IMG/VR virus record: IMGVR_UViG_3300033182_001206
Location: 6,408 to 70,407 of that record
Reading direction: 5' to 3' (one strand)
DNA: 64,000 nucleotides
From: a virus
The position numbers and the translations under genes were made by a program. Positions 1-64,000 of this stretch are shown one piece after another. How positions within the stretch are numbered: the first letter of the stretch is position 1; each line of letters starts with the position of its first letter. The notes under the pieces are model-generated. The model did not search any database. It saw nothing but the letters and a program-made list of their open reading frames with translations, and had not been told where the DNA came from.

Positions 1-2
1 CA

Positions 3-803
3 CCAGGTGCCGGTGGAGACATGTTCAGCATGTTGGCTGGTAGTACCAGCAAAGGCACATTTGGTTTTGGCAAAAGCAGTGTAAACAAACGACAACAACG
101 GCTGGTAGCCAGTGGATTGAACCTGCCAGACAAGCGTATGATTTCTGGTATACAGTTTGCCGCTGAACACTTTACACGTATTCCTGTTATGCAGAACTAT
201 ATACAGACTATGCTGATCAGTGCTGTGGGTTTGAGCATGTATGCCAATAGAGATCATCTTCAAACAAAAACGAAGTTCTGGGACGCATTGGCAAATTCAC
301 ACACCATATGGGCAGCAGGACACCCCGGCGGAAACATGCTGGAGCATCACAATCGCAGTTGGGTATCAGCATGGCGACAGGGTGTTGAGTCAATTGGTTG
401 GAGTTATTTGCCTGTGCATGTGGTGTGCAACAGCTATGACAGTTTTCTATGGACCTGTTGTATTGCGCACAGTGCAAGGTTAGCGGATCAAACACATGAA
501 ACAGTTGAACCATTTATTGCCAAACAAGCACACTGGATAGACACTGCCAGAAGAACTGTAGAAGCAGATACACTGCAAATTGATTTTGTACAGCTGGTAT
601 TGGACAATAAACCAGACGAACTGCTGGCATGGATAAAACAAAATATAAATCAAGACATCAATGAATCAGTGTATTATGAAATATTTGAAAACTACAGAGA
701 CATGCGCTATCAACATTTTTTGGACTGGAAAGAAAAGTTTGCAGACCGTCTTGACTTTTGGAAAGAAAACTATTATAATAAAATTTCAAACCCGAAAGGA
801 TAA
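3..803 (+). CDS. Sulfotransferase-like/P-loop protein, 5'-truncated by the window edge
   Basis: Frame is open from nt 3 (PGAGGDMFSML), resembling a PAPS/P-loop segment; the ORF-track Met at 21 is probably internal. Confidence 0.45.
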   Translation, partial: PGAGGDMFSMLAGSTSKGTFGFGKSSVNKRQQRLVASGLNLPDKRMISGIQFAAEHFTRIPVMQNYIQTMLISAVGLSMYANRDHLQTKTKFWDALANSHTIWAAGHPGGNMLEHHNRSWVSAWRQGVESIGWSYLPVHVVCNSYDSFLWTCCIAHSARLADQTHETVEPFIAKQAHWIDTARRTVEADTLQIDFVQLVLDNKPDELLAWIKQNINQDINESVYYEIFENYRDMRYQHFLDWKEKFADRLDFWKENYYNKISNPKG

Positions 804-809
804 TTACAC

Positions 810-1967
810 ATGGGCGACTTGAAATGGAGCGAGTATGACTTTACTAAAACGCCGTATGAAGATATTGTACGTGTGGGTCAGCGCACTATGCTTTATCGCG
901 ATATGTTTACAGTTAGTTGGCTACTTGGTAGATTCTGCAACTACAGATGCAGTTACTGCTGGCCCTATGCAAGAAGCGACCGTAAAGACCATCGTCCTAC
1001 CGAGCTCTGCTTGCATACAGTGGATGATATCAAACGTCAAGCCCGAGAGCGAGGTTTCAATTCTTTTCACTTCTCCTTGTCAGGAGGAGAACCTACATTC
1101 CATCCTGGATACTTGGACATCTTGGCTCACTTGGCAGCAGATGTAAACAACACAAACTATACCAGTGTGCACATGACCAGCAACATGAGTCGACCAATGA
1201 AATGGTTTGAAACCTATGTTGATCACAGTGCAAAGTTTCATAGAGCAAGTATCACAGCAAGTTTGCACACAGAACACCTAAATACACAAGAGAAGATGCA
1301 AGGGTTTGCAGACAAACTGATCTTCTGTCAGGAGCATGATGTACAAGTTACAATCAATATGGTCATGGTTCCGGAATGGTTTGACAGAGACTGGGAAAAC
1401 GCACTGTTCTTCCATGAACAGGGAATTAATGTTACTCTCAAGCCCCAAAGCGATCCAACGGCCTCCCGTGTTGTGGATGGGTATACTGACGAAATGCTGG
1501 CACGTATGCGCAACGGAATGCCGCAACGAGGATTCACAGAAATCAAAAACAAATACGTGACTAGACCCAAGCCTACATTCCACAAAGTACCGGATCCTAT
1601 TTACAGCAACTTTGATGCAGACGATGTGCCGCAGCACTTTCAAGTTGAATTCAAAGACAGCAAGCACAAAGAATATTACATGGATCAAGCAGAACGCTTC
1701 AATGCATTCAACTTCAATCAATTTGAAGGCTGGGAGTGCAGCAGCGGAATGCGCAGCATCATTATACGTGAACCAGACGGCAGTGTCAAGCGCAGTTACA
1801 GTTGTAATGATGAACCGTTGGGCAATATCGAAACAGGGTTTGAACTGTTCAAAAAGCCCACAGTGTGCACAACCAAAAGCTGTGTAAGCAGCGCAGACAG
1901 CAAAATACCAAAGCGCCGTGCAGGCACAAAACTTCCGCTATTTCCCGGAGATGAATCATACAAATGA
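810..1967 (+). CDS. Radical SAM protein with C-terminal twitch/SPASM-like region
   Basis: CNYRCSYC (CxxxCxxC), SGGEPT, C-terminal WECSSG..DGSVKRSYSC..LGNI..CTTKSC. Confidence 0.92.
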   Translation: MGDLKWSEYDFTKTPYEDIVRVGQRTMLYRDMFTVSWLLGRFCNYRCSYCWPYARSDRKDHRPTELCLHTVDDIKRQARERGFNSFHFSLSGGEPTFHPGYLDILAHLAADVNNTNYTSVHMTSNMSRPMKWFETYVDHSAKFHRASITASLHTEHLNTQEKMQGFADKLIFCQEHDVQVTINMVMVPEWFDRDWENALFFHEQGINVTLKPQSDPTASRVVDGYTDEMLARMRNGMPQRGFTEIKNKYVTRPKPTFHKVPDPIYSNFDADDVPQHFQVEFKDSKHKEYYMDQAERFNAFNFNQFEGWECSSGMRSIIIREPDGSVKRSYSCNDEPLGNIETGFELFKKPTVCTTKSCVSSADSKIPKRRAGTKLPLFPGDESYK

Positions 1968-2227
1968 GAAGATTTATTAGGAGTGCCCAGCGCAAGGAAA
2001 TCAGCGGCACAGTTTATTATCACGAAAAAGAATGGGACATTGAAGAACAGTTTGCATGGTGGCCCGTATTACTGACCAATGGAAGCTGGTGTGTTTGGAA
2101 AAAATATTACATTGTAACAATTGATAGAAATGTAGATGCTAGACACAGATGGATAGATGTGCAAAAACTTTCGTATGATGAATATTTTTGGAAAGTGATG
2201 AGCGGTGAAATTCCTCAATCTAAATGA
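1964..2227 (+). CDS. Hypothetical protein (87 aa)
   Basis: ATGA start/stop coupling with upstream gene; fills the gap; FAWWPV..W.W motif. Confidence 0.7.
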   Translation: MRRFIRSAQRKEISGTVYYHEKEWDIEEQFAWWPVLLTNGSWCVWKKYYIVTIDRNVDARHRWIDVQKLSYDEYFWKVMSGEIPQSK

Positions 2228-3542
2228 CGATTTTGACCTATTGCTGGCAGACAGTGTAGAACTGTGGCACTGGGGCAAAGCCAACATGGATTGGCACGAA
2301 GTGTTTGAATCCTGTCGTGAAGGTGTGTTTCCACAAGACATCAGAGGACGTTTTGCATTTTACTATCGTGATCAACACAATGTGTTCATGTGTGTAAATC
2401 ATGTAGCAGAAAAACCACTGTACTACACAGAGGATCGTTGTTTTGCATATCTCAACCGCTGGGTGTTGGATACAGAATTAGAAAAAAATGATGCTGTACA
2501 TGAAGCACAACTGGGACTGTTGGGATTCTGTTACACCATTGGCGAGCACACTCCGTACGAACAAATACGCAGAGTAAAACCCGAACACTACTATCACAAT
2601 GGTGTGCAATATCGTTACAGTGATGTGAGCAGACCACGTGGCTATATTTGGGACGACGAGCTGTATAGACATTTGTTGAACAGCAGTCTTGAGCGTGAAC
2701 TTGCAACACAGATGCAGGCCAGCATGCTGTTCAGCAGTGGCAGAGACAGTGCAGTGATTGCCAGTGCACTTGCCCAAACACGATTGAATAGAAAAGTAGA
2801 TTTCTACACAATATATCATGAATCAGGCACACACAATGAAGTAGACGATGCTATGTCAAATGCATATCAGCTGGACATTGCACCAGTTGAACTACGTGCA
2901 AATATAACCAGACCGTTGGATGCAGGATATGAATTCAACGACAGTGCATGGCATGTGAAGTATCAAACACTCAGCAGATACAACATCGACGGCTTGATCA
3001 TCACTGGAGAAGTAGGAAACTGCATGAGCTATGGTGAAACTGGCAAACGTCTAAACTATTTCACCAACTGCTATGGAAAGATCAAACCAGAAGAAATTGC
3101 CAGCATGATCTGTTCTCATGTGGAAAACTTCAAACAAACCTGTACAAACACCAGCACATTTTCAGATCAGTTTCTACGTGACTCAGTGCATGCACCTATA
3201 GCTTGGCAAATGATTGTGGACGATGTAGCTGATGATTTGAACAGATGGGGATTTCATTACAGCAAAGATCTTGATTACAAACGCAACTGTATCATCAATG
3301 CAGGCAGTTTGCATCACAAGGTATTTAGACTGAGAGGATATTCACAGGACACTGGTAGACAGTATTTTCATCCGTTGGCAGACTACTATGTAATGGAATA
3401 CACATTGGGACTCAACTGGTTTGAACGTGAACAGCATGACACTGCCAAATGGTATTATCAACGTGCATATCAACAGAGCGGACCTTTTGCTATTGCTGCA
3501 TGGAACAACAATGTCAGAGGATTGGGTATAAAATGTCAATAA
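2205..3542 (+). CDS. Asparagine synthetase (AsnB)-like ATP pyrophosphatase/amide ligase lacking the N-terminal Cys
   Basis: RGRFAFYYRD..EKPLYY, PP-loop FSSGRDSAVIA, TGEVGN, HPLAD. Confidence 0.75.
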   Translation: MKFLNLNDDFDLLLADSVELWHWGKANMDWHEVFESCREGVFPQDIRGRFAFYYRDQHNVFMCVNHVAEKPLYYTEDRCFAYLNRWVLDTELEKNDAVHEAQLGLLGFCYTIGEHTPYEQIRRVKPEHYYHNGVQYRYSDVSRPRGYIWDDELYRHLLNSSLERELATQMQASMLFSSGRDSAVIASALAQTRLNRKVDFYTIYHESGTHNEVDDAMSNAYQLDIAPVELRANITRPLDAGYEFNDSAWHVKYQTLSRYNIDGLIITGEVGNCMSYGETGKRLNYFTNCYGKIKPEEIASMICSHVENFKQTCTNTSTFSDQFLRDSVHAPIAWQMIVDDVADDLNRWGFHYSKDLDYKRNCIINAGSLHHKVFRLRGYSQDTGRQYFHPLADYYVMEYTLGLNWFEREQHDTAKWYYQRAYQQSGPFAIAAWNNNVRGLGIKCQ

Positions 3543-4003
3543 GATGGACTGTGCCCAGTAAGAATTTTGTACTGCTGGGATCGCACACACAAGCACAAAC
3601 GTTTTTGGAAACAGTGTATCCGTATTATCCGGACTGTCTTGTACTCACTGCGGATAAAACCTATCCAGTGTTGGAAGATGCATACAACGATGCTTGGCAA
3701 CTGTGGCTCAATGATAGAAAGTTGCGCATTGCAGTGTTTGGTAAAAACCATTTTGATACTTGTCCTGCACCAGCCACAGATCATATCTGTGTTATGGACA
3801 TGCTGATGAGTCATGCAGAAGTAGGACGCTACACAGATTACAACAAACAGAGTAGAATAAAATTTGAACCTGCACATGTGGCCATGCTGTTGGATCATTT
3901 CTTTTCACAGCGCGGTAACAAACCAGGTTACAGTGCAGGCGGTGGACAACAGCGTCAACGATACAAAAAGAGCAAGCGGTCATGGACAAAAAATTTATTG
4001 TAG
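3533..4003 (+). CDS. Hypothetical protein
   Basis: ORF 3449-4003; ATG 3533 (MSIRWTV) preferred because it overlaps the upstream stop. Confidence 0.6.
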   Translation: MSIRWTVPSKNFVLLGSHTQAQTFLETVYPYYPDCLVLTADKTYPVLEDAYNDAWQLWLNDRKLRIAVFGKNHFDTCPAPATDHICVMDMLMSHAEVGRYTDYNKQSRIKFEPAHVAMLLDHFFSQRGNKPGYSAGGGQQRQRYKKSKRSWTKNLL

Positions 4004-4623
4004 AAAACTATCAACCCATGCTTGAACATTTCAAGAGACTGGTTGATCCAGATATGAAACACGGTCCGGAAAAATACATTGAGTACTACGGACAATACTA
4101 TTGGGAAAAACTGTTGCTGATTGAATGTGCAGATCTCAAACCTCACAGCGAATGCTTGGATATCAGCACTGGTGTTGGACTGTTGCCATTGATGTTGCGC
4201 AGTCAAGGACACAGTTGCGATGCTACAGAAGCTGCGGGCGAGTATAACATTGACAGCAAAGACAACACTGAAGCATATGCACTGTACAGAAAAATGAACG
4301 GTGTGAACACTACAGAATTCAGCATACTGCGCAACGGCACTTGGCGTGGAGAATTGCCCAATAAAAAATACGATGTGATATTCAGCAGTAGAATTGTATG
4401 GGACAGAGGATTTGGCATTGAACAGTATCATCGTTTGTTTGATTATCTTTTTGAACACACAGATCGATTGGTGTTGAATTTCAATCATTATTGGCATCCA
4501 GATACAACACCCAAAAAACCTCATCTACAATGGTTGTACAAGCATGCCGCTGATATACAAAACGTAACTGGAATGAATTGTGTGTTCGATAAATACACAT
4601 ATCAAAAAGAGGAAAGCCAATGA
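3982..4623 (+). CDS. Class I SAM-dependent methyltransferase
   Basis: Motif I CLDISTGVGLL; KYDVIFS post-motif. Confidence 0.8.
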   Translation: MDKKFIVENYQPMLEHFKRLVDPDMKHGPEKYIEYYGQYYWEKLLLIECADLKPHSECLDISTGVGLLPLMLRSQGHSCDATEAAGEYNIDSKDNTEAYALYRKMNGVNTTEFSILRNGTWRGELPNKKYDVIFSSRIVWDRGFGIEQYHRLFDYLFEHTDRLVLNFNHYWHPDTTPKKPHLQWLYKHAADIQNVTGMNCVFDKYTYQKEESQ

Positions 4624-4928
4624 GTGTAACATATTACAGAAAATTCTTAGGAGTTGGACCATATGCAACAAGAGAAGCATACCTTGCTGATCTAGATCCA
4701 GACAACAACTGGCTAAACTTTGCCAATGCACAGGTTACGGCTGGAAATATCACTAGTTATGATTACAAACTTGCTGTGGCACAAAATGCAATATATGGCG
4801 CATGTACTTGTCCAAGTGATGCTGCATGGGATGCAATGTTGATTGCTGAAGCAAGTGCAGGATTCAATTTCAAGAACCAGTTCAACGCTATCACAGTAAC
4901 CGAAGCAGAATACACAGCAGGCGCATGA
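4620..4928 (+). CDS. Hypothetical Ala/Asn/Thr-rich small protein (102 aa)
   Basis: ATGA coupling on both sides; GAGGA SD upstream. Confidence 0.7.
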   Translation: MSVTYYRKFLGVGPYATREAYLADLDPDNNWLNFANAQVTAGNITSYDYKLAVAQNAIYGACTCPSDAAWDAMLIAEASAGFNFKNQFNAITVTEAEYTAGA

Positions 4929-5683
4929 CCTACGGATCAAAAATTAGAACACTGTTGTTGACAAACTTTGTGCTTGCTGCATACACTGTGTACTACTGTG
5001 TTTCTTATGAACAGTATTGGATCTTGTGGACAGGGATTGCGTGGGCAGTTTTCAGCATAGGTGTAGGCACGTTTGGCGGATGGCACAGATACTGGAGTCA
5101 TCGCAGCTATGAAACAGGACCTATACGTGAAAACATCATGACATGGTTGGGCATGCTGAGTCTAACTGGTGCTCCTATTACTGTGGTTGCAATGCACAGA
5201 TACCATCATGCCAACAGCGACCAAGCAGTAGATCCGCACAGTCCGCAAAATGTGCCTTGGTACAAACTGATACTGGGCTACTATCAAACTTTTGAAACTT
5301 CACCAAGAATTGTGCGTGATGTGATACGCAACAAACAAATGAAGTTTGTGCAAAAGAACTTTTTCAAGCTGTATACCGGCGGGTTGATTGTTGCTGCACT
5401 GTTACATCCTGTGCTTGCAGGTGTGTTGTTTTCATTTCCATGCGTGTACTGCTACATTGCAGGCATAGGTGGCAATGCTATAATGAATCATATATTTGGC
5501 TGGCAAGATCATGACAGCAAAGACAACAGTAAAAACAATGTGCTGTTGGCCATATTGAGTTTAGGCGAAGGTTGGCACAACAATCATCACTATCGTGCCA
5601 GCAGATACACCACCAGTGAAGCATGGTGGCAAATAGATCCAGTGGGTTTATGGATAAAATACTGTTGGGCTACTAAGGTTTAG
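4925..5683 (+). CDS. Membrane fatty-acid (delta-9-like) desaturase
   Basis: Three His boxes HRYWSH, HRYHH, HNNHH; hydrophobic segments; GEGWHNNHH..WWQID. Confidence 0.93.
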   Translation: MTYGSKIRTLLLTNFVLAAYTVYYCVSYEQYWILWTGIAWAVFSIGVGTFGGWHRYWSHRSYETGPIRENIMTWLGMLSLTGAPITVVAMHRYHHANSDQAVDPHSPQNVPWYKLILGYYQTFETSPRIVRDVIRNKQMKFVQKNFFKLYTGGLIVAALLHPVLAGVLFSFPCVYCYIAGIGGNAIMNHIFGWQDHDSKDNSKNNVLLAILSLGEGWHNNHHYRASRYTTSEAWWQIDPVGLWIKYCWATKV

Positions 5684-6638
5684 TAGGACACATCTGTTCA
5701 ATTTCATACTTGCTGGGACTTTTGTGTGGATAATCATAATTTTTTTCATCCCAATATTGACCCAAGTAGTGTTGACTGTTTTCAATCCACTGGTTCATAC
5801 GCTGTGCAATATTGTAATGGCTTTTGATACCCGGACGTCTACAGTCTCTGGCTAGGTCAACTACCCAAGTAAATGGTTCTTGCAAGTATGTGATATTTTT
5901 ACGAGGACGCAATCTTCGTATCCAAAGATGTCTCCACATGCGACTGGGCTCCCATGCAAACAACACAGGCACTCCTAAACTGTCCAGTGCATCTAAAAAC
6001 GTTTCCGTATACTGTCTATTGTTTTCCATGTACATTGCAGCCATAGCACGGCGCCAATATTCTGCATCATTTCTGTGTCTGTTTTGTTCAAACAAATGCA
6101 GATACATGTAGTCTGCTTCAGTGAAAAAACGTGGATTGCTGATAATAATGTGTGTGGGATTGTATTCAGTTGCCCAGTGTTTGATAGGTTCCCACATGTT
6201 TACAAGACTGTGATACGGCGATAGGTTTATGTGCTTGCCGTGTGTCAAACTGGTATGACACAGTTCATATGGTATGCCCATTCCAAATGTACTACACTGT
6301 CCTGCATGCAATACACGTGTGTCTGCACGAACATCACTGGGTCTATGATTGCTGCGAAATCCGTTGCGATCCAATAGATAATGCACTTCTTCTCTAGTCC
6401 ACACACGGTCTTGTACAACATGGTCCAGTTTGTAATCCATGCCCATGCAGCCTATCCAGCCCTGTTCTTCATGCTGCTGAAAATAATATTCGTTGTCGCC
6501 GCCATACCATCGACTGTCCCACATGGGTTCCAGTGGCTGCTCTGGATAATAATCTTCAAAGTCTAGGTCAGTGTGGTTAGCACTCTGCTCAAATAGTTCT
6601 TTTTCTAAAAAGTATTGTTGATAATCTTTTCTATCCAT
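5673..6638 (-). CDS. SGNH/GDSL-hydrolase-like protein, probably lacking the catalytic His
   Basis: NGFRS..GQCSTFGMG..INL..DLARDCRRPG (family position DxxHPG has Arg). Confidence 0.55.
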   Translation of the reverse strand: MDRKDYQQYFLEKELFEQSANHTDLDFEDYYPEQPLEPMWDSRWYGGDNEYYFQQHEEQGWIGCMGMDYKLDHVVQDRVWTREEVHYLLDRNGFRSNHRPSDVRADTRVLHAGQCSTFGMGIPYELCHTSLTHGKHINLSPYHSLVNMWEPIKHWATEYNPTHIIISNPRFFTEADYMYLHLFEQNRHRNDAEYWRRAMAAMYMENNRQYTETFLDALDSLGVPVLFAWEPSRMWRHLWIRRLRPRKNITYLQEPFTWVVDLARDCRRPGIKSHYNIAQRMNQWIENSQHYLGQYWDEKNYDYPHKSPSKYEIEQMCPTKP

Positions 6639-7174
6639 TATAGTTCCGCTACGGCATAACAGTTTGCATCGCTGGTATCAGTGCCAAAAAATTCACTACG
6701 CTGTTCAAATCCTGCTGCGGTATATGCACGTAAACTTTCTTTACGTGGCATGGTCCACACTGTGTTGCAGTTTTCCAATCTTGCTTTTATCAACAAACGG
6801 CGCAGCAGCATTTGTGCAATACCGTTGCCTCTATATTCTTGTTTTACATACAGTCCTCTGCTGCGATATACGTTTTCTGCTGTACGATGTCCACTGTTAC
6901 AACCAATCAATTCCAAGTTGTCAGTGTCTCGTTCTTTTATATACACAGCCCAAAATGTAGGCTCATACTTTTCATATATGGTCATATCAATGTTTTTAGC
7001 ATCTGTCATACTGCTCATTGGACGAATATCCTGTCTACCCGGCCATAGATATCTACTCCACATGTCGTGTACAGCTTCAAAGCTGGTTTCTATGATTTCT
7101 AATTGACCGCAATCACGACAGAATTCGCTGCCATATTCCATACAGTCGTTGCATCTAGGATCATGTGTTAGCAC
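6638..7174 (-). CDS. GNAT acetyltransferase with N-terminal CxxC-x7-CxxC
   Basis: RSRGLYVKQEYRGNGIAQMLL (motif A), YTAAGF; GTG 7174 with GGAG SD preferred (ORF track 7192). Confidence 0.85.
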   Translation of the reverse strand: MLTHDPRCNDCMEYGSEFCRDCGQLEIIETSFEAVHDMWSRYLWPGRQDIRPMSSMTDAKNIDMTIYEKYEPTFWAVYIKERDTDNLELIGCNSGHRTAENVYRSRGLYVKQEYRGNGIAQMLLRRLLIKARLENCNTVWTMPRKESLRAYTAAGFEQRSEFFGTDTSDANCYAVAEL

Positions 7175-7808
7175 GTTTCCATCTCCAAACAATCATTGGA
7201 CGAACCAATGTATCACCTTTTGCCAGACTCATTGCAATACCTGGATCTCTTGTGGCCACTTGATGTTGTATTGCCAAATCCTCTTCATCCATCAGAGCAG
7301 TATCTGTGTATCCAATTTCCAAATCAGTTGGAGCAAAACCGTATTTTTTACCCCAGTAGTTTATGGTATCTGTGGTCCAATCAAGTTCACTGTTTTCAGG
7401 ATGCACATGGCATACCACTGTACCAGTATCACTAACCAAATAAGCAAAAGCTGCCATCAATTTTTGTACCCAAGCTGAGCCACCGTAGTTGAGAGGCCCA
7501 AAACACAATACCCAATCTGCTGCACCTTCTTGAAATACACAATTGCGCCGGAACGTGTCAATGTCCTGTACAATGTCTACACCAGGCAAGTCGGCAACAT
7601 CAACACCAATTACATTTGGACACACTGATTTGAATTCATTGCTGCCGCAACCCAAATCAATTACCAAATCAGGATTGCTAGCAGTGATTTCTTCGGCAAG
7701 TGCACGACCGCTCAATTGACGATACAGTGCAAGATTGCGCTTGGCTACCTCATGTGGTGCTTCAAATCTTTCTTTCAGTTGTTCACAGCGTTCCAAGTAT
7801 GTGGTCAT
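7161..7808 (-). CDS. Class I SAM methyltransferase (paralog family A, copy 1)
   Basis: VIDLGCGSNEFK, CFGPLNYG; ATGA-coupled start at 7808. Confidence 0.85.
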   Translation of the reverse strand: MTTYLERCEQLKERFEAPHEVAKRNLALYRQLSGRALAEEITASNPDLVIDLGCGSNEFKSVCPNVIGVDVADLPGVDIVQDIDTFRRNCVFQEGAADWVLCFGPLNYGGSAWVQKLMAAFAYLVSDTGTVVCHVHPENSELDWTTDTINYWGKKYGFAPTDLEIGYTDTALMDEEDLAIQHQVATRDPGIAMSLAKGDTLVRPMIVWRWKRANT

Positions 7809-8755
7809 GCAGGTTTTCTCCACCACCAGTTGTAACGAGGGCGTACACCATCGTGCATGTGTCTATCATAACGACTGTCTTTGAGTCTGCGCCAGTATTC
7901 GTTTTGCACTTTGATGTGTGCATCTTTGAGACCTTCTTGGTATTCCAGAGGATCCCACATGTCACTGTTGTCATGTTCTCTGTCCAACCATTTGTTGAAT
8001 TCGTCAATGGGTGTGTCGTCTGGATTGAAACGCACCATGTAGTCTTCCAGCTGTGGCCAACTCAACTGACGTAGGTCTGTCCATTCAGTGATAATTGGCG
8101 AACCATGTGTGCTCTGTTCGACCCATCCGGGCACACTCAAATGCGGATCGCACAGTTCCCAACCAAACTGTTCAGTAAAATCATGTACTGCTTGACGTGT
8201 CCAAGGATAGTGAATAATACCACGACTGTTGAATCCTGTGGCATCGCTTTTACGACCCGGACGTGCATGTCCGCATACAAGTCCTCCGGGTTTTAGTTTA
8301 CGATAGCACAATCCAATCAAGTGTTCTTGTTCCTCTTGTGTGCCAAAATTGAATGGTCCTACACAGCGTATGGCGTCCACTGTGTTGTCTTGGAACAATT
8401 CCAGTGCATCATCGACATCCATTACCAGATCAACTCTGCCTTCGTATGGCAACAAGTCAATACCAATCAATCCCTTGATATGTTCTTTGAACAAACTGAA
8501 TCCACATCCTAAATCCAACACAAGATCTGGATCCAGTGCATTGATTACTTTTGCTGCTGGAAATCCTGAACCTGTTTTGGTGTGCGATGTGGTTCTGATA
8601 ATGTCACTGTGTCCAGTGCTAAAGTGATTGCGCAACTGTTCAAGTCGCATGTGTCTTGGCCAATTGGCCACTTCTTCAGGATCAAACTTGTTTTTCAGTT
8701 GGCTGAATGTGTTCATGTATCTTTCTGCTTGTTCAGCGTTTGCTTGTTCATTCAT
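7805..8755 (-). CDS. Class I SAM methyltransferase (family A, copy 2)
   Basis: VLDLGCGFSLFK, CVGPFNFG. Confidence 0.85.
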   Translation of the reverse strand: MNEQANAEQAERYMNTFSQLKNKFDPEEVANWPRHMRLEQLRNHFSTGHSDIIRTTSHTKTGSGFPAAKVINALDPDLVLDLGCGFSLFKEHIKGLIGIDLLPYEGRVDLVMDVDDALELFQDNTVDAIRCVGPFNFGTQEEQEHLIGLCYRKLKPGGLVCGHARPGRKSDATGFNSRGIIHYPWTRQAVHDFTEQFGWELCDPHLSVPGWVEQSTHGSPIITEWTDLRQLSWPQLEDYMVRFNPDDTPIDEFNKWLDREHDNSDMWDPLEYQEGLKDAHIKVQNEYWRRLKDSRYDRHMHDGVRPRYNWWWRKPA

Positions 8756-9510
8756 TTTGATAATCTATCCTCTAGGTATCTTGTGTTTATGTTTAGCCCA
8801 TCAAACAGTTGGGGTATTAGTTCTTGATATGGTTTTTGTGCTCGGTGGAGAGCTGCAACCAGTTCATTGTAATTCTCGCAATCCTGTTCCCAATTTTTTT
8901 CTTGGTATGTGAGTTTTGGACGAACACGTGTTTGTTGCAAAGGGTAAACATCGCTGATGTTCAACCAATTTGCCAGTTCAAGCGGATCAGTGGGCATTCC
9001 TTCATAGCATACTACTTCATCGTATACAACATCATCGCTGATGATTCCAGTGTAAATCAATTGTTCAATATAACTTTGGCACAGTTTGACAAAATGAGCA
9101 ACTGGTATTCGATAACGTTTACGGTCTAGTTTCAGTGCATGTCCTGTTTGTATTGCATTACTTATTGATCTATAAATTTGGTTGCTGCGAAACACAAATA
9201 TATTATAATCAAAAAGGTCAACATAGTCTTTCCACATATCCGGATGCTGATGTTTTAGACACCAGCCGTGTTCGTGATGATGTTTTACCATAGCACGTGG
9301 CTGGTCTTGTACTTCGTCGTGTATAAATTCCAATCGCATCATTCTACGGCGTATGTCTATTGGCGGCTTTCCAACTAAATTACTGTCGTCGTCGCTCCAA
9401 TGCAACGGTTCATCAAACATAGCTTCTGGACCTAATGCATATACGTCAGCCAGTGTATGCATCAAGTATGTGGTTCCGCATCTAGGAAATCCCCAAGAAT
9501 GTATTCTCAT
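8752..9510 (-). CDS. Sulfotransferase-like protein
   Basis: N-terminal PSB loop GFPRCGTTYL, DEPL, YNIFVFRSN, YEGMPTDP. Confidence 0.7.
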   Translation of the reverse strand: MRIHSWGFPRCGTTYLMHTLADVYALGPEAMFDEPLHWSDDDSNLVGKPPIDIRRRMMRLEFIHDEVQDQPRAMVKHHHEHGWCLKHQHPDMWKDYVDLFDYNIFVFRSNQIYRSISNAIQTGHALKLDRKRYRIPVAHFVKLCQSYIEQLIYTGIISDDVVYDEVVCYEGMPTDPLELANWLNISDVYPLQQTRVRPKLTYQEKNWEQDCENYNELVAALHRAQKPYQELIPQLFDGLNINTRYLEDRLSK

Positions 9511-10231
9511 TTGTAAATGCCAGTTTTATCATTTGTGGATTGAGTTCATAATCACTTGTAATTAGATTTGGTATCAATGAGGTAACATCACTGATAGCTT
9601 CTTGCAATTCTGGCCAATTGGTTATGGCCTGTTTATAATTGGTACGACGATACGGATTCAACAGTTTGATGTTTTTTGTGATTGGAGGATGAACATTGAA
9701 TATGTTTAGTGTGTGCAGCATGTCCACCGGATCGGTAGGAAGATCTTCGTACGCTATTACTTCATCAAACTGATGACGTCGATATACAAGGCTTTGTAAC
9801 AGATCTCCGAGATAGCTTTTGTATATAGCAACAAATTCTTCTACATCTACAATAAATCTATCATTTCTCCAATCACCTAAACCTTGCATAATACAATGAC
9901 TCAATGACCGATACATTAGATTTTTTCTGTATAAAAATATATTATAGTTATACAGACCATCGTACCATTGATATGTATTAGGCTTTAGTTTTTGTATACG
10001 TGTTTCATGTCTATGATGATGTTTACATATAACTGTTGTTTCATTGGTTATTTGATTGGTAACCTCAATGAAACGTTCTGCAACTTCCTGGTCTGATTCA
10101 TATTTGGTGTTCCATAATGGTTCATCTAATTCTACATCAGGCTGATATGCCTGTTTCAAACTGTTGAACAAGTATGTGGATCCACAACGGGGGAAAGCCC
10201 AAATACAAATTTTTAATCCGGTTTCTGCCAT
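9482..10231 (-). CDS. Sulfotransferase-like protein (tandem paralog of 8752-9510)
   Basis: AFPRCGSTYL, DEPL, YNIFLYRKN, YEDLPTDP; ATG 10231 preferred (ORF track 10243). Confidence 0.7.
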   Translation of the reverse strand: MAETGLKICIWAFPRCGSTYLFNSLKQAYQPDVELDEPLWNTKYESDQEVAERFIEVTNQITNETTVICKHHHRHETRIQKLKPNTYQWYDGLYNYNIFLYRKNLMYRSLSHCIMQGLGDWRNDRFIVDVEEFVAIYKSYLGDLLQSLVYRRHQFDEVIAYEDLPTDPVDMLHTLNIFNVHPPITKNIKLLNPYRRTNYKQAITNWPELQEAISDVTSLIPNLITSDYELNPQMIKLAFTNENTFLGIS

Positions 10232-11064
10232 ATCCAAAACCACCTTTGTCTTATTGTTTGTGCAGGCGTGTCTGGCGCCGTCTGCCGTCTATTTACTTCA
10301 TTTTGTATTGCAACCCATTGCGAGTACATGTCTCCGTCTTGTACTTCTTCTTCATATGGACGATTACCATCTACGGTGCGCTCCCACGGTTCAATTGCTG
10401 CCAGTCGGTGCAAAACTTCATCTGTGAGTGTGCTGAGATCTGTACCATCCAAATCTGGTTCCATCACAACATCAAACCCGTGCATTTCTCCAAATTCTTT
10501 TATACAGCTTTTGGTCCAAGGATAGCACAGTCCACGATTTTCTCTCCACGGATCCACATCAATGTGACCCCAGTTTGCTGGTTTTACCAATGCAATCAAT
10601 TTGCCACCCGGACGTAATAATCCATGCATGGTGGTGATCATTTCATCAATTTCCTGTGTATCACCGTGATTTAGCGGACCAATTGCAGTGATAAAATCAA
10701 AACTATCGTCTTTGAGTTTGTGCACTGCTTCACGCAATGACCATCTTAGATCGCCGTTACCCCATGTACCAGGTTCAATGCCAATGATGTTTTTGATTTT
10801 GCCTTTGTAAGGATTGCTACCACAGCCTACGTCCAATACCTGTGCATCAGGATTTTCTGCGTTGATATAATCAACCAACCATTGTCCGCTGTATTTGCGT
10901 GTGTCAAATGTAAACTCAGCAGTCCATGCATCGTAGCTTTTTTCATAGTTACGTGCAGTGTGTTGCCAACGAACTGACTCGGGCAAACGCCACCAAGTGG
11001 GCATGTTGATTTCGCCAGTTACATTCCATTTTTTTCTAAAACGTTGTTTACCTAATTGTATCAT
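10213..11064 (-). CDS. Class I SAM methyltransferase (family A, copy 3)
   Basis: VLDVGCGSNPYK, AIGPLNHG; ATG 11064 with AAGGA SD preferred over 11169. Confidence 0.85.
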   Translation of the reverse strand: MIQLGKQRFRKKWNVTGEINMPTWWRLPESVRWQHTARNYEKSYDAWTAEFTFDTRKYSGQWLVDYINAENPDAQVLDVGCGSNPYKGKIKNIIGIEPGTWGNGDLRWSLREAVHKLKDDSFDFITAIGPLNHGDTQEIDEMITTMHGLLRPGGKLIALVKPANWGHIDVDPWRENRGLCYPWTKSCIKEFGEMHGFDVVMEPDLDGTDLSTLTDEVLHRLAAIEPWERTVDGNRPYEEEVQDGDMYSQWVAIQNEVNRRQTAPDTPAQTIRQRWFWIWQKPD

Positions 11065-11065
11065 A

Positions 11066-11422
11066 TTATTCCTTGCTAACGCTTTGTAAATGCATCCAAC
11101 CTGTGTCTTCGTGACATGCTCCTTTGCAAACCGGCGAACAGGTTTCTTCGTAGTCCCAACTTTGTGCATTCCAGTGTGTCATAAAAGCATCATGCTTGAG
11201 TATTTTTTCCCATCCGTGCTCACGCACATCGTTCCAATCTTTGGGCAGATTGTCAATGTAGGAATCGCCTGTTTTGCCAAACTCAGCAAAAAGATTTTGA
11301 TAATAACAACAGGGCCATATGCGAAAATTTACATCGCAGTCTATTTCTGCACTGTCCATTGCAGCACAGCGTACACGCCCTTGCAGTTTAGTCAACTTCG
11401 ATGTCGAGCAGTCTTCCGACAT
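11066..11422 (-). CDS. Stand-alone SPASM/twitch Fe-S domain protein
   Basis: RCAAM..IWPCCYY..WNDVREHGWEKIL..CSPVCKGAC; own AAGG SD. Confidence 0.7.
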   Translation of the reverse strand: MSEDCSTSKLTKLQGRVRCAAMDSAEIDCDVNFRIWPCCYYQNLFAEFGKTGDSYIDNLPKDWNDVREHGWEKILKHDAFMTHWNAQSWDYEETCSPVCKGACHEDTGWMHLQSVSKE

Positions 11423-12080
11423 GTTCTTTTCCTTCTTTGCTGGTCAACAAGCCATAGTTGCCTCTGTTGATTTTTACATCCAATGCAATATCCAATTCAG
11501 CAGCAGTTTCAATGACCTGCTCAAGTTCGTGCCAATTGTGTTCAAATACCAAAAAGTCCCAGTGTGTGAGCCTTGGATGCTCTTCAGCACAAGCAAGCAT
11601 GTTGTTCCATGCACGATCAAAATCTACATTTATTCTATACTTGCTGTTGGTTTCGTCTGTGAGTCCATCAATTGCAAAAATAAAACGCAGGTCGCCATAT
11701 TCAGCATCTTCGACTTTTTCATAAATTTCTTGATACCACTCGGGTGTACGAATACCGCCATTGGTGTTTATAATACATTGCCAACTGACGCTGCAAGCAT
11801 GCATGATAAAATCTTCAATTTGAGGATGCATCATTGGATCGCCATGCTCGCCGCAGAAGTTGATCATTTTATCACTCCAGTCCACTCTGTCTACCACACT
11901 TTTCCACACAGGCAAACTCATGTGCTGCAAAGTGATAAAATCTGCCAGTTCCAATGTACCAGCGTTGGTGCGTGGACACGTTGGACACTTGCTTTGACAG
12001 TAGGTGGTAATACAAAAGTCTACCTTGTTGTGATCCATCCAGTTGTTGAATCGTCGAGTTGGTATTAGTTGTGAACTCAT
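11388..12080 (-). CDS. Radical SAM core domain protein (its SPASM domain is the next ORF)
   Basis: CQSKCPTC, FCGEHGDPMMHP, INTNGG, FAIDGL. Confidence 0.9.
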   Translation of the reverse strand: MSSQLIPTRRFNNWMDHNKVDFCITTYCQSKCPTCPRTNAGTLELADFITLQHMSLPVWKSVVDRVDWSDKMINFCGEHGDPMMHPQIEDFIMHACSVSWQCIINTNGGIRTPEWYQEIYEKVEDAEYGDLRFIFAIDGLTDETNSKYRINVDFDRAWNNMLACAEEHPRLTHWDFLVFEHNWHELEQVIETAAELDIALDVKINRGNYGLLTSKEGKEHVGRLLDIEVD

Positions 12081-12658
12081 TGACTTCTCAAATTTATCAT
12101 AATACTGCGTCTATCTACTGGACGCTCAATTGTTTTTACGCTGTGCCATGTGTCTGGGCCTGCTAAAAATCCCCAAGCACGATTGCGTTCAAATGGTATT
12201 TGTGTTTCAGGTGGTTCGCCTACCCATGCACCAGTGTCTGCCAACTGAGAATTTCCAAAATATATTTGCAATGTGCCATAACCCAATGGTGACATTGTAG
12301 GCTTCATGTCTCTGTGTGCACCTTGACTGAATCCTTCTCCGTCCACATGCACACTTACATCTACTCTACAAGGCACTGAATCTGGCCAGCCCAGTGTTTG
12401 CATCAGCCATGGTTTCAGTTGCACATACCATATATCTCTAAAGCCCGACAAACCGGGACACATATGAGTTTGTCCTTCCGGGTAACAATCCTCATGTGCA
12501 TTCAGCAGTGTTTCCTGCCCGAACTCATATGCGTACAGTTCTTGTTCGACTTGTGTGTAAACTGATTCAGGCAAAAAGTTTTTCCAAGTGGCATATCTAA
12601 AAGGACTAGATACCCAACTCACCTCGCCGAACCCAATGGGCATAGAAGCGTATTCCAT
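12077..12658 (-). CDS. Fe(II)/2-oxoglutarate-dependent oxygenase
   Basis: HRD..WHSV..RRS facial-triad and 2OG-binding pattern; real start may be GTG 12622. Confidence 0.8.
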   Translation of the reverse strand: MEYASMPIGFGEVSWVSSPFRYATWKNFLPESVYTQVEQELYAYEFGQETLLNAHEDCYPEGQTHMCPGLSGFRDIWYVQLKPWLMQTLGWPDSVPCRVDVSVHVDGEGFSQGAHRDMKPTMSPLGYGTLQIYFGNSQLADTGAWVGEPPETQIPFERNRAWGFLAGPDTWHSVKTIERPVDRRSIMINLRSQ

Positions 12659-13280
12659 TACCGTTTGTTTCTCTATCCTGTGCTAGTTCAACCATTTCGC
12701 AGTTGCATCGTGTGGCAGCTTGTGAAAGTTTTTCTGGGCTCCATTCAAAAAAGTCAATCCATTCAGCACCCGGTCTGTTGTGCGTTACACCTGGATTCAC
12801 TCTCAGGAAAATGTGTCCGCTTTCTTTGCACATGCTTACCAGTTTCAATGTTTGATAGTATATGCTTTCTTCGCTGCCAAAATTGATACTGCCCAATGCC
12901 AGTACAACATCAAATTCTTTTTCAGGTTGAAATTCCATAATACCTACATTTTCGTCGGCATTGGTATTGTATGGATCAATACCCCATAGATTTTGTATCT
13001 TGTCTTTGAATAAGTTGTATCCGCAGCCTACATCTAGTACCGACTCTGGATTGAGTGCATTGACTCGATCTATCAAGCTCATACCAGTTTGTCCGAAGTG
13101 TTCAGTGGCTTTTACTGCACCGTCACGTGAACCTTTCCACGCACCGTTTTCACCAAAGTACTTGTACATCAACTGTTCGTCAAGATTTTCCAATAAAGGC
13201 AACATCAGTGTTTCGTCGGGCTGTACTCCAAATGTTTCCATGCACCAATCGTGTAGGGCCTTTGCAATTTTTCTATTCAT
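12606..13280 (-). CDS. Class I SAM methyltransferase (family A, copy 4)
   Basis: VLDVGCGYNLFK, ALGSINFG. Confidence 0.87.
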   Translation of the reverse strand: MNRKIAKALHDWCMETFGVQPDETLMLPLLENLDEQLMYKYFGENGAWKGSRDGAVKATEHFGQTGMSLIDRVNALNPESVLDVGCGYNLFKDKIQNLWGIDPYNTNADENVGIMEFQPEKEFDVVLALGSINFGSEESIYYQTLKLVSMCKESGHIFLRVNPGVTHNRPGAEWIDFFEWSPEKLSQAATRCNCEMVELAQDRETNGNGIRFYAHWVRRGELGI

Positions 13281-13576
13281 TAGTCATCCATTATAAGTTT
13301 TACTGACGCTCCCGGGCCAGCTTTACTTGGTAAATCACCATATTTTTCCACATAGTCAGTGATAATAGCTTGGTACCACAAATGGCTATTGTGTGGTGCT
13401 GCTTTATTATACTTATACAATTCATTACTGGTACTGCCAATCGCACCGCTGCTGAGTGCACGTGCACTTTCACGTTGCAGTTGTCTAGTGTCCCACGTGT
13501 CAAAATTCAATTCAGTTTTGGCTGCTGGTTCCTGTTTTGCTCGTGGCTGGTTACTCCAACTGATGTTATTCAGCAT
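13280..13576 (-). CDS. Hypothetical phage protein (98 aa)
   Basis: Coupled to both neighbours; AAGGA SD; HNSHLWY..YGDLPS..GPG. Confidence 0.75.
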   Translation of the reverse strand: MLNNISWSNQPRAKQEPAAKTELNFDTWDTRQLQRESARALSSGAIGSTSNELYKYNKAAPHNSHLWYQAIITDYVEKYGDLPSKAGPGASVKLIMDD

Positions 13577-14258
13577 TGATCTTTTCCTTTAGATGTTGTG
13601 CAACAGCATCATGCCAGTCTTGACCTGGATGCTTGCCGTCGCTGCCCGCAGTGTAGTTTCTAGGATCAAATATATGATTGTTGGTTTCTGTCAAGTGTAC
13701 ACCTGCTAAACGTGCAGCCTGTTGTACCAGCAATTGATTCTTTTGCCAGTTGTAGTAATCGTATGCATCGTTGCTGCACTCTGCAAGTGCATAGTCTATG
13801 TGTTGGTGTTCGCCTTTGAACTTGCGTTTGAATTCATATGTGTTGCCCGATTCAGTTACCCATTCACGTCTATAACCATAGGTCCACATCACTACAATGT
13901 GTGTGGGTTTGTAATAGTTTAGATAGCCAATCACACGTCTTGCTATAGCGTCATTGCTAGTAGCAGGCACGCCAAGATTATCAACATCAAGTTGAGCTGC
14001 AAAACAGTTCTCAACACCGATCCCAAAAACAAAGCTATCGCCAAACACAGCAGAATTTCCATCGAACTCTTTTCCTCTAAAACCTGCACTGTTTATCCAG
14101 TAGCGAATATCATCGCCTGCCAGCCTAGGGCCACACTGTTGCCAACCTGGCTGCTCTTTGCCCACTGGATATTCTGTAAACCAATCATAATCACGTGTTA
14201 CACTGTGCGGCACAGAGCCTTGACTGTTGTAAATTTCTTCAATTTTGTTTTTGATCAT
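13566..14258 (-). CDS. SGNH/GDSL hydrolase-like protein (possible O-acyl esterase/transferase)
   Basis: NSAGFRG, FGDSFVFG, NLGVPATSN, DGKHPG (Ser..Asp-x-x-His). Confidence 0.75.
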   Translation of the reverse strand: MIKNKIEEIYNSQGSVPHSVTRDYDWFTEYPVGKEQPGWQQCGPRLAGDDIRYWINSAGFRGKEFDGNSAVFGDSFVFGIGVENCFAAQLDVDNLGVPATSNDAIARRVIGYLNYYKPTHIVVMWTYGYRREWVTESGNTYEFKRKFKGEHQHIDYALAECSNDAYDYYNWQKNQLLVQQAARLAGVHLTETNNHIFDPRNYTAGSDGKHPGQDWHDAVAQHLKEKINAE

Positions 14259-15214
14259 TTGATTCCAATAATGGTAAATCTTTTGTATAGGTAAGTTTCT
14301 AACTCTCCTGCATATACCAAGTCAGTCATTGGATATTTTGCACGTGCTGAATTCACAGTGTGTACACAATTGCTGTGTTGCGGATTATCAAAATAATCAT
14401 TTGTTTGCAAACACACAGGTGTACCTTTGGGCAAATTTATAAACCATTCGTCTGACATGTGTTCGCAGCTGGTGTTGATCACAATATTGGGTCTAAAGTT
14501 TACACTGGTAGGACTCAACTGCGGTCTTTCAACATTGAAACGCACAGTACGCTTGTCTACATCCCATTGTAATCGATTCACATCTGCTGTGGCTGCTTTG
14601 AATCTCCAGTTTTCTTTGTAGCATTGTTGTGCATTGAAGTTGTCAGCCACTTCCCAAACCTCTGGGTCCACATCCAAACTGATGATCTGTTTTACATCAA
14701 AACGTTCAAACAGGAAGTATGCAAATGTGTTGTACCAACCGCCGTACATGAGCACGTTGCCCATTTGCTTGTCTTCCACAATGTCTTCCAGCTTGTCCAG
14801 CATCCACATTTTGCTCTGTATCTGACCTCTACTGAAATGATCATTCATGTTTACAATGTCGCCACCATAACGATCGCTCCATTGATTGATAGTGTCAAAC
14901 AGTGGTTCAGGAATACAGTGTGCAATATAATTGATCAGTTTTTTGTGTGTGATCCACTTGGTCCAGTCAATGTGTCCATGCAGCAGTATGTTTACAAACT
15001 CTTCACTTAGTGCAGTGCTGCCTCTGTTGACTTCATCCAACAACAGTTCTTTTACTTTGTAAGGATTGCCATAGAATACAGCATTCCTAATGGCTGTGAA
15101 CTTTTCCAAATGCGGGCTGTTGGTTCTCTGCAGGTATTCGTCTAGGCCATTGACCCAGTGATATTTTTTTGTAATTTGATCTTCTATTTCTTGCGAATAG
15201 TATCCAGTGCTCAT
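14255..15214 (-). CDS. SAM-dependent methyltransferase-like protein
   Basis: MYGGWY, SLDVDP, TADVN, INTSCEHM. Confidence 0.7.
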   Translation of the reverse strand: MSTGYYSQEIEDQITKKYHWVNGLDEYLQRTNSPHLEKFTAIRNAVFYGNPYKVKELLLDEVNRGSTALSEEFVNILLHGHIDWTKWITHKKLINYIAHCIPEPLFDTINQWSDRYGGDIVNMNDHFSRGQIQSKMWMLDKLEDIVEDKQMGNVLMYGGWYNTFAYFLFERFDVKQIISLDVDPEVWEVADNFNAQQCYKENWRFKAATADVNRLQWDVDKRTVRFNVERPQLSPTSVNFRPNIVINTSCEHMSDEWFINLPKGTPVCLQTNDYFDNPQHSNCVHTVNSARAKYPMTDLVYAGELETYLYKRFTIIGIK

Positions 15215-15915
15215 ATAGCTTCTTCAAACTTTTCTGTTAGCCAATCGAAGTCATTGATGTGTTTCAATGCATCAGGATTGTTAGCATATGTTTCGCCAAA
15301 GTCTCTGCCTTGTTCAGCACCCAACAGTGCATATTCACCGTATGGTCTCTTTGCTCCACGTGTGCACCATACATCCAATCTATAACGATCATCCAGTATG
15401 TCATTGTTGTGCACACAAGCACTGCTGAGTTTTACACACTCGCGGAAAGCACTTTTCCATGTGTTGAACGGATCAGTGTTGAATGCTGTAACATTACTTA
15501 TCTGAAACTTTGGCACGAACGGACAGCCAATGCTGGTTGTCATGTCCACACTCCAATCTGTGAGTTCTAAAAACGGACGACGAGGGAACAGTTTTACCGC
15601 ACCATATCCATATATTAGATCATTGATAGGGTTGCGTGATCGCCAGGTAAATACACAGTCGGTTTCAGGAACACCAGGATATGCATCCTTGTTCATATCG
15701 GGTGTGAATTTGAAAGTGAATTCTTCTTCAATGACTGCATCAGCATCCACTACGTAAAAGTGACCAGTGTTGGCTTTTTCAGCAGCAGCTTTGTGTGCAT
15801 TGAAGATGCCCTTTACACCGTCGATGCGCTGTGCATGCGGTGCAAACAATTTCAGCAGTTCGTAGTTTTCGTCTGCATATCGTTCGCGATAACTAATATA
15901 AAATACGTCTAACAT
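15211..15915 (-). CDS. GT-A-fold glycosyltransferase-like protein (FISY family, copy 1)
   Basis: DVFYISY.E.YADENY, FYVVDADA (DxD), YGYGAVKLFP, WKSAFRECVKL. Confidence 0.65.
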   Translation of the reverse strand: MLDVFYISYRERYADENYELLKLFAPHAQRIDGVKGIFNAHKAAAEKANTGHFYVVDADAVIEEEFTFKFTPDMNKDAYPGVPETDCVFTWRSRNPINDLIYGYGAVKLFPRRPFLELTDWSVDMTTSIGCPFVPKFQISNVTAFNTDPFNTWKSAFRECVKLSSACVHNNDILDDRYRLDVWCTRGAKRPYGEYALLGAEQGRDFGETYANNPDALKHINDFDWLTEKFEEAI

Positions 15916-15936
15916 AGGGATCCTCTAATTATATAG

Positions 15937-16863
15937 ATGCGTACATTTCAGCAAAATACCAATGATCGAGTCAAAGAAGGATACATTGATCACTTTCTTG
16001 ACTGGAGTTCAAGTACACACAATGCTAAGTATATAACAGGAACAGTCACAAGTCAAGAGTTTACTGACATACTCACAGGCGGGAAAAACGTGCTTGCTGA
16101 CTTCACTCGTATCATAGACAATTTTCTCAACGTGAGTGTGGAGAAAAAACGACTGTTTTACGAAATGGGTCCAATGAAAGTCACAGCTGAAAATCCAGAT
16201 GAAGATCTGCGTCATTTGTACAGACTGTTCAAAATCTATTGGTTGGGCAAGAACATTGATCGCAATGGTATTACTTCGCCTGTGCAACTACTTAGCTTTG
16301 GCTTTCCCACTGTGAACTGTCATCCTGGCAGCGACAAAAGACATGCTATTATGTTTTTGGCCAAGCCTACCACTGTGCCATTTGTGTACATTGACTACAA
16401 AGGCTGTGATTATAAATTTTATGAACAGTGGGACAACTGGTGGGAATGCACCACACGTGAACAGATTATAGCAGCATTTCCCAACTTCTATCATAGAACA
16501 CATCATTGTGTGTACGAATGGATAGACATGTGGAAATCAGGTTGCAGCAGTCACAACACACCAGTGCACAATGGCATAAAAAAATATCATAAAAAAGCCA
16601 CACAAGAATGGAACTATTGGAGAACAAGAATTGGTGTATGGCACCTCAGTTATTATGATGCTATACACAGACACGGCATGAACGATGATAGAGACATGCT
16701 GTGGGATATACAACTGCAAGACACACGCACACTGTGGATTGGAGATCAGAGATTTGAAAAAATAAGCGGAGTATGGACACCAGACAATGGAAACTTTGAC
16801 AGCTATGCAAAACCACTCAACCCAATTGACAAATATACTGCCTACAGTGCATGTTGGGTATGA
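15937..16863 (+). CDS. Hypothetical protein, HPGSD family (possible ParB/Srx-like fold), copy 1
   Basis: NGITSPVQ..HPGSDKR. Confidence 0.6.
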   Translation: MRTFQQNTNDRVKEGYIDHFLDWSSSTHNAKYITGTVTSQEFTDILTGGKNVLADFTRIIDNFLNVSVEKKRLFYEMGPMKVTAENPDEDLRHLYRLFKIYWLGKNIDRNGITSPVQLLSFGFPTVNCHPGSDKRHAIMFLAKPTTVPFVYIDYKGCDYKFYEQWDNWWECTTREQIIAAFPNFYHRTHHCVYEWIDMWKSGCSSHNTPVHNGIKKYHKKATQEWNYWRTRIGVWHLSYYDAIHRHGMNDDRDMLWDIQLQDTRTLWIGDQRFEKISGVWTPDNGNFDSYAKPLNPIDKYTAYSACWV

Positions 16864-17491
16864 CCACAGGCACACAGAAATGTATGATCTGTGTTGTCGC
16901 AGTCTGAAAAGACACACAGAAAACAATGTGCACATCTATGCAAATTGCGGATCGCACATTCCTGGATACAACAGAGCAGCGGCAGCAAACGAAAGCACCA
17001 GCTTTGTGTACAGCAGATTTCTAGTGCCGTACCTGCAGGGCTATCGTGGCTGGGCGGCATTTTGCGATGGTGATTTTTTGTGGCAAGACGATATACGAAA
17101 ACTTTTTGCAGCAGTAGATGATCAATATGCTGTAATGGTATGTCAACATGACTATGTGCCCAAACCAAATCCAAAAGCATTTGGACACGTACAAGAACCA
17201 TTTCCAAGAAAAAACTGGAGCAGTCTAATACTGTGGAACTGTGCTCATCCTGCAAACAGATTGCTCACACTGGATTATATAAACTTTGCACAACCGTGGC
17301 AGTTGCACAGATTTGTACATCTACAGGATTCAATGATTGGCAGCATAGATCTGCGATGGAATTGGTTGGTAGACGAATATGCTTACACCGAAACTGCTGG
17401 TGCGCTGCACTATACCAATGGCGGACCGTGGTGCGGCATTGAGACTGGACAAGACAAACAATACTATGAATACAAAAAACAATTGGGCTAA
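16787..17491 (+). CDS. Glycosyltransferase (GT8-like)
   Basis: VGYD, FVYSRFLVPYL, FCDGDFL (DxD), PRKNWSS, WNWLV, LHYTNGGPW; start codon uncertain. Confidence 0.8.
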   Translation: METLTAMQNHSTQLTNILPTVHVGYDHRHTEMYDLCCRSLKRHTENNVHIYANCGSHIPGYNRAAAANESTSFVYSRFLVPYLQGYRGWAAFCDGDFLWQDDIRKLFAAVDDQYAVMVCQHDYVPKPNPKAFGHVQEPFPRKNWSSLILWNCAHPANRLLTLDYINFAQPWQLHRFVHLQDSMIGSIDLRWNWLVDEYAYTETAGALHYTNGGPWCGIETGQDKQYYEYKKQLG

Positions 17492-18332
17492 CGAAACAGA
17501 TCCCAAAGCCATAAACCTGCTTACCTCACACAAGGACGACAGTGTGGTACAGGATTATTTAGACAACAGTGGTAACCAACTGTTGCTAGGGCGATTGGAT
17601 TATCGCATGATGCACACTGTGACCTATTATACAGAAACACACAGTGTAGAACACAAAATACGACGACATCTCGAGAGTAGCAGCATAGACCAATATGCAC
17701 AAGAACGCTGGGGACATTTTCACAATCATGAAGCATACTATTTTATGCACAAGATGTGTTTGATCTCCGGCGACCTTTATAGAAATGGACAGCTTGCTCC
17801 ATTGCAAATGCAAGCTGCATGGGAACATGGCAGAGAATGCATAGGGTTCAGACCGCATCCTGGTAGTGACAGAGAAGTGTTCATCAGTGTGATGGCAAGG
17901 TTAGGGCTGCTACCAGAAGCTGTTCCAGTGCAGTTTGAAATATATCCTTGGATGCAAGATTATCCTATCAATCCAGCATTTCATCGTGTGCGCCCGTTGC
18001 TACAACAGGTAACAACACGAGAACAAATGCGTGAATACTATCTCAACTGGGACCTCACACAGTTTTACAATGTGCATTGGGATAGACAATATATCATAGA
18101 CGGAGGCCCAGGGTTCATGCGCAACTTTATGAAAAACATGAACACCATTGAGGGAGACATATCTGGACAACACTTGGAACTCAAAGCATTGACCTTTAGG
18201 ATTGAATTGCGTGACACACTGGAACGCTTTTTAGATGAATATCGCGAGTTTGATGATAGAATTGAATTTGGTGCTTGGACCATGTGGCATCGCAAAAATC
18301 TATTAGAATGCGATGCTAGTCGGCTGTGGTAG
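17466..18332 (+). CDS. Hypothetical protein, HPGSD family, copy 2
   Basis: NGQLAPLQ..HPGSDRE; ATG 17466 preferred (ORF track 17379). Confidence 0.6.
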   Translation: MNTKNNWANETDPKAINLLTSHKDDSVVQDYLDNSGNQLLLGRLDYRMMHTVTYYTETHSVEHKIRRHLESSSIDQYAQERWGHFHNHEAYYFMHKMCLISGDLYRNGQLAPLQMQAAWEHGRECIGFRPHPGSDREVFISVMARLGLLPEAVPVQFEIYPWMQDYPINPAFHRVRPLLQQVTTREQMREYYLNWDLTQFYNVHWDRQYIIDGGPGFMRNFMKNMNTIEGDISGQHLELKALTFRIELRDTLERFLDEYREFDDRIEFGAWTMWHRKNLLECDASRLW

Positions 18333-18618
18333 TGTACTCGCCTTTACGTTGTGCATGAAATTCAGTTACATACGGTACAGGTTGAATCACATATTCTTCT
18401 TCGTGATTGAATCCCAAATGCTGTAGTTCGTTTTGAATGTTATCACGTACAAAAATAAAGTCCATTGGACGTTTCACATCCTTGTCAGCTTCTTGCACCC
18501 AAATAACCACCTGCTTTGTTTTCTTTACCAGTTCGCAAAATGTTTTTGTATCGTCTTCTGTCCAAGGTTGATATGCTCCAAGCATAGCAACTGTAGGGTG
18601 TTTCCAATCGAATTGCAT
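18316..18618 (-). CDS. Small cytidylyltransferase-like (HxGH superfamily) protein with degenerate motif
   Basis: FDWKHPTVAMLGAYQPW, but TEDD where HxGH is expected; GGAG SD. Confidence 0.55.
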   Translation of the reverse strand: MQFDWKHPTVAMLGAYQPWTEDDTKTFCELVKKTKQVVIWVQEADKDVKRPMDFIFVRDNIQNELQHLGFNHEEEYVIQPVPYVTEFHAQRKGEYTTTAD

Positions 18619-18626
18619 GTTATCTC

Positions 18627-18755
18627 CTATTCATAAATGTACGGATCGCTGTCCGCAATCTTTTTTATCAGTTCTCTGCGTCTACGGCGTTTGATAAAAT
18701 GTGATTTTACAAACGGCACGTAACACAATATACGGTCTTCTATCCAGGTAAGCAT
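18627..18755 (-). CDS. Small basic protein (42 aa), absent from the ORF track
   Basis: MLTWIEDRILCYVPFVKSHFIKRRRRRELIKKIADSDPYIYE; fills the 18619-18739 gap and overlaps the carbamoyltransferase stop. Confidence 0.7.
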   Translation of the reverse strand: MLTWIEDRILCYVPFVKSHFIKRRRRRELIKKIADSDPYIYE

Positions 18756-20266
18756 ACTTTCACTCCATATTCAGCAGTCCATCGCAGTGCATCTTCGCGT
18801 GTATTTACAAGAGGTTCGCCTTTGACATTGAGACTGGTGTTCAGCAGCATAGGACATCCTGTGCGCCGATACCACTGTTCCAACAAATCACGTACAGGCC
18901 CAACTTCCAAGCCCACAGTTTGTACTCTACTGGTATTGTCATAGTGCACAATAGCAGGAAACAAGTCAGGAAACTTGCATGTAGCTACATATTGCATAAA
19001 CGGTGATCTTTCAACTGGCATGTCAAAATAGTGTCTTGCATGCTCTTCCAATACCATTGGTGCAAAAGGTCTGAAACTTTCTCTCTGCTTGATATGATTT
19101 ACACGATCTTTTACATCATGGCCGCGAGGATCAGCGAGTATACTACGATTACCAAGAGCCCTAGGGCCAAACTCAGCCTGGCCGGAGGCAACAGCGGTAA
19201 TTTTATTTTTCTCAAGTTCTTGAAGAATTTCATCTGTAGGATACTCCCCTTGTATGTTATGCCCTGTGAATGCATGAGTGAACGGCATGTGTTTGCCAAG
19301 ATGTGCAAGCACAGTGCCAATAGCATTGCCAGCATCACCTGGATTTGGCATGATCCACACATTAGAATAACGTGCAGGAGCCAAACTGTTGGCCACACAG
19401 TTGAGCACACAACCGCCCATCAATACCAAATTTTTGCTGCTGTAGTGTGTAGCACAATGATGCAGCATGCCTGTGAATATTTCTTCGTATATGCGCTGTG
19501 TAGCGGCTGCAATGTCTGCATAATCCTGCGGTGTGTTTAGATCAGATCTCCAACCTCTACAACCCCTGTGCAGGTTCAATTTGAAACGCACACTGGGATC
19601 ATCCTTGTTGGGAAACTTTTCAACGAAATCAGTCACCATCTGATCATACAGTCTGTGCGGATCGCCAATAGCAGCCATGCCCATCAGTATATATTCATGC
19701 TCTTGCGGCTTGAGGCCCAATCGCTGTGTCATGGCACTGTACCATATACCCACACTGTGTGGATAGCATTGCGAATAACGCTTCTTCAGTCGATCTCCTG
19801 AACCTTCCCATATGCTCATGGTTTCCCATTCACCTATGCTGTCTACAACCAACACTGTAGCGTCTTCATAAGGCGATGTATAATAACCTGCGGCTGCATG
19901 ACTGTGATGGTGTGTGGTGTAGTGCATGCGAAATGGATACATCGGCCCATCCATACCAATCACACGTTGATCAATTTCATGAGACAAACACTGTGACATG
20001 TAAACACTGGGCAACATTTTGGTAAAGGCTGTGTGATATTGTTTTGCCCACAACTGTCTTGTTTTCTTTAGCAGTGGTCGTTCGTACCAATGAATGTGTT
20101 CTGGAAATCCATATTCCAGTGCTTCTTGAATCAAGTCAGGGTGCAGGTCCGGATCATTTTTGATCCTGCTGTAGCGTTCACTGTGTGCTGCGAATTCCAA
20201 CCCATCATCACTGAATACTGCGATAGCAGCATCGTGACTTTGAGCTGTAACTCCCCATCTAATCAT
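18740..20266 (-). CDS. Carbamoyltransferase (NodU/CmcH/NovN family)
   Basis: SHDAAIA, HHHSHAAAGYY, VVDSIGE, LMGGCVLNC, GQAEFGPRALGNRSIL, RESFRPFAP, LNTSLN. Confidence 0.96.
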   Translation of the reverse strand: MIRWGVTAQSHDAAIAVFSDDGLEFAAHSERYSRIKNDPDLHPDLIQEALEYGFPEHIHWYERPLLKKTRQLWAKQYHTAFTKMLPSVYMSQCLSHEIDQRVIGMDGPMYPFRMHYTTHHHSHAAAGYYTSPYEDATVLVVDSIGEWETMSIWEGSGDRLKKRYSQCYPHSVGIWYSAMTQRLGLKPQEHEYILMGMAAIGDPHRLYDQMVTDFVEKFPNKDDPSVRFKLNLHRGCRGWRSDLNTPQDYADIAAATQRIYEEIFTGMLHHCATHYSSKNLVLMGGCVLNCVANSLAPARYSNVWIMPNPGDAGNAIGTVLAHLGKHMPFTHAFTGHNIQGEYPTDEILQELEKNKITAVASGQAEFGPRALGNRSILADPRGHDVKDRVNHIKQRESFRPFAPMVLEEHARHYFDMPVERSPFMQYVATCKFPDLFPAIVHYDNTSRVQTVGLEVGPVRDLLEQWYRRTGCPMLLNTSLNVKGEPLVNTREDALRWTAEYGVKVCLPG

Positions 20267-20492
20267 TTTTCAGTATCCATAATTTACTACAATAATAGCA
20301 TGCTGCCCAAGGTTTGTCAACACTGACTCGTATGGTGAATCTAGGATGATCTGGATTGTCGCATTCAGTGGTTGTGGGTTCTGTTACGTATACCCGTTCC
20401 TTTTCAGCAAATAGTTGTTCACGTGTCTTTTTCAAAACTGTCCTTGCATATACCAAATATACCTGTGGTGTCGGGTACGGGTTCTGAGTCAA
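20259..20492 (-). CDS. Small CHCC-type zinc-finger protein
   Basis: ECDNPDHP..ACYYC; TTG start uncertain, possibly later. Confidence 0.6.
   Translation of the reverse strand: MTQNPYPTPQVYLVYARTVLKKTREQLFAEKERVYVTEPTTTECDNPDHPRFTIRVSVDKPWAACYYCSKLWILKND
20292..20320 (-). promoter_or_regulatory. Sigma70-like promoter for the carbamoyltransferase, inside the zinc-finger ORF
   Basis: Minus strand TTGACA-N17-TATTAT, about 25 nt before ATG 20266. Confidence 0.6.
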
Positions 20493-20847
20493 AGGTCAAC
20501 CATATGGCATTTTTGGTGCGCAAATGATTTCCTGGATAGCACCATATGTGTCCACTGCGTGTAATGGTGTAGTCATCTTCTTGATGCCAGAAATAGTTGG
20601 CATTGGTTCGAGTCAACAGTTCCAGTGCGTGTGTGTTTTTTGCATGTGTCCACACACCCGGACGCTGTATAAAATTTGTGTCTGCTGGTTCTCGAGGTTC
20701 ATCATGTCCAAAGTACAATATACCTCTGTGTCCTATCACGTCTACTTCAACGTCATAGTGTTGATACGCATGTTGCAAATACTCCAGTGTGTTTTCAGCA
20801 CTGCTGTTTACACCTGCGATGTTGCCTCTATGTGCTATTTTTCTCAT
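20419..20847 (-). CDS. Compact glycerophosphodiester phosphodiesterase-like protein
   Basis: IAHRGN..ENT..DVEVDV..HD..HAKN. Confidence 0.75.
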   Translation of the reverse strand: MRKIAHRGNIAGVNSSAENTLEYLQHAYQHYDVEVDVIGHRGILYFGHDEPREPADTNFIQRPGVWTHAKNTHALELLTRTNANYFWHQEDDYTITRSGHIWCYPGNHLRTKNAIWLTFDSEPVPDTTGIFGICKDSFEKDT

Positions 20848-21658
20848 TGTATGCTTGTAAGTCCTCTGGTGTACCTACACCGTGCATGCTGTCCACATTG
20901 AAAATTCTTACATCTCTTGCAAAATGATTCAGTGTATAATTCATTATAGGACACACATAAAATTCGCCATTGGTACGATCGTTAGCTGCCATCATTAGAT
21001 CAATGCTGGACCACATGTCATTTGGATACAACCATGTGTACACACCTGCTGTAGCATGTGTACTGATTGCTTGTTTTTCTGCAACACGTTCCACAGTACC
21101 ATCATCGGCAGCAAGAGCATAACTCCATTTTGGATCTTTTTCAGGACACTCAAATGTCATTATGGCACCATCACTGTTGCCCAACACCTCGTCGTATGCA
21201 TCTATATCAAATTCAATGATCTGATCACAATTGACAACTGTGATACAAGGCTGTCCTTTTCCAGTGTTGCCAGTGTGCAACTCAAGATGTTCACGTGCTG
21301 CTAGCAAGGTTGCAGCCGCTCCTTCTGTTTCTTCGTCGAGCACAATAACAGTTGGTGCTCGTGGTGCAGTAGGATCATCACTATTACGTTCTCCTGGTAC
21401 CATTCCAAACGCTTCAAAGATACGACTGATTATATTATAAGGTGGCGCTGCATGTTCTGCTCTAACAATAAAAACATAGCTGTGCACATTATCAAAATTC
21501 AATGATTCAAGTGCTGCTTGAAACATAGGCTTTCCATCTACTTCGATTAGCGGCTTTGGTGTGTCTATGCCTGCTTCAGTAAATCTACTGCCAGCACCAG
21601 CCATTGGCATTATAATAATATGTCTACCAAATCTGTCTTTTTCTTGTGTCTGTAACAT
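20828..21658 (-). CDS. Sugar/polyol-phosphate nucleotidyltransferase
   Basis: IMPMAGAGSRF, PKPLIEV, NCD, EK, GVGTPEDL. Confidence 0.88.
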   Translation of the reverse strand: MLQTQEKDRFGRHIIIMPMAGAGSRFTEAGIDTPKPLIEVDGKPMFQAALESLNFDNVHSYVFIVRAEHAAPPYNIISRIFEAFGMVPGERNSDDPTAPRAPTVIVLDEETEGAAATLLAAREHLELHTGNTGKGQPCITVVNCDQIIEFDIDAYDEVLGNSDGAIMTFECPEKDPKWSYALAADDGTVERVAEKQAISTHATAGVYTWLYPNDMWSSIDLMMAANDRTNGEFYVCPIMNYTLNHFARDVRIFNVDSMHGVGTPEDLQAYNEKNST

Positions 21659-21678
21659 GAGTTTTCTCCTTGCAGTGC

Positions 21679-21686
21679 TATTTATG
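21679..21686 (-). promoter_or_regulatory. Late-like promoter motif CATAAATA
   Basis: Immediately upstream of the AAGGAG SD and ATG 21658. Confidence 0.5.
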
Positions 21687-22404
21687 TATACAGTTTCTCA
21701 AACTGCTGCATTTGGGTCACAGTTTGCCCAGGTTGATGAAATTCTTTGCGCAAACAATATGTCTCTCTCAGGCTCAAACACTGATGCACTTCGCTGCGAT
21801 ACCAACCGACTGTGTGCATCAATGCATATATGCCCTGCGGCGATACATGTTCCAAATTGGGTATACGACCGCTCTGAGCCAGTGCAAAAACCTGTTGTAA
21901 ATTTACAGTGTTGTAAGTGGCTGCTGCACACTCACCCGAAACCAAGTAAAATATATCATTCCAAAATCCAATGCCTTCAAATCTCAACACTGGTGCAAGT
22001 ATATTTGCAGTACTGTTTCGTTGACCAATTTCGTCTAGGATTTCTCTTGTGGTTCTAGCAGGATCAAACACTATGTCATATCTGCTTTTTATAATCCAAT
22101 CGTATTGTTCAGGCTGAGGTATGCTGTCAATTACTGCACACAGTGCAAAATGCTGCGGTCCAATATAATGAAAATGGGTATCGTGTTGGGTTTGCAATTG
22201 GTCAATTTGCTCTACAAAATCATCAGTGACCACTGTGCTCACAGGCTGATACACCTGTTGTACCAACGCTGCATCCTCATAACAATGACAGTATATGTCC
22301 ACAGTGTGACCTCGATTTCGCAGACGTTCAATCACTGCCAATTGTGAAACTGCACATTCTTCTACGTAACGTGTTTGTGCACTTATGGTCCAAGCTATTT
22401 TCAT
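21682..22404 (-). CDS. Putative glycosyltransferase (ISGQPR-type family), copy 1
   Basis: MKIAWTISAQTR, YDWIIKSRYD, ND. Confidence 0.55.
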   Translation of the reverse strand: MKIAWTISAQTRYVEECAVSQLAVIERLRNRGHTVDIYCHCYEDAALVQQVYQPVSTVVTDDFVEQIDQLQTQHDTHFHYIGPQHFALCAVIDSIPQPEQYDWIIKSRYDIVFDPARTTREILDEIGQRNSTANILAPVLRFEGIGFWNDIFYLVSGECAAATYNTVNLQQVFALAQSGRIPNLEHVSPQGIYALMHTVGWYRSEVHQCLSLRETYCLRKEFHQPGQTVTQMQQFEKLYT

Positions 22405-22411
22405 TTTTACC

Positions 22412-22419
22412 TATAAATA
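22412..22419 (+). promoter_or_regulatory. T4-type late promoter motif TATAAATA
   Basis: Exact match in the divergent spacer before the PhyH gene. Confidence 0.6.
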
Positions 22420-22424
22420 TGTTT

Positions 22425-23117
22425 ATGACAGCACACAACATGATAAAAAACAATGGTTATGCCATACTGTATGATTTGATACCTCGCAATGAAATTCGTA
22501 GACTCAACGAACTGTGCGATCAAACAGTTCCCAATCGCGGTGAACGCAAAGAGCATGGATGGACTGGTCGAAGAATTGCCTGCGAAACACCACCTGAACA
22601 ATTTGTACACTATTGGAGCGATAACCTTACAACGGATCAAATTCCACTGGTTCGTCAACTGGTTGAACCTTTTGTATCAGATGTATTTAGTGGAGAAAAA
22701 TACACTTGGCTGAATCAAGACTTTCATGTGGTAAATCCTGGCAGCAACTATCAGCTGGCACATGTGGATACACCACAACGACACAAAGTATTCAGTAAAA
22801 TAACAGAATTGTTGGGTTTGCAGATAATTGTAGCACTGGATGATTTTACAGTGCAAAACGGTGCGACAGCATTTTTACCAGGCAGTCATCGTCAAATATG
22901 GGAATGTTGGGATAAACGCACCTGGGGACAATATGATTCACTGCTGAAAGATGCACCTAGATTTGTAGCACCAAGAGGCAGTGTACTGATGTATCACACA
23001 AACACACTGCACAGCACCATGCCCAATTACAGTCTCAAGCCACGTAGAGCACTGCTGATAAACGTGCTGCACAGCAAAATTGTAAAAACTGTTCAAGACA
23101 TAGAACGCAATTTATAA
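22425..23117 (+). CDS. PhyH-family Fe(II)/2OG dioxygenase, copy 1
   Basis: HVD, ALDDFTVQNGATAFLPGSH, GSVLMYH..LHSTMPN..RRA; start placed after TATAAATA (ORF track 22344). Confidence 0.9.
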   Translation: MTAHNMIKNNGYAILYDLIPRNEIRRLNELCDQTVPNRGERKEHGWTGRRIACETPPEQFVHYWSDNLTTDQIPLVRQLVEPFVSDVFSGEKYTWLNQDFHVVNPGSNYQLAHVDTPQRHKVFSKITELLGLQIIVALDDFTVQNGATAFLPGSHRQIWECWDKRTWGQYDSLLKDAPRFVAPRGSVLMYHTNTLHSTMPNYSLKPRRALLINVLHSKIVKTVQDIERNL

Positions 23118-23677
23118 ATCAAATCTTGGCTGTTGTCAACCTCAATTACCTGTGCACCTGTTGCACGTGCTGCCTGTATACCCACTGGCGAATCTTCGAA
23201 TATAACAGTTTGATCAGGTTCAACACCTGATATTTCCATTGCACGATGATACATCCATGGATCAGGTTTGGCAGGTCCATAGTCTCTGCTGAACACACTT
23301 TCAAACTGCCACAGTTGCAACACATTCATACATTTGAAAACAAATTCACTTCTGCTGTTGCTGCACAGACTCAAACGATATTTTATATACAAACGATCAA
23401 AAAGATCTTTCAGCTCTGGATTGAATTTTATATATTCTTCTACATGTGCTCTGGTGTGTTCTTTTTTTATTTGATCCACTTTGTCTGTTACAGCATATCC
23501 ACGGTTCTGCAAATATCGTATTTTCTCAGTGGTAGGCAATCCTTCTACTTCTTGATCTGTGTATTCAGCTTCAGGACAAACCTGTTTTACTGCCCAACGA
23601 AATCCTGCTTGATGCAGTTCTTTGCAATCTACCAATGTGCCGTCTAGATCAAATATTATTAGCTTTGTATTTTTCAT
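23093..23677 (-). CDS. HAD-superfamily phosphatase
   Basis: FDLDGTLVD, SNS, KPDP, FEDSPVGIQAA. Confidence 0.93.
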   Translation of the reverse strand: MKNTKLIIFDLDGTLVDCKELHQAGFRWAVKQVCPEAEYTDQEVEGLPTTEKIRYLQNRGYAVTDKVDQIKKEHTRAHVEEYIKFNPELKDLFDRLYIKYRLSLCSNSRSEFVFKCMNVLQLWQFESVFSRDYGPAKPDPWMYHRAMEISGVEPDQTVIFEDSPVGIQAARATGAQVIEVDNSQDLIYKLRSMS

Positions 23678-24578
23678 TTTTTACCATTTCTAAATCAAAT
23701 TTGTCCCATGCTTCTTTGCTTTGCTTGATATCCCAGTTGTGATCAGCATGCCATCGTCTGTACAATTGATATACACCGTCGTGTTGATGCGGCCATTGTT
23801 TTACTTGTGCAGCATGTTCACTGAAAATTTGAGGAATATACCATCCTGCTGTAGCCCGCAATTTTCCTCCTGTAACCTGTCGTCTTATGGTTTCATTGTC
23901 CCACAGTTGTCGTTGTGCATATTCCACAGTTTGTTTACTGTAGTTGGTAACCATTGCTCGGTGATTGCCAATTATAACCAAGTCTCGTATGTTGGGTAAC
24001 CCATATGCACCAATTCGTTCTACCAACATGTCTGGTATAAACGGATCGACTTCATCGGTGCGTGTGCTCATTGCAGCATATCCATGACCAGGACCGCGAA
24101 CAATTTGTTTTGGACGCAGTATTGCACAATCGTATCTTGCTTTTATCACAATGTCATATTCAATGAACGTGTCCTGTACAGCTTGTGCATTTATACTGTG
24201 TGCATAAATTTGTGGATGAATACTCCACGCTTCTTGATTTCTTGTGTCGATACCAATTGCATCAAATGCACTGCGTCTTTGTATGCTCCATTGATGATAA
24301 TCCAGCACTGCGACTGTGGGCCGATATTTTCCAAATTCGTTTTGCAGTATTCGCATCACAGTGGTTTTGTCAAACTGCTCTGTGTCACCAACTCTTTGGC
24401 CTCCCAGTGCTTGATTCTGTGGACGTTTGGTGTGTTCAGTGTTCATCCAACTTTGCAAATACACATCCACTTGCCAGCCTGAATCCTGGAATGTGTTTAT
24501 TACATCTCTGTGACTTTGTGCACATTCCCTAACAAATCTAGGCTGTCCGCTGATTGTGTATGCTAAACGCAGTGTCAT
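23649..24578 (-). CDS. Putative glycosyltransferase (ISGQPR-type family), copy 2
   Basis: LAYTISGQPRF, YDIVIKARYD; ATGA-coupled start at 24578. Confidence 0.55.
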   Translation of the reverse strand: MTLRLAYTISGQPRFVRECAQSHRDVINTFQDSGWQVDVYLQSWMNTEHTKRPQNQALGGQRVGDTEQFDKTTVMRILQNEFGKYRPTVAVLDYHQWSIQRRSAFDAIGIDTRNQEAWSIHPQIYAHSINAQAVQDTFIEYDIVIKARYDCAILRPKQIVRGPGHGYAAMSTRTDEVDPFIPDMLVERIGAYGLPNIRDLVIIGNHRAMVTNYSKQTVEYAQRQLWDNETIRRQVTGGKLRATAGWYIPQIFSEHAAQVKQWPHQHDGVYQLYRRWHADHNWDIKQSKEAWDKFDLEMVKNEKYKANNI

Positions 24579-25342
24579 CTTCTTTCGATATCTTCCTCTA
24601 CACACTCAGTGCCGTACTGTACCTCAAGCACATGACAAGGTTTGTCAAAAGGATTGTATGCTCTATGCCAGTCTTCTCTGTGTATAACGTATTTTTGATG
24701 CTGTTTTAGTACAATAGTTTCGTCTCTGCCCAGGTTAGTAGATATAACGTCACCGTGTTCTATATCCATCTTCAATGCGCCATCCAACACATACCAATGT
24801 TCGCTTCTGTTGTAATGTCGTTGATCGCTGAGACTGCAACCTGGGTTGATCACCAGTTCTTTGACTTTTACTGTGCCTTTGTCATCTAGCACACGCCAAT
24901 AACCCCAATCACGCACAGTCTTTTGTGTTTTCCATTCGTCCAGTATCCAACTGCTTGAATTCTTTTTATCATCGCCACCTACACCAAATGCAAATTCTAC
25001 ATTGTCGTAGATCATTTCTGGAATATTATCTGCTGTTCTATCTCCACCATTGGCGAAAATCACCCGGCCGGGATTAGTACTCAGCACTTGAAAAATAGCG
25101 TTGGTGCTGTCATTGTTATCGTCGTTGAACGCAATCACTTGATCCACACATGCAAGTTCTCTGATAATTGCTGCACGTTCTTCAAAGGGCATAAACGGGC
25201 GACCTTTTTTGCGTGTCAACCACGCATCACTGTTTATACCCACTATTAGTCTATCTCCTAATTCACGTGCTGCTCGGAAGTAAGAAATATGTCCACTGTG
25301 TAACGGATCAAATCCTCCAGTGACCAATACTGTCGTAGTCAT
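24575..25342 (-). CDS. Cytidylyltransferase fused to a cupin (PMI-type C-terminal) domain
   Basis: TGGFDPLHSGH (HxGH), GINSD, NGGDR, KKNSSS; cupin WGYW..SDQRH..RSEHW..HRAYN; ATG 25342 preferred. Confidence 0.9.
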   Translation of the reverse strand: MTTTVLVTGGFDPLHSGHISYFRAARELGDRLIVGINSDAWLTRKKGRPFMPFEERAAIIRELACVDQVIAFNDDNNDSTNAIFQVLSTNPGRVIFANGGDRTADNIPEMIYDNVEFAFGVGGDDKKNSSSWILDEWKTQKTVRDWGYWRVLDDKGTVKVKELVINPGCSLSDQRHYNRSEHWYVLDGALKMDIEHGDVISTNLGRDETIVLKQHQKYVIHREDWHRAYNPFDKPCHVLEVQYGTECVEEDIERR

Positions 25343-25344
25343 TG

Positions 25345-25378
25345 AATAAATACCTATATCATTATGTGAGTATTTATT
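25345..25378. promoter_or_regulatory. 9-bp inverted repeat of two oppositely oriented AATAAATA late-like motifs
   Basis: AATAAATAC 25345-25353 and GTATTTATT 25370-25378 in the 37-nt divergent spacer. Confidence 0.55.
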
Positions 25379-25379
25379 A

Positions 25380-26948
25380 TTGAACAAGAAACCTGACAGA
25401 CATCGTATTATACAATGGTTCATTGGAGAATTAGACGGCGAAATAGTTCCCAATCTTTTTCCATGGAATCGTGTACACCCGGATCACAGCAATTTGCGAG
25501 AGGTATTCAATGAATGGAACAGTGGCGAATCACGCTCGCTGTCACGTTTGACCAGTTGGGCACGAGAAGAGCCTATCATTGGTTGGAGTCGATACACAGA
25601 GGAAACTGAATACAGAATCATCGGACGTGACCAATTTGATCATAGAGAAATGAATGTGTTTCCTATACGCTTTCGCAATCATGAAGATCAACTGTTTAGA
25701 AATCCAATGGAATGGCCCATTGGGCATTTACCAGACTACGTGTTGGATTTTCTAAGACAGCATCATCATATACGAATAATGTATCATGAACCACACGAAG
25801 CAAAACAGATTGAACAACAAGAGTTTGCCACACTGCCTGCACTGCAAATAATGCATCAATGGAAACGATTGCACAATAAAACACTGTATGTAAATTCGTC
25901 AGGACAGCAACAGGATAGATTGAATAAAATAGCATGGAATCCATACTATAGCAGAGCAAATAGATTGGTAAGCATACTCAACAGTGACCATTGGCTGCAA
26001 ATGAATTACAACGGCAATAATCGAGAATGGTTGAGAAGACGAGATGCTTATCGTGATAAGCATAATCTAAATCGAGCGGAAGATTGGTATAGACGTAAAC
26101 CTGATTTTGATACTGGAAGATTTTTATTTTTAGGAGGCAGGCCCAGAGTAACACGCTACTGGGCATTGAATCAGTATATGAAAGCATTGCCAGAATCCAG
26201 GTTGTTTGCAAGCATGCATGGTGTCAACAGAAGAGTAGATCCAGAAAATGGACAATTGCTCAATGAAGATGCAACCACTGAATTGATGCACAGCTTTTTT
26301 ACAGCAATGAAAAACAAAGTAAAGCGATACAATACCAGCGAGGATTATTTGTTTACAGAAGAACAACAAGCGGAGATGATTGAATTTGCACAAAGGTGTC
26401 CTATAAACACATTCAGTGAAGAAACTCGCGAGGCTCCAAAAGAATATTACATGCGACAGTTTTATAACCTATGGCCAAATCCACGTTACTATCGTCATAT
26501 ATTTGTAGACCTGTGTCATGAAACTTTCAGTGAACGTCCGTTTGAAAACACCATATTTGTAACTGAAAAAATACAAAAACCCATGTATGCATGTAGACCT
26601 TTTGTACCATTTGCCAATCCAGGATTCCTCAAATATCTAAGACAGATAGGATTTCGTACATTCAGCGATTGGTGGGATGAAAGCTATGACGATACTGAAA
26701 ACAGAGAAGAACACATGGATAAATTGCTTGCTACAATTAAAACCATAAACAGTTGGAGCCGAGAAAAATGCACAGAGGTTTATGCAGAAATGCAAGAAAC
26801 ACTGATACACAATCATAATCATTTGCTGTGGTATGCAAACAATGCGCCACGCACTTGGATAGAATCAGTGCGTGAGCATTTCATTCAAGATAGAGATCCC
26901 GATCAATGTATAAAACCTACTGAGCAGGATCTTCAGCAGCTACTTTGA
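25380..26948 (+). CDS. Putative GT-B-like protein (ET..TEK..P family), copy 1
   Basis: DLCHETF..FVTEKIQKP..PF..GFRTFSDWWDESYD; TTG start. Confidence 0.55.
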   Translation: MNKKPDRHRIIQWFIGELDGEIVPNLFPWNRVHPDHSNLREVFNEWNSGESRSLSRLTSWAREEPIIGWSRYTEETEYRIIGRDQFDHREMNVFPIRFRNHEDQLFRNPMEWPIGHLPDYVLDFLRQHHHIRIMYHEPHEAKQIEQQEFATLPALQIMHQWKRLHNKTLYVNSSGQQQDRLNKIAWNPYYSRANRLVSILNSDHWLQMNYNGNNREWLRRRDAYRDKHNLNRAEDWYRRKPDFDTGRFLFLGGRPRVTRYWALNQYMKALPESRLFASMHGVNRRVDPENGQLLNEDATTELMHSFFTAMKNKVKRYNTSEDYLFTEEQQAEMIEFAQRCPINTFSEETREAPKEYYMRQFYNLWPNPRYYRHIFVDLCHETFSERPFENTIFVTEKIQKPMYACRPFVPFANPGFLKYLRQIGFRTFSDWWDESYDDTENREEHMDKLLATIKTINSWSREKCTEVYAEMQETLIHNHNHLLWYANNAPRTWIESVREHFIQDRDPDQCIKPTEQDLQQLL

Positions 26949-28110
26949 CAATTTCAAATTTTGGTGTGCAGAAAACCAAATCCACTGTTTTTTCTTTTTC
27001 TACAAAAATATCCCTAAATCCAAAAGGCATGACCAAAAAGTAATCAGCATCTTTACGTGCTTCATCTTCGTGTACAATAGGAATACCTGTGCCCACTAGA
27101 TAACGACCAATTTTGTCTGGGTGGATTTCTGCTGCGCCAGCAACTTGATCTCCTGTGATATCATAGAACTGTGCAATGGTATTGCCTTTTGTGCTTGCAC
27201 CGTAAATGTAAACTTTTTTGTTTTTCTGTTTACAGTCTTCAAGAAAGTTTTGCAGGTCTGCTTTGTTGTCATACAGGCCTTGTACAAATGCTTCTAGATC
27301 GTTTTCTGGTTCTGTGTATTCTGCTGGTTGTGTTGTTTCCGTGTGTCCAATCCACAATTGCCAGCTGCCACCATTGATATCGTTTTCAATTACACGTGCA
27401 ATGGTAAGTCCATGATCGCCAAACAGTCGTACCAAACTGTCCCATGTGTAGTAAAGGATATGTTCATGGCAGATGTTGCCCACATCATTGATACGTACCA
27501 TCTGCGGCATACCCATGAACTGCACTACAAACAACCCGTCTGATGCCAACACTGCTTTTACATCATCCAAGAACTGATGAGGATTTTCTAAATCGTAAAA
27601 CATAGCAATCGCTGTGATAATTTTTGCATTGGCTTCGCCAGCATGCTTTCTATAAGTTTCAAAATTGAAAAAGTCATTTATTGCAATGTCTGCGTTTGCT
27701 GCCAAATCCTCTTGAATGGTAACTGCTGGATCAACACCCACGGTGCGAATTCCTTCGGGGTACATGCTCAGCAGTGTACCGTCGTTGGCACCAATATCCA
27801 GCACAGTGTCACCGGGCTGTAGTCCAGCATATGCAGCAGCTCCTTCTGCAATTTCACGCAAATTGTTTACAATTTTTTTGTTGAGTTTACTTTGATACCA
27901 GTAATCTCTATAGATTTCTTCGTCGATGGTTTCCCGTAACTGCACAAGAGTACAATCTTCGCAGCGCAACAATGTCATAGGAGCCTTTCCTCTATGTCCA
28001 TCTGGTGTTGCAGGAAAATCATTTACATACATTTCTTCAACTGCATAAATTTCCGACAGGTCTTCGCTTCCGCAAATTCTGCATGTGTGTCTTTCTGTAT
28101 AACTTAGCAT
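26917..28110 (-). CDS. NDP-hexose C-methyltransferase (TcaB9/NovU-like three-domain architecture)
   Basis: N-terminal CRICGS..C.DC zinc site, VLDIGANDG, ICHEH, C-terminal YGASTKGNT. Confidence 0.9.
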   Translation of the reverse strand: MLSYTERHTCRICGSEDLSEIYAVEEMYVNDFPATPDGHRGKAPMTLLRCEDCTLVQLRETIDEEIYRDYWYQSKLNKKIVNNLREIAEGAAAYAGLQPGDTVLDIGANDGTLLSMYPEGIRTVGVDPAVTIQEDLAANADIAINDFFNFETYRKHAGEANAKIITAIAMFYDLENPHQFLDDVKAVLASDGLFVVQFMGMPQMVRINDVGNICHEHILYYTWDSLVRLFGDHGLTIARVIENDINGGSWQLWIGHTETTQPAEYTEPENDLEAFVQGLYDNKADLQNFLEDCKQKNKKVYIYGASTKGNTIAQFYDITGDQVAGAAEIHPDKIGRYLVGTGIPIVHEDEARKDADYFLVMPFGFRDIFVEKEKTVDLVFCTPKFEIVKVAAEDPAQ

Positions 28111-29075
28111 TATTGATTTCTCCTGTGCAATTGGCTGTCAATCCAATTGTATGTTCGTGTGATTCCTTCACGCAAACTTTGTCTAGGTTCCCAGCCCAGT
28201 GTTTCTCGGGTAAATGTTAGATCGCAACTGCGTCCCAGCGGACCAGTGGGTGCATCCAAATTGTAAGTGAATTCTACATCTTTACCGGCAATTTCTGCTA
28301 CCAGTCGATAAAAATCAATTACTGATATTTCTTCTTCGCTGCCTAGGTTTATAGGCGTGTTTATGTCACTCATGGTGAGATTGAAGATGCCATCTACCAA
28401 ATCTTCCACGTGTATATATGTTCTTATTGCTTCGCCAGTTCCCCATACTTCAATGGGCTCTGTTCCGTCATATGCACTGATCTTCCTACAAATAGCTGCT
28501 GGTGCTTTTTCTCTGCCGTCATTGTAGCTGCCCTGTTCACCATAGATGTTGTGAAATCTACCAATACGTGCCAGTATTCTGCCTTGTAGTTCTTGTTCTT
28601 GCAGCATCATTTCGCTGTACAGTTTTTCCCAACCGTAGCCTTCATCTGGATTAGCTGGATGCCACATGTCTTCTCGCAGACGTACAACATTGTTTGGATC
28701 TTGCTGAAGATCTGTGTTGTACACACAAGCACTGCTAGCAAAAAAGAATCTCTCCACACTGTTCTCAATAGCACCATCCATGACATTGATAGTGATCAAC
28801 ATGTTGTCACGCATTTGGTCTGCTGCGTGAAATGCAGTAAATCCAACACCGCCCATGTTGCATGCCAAGTGAAAAACAACATCACAATCTTTATATAAAT
28901 CTGTACGTGGCACTGTGAGATCGTGTACATAAAAATCTTCCCACAGTTCTAAACCTCTGTATTCTGGTAGCTTTTTGTCAATACCACGTACTGCATATCC
29001 TTGTTTGCGCAAATATTCACTGAGGTGTCCGCCTATAAAGCCACCTGCGCCTGTTACTGCTGCTCGCATGCCCAT
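28110..29075 (-). CDS. GDP-mannose 3,5-epimerase-like extended SDR
   Basis: TGAGGFIG, ACNMGGVGF, SSACVY, YGWEK, EKAPAAICRK. Confidence 0.9.
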   Translation of the reverse strand: MGMRAAVTGAGGFIGGHLSEYLRKQGYAVRGIDKKLPEYRGLELWEDFYVHDLTVPRTDLYKDCDVVFHLACNMGGVGFTAFHAADQMRDNMLITINVMDGAIENSVERFFFASSACVYNTDLQQDPNNVVRLREDMWHPANPDEGYGWEKLYSEMMLQEQELQGRILARIGRFHNIYGEQGSYNDGREKAPAAICRKISAYDGTEPIEVWGTGEAIRTYIHVEDLVDGIFNLTMSDINTPINLGSEEEISVIDFYRLVAEIAGKDVEFTYNLDAPTGPLGRSCDLTFTRETLGWEPRQSLREGITRTYNWIDSQLHRRNQ

Positions 29076-29953
29076 TCCTCTCTTATTTCTTTGATACGTT
29101 GTCTAATGTTTGCTTCATCATACACAACACGAAATCTTTTTTTGAATTCTGGATCTTCGCTGACTTTTTGATTTCCTTGGTTGCTGCGTCTAAACATACT
29201 AATACCACAGTTATGCCATAGCCATCTATAGTTTTCTTTTAGCAAATCATTGCTGTAGTCTTTTATGACAAAATGTTCATATTTTTTGCTCATGCGCTGT
29301 GCCCACGCTGTCCAAAACAGTTCATCTTGGCAAAACTTTTTGATTGTACCGTTGCCGGTTATCCATTCAATATCTTGGATGTCAGTGGCTTCTGCATAGG
29401 TTTCTTCTTTGTTTTCGTCTGTGTAGTTCCATATATTGGTTTGTCTGCTGCTGTTGCCGCTGATGATAATATCTGCAATGGGCCGGTAACAGTATATGAA
29501 CAGATCCGAATGACGTACACAGTTTTCCATTGTGTCGTCCCAATAGGTCATTTGTCGCAGTGTGTCATCCCATTTGGCGGGCTGAGGATCAGGCCATGTA
29601 ACACTGTGATCCAATATCAATTTGGTAACCCAGCGTTCTTGTGTGCTGTACAGTTGTTCAAATCTATCTTCAACCGTGCGTTTGAAAGCAGGGCCGCCTT
29701 TGGTGAAGTCATCGGTTTTTTGAGGATACATTCTCCAGTGTACACCTGGTTCAGCTTTGGGACCATGATATTTTTGATTATCTACCTGTTTGAATTCGCC
29801 ATCTTGTGTTATTTCGCCAGTATATGGTGCATCAGCATTGCTCAGTGCATTTGCAAAAAAACTAGTGCCGCTGCGAGTAGGTCCTGCAATCACAATACGA
29901 TTGAACTTTCGAGTAGCCAAGCTACTCAAATGATTCCATTTGGTTTTTCTCAT
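29054..29953 (-). CDS. Sulfotransferase-like protein
   Basis: IAGPTRSGTSFF loop. Confidence 0.55.
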   Translation of the reverse strand: MRKTKWNHLSSLATRKFNRIVIAGPTRSGTSFFANALSNADAPYTGEITQDGEFKQVDNQKYHGPKAEPGVHWRMYPQKTDDFTKGGPAFKRTVEDRFEQLYSTQERWVTKLILDHSVTWPDPQPAKWDDTLRQMTYWDDTMENCVRHSDLFIYCYRPIADIIISGNSSRQTNIWNYTDENKEETYAEATDIQDIEWITGNGTIKKFCQDELFWTAWAQRMSKKYEHFVIKDYSNDLLKENYRWLWHNCGISMFRRSNQGNQKVSEDPEFKKRFRVVYDEANIRQRIKEIREEWACEQQ

Positions 29954-31104
29954 ACTTGTACAGGTCCTGTTATTTCAGTGTTTATCACAGTGCCTTGGGG
30001 ATTCAACATGCTGTTGCCCCAGCTGTTCTTTCTGCTGTGGTTCCATTCTATGTTGGGCCAATTTTCAAAGCCAGCGACAACTCTACCCAACGGCGGCGGT
30101 TGTAGTATACTCAAATCATGTGGCATACCATAGCTGTCAAGCCAGGCTCTTGCTGTGTCTGTGTGCCACCATTTTGCATACATTTTACTGGGCATGATTG
30201 TGAATCCGCCGTTGATGTGATCAAAATTTTCAATGTCCCATTCCATTGGATCATCAAACTCATGATAACACTGAAAATAATCTTTTCCAGTGATGCTTTT
30301 GCAAAAGTATACATCATATGCATCTGGATCATAATCACAATACTGCTGCATGTTTTTTCTTATTTTAGGAGAAAAATATCCTTTGTGACCATTTTCATCA
30401 TAGGTGTCCCATTCAACTTCAAGATATTCGCAATTGCGTATACCGTGCAGTTCCAGTTGTTCTGTGCCACGTTCGTTTGCACTTACATCTTCGTAAACGT
30501 GCACATACTTGTTGATGCGTTCCAGTGTGTGATGAAATTCTCTGTTGAACGGTGTAGGACCCAACCACCAAGGTTTGCGATAATCAAAATTGCCATTGTC
30601 ACCACGAAGTTCTTCAGGTACATCGTCACCAGGACGCAGTGTTGTTTCTGTCCATGAAAAATAGTCTCTAATTTGATTGTAAAGATCTACCTCTGGATTG
30701 TGATGATACTTGAGTGCCAACAACTGTTCTCGTGTAGCACCATGCCAACGCCAGGCTTTTCTGCTGGCCAATCCAGTTGTAAAACAACGGTGGATTGCAT
30801 TTGTATCACTCCAAGTCATGCCTTCAAATGCACGATAGGGAAATTCAAACCCAAACTGTTCTTCCAGTGCATCAATACTGTTGTTGATTTCTTGTACAGC
30901 ATTGCGTTTGATATCGCCAAGTCCGCTTTGGCCTTGTCTATTGATACCATGATAAAACAACAATCCTAGTCTACTTAGAAAGTTGTTGCCCACTGTTTCT
31001 TTGACTGTGTTGTGAGTATCTATCCATTGATCAACCAATGGATTATCAATAAGTTCAATTTCGCAGACTGTGCCTGCTTCAAATTCTACATGTAAGGTTC
31101 TCAA
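29950..31104 (-). CDS. Hypothetical protein, NxxHR/GKD family, copy 1
   Basis: Long ORF; motifs shared with 34813-35757 and 37302-38285; TTG start. Confidence 0.7.
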   Translation of the reverse strand: MRTLHVEFEAGTVCEIELIDNPLVDQWIDTHNTVKETVGNNFLSRLGLLFYHGINRQGQSGLGDIKRNAVQEINNSIDALEEQFGFEFPYRAFEGMTWSDTNAIHRCFTTGLASRKAWRWHGATREQLLALKYHHNPEVDLYNQIRDYFSWTETTLRPGDDVPEELRGDNGNFDYRKPWWLGPTPFNREFHHTLERINKYVHVYEDVSANERGTEQLELHGIRNCEYLEVEWDTYDENGHKGYFSPKIRKNMQQYCDYDPDAYDVYFCKSITGKDYFQCYHEFDDPMEWDIENFDHINGGFTIMPSKMYAKWWHTDTARAWLDSYGMPHDLSILQPPPLGRVVAGFENWPNIEWNHSRKNSWGNSMLNPQGTVINTEITGPVQV

Positions 31105-31125
31105 TATAGACTTCCTTTATTGTTC

Positions 31126-31154
31126 AGTATATATTTATATTGTGAAAAAGTCAA
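31126..31154 (-). promoter_or_regulatory. Sigma70-like promoter with an embedded TATAAATA (T4 late consensus)
   Basis: Minus strand TTGACT-N17-TATACT; TATAAATA at 31132-31139 ends the spacer. Confidence 0.72.
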
Positions 31155-31169
31155 GCGGTAAATATTGGT

Positions 31170-31892
31170 ATGGATCTAAAAGAACGCATTCTCACCGATG
31201 GCTGGATCATTATGGAACGGTTTTTAGATCAAGAACTAGTTCTACAGTTGCAAGAGTTGGTGCAACGTTTACCCGGAATAAAAGGCCAAGCACTGAGCGG
31301 CAGATGGTATCATCAAGGTCAACGTCCAGATGATTATCGCACAGCTATTGAGGAGGGTATTGACTGGGCACACTACTGGACTGCACAGCTTCAAGGTGAG
31401 GAATATGGAGAAATTGTACAGGTAAAACAACAGTTGGCACCCGTGGTAGATCAACTGCTGGATCAGTGGCACTGGTGGTGTGTGGATTATCACGTGGCCC
31501 GTCCTGGCAGTGATTATGTGCACAGTCACATGGATACACCCTATCAATTTGAACCGTGGGCACAGTATCGCAGTTTATTGGGTGCACAAATACTCATAGC
31601 TGTTGACGATTTTACAGTGGAGAATGGTGCAACTGCGTTTGTGCCTGGAAGTCATTGCGATGAGTTTGACATTGACAAAATCAACAAAAAATACTATAAT
31701 AAGTATCTATTAGAACACAGTCAACAGTTTGTTGCACCAGCTGGCAGTGTGTTGCTGTATCATCCTCGTACACTGCACAGTACAATGCCAAACACCAGTG
31801 AACACAGCAGATCAGCATTGCTGTTGAATGCAGTGCATCACAACATTGTAGAAGGTCTCAAGCAATACGATCGTGACTGTTTCGTAGGATAA
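31170..31892 (+). CDS. PhyH-family Fe(II)/2OG dioxygenase, copy 2
   Basis: HMD, AVDDFTVENGATAFVPGSH, GSVLLYH..LHSTMPN..RSA. Confidence 0.9.
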   Translation: MDLKERILTDGWIIMERFLDQELVLQLQELVQRLPGIKGQALSGRWYHQGQRPDDYRTAIEEGIDWAHYWTAQLQGEEYGEIVQVKQQLAPVVDQLLDQWHWWCVDYHVARPGSDYVHSHMDTPYQFEPWAQYRSLLGAQILIAVDDFTVENGATAFVPGSHCDEFDIDKINKKYYNKYLLEHSQQFVAPAGSVLLYHPRTLHSTMPNTSEHSRSALLLNAVHHNIVEGLKQYDRDCFVG

Positions 31893-31895
31893 AAT

Positions 31896-32780
31896 ATGAA
31901 AAAAAGAATATTGGTAACCGGCAGTGCTGGGTTTATTGGCAGACATTTGGTCCACAGCCTTGAACAAGATTATGCAGTAGTTCATGCTGATCTACTCACA
32001 GGTACAGATTTGTGTGATCCTCAAGCTGTGGCTGAGTTACCTGATGTAGATTTGATTTATCATTTGGCAATGGTGAACAACACCAGTGCATTTTACACAC
32101 AGCCTTACACTATTATACAAAACAGTGTGTTGCCGCTGCACAACATACTCAAACGATATCCGGGTGTACCTACGGTGTACACCAGCAGCAGCGAAACATA
32201 TGCAGGTGGATTTGCCTTGGGCACAGTGCCAATTCCAACACCAGAAACAGTGCCATTGACCATTGATGATATTACCAATCCTCGGTGGAGTTATGCCAGT
32301 AGCAAAATACTAGGCGAAAGTCAAGTGATAAGTGCAGGTGTTGAATTTGGCACACCATGGCGTATTGTACGCTATCACAATGTATACGGACCAGGACAGC
32401 GCAATCATTTTTTACCAGAATTTATTGATCGTTGTTTAGAGGGTAGATATGAACTATACGGACACAGTGCAACTCGCAGTTGGTGTTACGTCACAGATGC
32501 TGTAGCTGCTACACTCCGGGTTGCTGAATCAGGAGAGGATGGTAACATATATCACATTGGTGCTGAAAATGAAGTTTCAGTACTGGAGGTTGCACAACAA
32601 ATAATGAAAAAACTGGGCTGCGAAGGGGAACTAACGCTGCACCCGGAACCCGAAGGAAGTGTACAGCGCAGATGCCCAGATATACAAAAGATAAAACAAC
32701 TAGGATACAATCCGCAGGTAGATGTCAGCACAGGATTGGATCAATTATTGGAGAAAGATTATGGTATTATCAGTAAGTGA
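31896..32780 (+). CDS. NAD-dependent NDP-sugar epimerase/dehydratase (extended SDR)
   Basis: TGSAGFIG, TSSSETY, YASSK, RYHNVYGP. Confidence 0.92.
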   Translation: MKKRILVTGSAGFIGRHLVHSLEQDYAVVHADLLTGTDLCDPQAVAELPDVDLIYHLAMVNNTSAFYTQPYTIIQNSVLPLHNILKRYPGVPTVYTSSSETYAGGFALGTVPIPTPETVPLTIDDITNPRWSYASSKILGESQVISAGVEFGTPWRIVRYHNVYGPGQRNHFLPEFIDRCLEGRYELYGHSATRSWCYVTDAVAATLRVAESGEDGNIYHIGAENEVSVLEVAQQIMKKLGCEGELTLHPEPEGSVQRRCPDIQKIKQLGYNPQVDVSTGLDQLLEKDYGIISK

Positions 32781-33264
32781 CAGCATGATGGGGAAACAGG
32801 CATTTTATCCTGCAGAGCAGGGTGAAGTAAATTTGGTTATGATTATTTGCAATCATTGTCCATATGTGCTGTTCAGAATGCCAGCGATCAGTCAACTGGT
32901 CAAAGACTACCGAGATCGTGTACGCTGTTTTGCAATCAACAGCAACGACCACAGTCGTTATGCAGAAGATGCACCAGAGCTTATGCCCGAATTTCAAGAA
33001 AAATGGGATCTGCAATGTGATTACATACACGACAGCGATCAGAGTATTGCACGTGCATACGGAGCAGTGTGCACACCAGAATTTTATGTGGTTGATAGAG
33101 ACGGTGTGATTGTGTATCACGGAGAATTGGATCCTGCTCATACCAGCAACGATCTTGTGCCCACTGGCAGCAGTTTGCGTCATGCATTGGATCTAACACT
33201 AGCAGGTAAACCCGTCACATGGGAACCCAATCCCAGCTTTGGATGCAGTGTAAAATGGCGATAA
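32761..33264 (+). CDS. Thioredoxin-fold AhpC/TSA-like protein
   Basis: ICNHCPYV (CxxC), AINSND, YGAVCTPEF, PSFGCSVKW; ATG 32761 preferred. Confidence 0.88.
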   Translation: MVLSVSDSMMGKQAFYPAEQGEVNLVMIICNHCPYVLFRMPAISQLVKDYRDRVRCFAINSNDHSRYAEDAPELMPEFQEKWDLQCDYIHDSDQSIARAYGAVCTPEFYVVDRDGVIVYHGELDPAHTSNDLVPTGSSLRHALDLTLAGKPVTWEPNPSFGCSVKWR

Positions 33265-34034
33265 GAAAAAGTCATAGATTTCGCAGCGGAGATTATGCTG
33301 CAAGCAAACGCTGGGACCAAAACGGAGACTGGCGCAACTATGGTGACATAGAAGATTGGAAAAAACGTGCCACTGTGAGAATGAGTGCTATTAGCAGCCA
33401 CGGACAGGCAGAGGCTGTGGATCTTCTCAGCACAGTTGAACATGTAAAAACCGCAGGACTAGCAGGCGACTTTGTAGAATGCGGTGTATACATGGGAGGC
33501 AGCAGTGCAGAAATGATATATGCTGCTGGATTGCTGGACATGGACAAAAACATGTGGATGTACGACACTTACGATGGTGTTCCTGAACCCGACGAATCAG
33601 ACACCATAGAGTTTGGCAACAAACAAATAAGAAGCACACTGGAATGGTGGCGAGAAAACAAACAAGATGAAAACGGCGAAAGTGCTTGGTGCTATGCTAC
33701 ACTGGAAGATGTACAACAAAACATTCAAGAATTCACTGAAGGTTGCGGATATCGTGGTTCAGTACGTTATGTAAAAGGATTGGTACAGGATACAATTCCC
33801 CTGGAAGCACCTGAAAAAATCAGCATATTGAGAGTAGACGTTGACCTAACAGAACCTACCATGCACGTGTTGAAATGGCTGTATCCACGTGTTGTATCGG
33901 GCGGACACATTATATTAGACGACTATGGAAAGTTTCCCAGCGTAAAAGCTGCGGTGGACGAGTTTTTGGATACAAAAGGAAATCCATACATTTACCGAGT
34001 AAATTACAATTGTAGGCATATTGTAAAACCATGA
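33255..34034 (+). CDS. TylF/MycF/NovP-family sugar O-methyltransferase
   Basis: GDFVECGVYMGGS, YDTYDG, VKGL, RVDVD, IILDDYG. Confidence 0.92.
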   Translation: MAIRKSHRFRSGDYAASKRWDQNGDWRNYGDIEDWKKRATVRMSAISSHGQAEAVDLLSTVEHVKTAGLAGDFVECGVYMGGSSAEMIYAAGLLDMDKNMWMYDTYDGVPEPDESDTIEFGNKQIRSTLEWWRENKQDENGESAWCYATLEDVQQNIQEFTEGCGYRGSVRYVKGLVQDTIPLEAPEKISILRVDVDLTEPTMHVLKWLYPRVVSGGHIILDDYGKFPSVKAAVDEFLDTKGNPYIYRVNYNCRHIVKP

Positions 34035-34816
34035 AGATAGGAATAATTGGATTAGGTGTTGTAGGTAGTGCATGTCGTGCAGGTTTTGAACGATTGGGCT
34101 ACACTGTGAGTGTGCACGACATAGCACTAAAAACCACAATTGAATCAGTCATGGATACTGAAATTGTTTATGTTTGTGTTCCTACACCCAGTAACCCAGA
34201 TGGAAGTTGTAATACAGACATTGTGGTCAGCGTTGTTGAGAGTTTAGCAGACTACCAGGGTGTGATTGCAATCAAAAGCACAGTATCGCCAGGCACTACA
34301 CAACAGTTGATTGATCAGTTTGGTGACCATATTGTGTTTGTGCCTGAGTTTCTCAAAGAACGCAGTGCTGAATATGATTTTGTTTTTGATCACAGACTGC
34401 TGCTGGTAGGCACAGAAAATGTAAATCATTATTATCTAGTACAGCGCAGTCATGGTGCATTGCCACAGCAAACACAGCGTGTAAGTCCAACTGAAGCAGA
34501 ATTCGTCAAATACTATCACAACAGTTTCAATGCATTGCGTGTGGTATTTGCAAATGTATTTTACGAAATGACAACCAGCATGGCGGCCAACTATGATACA
34601 GTAAAACAGGCTGCACTTAGTGCAGGCAATGTACCAGATGAATATCTTGATGTCAAGCCCGAACTGCGTGGATATGCAGGTGCATGTTTGCCAAAAGACG
34701 TGCTGGCATTGCAGCACTTCTGCGACAGCAACAACTTGGCTTTTGAATTGTTTGATGCCATGCACCGAGAAAACGAAAAATTCAAAAAAACTGTATACAA
34801 AGGAATGAGATTATGA
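34031..34816 (+). CDS. UDP-glucose/GDP-mannose dehydrogenase-family protein, short form
   Basis: GIIGLGVVG, VCVPTP, KSTV, PEFLKE, AEFVKY, GYAGACLPKD (catalytic Cys); no C-terminal UDP-binding domain. Confidence 0.88.
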   Translation: MKIGIIGLGVVGSACRAGFERLGYTVSVHDIALKTTIESVMDTEIVYVCVPTPSNPDGSCNTDIVVSVVESLADYQGVIAIKSTVSPGTTQQLIDQFGDHIVFVPEFLKERSAEYDFVFDHRLLLVGTENVNHYYLVQRSHGALPQQTQRVSPTEAEFVKYYHNSFNALRVVFANVFYEMTTSMAANYDTVKQAALSAGNVPDEYLDVKPELRGYAGACLPKDVLALQHFCDSNNLAFELFDAMHRENEKFKKTVYKGMRL

Positions 34817-35757
34817 AACTGCAGGTAACGCTAACTGATGGAACAGAATTTGGTATTGATCTAGTGGAGCATGAATTTGTACACGAATGGGCTCGTCGTG
34901 TTGTACAGTTTCCCATAAAGAAAACTCACCGTACAAGAATAACCGGCTACGGCAGTGGCAGTGATGAACGTGACAGCAACATGTACCAACAACGATGTGC
35001 AGAACTGATTGCAGGATTGACCCGTCTGCGTGATGATTATGCAGTCACAGTGCCCGATCAATATTTTTCGCCACCCGCTGCTGATGCTGACAGTGCAGCA
35101 AAACAGAATTACTGCAACACTGTGCATCGTTGGGTTGTGTTTACACAGAAAAATTGGCCACATCCAGATGGCAATCAAAGTGCAATTGAACTTATCCACA
35201 ACAACAAAGATCATAATATACCCGGCGGATTGTTCAACACGCTAAATGGAGCAGTGCACACACTGGAAGGCACTTACAGAAAGCCCAGAGAAAGTTTGTT
35301 GGATCCCGCATTGGTAACTGAACAATGGTACTGGGATACTGAATTTGTTCATGAAAACTGGCGAGACAGATACTATGTGAGAAAAGAATGGGCGGACTTT
35401 AGACCCGGTATTGAATCATTGTTGACCAACAGACATCACACTGTTTGGTTTGCCAAACGCATATTGGGCAAAGACTTTAGAGAAGTGTGGATCGACGATG
35501 ACGATCCTACACAACCAGAAGTTGTCAATTTTGATGATCACTTGCAATATGCGTTTGAAATTGATCTAAACAATAGACAACAGTTTTATAACGGTTCAGC
35601 ATTTAGAAAGTGGTTGTCCGATTGGGACATCAAATATCAAAAAAGCAGAATGGGCAGAGTTCCCATTGGCAATGTAGACTGCAATCAAACACAGTTACAG
35701 GAAAAAATAAATGACCTCACTATCCAAATCGCAAAATTGCACATTGATGACGCCTGA
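34813..35757 (+). CDS. Hypothetical protein, NxxHR/GKD family, copy 2
   Basis: CNTVHRW, LNGAVHTLE, LGKDF, DDDP, VPIG. Confidence 0.7.
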   Translation: MKLQVTLTDGTEFGIDLVEHEFVHEWARRVVQFPIKKTHRTRITGYGSGSDERDSNMYQQRCAELIAGLTRLRDDYAVTVPDQYFSPPAADADSAAKQNYCNTVHRWVVFTQKNWPHPDGNQSAIELIHNNKDHNIPGGLFNTLNGAVHTLEGTYRKPRESLLDPALVTEQWYWDTEFVHENWRDRYYVRKEWADFRPGIESLLTNRHHTVWFAKRILGKDFREVWIDDDDPTQPEVVNFDDHLQYAFEIDLNNRQQFYNGSAFRKWLSDWDIKYQKSRMGRVPIGNVDCNQTQLQEKINDLTIQIAKLHIDDA

Positions 35758-36106
35758 TTTCTTCGAAGATCATCGAGGCACAATACGCAGTTTTTTCCCA
35801 GATGAACAGTTGGTTGAATACAACCTAATGGTAACCAACCAAGGCACTGCTCGTGGATATCATTATCATCCTCATTTCATTGAATACATGTTGATTGTAC
35901 AAGGAGAATGTTTGTTCAAAGAATACAGCAACGACACTGTGTACAACACTGTGTTGAAAACTGGAGATAGCATACGTATTCCCATTGGCACTGCACACAC
36001 ATTTGTAGCACTAACAGACTTTAGATTTGTCAGCCTGTTGACCAAACGCTGGAATGACAGCAACCCACCAATTGTAAAGATAGACGAACATGGCAAACCC
36101 ATTTGA
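35747..36106 (+). CDS. Cupin sugar epimerase/ketoisomerase (RmlC/FdtA-like)
   Basis: FEDHRG, RGYHYH, PIGTAH; ATG 35747 preferred. Confidence 0.8.
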   Translation: MTPDFFEDHRGTIRSFFPDEQLVEYNLMVTNQGTARGYHYHPHFIEYMLIVQGECLFKEYSNDTVYNTVLKTGDSIRIPIGTAHTFVALTDFRFVSLLTKRWNDSNPPIVKIDEHGKPI

Positions 36107-36698
36107 ACTGGTATCGGAATTTGAAAGACAAATAGCAGAGTACTGCGGCGCACCATATGCTGTTGCCACAGACTGTTGTACTCATGCACTATATCTAAGT
36201 CTTTATTACTATAAACAAAAGCACAACATACAACATGTAGTACTTCCTAAAAACACCTATGTCAGTGTTGCTATGCAGGCCCGTCATCTAGGATTAGAAT
36301 TGGAATTTGAATCAGTTGAATGGGAGGGTGCTTATACCATTGGCAACACCTGTGTAGTAGACAGTGCACCACGTTTGCACAGAGGATGCTATCAACCAGG
36401 CATGTATCAGTGTCTCAGTTTTCAATTCAAAAAAATACTCAGCACCGTGCGCGGTGGCATGATACTCACCGACGATGAAGAATTTTACAACTGGGCACAA
36501 CGTGCAACTCACGATGGCAGAGACATGACCATACCGTACGAAGAAGACCGTATAACATTTTTAGGGTGGCACTATTTTATGACACCCGAGACTGCCGAAC
36601 TGGGATTATCACGTTTACAGGTATTGCCCGATCACAATGACGACTGTGCAGGCAGTTATACATACCCAGATATCAGTTATGTGAGGGATTTCAATTGA
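36090..36698 (+). CDS. DegT/DnrJ/EryC1/StrS-family PLP aminotransferase, short form
   Basis: FERQIAEY.GAPYAVA, DSA, SFQFKK (PLP Lys), GGMILTDD. Confidence 0.85.
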   Translation: MANPFELVSEFERQIAEYCGAPYAVATDCCTHALYLSLYYYKQKHNIQHVVLPKNTYVSVAMQARHLGLELEFESVEWEGAYTIGNTCVVDSAPRLHRGCYQPGMYQCLSFQFKKILSTVRGGMILTDDEEFYNWAQRATHDGRDMTIPYEEDRITFLGWHYFMTPETAELGLSRLQVLPDHNDDCAGSYTYPDISYVRDFN

Positions 36699-37321
36699 AA
36701 AACATTGTGATCATAACACCAGCAAGATGTGGCAGCAGTTGGCTAACCACAGCATTTGAACAGCATCTTGGTTATAACAATTTCAATGCAGTTCTCAGTA
36801 GCAGTGTAGCAGAACAAGAAATTAGAATTGCAGGCAAAAAGATTCTAGTAAGTGGAAAAAGCACTGAAGAAAAAATTCAACTGTTGGAACAACATCAACC
36901 CTTTGTTGTAAAAGTATTCACAGACGAAATGATTGATCTTGAACTGTTGCCTGACAACACAGAATACATTTGGTTGTATAGAAAAAATCTAGCAGAACAC
37001 TGTTTGAGTTTTTGGCGGGCAAAAGAAACTGGTGTGTACAATTTGGATCGCAAACACGGCGATGTCAACTATGTTGCACCCACAGAATTGCCCACAGATG
37101 AATATTGTGCACACTATGTAAAACAGTATCTCCTGCCCAGTAAATATGCATATGAACAGTATCAGGATTGGTTCTGGACAGAAATCTCATATGAAGAACT
37201 GTTCACTGATAATCCTTGGGGATTTGCACAGGACAATGTGAACAGCAGTATCAAACTGAACACCTATACTGAGGCAGAACTGGAATATGTAAGGAAACGC
37301 ATTGATGAAAATACACTTTGA
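36695..37321 (+). CDS. Sulfotransferase-like protein
   Basis: TPARCGSSWL, LYRKN, ISYEEL; TTG start. Confidence 0.7.
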   Translation: MKNIVIITPARCGSSWLTTAFEQHLGYNNFNAVLSSSVAEQEIRIAGKKILVSGKSTEEKIQLLEQHQPFVVKVFTDEMIDLELLPDNTEYIWLYRKNLAEHCLSFWRAKETGVYNLDRKHGDVNYVAPTELPTDEYCAHYVKQYLLPSKYAYEQYQDWFWTEISYEELFTDNPWGFAQDNVNSSIKLNTYTEAELEYVRKRIDENTL

Positions 37322-38285
37322 AAATGGGCAGACAGCACACATTGAATTGCTGAAAAATGCATGGGTTGATTATTGGCGCAGTGTTGTGCAGCCATTGGAA
37401 GAGCGTGGCAAAAGAATTCACACATGGAATGAACAGTTGTGGCCACGTGAAGGTGCGCTAACAGAAAAAGAAGAAGCCATACAGCATGAACAAACTGAAT
37501 TATTCAATGCAAATGTGGATAGGCTTGCAGCGGATTACGGAATACAGTTTCCTGGTAAAATGTGGGTAGGGCAGGATCAACTGTGGTTGAACAAAATACA
37601 TCGCTGGGTAACACACGGTGCACACACAAAAGCAGTCTGGAATCTACCCAATGCCAGTCATGAAAGCATAATAGCCAGCAAACGAGGTCACTGGAGAGAT
37701 TATCAATGGCAACAGGATCACCAGTATAGAGAATTTGAAATTGCCGAAGAAAACGTAGCCGCAGTTACAAAGATTCTATTTGACATGAACTGCGAAATTC
37801 ACGAATATGAAGAAACTATTCGCAGTCCTCGTGTGAACCAATTGAGAGACATGGGATTTGAACCCACAGACGGATATCATTTGATACAAAGATATTTTGA
37901 CGACAGCAGACCAGGATACGCAGACTGCTATGATATGAATCCAGACTGGAGAAGATTTTGTTCACACGACGATTACGATCTTTGGATGCCGTTTGCTGTG
38001 TTGGGGAAAGAATATTACACTACCTGGATCAACATTGATTCGCCAGCACATTTTGACGTTACCAACATTGACAAAACTTGGTTTGCTGGATTTGAATTCC
38101 AGCCTAATAATTTTATGAATCGAGTTCTCACCAGCAATCAATTTCAAAGTTGGCTAACAGTGCATGGTATTCCAAGAGATCCACAGTTGATTGCAAAATT
38201 GCCACTGGGCACTTGTACAAACAAAGCCGATTTGAATCTTGTGGAATGTGTGCGCAGTCAAGTTACACAGGTTGAGTTTGAGTAA
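37302..38285 (+). CDS. Hypothetical protein, NxxHR/GKD family, copy 3
   Basis: LNKIHRW, MNCEIHEYE, LGKEY, LPLG. Confidence 0.7.
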   Translation: MMKIHFENGQTAHIELLKNAWVDYWRSVVQPLEERGKRIHTWNEQLWPREGALTEKEEAIQHEQTELFNANVDRLAADYGIQFPGKMWVGQDQLWLNKIHRWVTHGAHTKAVWNLPNASHESIIASKRGHWRDYQWQQDHQYREFEIAEENVAAVTKILFDMNCEIHEYEETIRSPRVNQLRDMGFEPTDGYHLIQRYFDDSRPGYADCYDMNPDWRRFCSHDDYDLWMPFAVLGKEYYTTWINIDSPAHFDVTNIDKTWFAGFEFQPNNFMNRVLTSNQFQSWLTVHGIPRDPQLIAKLPLGTCTNKADLNLVECVRSQVTQVEFE

Positions 38286-39534
38286 ATTGATTCAGCATGT
38301 CAATGATTGTGCGTCTTTGTTGTTCTAAAAACACTGTTTCAAACACCTGTTTGTTGTGCTGATTTTGTTCATGTACAATTTCTTTGACAAATGGTGTTAT
38401 TTCGTCGTTTTCCATTCTTCTAATAAATTCTTGTAGTGCACTTACAGCATAATCAATTCTGTCTACCATTTTGGGCACTGTGTCATAGAATTCATCAACC
38501 AACCAACCCCATGTTTCAAAGCCATACTTTTGCAACTGTTCCACTGTGCCTTGTTGCCCTACCCAAATAGCAGGATGCTCGTACAAAAAAGGTCTGTATG
38601 CTGCTTCACTTAGAAACAATGCACCGCCTTCGATTTGAGTTTCAGTGATCACACTCAGTGCTGTACGATTGTAAAAAGGAACACTGCTCAATGTGGTATC
38701 ACTGCCTGCACAGTAGTTGCCCTGCTGATCTTTCACATCCAGTGTCAGTGGCAATTCCCAACTGAGATCTGCAAACTGTTTGAACATGATTTCTTTTTCT
38801 ACATAATCATCTTCATCTGGTGTATACAATTCATCGCTGTGCTTTTCCCAGTGCTGACACCATGCTTTTGCTTTGTCCAAAAAACCCCAGTTGAACATCC
38901 TATCAGGACAACTGTTGAATCCTTTTTCCAACATACCGTGTCTGTACAAATGCCATATCCAGTGCAATCTACCCGGCTTCATCCAGCGTTGCATACAAAG
39001 ATAACTGCGATCAAATTTACGTTGGTTGTATGGTATCAACTGATCGTAAAATTCAGGAATGTCTTTTTCAATTTGTCTATGAAATACATGACTGTACACA
39101 CTGAGTCCAGCACACTGAATTTCTGGATGATGCTGTCGTTGTTGTACACGCAGGTCGCCGCTGAGCCAAGCTACATTTGCATAAGGTATTTGATTTTCAT
39201 CGCAAAACTGTTTGAGTATACCGTCAACGTCCACTTGTTCAGCAATTGGATATGTGTCGGTGGGCGAAAAACTTTCTTGTGCAGTACAGAAAACAATTGT
39301 GCATTTTCCAATACGTGCATCAGCAATTGCAGTGCGATTCAACAGAGTTGTAAAGTTTCCTTGATAAAAGTCTTTGCTGGGACTTTTGGTGTAGTCTCCG
39401 CTTATTTCTACCCAATGAATATATTTTTCGTCGCTAGGAGCACGTTGTTCAATTTTCAACTGTGAAAAGAATCTTGTCATGTAGTTGTCACTGAACATGC
39501 GATCCTGTACAATCGTTGGTATTGTGTTATGCAT
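38263..39534 (-). CDS. Putative GT-B-like protein (ET..TEK..P family), copy 2
   Basis: SVITETQ..LSEAAYRP..P..GFETW..DEFYD. Confidence 0.55.
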   Translation of the reverse strand: MHNTIPTIVQDRMFSDNYMTRFFSQLKIEQRAPSDEKYIHWVEISGDYTKSPSKDFYQGNFTTLLNRTAIADARIGKCTIVFCTAQESFSPTDTYPIAEQVDVDGILKQFCDENQIPYANVAWLSGDLRVQQRQHHPEIQCAGLSVYSHVFHRQIEKDIPEFYDQLIPYNQRKFDRSYLCMQRWMKPGRLHWIWHLYRHGMLEKGFNSCPDRMFNWGFLDKAKAWCQHWEKHSDELYTPDEDDYVEKEIMFKQFADLSWELPLTLDVKDQQGNYCAGSDTTLSSVPFYNRTALSVITETQIEGGALFLSEAAYRPFLYEHPAIWVGQQGTVEQLQKYGFETWGWLVDEFYDTVPKMVDRIDYAVSALQEFIRRMENDEITPFVKEIVHEQNQHNKQVFETVFLEQQRRTIIDMLNQFTQTQPV

Positions 39535-40840
39535 AGTTGGTCCAAATGTATTCTAGTTCTGGGAACGCAGAGGGTGTATCTTCGTTTCTCAACTGATCAA
39601 TCAGTTTAGTTTGATTGACCATGTCACGCAACACACTTTCATCCAGCTGCTCGCTGTTCATAAATCCAATAGTGTTGTTGATAGTATCAATCACTGGATT
39701 GAGATGATAATCAGGAAATGCATCAGATAACCATTGAATATGATCACGCAATACCTGTTCGGCATCCTGTTTCATATGCGGCGGCAATGCTTTCAAATTA
39801 TAAAAGCTGGGATTTTCCAATATGTTGAAAAACATGTCGTTTGGTTTTAGCCATTCACGTTTGATCCATTTTTTATGTAGATCGCAAATGGTAAACACAC
39901 TCATGATTTGCAGCGTAGGAGCAATCCCAAATCGCACATGAGGTGCTTCTTCTTTGACACGCTTTACATGTTTTTCTATAGTGGGCCACACTGTGTCTTT
40001 GCGTATATTTTCAGCTCTAGCACCTTCAGCATCTATACTTGCTGCACAGTATACATTTTTGAATTTGCTCCAAGTTTTGATCACATCCATGTCTTTGTAG
40101 TGCATTTGCATGAAGTTCGTACTGTAACGCAGATAAACATCGTACAATTCAAGTTCATCCAAACGTTTGAGAATACGATAGTGTTCTTCCATGATCATTG
40201 GTTCGCCGCCAGCAAAATAAAGTTCTTGCACATAGGGCAAATACTCATCCAATCGATCCAACAGTGCTGTACTGTCTTCTACTCCGTGAACAATAGCTTG
40301 GTTACGCTGTGTTTTGTATCTATATTCTTCGTGCTGTTCTGCCAGTTCTTTTGCATCGTTGAACCAACGACTGCTGCTGAAATGTCCACACATTTTACAG
40401 CGCATGTTGCAAATATTACTAAAACGTATATCCCAATATATGGGCTTGCTGTCTGTGCTGGTGCCATCTTCTTCTGTGTTCAGTACCCATTGTTTACTGG
40501 GTTGATGATATTTGCGCACACTGTCTGTGCGCAGGCTCCATGTGCCGCTGCTTTCTTTGCTGTAACATGCTTGGCAATGTGGAACTTTTTTATCCTCCCT
40601 CATGCGCAATCTCAGTTTGCGCATTTCTTCACCGTTCCAAATTTCATCAAAAGTTTGATTGTTGATGTTGCCCAGTGGACGGTTCCAATCTCCTACACAG
40701 CAAGGCAATACATCACCAATGGCACTAACATGCAGGTGACTCCACAGCAGAGGACAATATGCATCAGTTTCGTCAACCACCTGCTGCCAATCTGCACCGC
40801 TTTCAATCAGTGCATTTACTTTGCTATAATCTGCTGGCAT
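39527..40840 (-). CDS. Radical SAM protein with N-terminal twitch domain
   Basis: CPLLW..GDVLPCC..CQAC; RFSNICNMRCKMC; FAGGEP. Confidence 0.92.
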   Translation of the reverse strand: MPADYSKVNALIESGADWQQVVDETDAYCPLLWSHLHVSAIGDVLPCCVGDWNRPLGNINNQTFDEIWNGEEMRKLRLRMREDKKVPHCQACYSKESSGTWSLRTDSVRKYHQPSKQWVLNTEEDGTSTDSKPIYWDIRFSNICNMRCKMCGHFSSSRWFNDAKELAEQHEEYRYKTQRNQAIVHGVEDSTALLDRLDEYLPYVQELYFAGGEPMIMEEHYRILKRLDELELYDVYLRYSTNFMQMHYKDMDVIKTWSKFKNVYCAASIDAEGARAENIRKDTVWPTIEKHVKRVKEEAPHVRFGIAPTLQIMSVFTICDLHKKWIKREWLKPNDMFFNILENPSFYNLKALPPHMKQDAEQVLRDHIQWLSDAFPDYHLNPVIDTINNTIGFMNSEQLDESVLRDMVNQTKLIDQLRNEDTPSAFPELEYIWTNYA

Positions 40841-42338
40841 CTTCTAAACCTTTTCTAAACATGTCTTCGTACTCTGGAAATACACTGCAAAAATCAGTGC
40901 CTCTGCGCCGATCTAATATATCAATGTACCTTGCAAAATTAGCACGATGCATGACACTTTCTTCTTCAAATCGATCATATTCATAGCCTGCGTAGAATGC
41001 GTTGTCCACAACACGGCCCATTTTTTCAGCTTCAAAGTCATAGAAATTTCTGTTGTCTTCACCAACAGTCAAATTACTCATCATGAATTCATATTGATCC
41101 CACACACGTGGCATGGTCCATGCTTTGTCTGGTGTGCCCACACTCATAAACGGAGGAAAGTGCAACGGACTAATATCAATGTGTAGACTGCAAGGTTTTT
41201 CTCCTCTTACAAACCAATCGCCTTGACCAGTGGATTTCATAAACTCTACATATTGATTGTAACGTCCAATCATCGATCCATTGTAACGATTGTATCGCTG
41301 CTTTACTTCCAACACACGCTGTAAAAATGTTTTGAAACTGGGTATACTCATCAAACTGTAAGTAACCATGATCGTGTTGTCAACCTGAGGATGGTTTTCA
41401 ATAAGATACATCAGTCTATCCCACAGCAGATTGAAGTCCAATCCACTGCGAATGTATTCTGCTTGCTCGCCCCAGCCGTCAATACTGGTATACAATGTGA
41501 TCTTTTTTACACAATTTTGATCTTCGTTGCGTTTGATAAAGTCCAGCAGTTTTTGCCAAGCTGCTTCTGGTGCATTCAAGTTTGTGTTCAGTGCAAAGTC
41601 CAGCTCGGGTCGAGGATCTTGTTCCAAATCCTGCATCAATCTAAATGTATCTCGACTCATAAGAGGCTCGCCGCCTGTGATACGCAAATACTTGATGCTG
41701 TTTTTCAATTCAGGCCACCATTTCCAAAATGCTTCAACATATGGATTGTATTCACGTTGGGGAATAGGTAACTGATCAATACTTTTGTACCATTCTAAAT
41801 CATGATAGTTCCAGCTTCGTGTTCGCTTTTTGACATCAAACAGTGTTATACGTTCATGTGCTTCTTGTTCTTGCTGCCATTTGCTGCTGAAATGCGGGCC
41901 GCAGTATGAACATTTTAGATTACACGCATTTGAAAAGCTCACTTCAACATAATTAGGAGCATGACTTTCTCCTAGTCCGCTGCTGCGAATTGTGTCAAAT
42001 CTATCTGCAAATAAATTTGCACTTTTTAGATATCTGTCACTGATAGCATTTTCATTGTTGTCTTCCATTTTGTAACAATAGTTACAAGGCTCTGGTCTTT
42101 CGCCACGTATCATTGCAGCACGTTGATTCAGCTTCTCTTCACTGTTGTGAATTGCCATATAATTGGACTCAACTTCTTCAACGCTGATTTTATGCGGTGC
42201 AGGGTGGTGACAACTGTGCGTCATTCCGTTGTGCAAGTGCATGGTGACTTGATCCCATTTGGCCAAGCAGTAACCAGAACCAACGTCATTTAGACGCTGC
42301 TTCATATCCAGTGCACGTTGTAGTTCATTTTCATTCAT
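40824..42338 (-). CDS. Radical SAM protein with N-terminal Cys/His domain
   Basis: CLAKW..HSCHHP..CNYC; SNACNLKCSYC; TGGEPL. Confidence 0.92.
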   Translation of the reverse strand: MNENELQRALDMKQRLNDVGSGYCLAKWDQVTMHLHNGMTHSCHHPAPHKISVEEVESNYMAIHNSEEKLNQRAAMIRGERPEPCNYCYKMEDNNENAISDRYLKSANLFADRFDTIRSSGLGESHAPNYVEVSFSNACNLKCSYCGPHFSSKWQQEQEAHERITLFDVKKRTRSWNYHDLEWYKSIDQLPIPQREYNPYVEAFWKWWPELKNSIKYLRITGGEPLMSRDTFRLMQDLEQDPRPELDFALNTNLNAPEAAWQKLLDFIKRNEDQNCVKKITLYTSIDGWGEQAEYIRSGLDFNLLWDRLMYLIENHPQVDNTIMVTYSLMSIPSFKTFLQRVLEVKQRYNRYNGSMIGRYNQYVEFMKSTGQGDWFVRGEKPCSLHIDISPLHFPPFMSVGTPDKAWTMPRVWDQYEFMMSNLTVGEDNRNFYDFEAEKMGRVVDNAFYAGYEYDRFEEESVMHRANFARYIDILDRRRGTDFCSVFPEYEDMFRKGLEDASRL

Positions 42339-43539
42339 TGAATGCTCGCTTTGCGTTGTTTACAAGAGCAGTTAGGTTACCCAGGCCAACTCGAGGATGC
42401 TGGAATATAGGATTGGTTAGTTCACGTAAAAATTCTCTGTGTTCAGGATGCGAATCTTTCCATATACAATGCTGTTCGTATTCTTCTGGCTTCCAAGTTC
42501 CCCAGTCAGTGACAAGACTGAAACACACCTGTTCTGCATTGGGGAAACGTTCCAAACACATTTCAGCATACTGAACCATTTCTTTGTAGTTATCACGCTG
42601 CACAACAAAATCATAATAGATACGGAAGTTGGGGTACTGCTCACGCTTTTTGTCCAAGAAATCGCAGTTGCTCAACAACAATTCCCAGTTGCCATTCAAT
42701 CGTGTTTTGCCTTCGTATGTTTCTTTTGTACCTGCATCCAAGCTGATACGACAACTGCCCAAGTTGTTGTGTATTTTGCTGATGCTGTCCCACATCTTAG
42801 GAGTGAACATCACCCCATTGGTTTGCATGTTTACAGTGAGATTAGGGAAATCTTTGCCGTTGATTTTCCACAGCATTTCTCTATAAATTTTGCTGGCAAA
42901 CGGATCGCCGCTGCCGGTTACAAAAATACTGAAACTTCTGTCAGTGGGTTCACTGAACAGCATATCAAAAATTTTGTCATTGATTTGTTTGCGTCTGTCG
43001 TACATGGGTCCTTCGGTAAACAGTATTTTGTCTACTCTGCAGCTAGGACATTTTAGATTACAGCTTTCATCGTTGCTGAAGTTGATATTGGTAGGAAGTT
43101 CAGCACTGACAGTGCTGCCTGTTTCCAATGCTTGAATTTCATGCGGCCAGAATTTTTTGGGATTGTTCTTTACCCATTCAATATCAGGAAGATTATTGCT
43201 GGCTATTTCAGGACAGAAGCTGTGTTGACAGTATCCCCATTCTCCACTGAATACTTGATCTCTCAGTTTTTGAGCACGTTCACCGTTCCACATTTCTTCC
43301 AATGTGTCTTCCATAACATTGCCAATGCTGTAGGGCAACCAACTTGGACAACACATCCATGCTCTACCATGCATGTCAATTTCCAGCCATGTGTACAATT
43401 TGTTGCAGTATTTTCCTGCAAGATCTTTTCTGCCAGTGGTCATACCAACAGTGTCTTTGATCCAGACTCTACCAAAGAGAGGATCATTGTAATGGCCGTC
43501 TGCTTCTATGCTAAATGGACGTTGACTTTCGGAACTCAC
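42331..43539 (-). CDS. Radical SAM protein with N-terminal twitch domain
   Basis: CNKLY..CCPSW..CQHSFCP; DESCNLKCPSC; TGSGDPFAS; TNG. Confidence 0.92.
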   Translation of the reverse strand: MSSESQRPFSIEADGHYNDPLFGRVWIKDTVGMTTGRKDLAGKYCNKLYTWLEIDMHGRAWMCCPSWLPYSIGNVMEDTLEEMWNGERAQKLRDQVFSGEWGYCQHSFCPEIASNNLPDIEWVKNNPKKFWPHEIQALETGSTVSAELPTNINFSNDESCNLKCPSCRVDKILFTEGPMYDRRKQINDKIFDMLFSEPTDRSFSIFVTGSGDPFASKIYREMLWKINGKDFPNLTVNMQTNGVMFTPKMWDSISKIHNNLGSCRISLDAGTKETYEGKTRLNGNWELLLSNCDFLDKKREQYPNFRIYYDFVVQRDNYKEMVQYAEMCLERFPNAEQVCFSLVTDWGTWKPEEYEQHCIWKDSHPEHREFLRELTNPIFQHPRVGLGNLTALVNNAKRAFNE

Positions 43540-44525
43540 TTATCATCTTCCAGTGTGTATTGTACGCTGTCCTCACGTATAAATGCACCCATTCTAGCAG
43601 GGTTTGTGTAAACTGCTTTGAAAAATCTACTGCCATCTTCGTCAAGGTCTGCAATTGGCAAGTCCAAGTGACGCTTGATTTCTACACCTAGCTCTCGACT
43701 ACGTGCACGTACAGCTTCTTTGTTCCAACGAACACCAGTGTTTGCACAGATTTCTCCATCTGGGTCTTCAAAGTCCGGAAACAGTTCTGTGTTGAAAAAG
43801 TTTGTGAGCCAATCAAAGTCGCGTACATTTTTCCAGTCCCATTCGGTTCTAGTGATGTTGGTCATGTATGTTCCCAGTCTGGCACCGTACATTGCCCAAA
43901 TACCATTTGGACTATCTTCTCCTACACTCATCCAGGTAAACAGTCTCTTCAAGTTTGTTTTGTGCACAGTTTTCAGTCGTTCCGGATCTACAACATCGCC
44001 ACCTTCCAGTGTCATTTTCACACCTTCGCGGAAACCAGCACGCCAGGCTTGCAATGGGCTACCATTGTTCATAACATCACAATAGATGTTGTTCATTTGC
44101 ACATAGTTGATGTTCCAACAAAAGTCAACCTGTGCTGCTGCATTGTTTGGGTCTGCTGCTTCATGTGTGCGCATCTGCTGCACAACATGCTTGGGCCACA
44201 TTTTGATACCACCGTTGCCGTACACCAAACCATTGATTGTGTTTTTGCCTGCCCAGCTAACAACGTCATTAGCACCTATTAGACTACTGTCAAACTCTAC
44301 ATTGAAAAAGTCTGGGCGAACCTTGTTGTCTGCATCAATGGTAATAAATCTATCCGATTCTGCCATTGCTGCTGCTGCCTTGTGTGCGGCATCACTGCCC
44401 CATACACCGTGACTGCGCATTGCCCAAGGACAAATTTCCAGCAGGTGCGCATAGTTTTCGTCTGCGTTGGGTTCGTCATAGCTAATGAATACTATGTCGA
44501 ATTCATTGATTGATGTCATGCTCAT
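43536..44525 (-). CDS. GT-A-fold glycosyltransferase-like protein (FISY family, copy 2)
   Basis: FISYDEPNADENY, TIDAD (DxD), YGNGGIKMWP, WRAGFREGVKM. Confidence 0.65.
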   Translation of the reverse strand: MSMTSINEFDIVFISYDEPNADENYAHLLEICPWAMRSHGVWGSDAAHKAAAAMAESDRFITIDADNKVRPDFFNVEFDSSLIGANDVVSWAGKNTINGLVYGNGGIKMWPKHVVQQMRTHEAADPNNAAAQVDFCWNINYVQMNNIYCDVMNNGSPLQAWRAGFREGVKMTLEGGDVVDPERLKTVHKTNLKRLFTWMSVGEDSPNGIWAMYGARLGTYMTNITRTEWDWKNVRDFDWLTNFFNTELFPDFEDPDGEICANTGVRWNKEAVRARSRELGVEIKRHLDLPIADLDEDGSRFFKAVYTNPARMGAFIREDSVQYTLEDDK

Positions 44526-45483
44526 GTGTTTCGCCTATTACTAAATTTGGATATTGGTGTACTATCTTGTACTTCTCTGGAAGATGCAGCGACCGATACT
44601 GCACTGTTTTACCAGACAAGTCTCTACTGTTGATATCCAGACTGCCAATAAATCTCTGATCTATGTTATCTTCTATTGTAGCATCTACAAAGAACAAATG
44701 CAACCTTTTATTTGGCAAAGTCTTGTAAAGATCCTTGCTGCCGCGTATGTAAAAAGTTCCATTGCTGCGCCTAGTTACCACAATGTGATTGATTTCTTCT
44801 AACTTACTTATGTTGATGCGTCTTTGATTTGTGTTGTATGCGGGTACATATTCGTCACCTATATCATAACCATAACTGTCAAACAGTCGCATGGTGTAGA
44901 TGTCAATGTCACTGATATCCACATAACGCTCAATGCTGTGTTTTAGTCGCACAGCCACAGTGTTTTCTCTAACCAATTCCAATGGATCAATGATGATTTG
45001 ATTGATTAGAAAGTCTGGATTGTTGCGCTTGGTAATGTACAAGTTCATCTTGCTGCCCTGTGGGTTGGTAAGATCATTCATCTTGATTCCCCACAACAGT
45101 TTCTGTTTTGTTTGATAGCTGACGTTTACAGTAACAATATTATCTTGCGGATACAGCTTTATGTTGATATCATTGCTAACACGATTTTTAGGAATTTTGT
45201 ACAATAGATTTTCAGGTGCACGTAATCCTGCTACATCTTTTTTGTGCATAAACGCAGGTTCGTTGGTTTCATCATCGTAGTGCACACACCACCAGGCGCT
45301 GTTTTCTTTGCCGCTGATAATTTTACTGCACACAGCGTTTTCTGTTATTACGTAAGGATTCGTAGTTTCTGGAACCAACTTCTTTGATATTTTTACAATG
45401 CGGCCGTCGGCATCATTGTAATAGACAAAAAACTTACGCTGCTTCTTTTCTTTGGGAATTTCTGTAACGGTCTCGAATTCCAT
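44503..45483 (-). CDS. Hypothetical protein with apparent internal domain duplication
   Basis: Coupled ORF; two similar segments (MNLYITKR..FLINQIIID / LHLFFVD..RFIGSLDIN). Confidence 0.65.
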   Translation of the reverse strand: MEFETVTEIPKEKKQRKFFVYYNDADGRIVKISKKLVPETTNPYVITENAVCSKIISGKENSAWWCVHYDDETNEPAFMHKKDVAGLRAPENLLYKIPKNRVSNDINIKLYPQDNIVTVNVSYQTKQKLLWGIKMNDLTNPQGSKMNLYITKRNNPDFLINQIIIDPLELVRENTVAVRLKHSIERYVDISDIDIYTMRLFDSYGYDIGDEYVPAYNTNQRRINISKLEEINHIVVTRRSNGTFYIRGSKDLYKTLPNKRLHLFFVDATIEDNIDQRFIGSLDINSRDLSGKTVQYRSLHLPEKYKIVHQYPNLVIGETHEHDINQ

Positions 45484-46285
45484 TGAATAGTTCCTCGTCT
45501 AAAAAATCATCATTGATATATGCAAATGACTGGCTTTGTAAAAAGTTGTCAATCTTTAGTTGTCCTGTATACCAAACATTCAATATATCAGTCCACAAGT
45601 TGTTTTTGAAGTTGTACATTTCTGTATAACTGAGAACTTCTAGGTTTGTGTGCAAATTATCTGTATAACTGTCCAACAGGCTGTTGGTAATGCTGTGCAG
45701 CAAATCCGTTTGCGGCCAGGTTGGTATATGTTCTGGCTTGAGTATGGTTTTGTACATTTCTCTCCAATGATGACAAACCACATCAAACATCTTGAAGTAT
45801 GCATGACTGTTGTCGCTGTTGTCAAAGTACCACATTCCGTCATTGAGATTTGCCAAATTGTTTTCGAACCATACTTTTCTATTGTCGGGCAAATAGGGCA
45901 TTGCTCTAAATGTTTTTACTTGCTGCGGAAAACACACACTGTATGTGCTTAGGGCAGCCCAGTGATATTGTAAATTTTCCAACAGTAGAACATCACTGCG
46001 CAGTACAATATTTTTTTCAAATGGTGTTGCATGAAACAGTTGCCAATCATTGAGATTCCAATGTACACTTTCTCCAGCAGTGTTGCCGTATGGAAATTCA
46101 ATGAGATAGTCTGCACATTCTTCATACTTGCTGGGGAAAGCTCTTATGTTTGTTACAAATATTGCAACACTGGTATCAGGGTTGGAGAGTTTGGCTTGCA
46201 TTGCACAAGCTGCTGCCCGACGATAACTGCTTTGATTGCCTCCGCCGTTGATTACAAATCCTTGTGGTTCTTGACTGTCAATCAT
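45434..46285 (-). CDS. Glycosyltransferase-like protein (GT8-like), paralog of 46289-47185
   Basis: NDWQLFHATPFEKNIVLRSD, DGMWYFD. Confidence 0.55.
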   Translation of the reverse strand: MIDSQEPQGFVINGGGNQSSYRRAAACAMQAKLSNPDTSVAIFVTNIRAFPSKYEECADYLIEFPYGNTAGESVHWNLNDWQLFHATPFEKNIVLRSDVLLLENLQYHWAALSTYSVCFPQQVKTFRAMPYLPDNRKVWFENNLANLNDGMWYFDNSDNSHAYFKMFDVVCHHWREMYKTILKPEHIPTWPQTDLLHSITNSLLDSYTDNLHTNLEVLSYTEMYNFKNNLWTDILNVWYTGQLKIDNFLQSQSFAYINDDFLDEELFNGIRDRYRNSQRKEAA

Positions 46286-46288
46286 TGT

Positions 46289-47185
46289 TTATTCCCATTG
46301 GTTCATCATGCGACCCAGTGCACGTTTGTTCATAATATGGATGTCTTGCTTTTCAATTTTCACCAGTATATTTTTCCATGGTTCGTCTCTGTCATGTGCT
46401 AAAAACACAAAATGGTCTGCACTGTTGCTTTCTACAATATCGTCTTTTTGATCCACATTCAGCATGCGATTACCAGGTAGGTTTGTAACAAAGTCTCCAA
46501 TTTGCATACCATCTAGTATATGACTGGCAATGCTTACACAAAAGTCTGTTCTAAACAGTTTGCTTTCGAACCCGTACAAGAACTTGTAGTAGTCATAGTT
46601 GTCTGCAATGTGTGCCCATGTATCAAAGAACATGCGGCTTTCATTGCTTTGATCAAAATAAATCACTGTGCTCCACATCATTGGAATACCATTTTCGTGT
46701 AGCCAGCGTTCTTTGAATCTTGGATATTCGTATCTTAGGTAACGTGCATCTTTGAACATCTGCACTGGATTGACATTGTCCTTATCAAACACTGTTTCCA
46801 ATGCATTGGTTTGCACAATGTAATCAATATCCATTAGTATAGTACGTTCAAAAGGTGTTAGCCAAAACACTTTGTGCTTGTTTCCGTTTTTGAAAGGTGC
46901 ACTGAATTCAGTCCACGGTGAATCATAGTGTGCTCTGTAGTTTTGATTTTCTGGTGTGTTAGTGGTAACAATGTAATCAAATATTTCATCAATTTCAGCC
47001 GCACTGTACACACTGCGGAGATAACCTTCGCCAGCTTCGTCTGTGATTAGACAAGTGTTGTTGTGTGTTGTAAAATGTTTCTTTACTTGTTCTGCTGCTA
47101 GTACACTGAAATTGATGTAGTCTAGTTGATCATTATTGTATGCAAAGAAACAAACACCTGTTCGGGCTAGTTTGTCCATTACCAA
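46289..47185 (-). CDS. Glycosyltransferase-like protein (GT8-like)
   Basis: GVCFFAYNN..DY, TPFERTILMDIDY (DxD), WSTVIYF, FRTDFCVSIA. Confidence 0.62.
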   Translation of the reverse strand: MVMDKLARTGVCFFAYNNDQLDYINFSVLAAEQVKKHFTTHNNTCLITDEAGEGYLRSVYSAAEIDEIFDYIVTTNTPENQNYRAHYDSPWTEFSAPFKNGNKHKVFWLTPFERTILMDIDYIVQTNALETVFDKDNVNPVQMFKDARYLRYEYPRFKERWLHENGIPMMWSTVIYFDQSNESRMFFDTWAHIADNYDYYKFLYGFESKLFRTDFCVSIASHILDGMQIGDFVTNLPGNRMLNVDQKDDIVESNSADHFVFLAHDRDEPWKNILVKIEKQDIHIMNKRALGRMMNQWE

Positions 47186-47523
47186 TCCATTAGTTTTTTG
47201 ATATTCCGTGCACGTTTGATTTTTTCGTTTTCAGCTTTGTATTCATTCATTGCTTGGTGATATGCACTTTTCAATTGATCCAACAGCTCTTGTGGATTTT
47301 CCAGTTCAACTGGATTGTTTTTATCATCTTCGACAATTAGACTTTTATCAAGTTCAATCATTGTGCTTAGAAATGCAATCATTGTAGGTGTTGCAGTGAA
47401 TGCACTTCCTTTGTAATGCACTGTTCTAATAGTGTTGATACGATTTCTAAGATTTGTTTTTTGATTAGCAAGTGTTACACGATAGTTGCTAAATTCTAAT
47501 GCTTTTTCTAAGCGTTCATCCAT
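47179..47523 (-). CDS. Hypothetical phage protein (114 aa)
   Basis: AGGAG SD; first gene after a consensus sigma70 promoter; MDERLEKALEFSNY..DD..NP. Confidence 0.8.
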   Translation of the reverse strand: MDERLEKALEFSNYRVTLANQKTNLRNRINTIRTVHYKGSAFTATPTMIAFLSTMIELDKSLIVEDDKNNPVELENPQELLDQLKSAYHQAMNEYKAENEKIKRARNIKKLMDW

Positions 47524-47550
47524 GCGGGCTTTCTCCTGGAGTTTGCCAAT

Positions 47551-47579
47551 ATTATATACTTATGTTTAGTGAATGTCAA
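47551..47579 (-). promoter_or_regulatory. Perfect-consensus sigma70 promoter with an embedded ATAAGTA late-like motif
   Basis: Minus strand reads TTGACA-ttcactaaacataagta(17)-TATAAT upstream of 47523. Confidence 0.85.
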
Positions 47580-47584
47580 GCAGT

Positions 47585-48757
47585 TTACACGTCATCACTG
47601 CTGGTTAGACTGTTTTGAATAGTGTGACTGCTTGGTGCATAATCTGTTACATCAAATTCTGCTGTTGCTGCACAGCCGCCAACGCCACCAGTTGCAGTTT
47701 GTGTGTCTGCAATAATGTAACCCAAGCTCTGTGTGAGTGTACCATCAATGGTGATTGTGTCTGGCGATTGCATGTAAACTTTCAAAGAAACAGTTGCGCC
47801 GTCATCCTTGTATTTTCCGTAAACACTGATTTTGCTTACAGCATATTCGCTACCATATGCAAGATAACCTGTACCGCCGTATCCTCGGTTGTATGTGTCT
47901 TCGCCAAACACACCACCACTGAAATAGTTACCATCCAAGTATCCGCTGCCATAGTAACTGCTAGGGCCGCCTGTTGAATATGCATTACCAAATGTATAAC
48001 TGTACAGCAATTGATATTCTGTGTCGTTCAATCCGTAGAAGCCAACATCTGCTGCTGCATAACCGCCAGTACCGCTTACAACAACATCATCGCTCAACAG
48101 GTGTATTGTTCCCATGTGTGCCAAGTTGCTGGCATACCTGCTGCCTTCTACTGAGTTAGCACCAGTGATGTCTATGTCCAGTGTAATGGCACCTGCACTG
48201 TTGAAAAAATAACGTGCTTCAGTGTAGCTGTCAAAACTCACATCCAGTTCACTTACCAATATGTTGGTCCAACTTTGAGTACGTGTAACTGCGCTCAACA
48301 CATTGCTGTTGGCGTTGTCATCGTCCATTGTGTTTTGACCTTGGATTTGAGCACTGCGTGAATCACTCAATCCATCGTCGATCACAGTAGCACTGAATCT
48401 GTTTGTGACTGCATTTATATCTGCTGCCAGTACCATTGATTCAATTACTTTATAACTTAGATTGGTAGATAATCCCAAATGATCACCACTGGCATTTGCT
48501 CTAGCAACCAGTTGGTTCATGTGAGAACACTTGACTAGGTCCCCTGGGTTAGCACAATCTACATGTCCTGTAACACGTTGATCATCTAGTCCATCCAGTT
48601 CAAGTGCTGGTGTTTGTCCCCAACCATAACGGTGATTGGTTTTATCTGTATCAGTTATAGCCGCCGTAGAGTAGTTGTCAGCCCAGTATTTGTTTACTTG
48701 GACAACTGCATCGTTGAACTCGCTGGCTGTAATTTCATCTCCCGGCGACCTAGTCAC
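47585..48757 (-). CDS. Virion structural protein (tail/baseplate-associated)
   Basis: GTG start with GGAG SD; Gly/Ser/Thr/Tyr-rich; RYGWGQ and ARYFFNSAG motifs; lies in the structural operon. Confidence 0.65.
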   Translation of the reverse strand: MTRSPGDEITASEFNDAVVQVNKYWADNYSTAAITDTDKTNHRYGWGQTPALELDGLDDQRVTGHVDCANPGDLVKCSHMNQLVARANASGDHLGLSTNLSYKVIESMVLAADINAVTNRFSATVIDDGLSDSRSAQIQGQNTMDDDNANSNVLSAVTRTQSWTNILVSELDVSFDSYTEARYFFNSAGAITLDIDITGANSVEGSRYASNLAHMGTIHLLSDDVVVSGTGGYAAADVGFYGLNDTEYQLLYSYTFGNAYSTGGPSSYYGSGYLDGNYFSGGVFGEDTYNRGYGGTGYLAYGSEYAVSKISVYGKYKDDGATVSLKVYMQSPDTITIDGTLTQSLGYIIADTQTATGGVGGCAATAEFDVTDYAPSSHTIQNSLTSSDDV

Positions 48758-48759
48758 TG

Positions 48760-49842
48760 TTACATTCTCCCGACAACAACCTCTACAAGACCTACACTTT
48801 CAGTGGTCTTGTCTTCAAGTGCTCGTCCTACAACTCTGTACCAATCTTCAGCTTCGCCTTCATGGTCTTGTGGTGCACGTGCTACACCATTTACTTCTGA
48901 TGTAACCAAACGTTGACCTTTGCGTACAGGGCCAATGCATTTTACCGGAACACGACCTGCAATAGCAATGTATGGGTGTGTTTCGTCTGTGCCTGCGCCA
49001 GCATTCAATTCAATGCCCGGCTGTGTACTAACAATGCCAAACACTTCTGGATCCAGTGCTCTGTCGGTTTCTGTGATTTCATTTTCACCACCAATGCGTA
49101 CAACAGTACCAGCTTCATAAGGTGCATCTGCATGATAACGTTCTGCAACGTCGGCATATTCTGCACTGGTAGCTGTACCACGGAATCTAAAGTTTGTACC
49201 GTTGTTTAGATTGATACCTGCACACAATGATGGAAATTCAGTGTTCAACAGTGTTGTACCATCTTCTAAATATTCTGCGTTTGCACCCGATGCCATTGGT
49301 GCCCAACTGGTTGTGTCCATAACAATGATAGCAACAATTTCATTGTTCACAATAGCTTCTAGTGTATCGTGTTGTGTACCGCCTGTGTCGTAACGTTTTC
49401 TACTTTGCCAACTGGTTGCTCCACCAGTGCCAATTGACAACCAGCTTGTACCGTTGCTTACATAAAGTTGTTCGTCGTCGGTTTTGAAAAAGAAGTCTCC
49501 TGGGTAATGCGGTTCAGTTGCATCAACTGGTAAACTTGTACCGGTTTTTCCGCTTGCCAGTGGGTACCAATCTGTACCATCATAAAAATTTAGTTTGTGA
49601 CTGGTGTGGTTGTACCACAATTGACCACGCACTGCGCCGGTTGGTTCGCCTGGTGAGTCACTGTCTGTTTCACTAGCAAAGTTTTCTAGCAAACGCAAAA
49701 AGTTTTCTGCTACAACTTCGCCATAGTTTGAAAAGTTTTTGCCAACTAGTTTTAGGCTAGTCTCTGTGTTTATTGTAGCATCAGCAATTGTAATTGGTGT
49801 TGCTTCTAAACTGGTATCTGTGTATGTAATACTATACGCCAT
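48760..49842 (-). CDS. Tail/baseplate fibre protein with C-terminal peptidase-G2/IMC-like autocleaving chaperone domain
   Basis: LVGKNFSNYGEVVAENFLRLLENFA, GQLWY; ATSAEYADVAERY..GTVV..GIVS..GRVPVK..GRALE. Confidence 0.72.
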   Translation of the reverse strand: MAYSITYTDTSLEATPITIADATINTETSLKLVGKNFSNYGEVVAENFLRLLENFASETDSDSPGEPTGAVRGQLWYNHTSHKLNFYDGTDWYPLASGKTGTSLPVDATEPHYPGDFFFKTDDEQLYVSNGTSWLSIGTGGATSWQSRKRYDTGGTQHDTLEAIVNNEIVAIIVMDTTSWAPMASGANAEYLEDGTTLLNTEFPSLCAGINLNNGTNFRFRGTATSAEYADVAERYHADAPYEAGTVVRIGGENEITETDRALDPEVFGIVSTQPGIELNAGAGTDETHPYIAIAGRVPVKCIGPVRKGQRLVTSEVNGVARAPQDHEGEAEDWYRVVGRALEDKTTESVGLVEVVVGRM

Positions 49843-50435
49843 TAAAATGCTCCTGCTCTGACTCTAACAGTGTAGATAACCTGTATCTGTCTGTTGGCCG
49901 ATTTTTGTATTGGATGGAAAATAATATGAGTTAGCAATTTTCCTGTTGCTGTGTACAGTCCAAGTTCATCAAAGATATAATCACCTGTAAATCCTGTGTT
50001 TGTATCCAATGTATCCTGTCCTGTTGGTTCACCATATTTTAGTGTACAAGTCACAACCAAGTCACTAAACAAGTCACCTGATATGTGTGCTGTTTCCATG
50101 CTGTTGTCACTGTCACTGTCCACAGCTGGATCTTGTTCATCTACAATTTTTTCAAACGTTTTGTTGTGTAATGTACCGGTTGCACTGTTGGTATTAGGTG
50201 TTAGATAAGTGACATCACCGGATCCATCAACACTGGTACCACCATTTCCAAAATGCATTTTGTTTACAAAATCGTGGTTACCTGACGATTGTATATTTCC
50301 AAGCAATCTAACAATTGCTTCACTCATATTTTCATAATTGATAGCATTGTGTTGGTCCAACAGGACTTCGCCTGTGTCTGCGTCTTCAATCAGCACATGA
50401 CCGTCAATGCTTATGTAAAGTTGTTCTTCTAACAT
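49842..50435 (-). CDS. Virion structural protein (baseplate-associated)
   Basis: GHVLIED..HNAI..FGNGG..FDELGL..FHPIQKS.NR..YTVR. Confidence 0.65.
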   Translation of the reverse strand: MLEEQLYISIDGHVLIEDADTGEVLLDQHNAINYENMSEAIVRLLGNIQSSGNHDFVNKMHFGNGGTSVDGSGDVTYLTPNTNSATGTLHNKTFEKIVDEQDPAVDSDSDNSMETAHISGDLFSDLVVTCTLKYGEPTGQDTLDTNTGFTGDYIFDELGLYTATGKLLTHIIFHPIQKSANRQIQVIYTVRVRAGAF

Positions 50436-50468
50436 AATTCTAACACCTATCTAAATTATATTTAGCCT

Positions 50469-53400
50469 CTAAAAGATCTCGCCTCTGCCACCGGCTCTAA
50501 TTATTCTTGCTTCAAAGCTGGTTGCTGGAGCACTATTTGTAATGCTTACACCGTCGTCGTTGTACATTAGTATCAGTGCATCACCGTAACTGTGCAACTG
50601 TCTTGGAACAGGGACTCTAGCAACATAACTTGCATCAAACATCACTGTGCCGCTGCTGTGTGCTTGTGCTGTAGTACCATGCCAGCCACGTTCACATCCA
50701 ATTAGATTGTTGTTTGCAATGGCATGATACTTGATCAATTCATTGCCTATCCATGCATAGCCCGGTTCTGCTGCACCTAGCTGACCTACGTTTTGTCCTG
50801 GATCGTAGAATCTGCCAATGTTGCTTACAGGAATCTCTTTTGCTTCACGTGTTACTGCATCGCTGGTAGTATCTTTGCTGCTGTTTTTAGCAACTGTACT
50901 AATTATGTTGCCAACATTGTCTTGGAAATAGATCCAGCTTCTACTGTTTGGTCCAACATTGTCGCCACTGGTATTGGTTTGTACACGCAGTTGCAGTCTT
51001 TCAACCACTTCTGCAAAGTATTGATTTCTACCATGCTGTTCAAATCTGTTTAGGAATGTTTGTGCATTGTAAACATAATCCAAATCATCGTCAGCGTCTG
51101 CGAAACTGGAACTCAATGTTACTGTGTGTGCACCGTCCAATTTCCAAATATTTGGCAAGTATGGTTCAATGGTTTTGTTTTTCTCATAGCGATGTTCACC
51201 ACTTACTACACCACGGAATGTGTCACCGATAAAGTAAGGATATTCTGTAGGAGTTGCAAAGTATGCATATGTTCCATCCGGAAACTCTGGTGTTACACAG
51301 TATCTACCATTGTGTTCGTCCAGTGTACCATGTCCACTGGTGTATTCATAATCAGCTGTATAATCGCCGTTGTGATTGCCGCTTGGAGATCCTGCACCTG
51401 GTCGTGCACCAGACCGTAGTGTATAACTACTGGTCATTCTTGTAATTGCACCAGTACCGTCTGTGTTTGTGTATGCATGAGGTCCATAAATCGGATAACC
51501 ATCTAATGCCCAGCCAATAATCGGACTGTGTTCATCTGCTGCACCTTCGACCTTGTATTCGTTTGGTAAATCATAATGATAATACACACCTGCTACTGGA
51601 GGTTCGTAATCTCCTATGCTGCACCAAACTGTACCATTGTTTGCATCCATAAAGTCTGCACGTAATCGTGCTTCGTTTCTGTAGTAACCGTTTGCAACTT
51701 CTTCTTTGTCTCTTGGAGACTTCAGTGTTACACCGTTTGTGAATACACCAATTGGTCCATATGCTCTACTGGTTTTGTTTGCTGCTGTGTTTTGCACAGG
51801 CTCTGCAGGTATTTTCCAATTGTAATGTGCAGCGTTTGCAGGAGTTTGATCTGTTGCTAGATCTTCTGCTTCTGGTGCAACCACATCACGTGGGCCGCCT
51901 GAGGCTGCACTTACGCCACTGGTCCTAATGTACACATAGTCTCTATCCCATGCAACACTGCTGACGTTACGCTTCACATCAATCAACTGTTCGTTGTGCG
52001 GTTCTGCTGTGTTAGAAGTAACAATCGCAGTGTTGTCTGTTTTCCATGTTGTAAACACAGGCTCTCTGCGTACCAAATATGTATCGCCATTGTCGTCTAC
52101 GTATTCACGCTGTACATCTGCAAATGTCAACGGATGATTTACAACTGCAACATTGTTCTGATCGTTTTGATCACCAATGGTAATACCAGTTTCGCCTTGA
52201 TTCTCTGTGAATGTGTTTGCTAGATATTGATTTTCTTTCAGTGTGATTTGTTGCTTGTAACTGTCAGTGATAACCAAACCTGTGCTGTCTGTGACAGTGT
52301 TTGCTTCAACAAATTTGCTTTTGCCATCAGCACTGTGATCTGTTTTTGCACTGTATGGCTTGTTTTGATCAATGTAGCTGTTCAGTGCTGCAAAACTGTC
52401 GTATGGAATACTACCATCAGTGGTAACTTCACGTTCAAGCTGTGGAACAATGTAACTGCTCTTCATCAACCAACTGTCGTTGTTGCTGTATTGAATTGCA
52501 TTGTAAATTGCAGCAAACCAAATGCGGTTGTAGTCACTGTCTGTCAACAAGTCATTGTACAGTATATCCAACAGCTTATCAATTTCTACAATAGGATCTG
52601 CGTCAAATCCGCCATTGTCCCATGCACTGGTATCAAATCCATATCCACCACCAAAACTGTCCCAAATAAAGCTGTTGAATTTGATTGTGCCTTTTTCTTT
52701 GTACACCAAGTTCCAAACGTCATCCCCAGCGTCATACTGATACACACTGTCTCTGCGTATACCATCTGCATGCAGTACATTTTTAGCCAATACATATTCG
52801 CCGTCGTACTCGCCTACAAGCTGTGTGCTGGTTCTACTGGTAAGATCAGGAGAGATTCTATCAATTGTTCTGTTTGGATTGCGGAACTGATCATAATCTT
52901 TGCTCACATAATCTACCAACTGATACCAATCAGTGATTGTGTAATCTTTTGCATGCACAGTCACAGCTTTTTCCAATAGGTCCGCATAGTCGGGCTTTAG
53001 ATCCAACAGCGGCGTATTGATCAGCATGTTGTTCAGTTTTACAAATACTTCTTTACGTGCATCCTGTTTGAATCCAAACCAGGTTCTGCTTGGACGAACA
53101 CTTTCGCCAATTAGATCCAATGGGTGTAAATTGTAATCTGGTACACTTTTAGGTACATCCAGCTGAATTGTTTGTTCTACAGCATCTTCGTCTTTGACAT
53201 TCCAAACTCTACGCCAAGTACTTCTACTGATCTGCGGATATACTCCTGTGTTTGCTGTCAAACATTGATAGTATGCTTTTTCTTCTTTTTCGCTGTCAAT
53301 CACATAACAACGATTGCCCATTTTTCTACCGCCACTTCTGCTGCCAATGTAAAGGTTAGTTGGAGTATCTTTGGTTGGTGTAAAGATCATATGCAAATCA

Positions 53401-56400
53401 TCAAAGTTATAAACGTTTTCTACGGCTGCTTGATAATCGGTTACTGTAACACTAACACCGTTGACAAAATATTCAAGTTCTGTGGTCAGAGGAGAAAAGC
53501 CTCTATACATACCTTCATATTCAGTTTGTATAGTTAGAGCTTGCAAATTGCTGCTATCGGTTTGATCGAAAATATAAGTTCTATCACGCTGGAATGTAAA
53601 CACAGTGTGTGCTTCATCGTCTGTGCCATTGAAGAAGAAACCGTCTGTTGCACCTCTACCGTAGTTGTGATTGTCAGTGGTTTTTGCTGCCACTGTTACT
53701 TTGATAGGCGGATACAAACTGTCAGCATACACTACATCATCTTTGCTGTATGCTGTGGCAGCATCCCATTGATTCTTGAATGTGTGTTGCATTCTGTTTC
53801 TGTTTCTACCAGTGATGCTGTCTGTAAGTCTACGATGATAGTATTCAGGAATAGCACTTTTGTTTTCCACAATACCATGCCAATGGCTGTGCGTGTTGCC
53901 TTCTGTGCTTTTGATTTTGATCTGCAAGAACGTGTCTTTGTTTGCACTGTTTTCAACGTTGCTGGCAATGAAACTGTCCTTGCCTGTTGCTGCAATCCAA
54001 TTGATGTTTTGTGCGGTAGGATCACTGATCAAATTTGTCAATTGTAGTACGCTGGTTCTTCTGTTCTGCACACTCGGAATAGTAACCTTGTTTTTTACCC
54101 AGAAGTAATAGAAAGTTTTTTCTGTGTTGGTAGCATTATCATACTCGTTGCTTTCAGTGTAATAGTAAACAGCTTCGCCGTTGACCATTTGATAGTATGC
54201 TTCACCGCTGGCAGCTTCTCCATCCAGTTCTGCTCCGCCAACAACCTGCTTGAACCATTGATCTGGTGTACTGCTGCTTTTTGTCCATTCGTAAATGTCA
54301 ATGCTTGCACCTTCAAACAGTTCGCCCCAGTGTTTGGTTCTGTATTCAATTGTGCTTTGTTCATAGTCAATGTAAATTGCATTTGAAGTGTCCCACCATA
54401 CTGTACCAATTTTATCACGTGCCCATGATTGTGCATCGTCAAGGCTGGCATTTAGATCTGAGCTGTTGGTATAGATAGCAGGATCGTTTACATCTTTGAA
54501 ATCAATGTCAGCATCTGCCAAGCCAGGTATAATGCCTTTCATTGGATCATACACTTCTGCCGAAAGCAGTCTGCGTTCTCCGTTGTGTAGTATTGCACTG
54601 TTGATTGTGCTTTGGCTCACATGATAGTCGCTTTGTGTACGTTCAGTAGCCCAGTCGTCATTGGTGTCTTTGGCAAACACAGCAAATCCATCGTTCACTG
54701 AATCTACCCAAACCAAGTCGCCAACTTCGAAATTGTAGCCAGCATTGGCATATGCCAAATCACGCTGTGCAGTGGTTGAGAATCTCATAGGACGTATTAC
54801 CAATACTTTAGTATAGTTGCCTTCAGTTTCAATATACTCATCGATAAAGAACGCATTTGGTTTTGTACTGTCCAGTTCTGTAATTTTGTGTACACCATCG
54901 ATTCGTGGATAGCTGTTGCTGTTCAGCAGCATCACATAATCGCCTACTTGTAGGTTGTGTGCTTTGTTTGTTACGATTTCAGCATCGTTGCCAGTGCTGG
55001 TCAATGTTGCTCCACAAACACGTATTGCATACAGGTTGAGATCCATGACTTTGAGCACGTTCCAGCTGTTGAAACGACCTTGTATCTGTGTACCAATTGT
55101 GCTGTAAGGCAATGCATTGTCGTCTGCAACCCAAATGTACTCCAACAACGGTTCGTTGATTTCTTGCCATTCATTTTCATCAAACGTGTTACTGATGACA
55201 CCAGTTGCAGCACTTCTAGTAACACCCAATGTGTTTGTTGCAATACCCAATGTGTTTGCTGCTGGTGTATTGTTCAATATTGCAGTGCTGTTGGTGCTGC
55301 TGATTACAATTCTATTGTTGATAACTGTGGCTGTAATACCTGTAATATCAGCGTCATTGATAGCTTCTGCAACCAAAATCACATCCAAACTTGCTGTGCT
55401 GCTCACTGTGGTAGCAACACCATTGATTGTACCTGTGACAAATTCATTGCCCAAGTCACTTACTGCTGTTCCGCTCAGTGTCATGTTTGGATCATTTACT
55501 GTGGCTGTTTTTGTGAGTCTAACTCTGTTGCTGTTCAGTGCTGCAACAATAGGCAGTGCAGCCAGTTCCAATGTGTTGTTGATTTGATTTACAATTTCTG
55601 TGTTTGTCAACTGTGCAGCATTGTTGGTGTTGATCACTTCGCTACCAGTTGTAGTACCAGCTGTTAGTCCTACAATGCTGTTGGCAGTGCCAGCACCAAT
55701 TACCAAATCTTTGTCACTGGCAGTTCTTCCGCTGCGTGTGATGACCAACTGATCAGAAACGTTGCTTGCTGCAATATTAGCAATACTTGCATCATTGATT
55801 GCTTGTACAACTGCATCAACATCATATGCTGTTGCACCGTCAAAGTTTACAGTGGTTCCTTGAATTATCAATGTTCTATCTGTTGCATCATCAGGAATAG
55901 TAAAGTTAGCAATAGTACCGTTGACGCTGAAGTTAGGATAGGTTGTGGTTGTTACAGTTTTTGCAAATGTAACTGTTACATTGTCCACAATCAATGTGTC
56001 GCCACCATTGACCACAGGATTCTCAATGCTGTTGATCACAATAGGATCATAACTGGTACTGGTTACAGTGTTGGTTAGATTCACTGTAACACCATCAATA
56101 ACCAATGTACCACCGCTGGCAACAATTGGACTGGTTACTGTACCGTGCCAAACAATAGGTTCACGTGTGGTTTCAAAGCCAGTGCTGTTCACTGCACACT
56201 GCCATACACGATCTGCATATCTAACACGTTCGTCACGTTTGTAACTGATGTCTTTTCTCCACAGTTCAATCTGTGCATATTCTTTGCTGCTATCATAGAT
56301 GCTTGCAATGTCTGCAACATTCAACAGTCTAATGTCAGTTTCAGTCATCAATGGATAACCTGCAACTTTTAGCCAATCTTCAAATTCATCAAATGTGCTG

Positions 56401-59400
56401 TCTGTTTGATTGTAATAGTTGCTGCCCAATGTGAATACATTTTTGCTGCTCAACGGTGTGACTAGACGCTTGTCTCTTACATTGTAAAGTATGGTATCGT
56501 CGACACTTTGATCAACTCTACCGTCTTCTGTAAAACCAATGCCCTGCGGATTCACCACTGCTTGATCGCTGTCAAATTCAAACTCAATATAGCTGATACT
56601 GTCGCTTGCAAAGTCGCTGCTCTTTACCAGCCATTCTTCGTTGATTTCAAAACTGTCTGTGCTGTGATTTACCAGTTTGTCGTTTCTTGCCAAGCTGGTT
56701 AGATTTTCTTTTGTACCTTTGGTAGGCAATGCAGTCTTGTAATGATCAAATGCATTGTCATCACTGATAGGCATGTGTTCTGCCCATTCTGGTTTGTTGT
56801 AGCCAATGTTAGTAAGTGCAGTTTTTCTCTTTTCGTTGTTCAGCATGTTGCTGTCAATTGAGAATGTGTCACGTTCAACTTCAGCAACACTGGTTTCAAA
56901 GTTTGTTGTAAGCCCTGTGTCGTTTACTAGATAGCCTTTTGTACTTGGACGACCTGTCCAGTAACTGGTTTTGCGGCCTTCTAGTTTGTACTTTTTGTTT
57001 TTCAATCCAAGATCTGTGCTGTATACAATATCACCAAATGCTGTGTGATTGTTCAATACCAACAGGTGTTCGTATTCTACAAAGTTTAGATTTACTCTTA
57101 CAATGTTTTCGCTGTCCACAGTTCTTATCACAGTGTTGTTGCTGTGTCTGTCAACTTTTACTTCGGTGATGCCAATTGCTCTGCTTAGACTGTCTTCGGC
57201 AGTGTCATTTACCAGCACGTCATGATAATTTGTTGCACGAATGTTGTCTAAGAAATAATGATCTTGATTTTCAACTTGCAATTCTTTAGCAGTGGCAAAC
57301 ACTCGATCATCACCTACTTTTGCCAGTGCTGCCCAATCCAATAGATTTGTAACTTCGTCACTGTGATCCCAAGTTACAAAACGTTTTTGTTCCAAATATG
57401 CAAGATATCCAGCAAAGAAGTTGCTGAGTTCTTGCAGGTTGCTGAACACTGTTCCGTATTGCAAAGTGGTTGCTTTTGTGTCGTATTCTGTGTAATAAGT
57501 GATTTCACGTGTGCCACTGAGTTTCTTTCTGCTTGCACTGCTTTGTGCTGGTGTTACATACGCAAACTCTTTTGGATCATGCACAAATCCGTCTGCTTTC
57601 CAACCAGCACTGGTTCGTGTAACTCGTACACTGCTGAAATTGAAACTGTCAGTGTTGTGACTTTTGTGCAGCATTACCTGCAGATCGTTGTCGCTGATAG
57701 TGTACGGTTTGCTTGTGCTACTACCTGGTAGTCTAATTTTGATTAGATTTTTGTCAGTGTAGCCTTCTACGTTGATTGCAGGCTGTACACTCATCAACTG
57801 ATTCAAGTTGTGATTGTTTTTGCTTTGTTGACTGTTGTTGTTGCTGTACCAAACAATTGCATCGCAACCACTGGTTCTGAATTTCAAATCTTCTTGTATG
57901 TCCAATTCAATCTTTGCACCGCTGCCGTTACCGCCTGGATCGTCAAATTCAACAACAGGTGTTTTTACAAAACCGTAGCCGCCTTTTGTTACACTTGCAC
58001 CTTTTATTTTGCCATCCATGATACGCAGTGCAATTTCTGCATGTTTGCCATCGCCTTGAATAATTGCAGTGGTGTTGCTGTCGTAGTTTTTGCCTTCGCT
58101 GATTACTCTAACTTCAACAATAGTACCACGTGGAATAGGAGATCCGTACACAGGATCCTGTATACTGCTATGACGTCTTGTCTTTTTGTTTACAAGAGTT
58201 TTGATATTTCTCACATCAGTTACATTGATACTGCTTGGATCTACATACATGCTCCATGTGTGCTGTGCATCTGTTCTCAACAGTGTTTCCAGCAATACAA
58301 ATGGATATGCACTGGTCTTTTCCAGTTGTTGTTCTTGGCTGCTGTAGCCGTCACCAAACACAAATGCATTGGTTGTACTGCCTGTGCCTACACTCCATGC
58401 TGTTTCAATATCTGTTTGTACACCGCTGCTGTCGATCAATGCACCAAGGTCTTGATCAGGGCGGTGCGCAATGTTTACAATATCTGCATTGTCTGGATTG
58501 CTGACCAATCCGCTGGTAAGTGCTGCCAACAGTGCAGTTCGTTTGGTTGCATCTGTCCAACTGTACTTTTCATCCCACCAACTTGGTTTTTCTACATAGC
58601 CTAGCATTTCCCAAGGTGTTGTCAATGGCGTAGCTGTACCAGTGTAGTATTCAATTACCTTGTCTTCAGTACCAGGTAATTTTTCACCACGCACTGTGAT
58701 GTGATTGTAGTTTTTTGTAGCGTCTGAATTTTTGAACGACGGTTGTGATCTACCTGTGCTGCTGATCCAGTAGTCAAAACTCTTTTTGTAGTTTGCAACC
58801 CATTTGCTGCGTTTGGTTTTCCATTCCAACTGAATGTCATGATAGGTAGGAATCAGTGTTTGAATGTTGGTATGATAATCATCATAATGATTAGTTTCAA
58901 CACTTTGCCATACACGTGTTTCTAATTCAAATAGAATAGCACGTTCAATATCGTAGTTTTCTAATTCTGGATGACAGGTGTTTGTGCTTGTTCCAACAGT
59001 GTGTTGTGCACCATCGTGTCCGTAAAGTGTGGTTCCGCTTACATATGGACGCTGAGGTTTTGCCAAGTGCAATTTTACACTGCTAGGAGGAACAAAACTA
59101 GGCTGATCCCAATAGTAATAATCCACAATCAATTCTGCAACACCGGTACCTGGATCAATGCTGGTTAGATCGCTGGTTAGGCTGATAAGATTTGTATCCA
59201 CTGTGTAGTGCAGATCTTTGGTCAGCAAACGTGTTTCGTATTTGCTAACACCACTTACATACTGTTTTAGATACACGTATGCATGATCATGCAAACCTGT
59301 AAATGAATTTGAACTTATGTTATAATCCAATGCAAATTCTAAATTACTAATACCATTGTCGATTTGTTCTTGGGTGATTGTAAATGTTTTGGTTTTGGCA

Positions 59401-62400
59401 TTTTGCCACAGTAGCATTCCACTGGTTGAATATCTAAACTTGTTGTCTTTGCCAATATTCATTTGACGCAGTGTTTCGTTGAACAACTCTCTTGTGGTTG
59501 TATAATCTTTTTCGCCGTTCACTTGACGAGCTTTGTTTACCAGTCTAGCTTTGAAACGATCGTATTCGTTCATCAAACTGCGAACTGCACGTATCACATT
59601 GTTGCTGTCGTCTGTGATATACGGAGCAACACTGCGGCTGTTTCTATGATAGAATACTGTACCGCCATAGTGATGATCTTTACTGCTGATATAGTAGTCG
59701 TTCAACCCAATCTGTGTTTCATAGAAATGCGGCAGTGTTTGAATTTTGTTTGTAAAGTGTGCCAGTAGATTGCTGTAGGTGTGATCTTCAATTTCTTTGT
59801 TGAATGGGTTGTTGGCAAATGCAGGACTTACCACATAGTTTCCTCTGTAGTTGTCTGTGTTTGGAATATAACGCACTTCGACATTGTCGCCGACCTTTAC
59901 ACCTCTCACCAACAGCTCGTCAGCAAACAATTCATAATCGTCTGTGATGTTGTCATTGTGATACACAATAAAGTTGTAGCTTGCTGGCAAGTTGTTGGCA
60001 CTGTCTCTCATGTCTACAATTCTAACACGACCTTGAATGCTGCTGTCGCTGGCACTGGTGTACAAGAACACTGGATCATAGTTGCTGCTGTCTGCATCAA
60101 TTTCCACACTGAGTGTGTCGCCATTGTCTGTTACTGTAACACCTGGTGCGGCAGTGCTGGCATCAATCTCTTTGACAAATTGCAAATCGGGTGTTATACT
60201 GTCTACACGGAAAGTTGCTGTTGTGCCTGCATATAGGTAAATGTCTGGATTCTGACTTGGCAACTTCTTGAGCAATTTGTTGTTGCTCCACACTTGGTTA
60301 TAAACAGTGAAACGGTCATTTGTCATAAACATGTGGAAGAACTGGCCGTGCTGTGCAATTTGATTACGACCAATGTTTTCAAATGTATAGGTTTTGCCAC
60401 TGGTTACAGTTGCAAAGTCACTGACATAGTTTGTTTTGTCTATATCTGAAATCTCTTGCCAGCCTGTGCTGAACACACAACTGTTGTCGGTGCGTGTAGT
60501 GCTGGTTTTGAACTTGAGTTCACCTTTGATTTGTTTTGGACTTGAACTCAAATCGTAGCTGTACACAGCATAGGTAATTGGCGATGTAAACATTGCTTCG
60601 CTGGCACCAATGCCGCTTTTGTATTTCACACGGATACCAATTTCTTGATCTATAGTTGCACCTGTGTTGGTTAGATATTCAAATATACTGTTACCGTTGA
60701 AATCTGTGCTGTCATAGCTGCTCAATGCTACACTGTCTTCGTCGTATAAATCAAAAAGTGGTGCTTGTCCTCTGTATGTTTTCTGCGGAGGTAAATTCCA
60801 CTTGTCATCATGCCAAACCAATTCAGCTGCTTGATAGTCCACAGGATATCTTGGACCAAACTTGATGTGTACTTTATCGTTTGTTTGTGGATCTAGTATT
60901 TCGTTTAGTGTAATGCTGCCTGCTTCTACTCCACCTACACGATACACACGGTTATTGCTGCTGCCGCCGACTCCAAGGAAAAATACTACATCTCCATCTT
61001 GCAATGTTACATCGTAGATTCTTTTCCAATTTTTTGTGTCTGGTGTAGCTGTATCAAAGTCATATGGTTTTCTATTTGTGCTGTTGGTTACTGCTTCAAA
61101 ATAATAAAAGCCTGTGCCAATGGCCAGCTTTACTCTGTCGCCTGCATTGTATTCTGTGCTGCTGCTCCACAGTGCAACATTCTGTAACCAACTGTAAGTG
61201 GTTTCGCCTACAATGTCTGCACTTGTAACTGTGTCAAACATAAAGTCTACATAGTATTGATGTAGAGGGAACTTCTGTGTGTTGTCAGGTTCAATGCCAT
61301 GATCATACAGCACTAGATCTTTTTCAAATTCAATGATAGGACGCTTTGCACGTAGCTCTGGAGTAATATAATCAGTTACATCCAAATCCAGTATTGTACA
61401 AACACTGGTGATTGCACTTTCATGATACCATTGATTCACACGACTGTATGCATTGTGATCTTTTGCTCCACGTTCCATAACCACATATTCAGGTTTTAGG
61501 TTTGTTGCTCTACTGGTATCCCAAGGATGCGAATCCCAAGGTTCGCTGTCCCAAGGAACTGGAATAAATGGTGTATACACAACCTGTCTGCTGAGCACAC
61601 GCTTTCCAAAACTGTCTACCAACTTGGTAAAGTAAATGTTTTTTCCAACACCGTCGACAATATAAGTGCTATCCAAATAGTCCGTGTTGGACAAGTTGTG
61701 ATATTCGACAGCAATAGTAGCACCATTGGCAGGTGCAGTGGTAAACGTAATAGTTTCTGCGCCAGTGTCTATGGTATAACCAGTGGCTGCTTGAACAGTG
61801 CCGTCAATTTTTACAACAGTGATTGCACCTGTTCCGTCTGTGCTGAACACTGTTTCTGTGCCATCGCCTGTGTGAATATCCACACTCAGTGGAACAAATC
61901 TAATTCTAAATCCATTCAGTAGATCAATTGTGCCTAGATCAGTTGTGACAATTTTATGTCTTGCTAGTCCAATGATATCATCCGGATCAAATGCTGCATT
62001 TGGTTTGATATTGATTGTAGGCAAATCATATGCATGCCAATAATAGTTTTTGTAATTTGCAAATTTGTCGTTATCAATTGGTGGCGAATATGTGTATGTT
62101 TCTTTGTAGCTGAGATTGTTGTTGCCAATACCTCTGCTGGCATCGCCTATGTTTTGAAGATTTTTCTTGAAATCATAAAAAGTATAAGCACGTTCTGCTG
62201 TGCCGTCACCGCGATTTTTTACAAATGCAGGTGCACCATTGTAGTGCAGTTTTTCTGCATTGTCAGTTGGCAAAAACTTGTCAACTGCACTGTTGTAGTT
62301 GTCTCCAGTTTTTTGTCCAACATAGTGATCCAATGTTACCAAACTGCTGCTGCTCAGCATTAGATCCAGTGTGCTGTCCAAAAAACGTTTGGCAATGTCA

Positions 62401-62513
62401 GTTTGTAGATACTGAGGTAGATAGTCGCTGGCACTCAGCGAATCCGGTCTTTTTTGACTGCCAGGTTGATTACCTTCTAGTACTGCAAATGGTTTTGCAC
62501 TATATTCAGACAT
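50469..62513 (-). CDS. Giant (4014 aa) baseplate wedge/tail-associated multidomain protein (gp7-like position)
   Basis: 12045-nt open frame directly downstream of the gp6-like gene; CBM5/12-like W..Y..D.V motifs, Gly-rich GGNGSGA segment, Thr/Asn/Ala repeats, C-terminal YHYH-like domain. Confidence 0.8.
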   Translation of the reverse strand: MSEYSAKPFAVLEGNQPGSQKRPDSLSASDYLPQYLQTDIAKRFLDSTLDLMLSSSSLVTLDHYVGQKTGDNYNSAVDKFLPTDNAEKLHYNGAPAFVKNRGDGTAERAYTFYDFKKNLQNIGDASRGIGNNNLSYKETYTYSPPIDNDKFANYKNYYWHAYDLPTINIKPNAAFDPDDIIGLARHKIVTTDLGTIDLLNGFRIRFVPLSVDIHTGDGTETVFSTDGTGAITVVKIDGTVQAATGYTIDTGAETITFTTAPANGATIAVEYHNLSNTDYLDSTYIVDGVGKNIYFTKLVDSFGKRVLSRQVVYTPFIPVPWDSEPWDSHPWDTSRATNLKPEYVVMERGAKDHNAYSRVNQWYHESAITSVCTILDLDVTDYITPELRAKRPIIEFEKDLVLYDHGIEPDNTQKFPLHQYYVDFMFDTVTSADIVGETTYSWLQNVALWSSSTEYNAGDRVKLAIGTGFYYFEAVTNSTNRKPYDFDTATPDTKNWKRIYDVTLQDGDVVFFLGVGGSSNNRVYRVGGVEAGSITLNEILDPQTNDKVHIKFGPRYPVDYQAAELVWHDDKWNLPPQKTYRGQAPLFDLYDEDSVALSSYDSTDFNGNSIFEYLTNTGATIDQEIGIRVKYKSGIGASEAMFTSPITYAVYSYDLSSSPKQIKGELKFKTSTTRTDNSCVFSTGWQEISDIDKTNYVSDFATVTSGKTYTFENIGRNQIAQHGQFFHMFMTNDRFTVYNQVWSNNKLLKKLPSQNPDIYLYAGTTATFRVDSITPDLQFVKEIDASTAAPGVTVTDNGDTLSVEIDADSSNYDPVFLYTSASDSSIQGRVRIVDMRDSANNLPASYNFIVYHNDNITDDYELFADELLVRGVKVGDNVEVRYIPNTDNYRGNYVVSPAFANNPFNKEIEDHTYSNLLAHFTNKIQTLPHFYETQIGLNDYYISSKDHHYGGTVFYHRNSRSVAPYITDDSNNVIRAVRSLMNEYDRFKARLVNKARQVNGEKDYTTTRELFNETLRQMNIGKDNKFRYSTSGMLLWQNAKTKTFTITQEQIDNGISNLEFALDYNISSNSFTGLHDHAYVYLKQYVSGVSKYETRLLTKDLHYTVDTNLISLTSDLTSIDPGTGVAELIVDYYYWDQPSFVPPSSVKLHLAKPQRPYVSGTTLYGHDGAQHTVGTSTNTCHPELENYDIERAILFELETRVWQSVETNHYDDYHTNIQTLIPTYHDIQLEWKTKRSKWVANYKKSFDYWISSTGRSQPSFKNSDATKNYNHITVRGEKLPGTEDKVIEYYTGTATPLTTPWEMLGYVEKPSWWDEKYSWTDATKRTALLAALTSGLVSNPDNADIVNIAHRPDQDLGALIDSSGVQTDIETAWSVGTGSTTNAFVFGDGYSSQEQQLEKTSAYPFVLLETLLRTDAQHTWSMYVDPSSINVTDVRNIKTLVNKKTRRHSSIQDPVYGSPIPRGTIVEVRVISEGKNYDSNTTAIIQGDGKHAEIALRIMDGKIKGASVTKGGYGFVKTPVVEFDDPGGNGSGAKIELDIQEDLKFRTSGCDAIVWYSNNNSQQSKNNHNLNQLMSVQPAINVEGYTDKNLIKIRLPGSSTSKPYTISDNDLQVMLHKSHNTDSFNFSSVRVTRTSAGWKADGFVHDPKEFAYVTPAQSSASRKKLSGTREITYYTEYDTKATTLQYGTVFSNLQELSNFFAGYLAYLEQKRFVTWDHSDEVTNLLDWAALAKVGDDRVFATAKELQVENQDHYFLDNIRATNYHDVLVNDTAEDSLSRAIGITEVKVDRHSNNTVIRTVDSENIVRVNLNFVEYEHLLVLNNHTAFGDIVYSTDLGLKNKKYKLEGRKTSYWTGRPSTKGYLVNDTGLTTNFETSVAEVERDTFSIDSNMLNNEKRKTALTNIGYNKPEWAEHMPISDDNAFDHYKTALPTKGTKENLTSLARNDKLVNHSTDSFEINEEWLVKSSDFASDSISYIEFEFDSDQAVVNPQGIGFTEDGRVDQSVDDTILYNVRDKRLVTPLSSKNVFTLGSNYYNQTDSTFDEFEDWLKVAGYPLMTETDIRLLNVADIASIYDSSKEYAQIELWRKDISYKRDERVRYADRVWQCAVNSTGFETTREPIVWHGTVTSPIVASGGTLVIDGVTVNLTNTVTSTSYDPIVINSIENPVVNGGDTLIVDNVTVTFAKTVTTTTYPNFSVNGTIANFTIPDDATDRTLIIQGTTVNFDGATAYDVDAVVQAINDASIANIAASNVSDQLVITRSGRTASDKDLVIGAGTANSIVGLTAGTTTGSEVINTNNAAQLTNTEIVNQINNTLELAALPIVAALNSNRVRLTKTATVNDPNMTLSGTAVSDLGNEFVTGTINGVATTVSSTASLDVILVAEAINDADITGITATVINNRIVISSTNSTAILNNTPAANTLGIATNTLGVTRSAATGVISNTFDENEWQEINEPLLEYIWVADDNALPYSTIGTQIQGRFNSWNVLKVMDLNLYAIRVCGATLTSTGNDAEIVTNKAHNLQVGDYVMLLNSNSYPRIDGVHKITELDSTKPNAFFIDEYIETEGNYTKVLVIRPMRFSTTAQRDLAYANAGYNFEVGDLVWVDSVNDGFAVFAKDTNDDWATERTQSDYHVSQSTINSAILHNGERRLLSAEVYDPMKGIIPGLADADIDFKDVNDPAIYTNSSDLNASLDDAQSWARDKIGTVWWDTSNAIYIDYEQSTIEYRTKHWGELFEGASIDIYEWTKSSSTPDQWFKQVVGGAELDGEAASGEAYYQMVNGEAVYYYTESNEYDNATNTEKTFYYFWVKNKVTIPSVQNRRTSVLQLTNLISDPTAQNINWIAATGKDSFIASNVENSANKDTFLQIKIKSTEGNTHSHWHGIVENKSAIPEYYHRRLTDSITGRNRNRMQHTFKNQWDAATAYSKDDVVYADSLYPPIKVTVAAKTTDNHNYGRGATDGFFFNGTDDEAHTVFTFQRDRTYIFDQTDSSNLQALTIQTEYEGMYRGFSPLTTELEYFVNGVSVTVTDYQAAVENVYNFDDLHMIFTPTKDTPTNLYIGSRSGGRKMGNRCYVIDSEKEEKAYYQCLTANTGVYPQISRSTWRRVWNVKDEDAVEQTIQLDVPKSVPDYNLHPLDLIGESVRPSRTWFGFKQDARKEVFVKLNNMLINTPLLDLKPDYADLLEKAVTVHAKDYTITDWYQLVDYVSKDYDQFRNPNRTIDRISPDLTSRTSTQLVGEYDGEYVLAKNVLHADGIRRDSVYQYDAGDDVWNLVYKEKGTIKFNSFIWDSFGGGYGFDTSAWDNGGFDADPIVEIDKLLDILYNDLLTDSDYNRIWFAAIYNAIQYSNNDSWLMKSSYIVPQLEREVTTDGSIPYDSFAALNSYIDQNKPYSAKTDHSADGKSKFVEANTVTDSTGLVITDSYKQQITLKENQYLANTFTENQGETGITIGDQNDQNNVAVVNHPLTFADVQREYVDDNGDTYLVRREPVFTTWKTDNTAIVTSNTAEPHNEQLIDVKRNVSSVAWDRDYVYIRTSGVSAASGGPRDVVAPEAEDLATDQTPANAAHYNWKIPAEPVQNTAANKTSRAYGPIGVFTNGVTLKSPRDKEEVANGYYRNEARLRADFMDANNGTVWCSIGDYEPPVAGVYYHYDLPNEYKVEGAADEHSPIIGWALDGYPIYGPHAYTNTDGTGAITRMTSSYTLRSGARPGAGSPSGNHNGDYTADYEYTSGHGTLDEHNGRYCVTPEFPDGTYAYFATPTEYPYFIGDTFRGVVSGEHRYEKNKTIEPYLPNIWKLDGAHTVTLSSSFADADDDLDYVYNAQTFLNRFEQHGRNQYFAEVVERLQLRVQTNTSGDNVGPNSRSWIYFQDNVGNIISTVAKNSSKDTTSDAVTREAKEIPVSNIGRFYDPGQNVGQLGAAEPGYAWIGNELIKYHAIANNNLIGCERGWHGTTAQAHSSGTVMFDASYVARVPVPRQLHSYGDALILMYNDDGVSITNSAPATSFEARIIRAGGRGEIF
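55188..56160 (-). repeat. Three degenerate protein-level repeats nested inside the giant protein
   Basis: TLVIDGVTVNL / TLIVDNVTVTF / TLIIQGTTVNF, followed by VVQAIND / IVNQINN / VAEAIND. Confidence 0.7.
61516..61560 (-). repeat. 15-bp-period triple repeat encoding PWDSEPWDSHPWD
   Basis: TCCCAAGG at 61519, 61534 and 61549 on the + strand. Confidence 0.85.
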
Positions 62514-64000
62514 TAGCTACCTCCAACTAAACCAGTACCGCCTGTACTAGATGTATATATTCCTGTCTCAGCACGTCTACTTGTTTCTCCAATTAGCTGT
62601 CCTGAATCAGTTGCCTTCAAATTTGTTCTTGTTAGATTGTCCACAATATCAATGTGTCCTACATTGGCGCCATTGATAAAGATTTCATCGCTGCTTGATT
62701 TGATTTGGAACAAGCTGCCAAATACACTTTCGCTATCCTGTGGCACAATAACAAAACTTGCCACAACACCAACCAACTGTTGGTGAATATAAGCACTCAA
62801 CTCTGTAAAGTAGAATGTTTCTCCAAAGTCCCAGTTGTTTGGATCAAAGTAATCATTGATAGCATTTATAACACGACTTTTGATTTCTGTTTCTGTCAAT
62901 CCGTTGCCGGGTACTTGTACAATGCGGAATGTTGCACGTAGGCTACTGTCCGCTGTGTCGCCAAACAGTATGCGATATTTCACTGGACGATACACTATTG
63001 TATCACTTGCACTTTTCTTGCTGTCCAGTGTACTAAACTGTCTACGTAGATCGTCTGTGCTTGGTGTCAATGGTTTGGTAACACTGCGTCCATCACTTAC
63101 CAACCAAGTGTTGAATTCATTGTGATAAGTTTGTGTCAATACAAAAATATCAATGATATTGCTGCTGCTTGGATCAAGACGTTTGTTGATTGTTGCAACA
63201 TGATCGTATTTGAAATTTAACTTGGTGCGGCCAGTGACTGTTCTGCTGCCTGTGGTGCTGTATCTTTCATATGTGTAGCCATTTTCTACTACATCACCAA
63301 TGGTGATTGTCTCTGTGCCTGTGATGTTTGTGTATGCACTGGGATTGTCTGGTAGGTTGTTGTTGTCTGGGTTGCCCAAGCTCAACAATACTTTTCTACC
63401 ATCTGCATGCCCGTCACTTTCAAACACATTTGCATATGTATTGAACTTGTACCATTTTTTCAATTTGGCATAGCTGTTGTTTGGACGATTGTTGTTGGCC
63501 AATATTGTGATGCTGTCTCGCTTTGGTTTACCAGTAACTGGATCCAATCTAGCATCGTCGTTTGCAATGTAAAATTGTGTACTGCCTGCGCTTTCAAAAA
63601 CAAATCTAACTATACGACTGATGATTGTGCGTCTACCTTTGTTGTAGTTTACACGAATAATCCAACTCTGATCGTTGTTTAGGTTGTTGCTGGCACCAGC
63701 ATTTGCCAAACTAAAGTTGTCTGTGCTGTTGTTTGCTTTGCTGTTTACTGGAATGTTGTTGCTGTCAATTACGTGCCATGTGCTGTTTAGTACATCGTAA
63801 CGCAATCCAAATCCTTGATTCAATGCAAGTGCATCAGCAATCTTGTTTTTTTCTGATTCAGTGAATACTGTATTCCATGCACCGTGTACACTTGCTAATC
63901 TTGCTGCACTGGGCACTTCTTTGTTCAATCCAATTGCACCCAATCCAATGTCTGTAACACCTGTGCTGTTACCGTTTGGATCATCTACACCCAATCCATC
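62513..64000 (-). CDS. Baseplate wedge subunit (gp6-like), C-terminal part; gene begins beyond the window
   Basis: Frame open to the window end; DPSSSNIIDIFVLT, YRPVKYRILFG, AINDYF..WDFGETFYFTELSAYIH. Confidence 0.7.
   Translation of the reverse strand, partial: DGLGVDDPNGNSTGVTDIGLGAIGLNKEVPSAARLASVHGAWNTVFTESEKNKIADALALNQGFGLRYDVLNSTWHVIDSNNIPVNSKANNSTDNFSLANAGASNNLNNDQSWIIRVNYNKGRRTIISRIVRFVFESAGSTQFYIANDDARLDPVTGKPKRDSITILANNNRPNNSYAKLKKWYKFNTYANVFESDGHADGRKVLLSLGNPDNNNLPDNPSAYTNITGTETITIGDVVENGYTYERYSTTGSRTVTGRTKLNFKYDHVATINKRLDPSSSNIIDIFVLTQTYHNEFNTWLVSDGRSVTKPLTPSTDDLRRQFSTLDSKKSASDTIVYRPVKYRILFGDTADSSLRATFRIVQVPGNGLTETEIKSRVINAINDYFDPNNWDFGETFYFTELSAYIHQQLVGVVASFVIVPQDSESVFGSLFQIKSSSDEIFINGANVGHIDIVDNLTRTNLKATDSGQLIGETSRRAETGIYTSSTGGTGLVGGS

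Follow-up and report, generated by a model that had tools for sequence, protein, structure and literature searches.

Tail genes and the junction

The window (the whole stretch of 64,000 nt analysed here, part of a 75.8-kb viral contig) ends in a run of tail genes on the minus strand. A gp6-like baseplate wedge protein (1184 aa on the contig; phrog_10646 baseplate wedge, E 4e-107), of which the window contains the C-terminal part (62513..64000) and which is 37-47% identical to proteins of Atu_ph07, SCTP-2, PA5oct and Rak2-like jumbo phages, is followed by a giant virion structural/baseplate protein of 4014 aa (50469..62513; phrog_10938, E 8e-182; phrog_2885 baseplate wedge), whose RsoM2USA counterpart, ORF361, has been detected in virions by mass spectrometry (PMC8504454). 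Three genes of a tail/fibre module (47585..50435) encode proteins of 197 aa (phrog_11259), 360 aa (fibre-like, with N- and C-terminal domains common to Atu_ph07 gp176) and 390 aa (unassigned), and are collinear in all relatives. As the structural genes match the jumbo myophages Atu_ph07, SCTP-2, RsoM2USA and Rak2-like phages, the carrier, judged by sequence, is an uncultured marine phage of the jumbo myophage type, with Atu_ph07 and RsoM2USA among its relatives, rather than a T4-like marine phage or T4-like cyanophage.

Only 61 nt separate the last tail gene from the first gene of a conserved cassette on the same strand, and no terminator-like hairpin has been found in this gap, all as the original prediction had stated. 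The gap contains a perfect sigma-70 consensus promoter (TTGACA-17-TATAAT; 47551..47579, minus strand) 28 nt upstream of the first cassette gene, conserved at 12/12 in six related loci (L003-L007 and L052) and at 11/12 in three others (L021, L023 and L027); perfect sites of this kind number three in the window versus 0.12 expected. Its position between tail genes and cassette suggests a separate, possibly early expression, and the conserved sigma-70-type promoters imply transcription by the host RNA polymerase. Of the proposed fusion to the baseplate operon, the adjacency and common strand hold, and the operon fusion itself is weakened by the promoter.

Extent and gene content of the island

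Approximately 59 ORFs, separated by small gaps or overlapping, are packed between positions 3 and 47523, in line with the predicted number of about 60. The island does not begin at base 3, as had been assumed: left of the window lie seven further ORFs, three of which encode N-terminal-twitch radical SAM paralogues, and because genes continue to the left end of the contig, which the island reaches, its length is at least 54 kb. Neither is it one operon block, since it is made up of ten alternating strand blocks, and 38263-47523 is the only one that runs in the direction of the tail genes. Many independent assemblies contain the same junction and the GC content is uniform across the stretch, so the assembly is not chimeric.

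On the family level (Pfam/NCBIfam), the anticipated tailoring enzymes are present. The contig carries eight radical SAM genes, six of them N-terminal-twitch paralogues, with ORFs 810, 11388, 39527, 40824 and 42331 recognized inside the window. About eight methyltransferases include C- and O-methyltransferases (26917 and 33219), the other matches being weaker, and are accompanied by a carbamoyltransferase (18740), a GNAT acetyltransferase (6638), a sulfotransferase-like protein (36695) with the paralogues 8752 and 9482, two PhyH 2OG oxygenases (22344 and 31170) and seven nucleotide-sugar enzymes (20828, 24575, 28110, 31896, 34031, 35711 and 36090). The description of the island as mostly glycosyltransferase-like has turned out to be wrong: no island ORF matches a Pfam glycosyltransferase model, and only four (46289, 45434, 43536 and 15211) are GT-A-like by profile or fold. 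Around 25 ORFs of the window are without a Pfam/NCBIfam family match. The domain search has found no replication or known DNA-modification domains within the window, again as predicted, which for DNA modification is not informative in a 76-kb fragment of a genome of ~350 kb. Taken together, the predicted families and modelled folds support a glycan-building and tailoring island.

The tail-proximal cassette

The cassette starts with a 114-aa protein (47179..47523, minus strand, as are all genes of this block), which matches nothing in PDB, Pfam or PHROG and has orthologues at 14 loci (27-96% identical), among them gp354 of RsoM2USA. It is followed by a GT8-like (GT-A) glycosyltransferase (46289..47185) with an invariant D119-I-D121 motif and 416 metagenomic homologues, whose joint family profile matches glycogenin (GT8, E 3.8e-6) and whose Atlas lead is GT8/Mannosyl_trans3. 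A remote paralogue of this protein (45434..46285; hhalign probability of 91% to the 46289 family) is collinear in relatives and has a degenerate DxD motif, R-S-D here versus E-A-D in its orthologues. Next lies a fast-evolving 326-aa protein (44503..45483; 315 cluster representatives), which shows no invariant catalytic-looking residues and no match of its profile to the PDB. The most conserved gene of the island, 70-98% identical in relatives, encodes a GT2-like (GT-A fold) glycosyltransferase of a 'FISY(D/R)E' family (43536..44525) with an invariant D64-A-D66; Atlas names it GT2, and in its AF2 model, of low overall confidence (pLDDT 59), the confident N-terminal half matches GT-A enzymes only (RmlT, ppGalNAc-T, SunS). 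Three N-terminal-twitch radical SAM paralogues (39527..43539), in which an N-terminal Cys cluster precedes a CxxxCxxC motif, score 367, 284 and 59 bits with NF033640 (N_Twi_rSAM; cut-off 170), and a 423-aa protein with only seven homologues and no Pfam or NCBIfam match (38263..39534) closes the strand block.

Distal and variable blocks

A second conserved pair on the minus strand consists of a GT2-like paralogue (15211..15915; 31% identical to 43536) and a protein with a predicted class I SAM-methyltransferase fold (14255..15214), the AF2 model of which matches SAM methyltransferases (BioC, Rv2258c, NodS) and nicotianamine synthase/CntL; in RsoM2USA (gp348, gp347), and likewise in Bdellovibrionota loci, this pair immediately adjoins the cassette. 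The NodU/CmcH-type O-carbamoyltransferase (18740..20266, minus strand; Carbam_trans_N and Carbam_trans_C, E 1e-37 to 1e-51) has its own 11/12 promoter (20320-20292) and is 56-66% identical in three relatives (G002, G003 and G005).

Between these genes and the cassette, family matches on both strands define a nucleotide-sugar block (20419..38285) of nucleotidyltransferases, a HAD phosphatase, two SDR epimerase/dehydratases, a C-methyltransferase, a TylF O-methyltransferase, a short NDP-sugar dehydrogenase, a cupin, a short DegT-like gene, a sulfotransferase, two PhyH proteins, an AhpC/TSA protein and a three-member family without assigned function (29950, 34813 and 37302); none of its enzymes reaches an NCBIfam equivalog cut-off. 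The distal block (3..14258), identified by family matches and collinear with G003 at 38-82% identity, comprises radical SAM 810, an AsnB-like amidotransferase, a fatty-acid-desaturase-like membrane protein, the GNAT protein, four paralogous methyltransferases, two sulfotransferase-like paralogues and a split radical SAM gene (11388/11066).

Conservation in related phages

The core order (114-aa gene, two GT8-like genes, 326-aa gene, GT2-like gene, N-twitch radical SAM genes) follows the fibre genes in the cultured Ralstonia phage RsoM2USA (gp354-gp347) and in no fewer than 15 independent contigs (L003-L009, L021-L023, L025, L033, L036, L052/L053), and this collinearity extends to every phage-type locus found, including distant relatives with 27-50% identity; in L027, the contig begins inside the cassette. 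The predicted linkage to structural genes is accordingly confirmed for the core cassette and fails for the bulk of the island, which outside the core is a mosaic. The nucleotide-sugar region (~19 kb, 20.4-39.5 kb) is shared only with a 96% relative (G001) and largely absent from two 72-74% relatives whose contigs span the region (G002 and G003). Carrier contigs have been binned with Gammaproteobacteria, Polynucleobacter, Haliscomenobacter and others, and one carrier has been isolated on Ralstonia.

Among 50,697 records, RsoM2USA (MG752970) is the sole cultured phage with these genes. Its orthologous cassette (gp354-gp347) has the same order and strand behind the same baseplate/fibre module, with identities of 43% for the GT2-like protein, 35% for the N-twitch radical SAM, 39% for the second GT2-like and 28% for the methyltransferase-fold protein, and all of its genes are annotated as hypothetical. 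In contrast to the island described here, it spans only ~6.5 kb without an internal nucleotide-sugar block, and its gap carries a hairpin in place of the sigma-70 consensus promoter. The RsoM2USA tail genes include an SDR sugar enzyme (gp358).

Possible product and acceptor

From these observations we infer a glycan assembly and tailoring system, and tentatively favour a phage-encoded acceptor, probably tail proteins. The mosaic of cytoplasmic enzymes would build and decorate a glycan in the jumbo myophage: the conserved core (the GT8-like pair, both GT2-like proteins, N-twitch radical SAM, SAM-methyltransferase-fold protein, carbamoyltransferase and 114-aa protein) may assemble a short oligosaccharide, and the variable blocks would provide unusual nucleotide sugars as well as methyl, carbamoyl, sulfo, acetyl, amido and hydroxyl substituents. 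The upstream tail-fibre or baseplate proteins would be the best acceptor candidates, and host RNA polymerase would transcribe the island, possibly with read-through from the tail genes. Since phages with widely differing host assignments all keep the cassette behind their fibre genes, a host-specific acceptor is less likely and a phage-encoded one most likely, and a nucleotide-sugar block that differs between close relatives fits the expectation for an exposed glycan. The adjacency itself is weak evidence for a virion acceptor, because structural regions of phages tend to keep their gene order in any case. Counting against such an acceptor are Atu_ph07, which has the fibre homologue and lacks the glycosyltransferase cassette, a T4-like scaffold in which the radical SAM module has no accompanying tail genes, the lack of Ser/Thr-rich acceptor tails in the tail proteins, and the promoter separating them from the cassette.

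Soluble O-antigen-type glycosyltransferases could also act on host lipid-linked intermediates, and it is possible, if somewhat less likely than a phage-encoded acceptor, that the island sugars enter the LPS, capsule or EPS pathway of the infected cell: the phage enzymes would use undecaprenyl-linked intermediates, host flippases would export the product, and the altered surface could exclude superinfecting phages or change grazer recognition. Such an effect parallels the proposal for LPS-like islands of large cyanomyoviruses, with 22 cell-wall genes in S-SCSM2R, S-SCSM1 and P-SSM2 as a precedent (PMC12801897), and is compatible with early, host-directed expression from sigma-70 promoters and with the heptose-type nucleotidyltransferase domain of ORF 24575. 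Homologues of the GT2-like pair, the methyltransferase-fold protein and the radical SAM proteins reside in Bacteriovoracaceae/Bdellovibrionales chromosomes beside GT2, PMT_2 (GT-C), UGM-like and SIS (heptose) genes, and with bacterial homologues in envelope-glycan clusters, host-surface chemistry fits equally well. However, the island contains no priming phosphoglycosyltransferase, flippase, polymerase, ligase or ABC exporter, its sole multi-pass membrane protein is desaturase-like, the placement behind fibre genes is conserved, and the same four-glycosyltransferase cassette occurs in phages whose envelope acceptors should differ.

Phage DNA, as a phage-encoded acceptor, would likewise account for conservation across hosts, and early-type promoters are compatible with its modification; decoration of hydroxymethylated pyrimidines as a shield from host nucleases nevertheless seems improbable to us. 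To our knowledge, sulfation, carbamoylation and C-methylation are without precedent on DNA-linked sugars, the bacterial homologues do not lie in DNA-modification clusters, and no hydroxymethylase, kinase or nucleotide-pool gene is found in or adjoining the island on any contig examined, although RsoM2USA encodes, next to a dCMP deaminase, a second and divergent protein of the ThyA family, a potential hydroxymethylase. Hypermodification of DNA with diverse glycans by virus glycosyltransferases is documented (Pyle et al., 2024, as cited in PMC12619734). Still more improbable is a diffusible product aimed at the host or competitors, either a free sugar-derived small molecule (aminoglycoside-like, nucleoside-like or noviose-bearing) or a radical SAM-matured peptide. 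Counterparts, at family level, of a C-methyl, O-methyl, O-carbamoyl deoxysugar route (26917, 33219, 18740, two SDRs, cupin), the many twitch/SPASM radical SAM paralogues and a Photorhabdus homologue adjoining an ABC exporter and HlyD would fit, but the island has no aglycone scaffold enzyme (PKS, NRPS, cyclitol synthase), precursor peptide, RRE domain or exporter, all sugar enzymes fall below the equivalog cut-off, and the nucleotide-sugar block is dispensable in relatives.

Comparison with known systems

The LPS-like/cell-wall-synthesis islands of the large cyanomyoviruses P-SSM2, S-SCSM1 and S-SCSM2R are similarly big clusters of epimerases, dehydratases, glycosyltransferases and tailoring enzymes in lytic marine phages, variable between relatives (PMC12801897). 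The present carrier differs as a jumbo myophage with an Atu_ph07/RsoM2USA-type baseplate rather than a T4-like cyanophage, and its island of at least 54 kb combines numerous radical SAM genes with few and uniformly divergent glycosyltransferases and a core cassette fixed behind fibre genes; cyanophage records have given no sequence match to it. In the mycobacteriophages Che8, Corndog and Myrna, glycans at capsid and tail-tube C-termini have been seen by mass spectrometry (Freeman et al., 2023, as cited in PMC12619734). These systems also employ soluble phage glycosyltransferases and methyltransferases, but comprise a handful of genes in phages of Actinobacteria, without radical SAM, sulfo- or carbamoyltransferases; in the system described here, the phage's own structural proteins are only proposed targets, to be modified in the cytoplasm, and no Ser/Thr-rich C-terminal tails have been seen in its tail proteins.

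Radical SAM genes are also abundant in T4-like marine viral genomes such as TARA_ERS488813_N000010, which has 12 (Nishimura et al., 2017, PMC5332604). Such genomes share a clustered 810-like gene (80% identity), N-twitch paralogues and an 11388/11066-like gene; the T4-like scaffold examined has this set next to a DNA ligase gene and small genes of early type, and its neighbourhood contains neither glycosyltransferases nor tail genes. The Bdellovibrionota clusters (Bacteriovoracaceae OZ242254; Bdellovibrionales CAXRHT010000003) share the 'FISY' pair, the 14255-like gene, and N-twitch and 810-like radical SAM genes (the latter up to 64% identical), but are chromosomal, contain no 114-aa gene, GT8-like pair or fibre genes, and are flanked by ordinary GT2, PMT_2 GT-C, UGM-like oxidase, SIS isomerase and housekeeping genes. 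In both Photorhabdus and Bacteriovoracaceae, members of the cassette families occur among bona fide glycosyltransferases.

A core cassette conserved behind the tail-fibre genes

The island of sugar-building and sugar-decorating genes at 3-47523 lies behind a minus-strand tail module (47585..64000), and the genes nearest to that module form a core cassette consisting of a 114-aa gene (47179; genes are named by their start in the window), the GT8-like 46289 and 45434, 44503, the GT2-like 43536 and the N-twitch radical SAM genes 42331, 40824 and 39527. Nine IMG/VR loci have been found with the 197-aa tail protein; for seven of them the alignment includes the fibre genes as well, the 197-aa protein being 51-96% identical. 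In all seven, 47179, 46289, 45434, 44503 and 43536 follow the fibre genes with order and strand kept, and a radical SAM gene comes next in most of them; the two most distant loci (44%) hold no cassette homologue in the short downstream sequence present. Species-representative genomes scanned for the 43536 family have yielded 31 loci in two contexts, one phage-type and one bacterial. The phage-type contigs (a 108-kb contig binned as Gammaproteobacteria MED685, MED657, a 140-kb contig binned as Bdellovibrionales, a Polynucleobacter MAG and a Haliscomenobacter MAG) repeat the order of fibre-like gene, 114-aa gene, GT8-like gene, its paralogue, GT2-like gene and N-twitch radical SAM gene at 24-50% identity, with the 114-aa gene undetected in the Haliscomenobacter contig, and a further phage-type contig (L027) begins inside the cassette.

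Among 50,697 cultured phage records, cassette genes have been detected in the Ralstonia jumbo phage RsoM2USA only, where they form one compact same-strand run right behind the same baseplate/fibre module. Its gp354, gp353 and gp352 correspond to 47179, 46289 and 45434, gp350 to 43536 (43% identical), gp349 to an N-twitch radical SAM enzyme of the 40824 type (35%), gp348 to 15211 (39%) and gp347 to 14255 (28%). In the window, 28 kb separate the 15211/14255 pair from 43536, whereas RsoM2USA has them in one contiguous run. The window's island can be read as an enlarged form of an eight-gene cassette. In the published description of RsoM2USA, the cassette genes are all listed as hypothetical, only abundant virion bands were identified, and no glycan or DNA-modification assay is included (PMC8504454). 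The same genome (L020, MG752970.1) holds an SDR epimerase/dehydratase-like gene, gp358, amid its tail genes, and a second, divergent ThyA-family gene, ORF10 (85 bits), that adjoins a dCMP deaminase and could encode a pyrimidine hydroxymethylase; record positions 7739-8398 and 225112-226089 cover ORF10 and gp358.

Regarding the other parts of the island, G003 (a 72% relative) is collinear over 810-18740, and of the relatives only G001 (96%) has the nucleotide-sugar block 20419-39534, which is absent from both 72-74% relatives (G002 and G003). The original prediction had tied the whole island to the structural genes; in the relatives, such a linkage is retained for the core cassette and is lost for the island as a whole, which is mosaic.

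The carrier phage

The window covers positions 6408-70407 of a single contig of 75,787 bp, with an even GC content (0.39-0.45) and no tRNAs. An assembly chimera has been excluded by this uniformity and by the tail-to-cassette junction being found in many independent assemblies. In the right third of the window, the minus strand encodes a gp6-like wedge protein (1184 aa on the contig; phrog_10646, E 4e-107), a virion protein of 4014 aa (phrog_10938, E 8e-182), the 197-aa protein (phrog_11259), a 360-aa fibre-like protein and a 390-aa protein with no match; Ser/Thr-rich acceptor tails have been found in none of the window's tail proteins. By tblastn, the wedge protein is nearest to jumbo phages (37-47% identity), namely Atu_ph07, SCTP-2, PA5oct, Rak2-like and Erwinia/Yersinia phages, with Agrobacterium (Atu_ph07), Salicola (SCTP-2) and Pseudomonas (PA5oct) among the hosts. 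The gene order of gp6-like wedge, giant (>2500 aa) baseplate protein and phrog_11259 protein, by which the Atu_ph07/RsoM2USA/Rak2-like baseplate group is defined, is present here as well. IMG/VR relatives of 45-96 kb have been rated 9-27% complete by CheckV, which corresponds to genomes of ~350 kb, so that the contig represents about a fifth of the genome, and the same region occurs in a 319-kb contig. Based on the wedge matches, this genome size and the 319-kb contig, the carrier is, as judged from its sequence, a jumbo myophage of the Atu_ph07/RsoM2USA/Rak2-like baseplate group rather than a T4-like cyanophage. An assignment to T4-like marine cyanomyoviruses with an LPS island has been dropped, as the top structural matches are jumbo phages and no megablast or tblastn match to cyanophage records has been obtained; megablast of 12 kb of the window has likewise given no DNA-level match among the 50,697 phage records. 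In the 319-kb relative, the giant baseplate protein (L052:1-6753) has a precomputed Pfam match to YHYH (PF14240) and a faint one to CBM_5_12, a hint of carbohydrate-binding modules in this protein.

Enzymes of the cassette

In 46289, a D119-I-D121 motif is invariant, and a merged 20-sequence profile of the 46289 and 45434 families matches the GT8 archetype glycogenin (E 3.8e-6) across the half that binds the nucleotide. By this profile match and the DxD motif, 46289 is predicted to be a GT8-type (retaining GT-A) glycosyltransferase, even though it does not match Pfam PF01501 and its homologues carry no Pfam annotations. The merged profile alone has succeeded in this respect, since profile searches of the PDB with the small alignments A1-A4, A5, A7 and A8 have returned nothing significant. 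45434 is a remote paralogue of the 46289 family (hhalign probability 91%) with a degenerate DxD position, reading R-S-D in the window and E-A-D in orthologues, and its catalytic competence is uncertain.

In 43536, an invariant D64-A-D66 is common to the paralogue 15211. The AlphaFold model of 43536 has a mean pLDDT of 59, with residues 1-120 at 73-91 and a poorly predicted C-terminal half that keeps TM at ~0.3, and its significant fold matches are GT-A enzymes only (RmlT, polypeptide GalNAc-transferases, SunS, B4GALNT1 and GT2-named AlphaFold DB clusters); its atlas neighbours bear GT2 names assigned automatically to clusters. Neither 43536 nor 15211 matches a Pfam family at E<=0.01, PF00535 and related models included. 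Fold and DxD motif argue for a divergent GT-A family that may be called GT2-type, a name taken from the automatic cluster names only. For 14255, the model (pLDDT 73, residues 130-319 at 80-96) adopts a class I SAM-methyltransferase fold with 667 PDB matches at E<=1e-3, the best 50 of which are nearly all SAM enzymes. BioC, Rv2258c, NodS and nicotianamine synthase/CntL are among these fold matches, the last of which leave open that 14255 might transfer aminoalkyl groups, and a Gly-rich GGW(Y/I)G and an acidic (S)xD(I/V)D motif are conserved. Database comparison has assigned no function to 47179 (114 aa), 44503 (326 aa) or 38263 (423 aa); a 'GT-B-like' label for 38263 is unsupported, as it has seven homologues and no Pfam match.

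Two of the radical SAM enzymes exceed the cut-off of 170 bits for the NCBIfam model NF033640 (N_Twi_rSAM), 39527 with 367 and 40824 with 284 bits, and show the N-twitch architecture, in which CxxxCxxC comes after an auxiliary Cys cluster at the N-terminus. 42331 stays below the cut-off at 59 bits, having the same architecture and being a paralogue by BLAST. A literature search for NF033640 has found no paper.

Gene content of the island

Within 3-47523, 59 ORFs have been counted, separated by small gaps or overlaps, and most of the enzyme classes named in the original prediction have been borne out at family level by Pfam and NCBIfam. Radical SAM enzymes are encoded at 810, 11388, 39527, 40824 and 42331, an AsnB-like amidotransferase at 2205, a GNAT at 6638 and a fatty-acid-desaturase-like protein at 4925, which is the sole multi-pass membrane protein in a hydropathy scan. 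Methyltransferases comprise four paralogues (7161, 7805, 10213 and 12606), a sugar C-methyltransferase (26917) and a TylF-type O-methyltransferase (33219), and further decorating enzymes are a NodU/CmcH carbamoyltransferase (18740), a sulfotransferase-like protein (36695) with the paralogues 8752 and 9482, and two PhyH dioxygenases (22344, 31170). Sugar activation and conversion are represented by two nucleotidyltransferases (20828, and 24575 with a heptose-adenylyltransferase-like domain and a cupin), a HAD phosphatase (23093), two SDR epimerase/dehydratases (28110, 31896), a short NDP-sugar dehydrogenase (34031), a cupin (35711) and a short DegT-like protein (36090); an AhpC/TSA protein lies at 32722. 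No family has been assigned by Pfam or NCBIfam to ~25 island ORFs. All sugar enzymes fall short of the NCBIfam equivalog cut-offs, and the sugars can therefore not be named. For a noviose-type pathway (a C-methyl, O-methyl, O-carbamoyl 6-deoxyhexose), assessed by dTDP-glucose 4,6-dehydratase, 3,5-epimerase, C5-methyltransferase, 4-ketoreductase, TylF/NovP and NovN, counterparts exist at family level only, none of them at the equivalog cut-off; they are scattered over different strand blocks, and the carbamoyltransferase alone is conserved in the relatives. Components of Wzx/Wzy- or ABC-dependent clusters (priming transferase, flippase, exporter, polymerase, ligase) have not been found with Pfam.

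Other aspects of the original picture have had to be revised. The genes are not mostly glycosyltransferase-like, as no ORF matches a Pfam GT model and just four are GT-like. The island does not run on one strand, being divided into ten alternating strand blocks of which only 38263-47523 is co-directional with the tail genes, and it does not end where it was supposed to, extending leftward past the window to the contig end, where three further N-twitch radical SAM paralogues are located, for a total length of at least 54 kb.

Two of the sugar enzymes are unusually built. The NDP-sugar dehydrogenase at 34031-34816 (+; 261 aa) is without the usual C-terminal domain, and the DegT-like protein at 36090-36698 (+; 202 aa) matches only positions 31-100 and 185-260 of a profile of ~360. 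Each is 98% identical in the close relative G001, and they are either minimised or decayed enzymes. The variable sugar block also contains three paralogues without a Pfam match (29950-31104, 34813-35757 and 37302-38285), for which an atlas search with the three-member family has been uninformative (scores 0.81 or less). The radical SAM/SPASM gene at 11066-12080 (-) is split into ORFs of 230 and 118 aa with a 35-nt overlap and a frame change, its counterpart elsewhere being a single gene of ~360 aa. In the 72% relative G003, the gene is divided likewise, there with a 4-nt overlap, which marks the split as conserved and not as a sequencing error.

Promoters and transcription

In the 61-nt gap between tail module and cassette, a perfect TTGACA-17-TATAAT is found at 47579-47551 on the minus strand, ending 28 nt before the ATG of 47179. 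This promoter is retained at 12/12 in L003-L007 and L052, with the hexamers kept and the spacer varying, and sites of 11/12 occupy the same place in L021, L023 and L027, in which the 114-aa proteins are only 35-51% identical; it is missing in L008, and RsoM2USA has a hairpin at that place. Over the whole window, 3 perfect sites (0.12 expected) and 8 with at least 11/12 (2.8 expected) have been counted. Three promoter sites end 26-31 nt before start codons, namely those of 810, the carbamoyltransferase gene and 47179. From this distribution in window and gap, the island is taken to comprise several units that would be read by a host-type sigma-70 polymerase. A fusion to the baseplate operon, as originally proposed, is at odds with the conserved 12/12 sigma-70 promoter and the ten strand blocks, which stand against a single late operon; with no terminator-like hairpin in the gap, read-through from the tail genes into the cassette is possible. 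The second perfect site in the window (1761-1789, -) lies antisense within 810-1967 and is followed by no minus-strand gene further along the contig, and the third (31672-31700, +) lies within the 3' end of the PhyH gene 31170-31892, 196 nt before 31896. The T4-late motif TATAAATA is not enriched in the window (2 sites, 2.1 expected), and hence the timing of the structural genes is unreadable from sequence.

Bacterial relatives of the core enzymes

On a 2.9-Mb Bacteriovoracaceae chromosome, 15211-like, 43536-like and 14255-like genes stand in a row, flanked by four ordinary GT2 genes, a PMT_2 (GT-C) membrane glycosyltransferase and a UGM-like flavoenzyme, with cytochrome oxidase genes adjoining. 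An 804-kb Bdellovibrionales contig combines GT2-like and methyltransferase-fold genes with six radical SAM genes, which include N-twitch types, an 810-like enzyme (64% identity) and C-terminal SPASM types, and has a SIS (GmhA-like) gene nearby. In Photorhabdus asymbiotica (L042, NZ_RBLJ01000001.1, 8777-16297), a same-strand run of GT4, 15211-like gene, GT2, GT2, nucleotidyltransferase, ABC exporter and HlyD may represent a secreted glycoconjugate cluster. These contexts support a glycan chemistry for the core and show that in bacteria the same enzymes serve cell-envelope or secreted glycans.

Acceptor and proposed function

Taken as a pathway, nucleotide sugars would be made and modified in the cytoplasm, and a short glycan would be built by four GT-A enzymes, of which the GT8-like pair would be of the retaining and the GT2-like pair of the inverting type. 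C-H chemistry on the sugars, e.g., epimerisation, oxidation or C-methylation, could fall to the radical SAM enzymes, with BtrN-type twitch enzymes as a precedent, and methyl-, carbamoyl-, sulfo-, acetyl- and amido-transferases together with dioxygenases would complete the decoration. A phage-encoded acceptor is favoured, because the same cassette occurs in phages associated with widely differing hosts, among which the envelope acceptors should not be alike. Given how deeply the adjacency is conserved and that RsoM2USA has a sugar enzyme amid its tail genes, tail-fibre or baseplate proteins are the best candidates, a choice we regard as tentative. Somewhat more doubtful is a remodelling of the host envelope, to which the bacterial contexts of the core homologues, the early-type promoters and the cyanophage literature (PMC12801897) point, and with which the diversity of hosts is harder to reconcile. 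Glycosylation of the phage DNA appears improbable; it draws on the contig covering just ~1/5 of the genome and on the ThyA-family gene beside the dCMP deaminase in RsoM2USA. Least probable of all is a free small molecule or peptide as the product, given that no scaffold, precursor or exporter gene accompanies the enzymes.

Virion glycosylation is accordingly put forward as the candidate central claim, which is unproven; the observation itself is solid. In its full form, the proposal, which we consider speculative, is that a widespread aquatic jumbo-phage clade and the soil phage RsoM2USA decorate their own tail fibres or baseplate with a complex, radical-SAM-tailored oligosaccharide, and that the nucleotide-sugar block serves to exchange its outer chemistry, which would comprise methyl, carbamoyl, sulfo, amino and C-branched sugars. 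If true, the block that is hypervariable between close relatives would provide an O-antigen-like serotype system on the virion, the first case of virion glycosylation among phages with Gram-negative hosts, and a function for the uncharacterised N-terminal-twitch radical SAM family. With the virion as the acceptor, phage particles could carry variable glycan coats, which bears on host recognition, decoy avoidance and marine particle fate. Large sugar-gene islands of marine phages are already known, as is virion glycosylation in mycobacteriophages (as cited in PMC12619734). Compared with these, the present island differs in carrier lineage, size, richness in radical SAM enzymes and divergence of its glycosyltransferases, and in a conserved core cassette that is anchored behind fibre genes and has one cultured representative. 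The role of LPS-like sugar islands in big marine phages has been a long-standing question since the first cyanophage genomes. The compact core consists of four GT-A enzymes, an N-twitch radical SAM enzyme, a methyltransferase-fold protein and the 114-aa protein. As jumbo phages from marine and freshwater metagenomes share its position behind the tail-fibre genes with a cultured, lytic Ralstonia phage, this question becomes testable at the bench with an existing isolate.

Related radical SAM genes in other genomes

A very abundant, uncharacterised set of marine radical SAM enzymes, one of which has thousands of homologues at ~80% identity, is tied to sugar chemistry by these findings, and the same core is common to envelope-glycan clusters of predatory Bdellovibrionota. 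For 810, 4795 homologues have been retrieved at E<=1e-10, with ~80% identity across hundreds of metagenomic 90% clusters and none among the 50,697 cultured phage records; judged by these sequences, this uncharacterised marine enzyme is abundant and conserved to an unusual degree. Copies of 810 (810-1967, +) occur at 60-64% identity in Bdellovibrionales contigs (e.g., L056:10001-11164). In Atu_ph07 (L055, NC_042013.1, 116908-123646), three radical SAM genes (gp165, gp168 and gp171) form one operon just downstream of the fibre genes, a place equivalent to that of the window's cassette, with the radical SAM cores alone matching the window's enzymes; gp166, gp169 and gp170 have been rejected as glycosyltransferases (hhalign probabilities <2%). 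A 208-kb Tara scaffold with T4-like features carries an 80% homologue of 810, two N-twitch paralogues and an 11388/11066-type enzyme, which adjoin a DNA ligase and small genes, with no glycosyltransferases or tail genes near. This cluster resembles that of the T4-like genome with 12 radical SAM genes reported by Nishimura et al. (PMC5332604).
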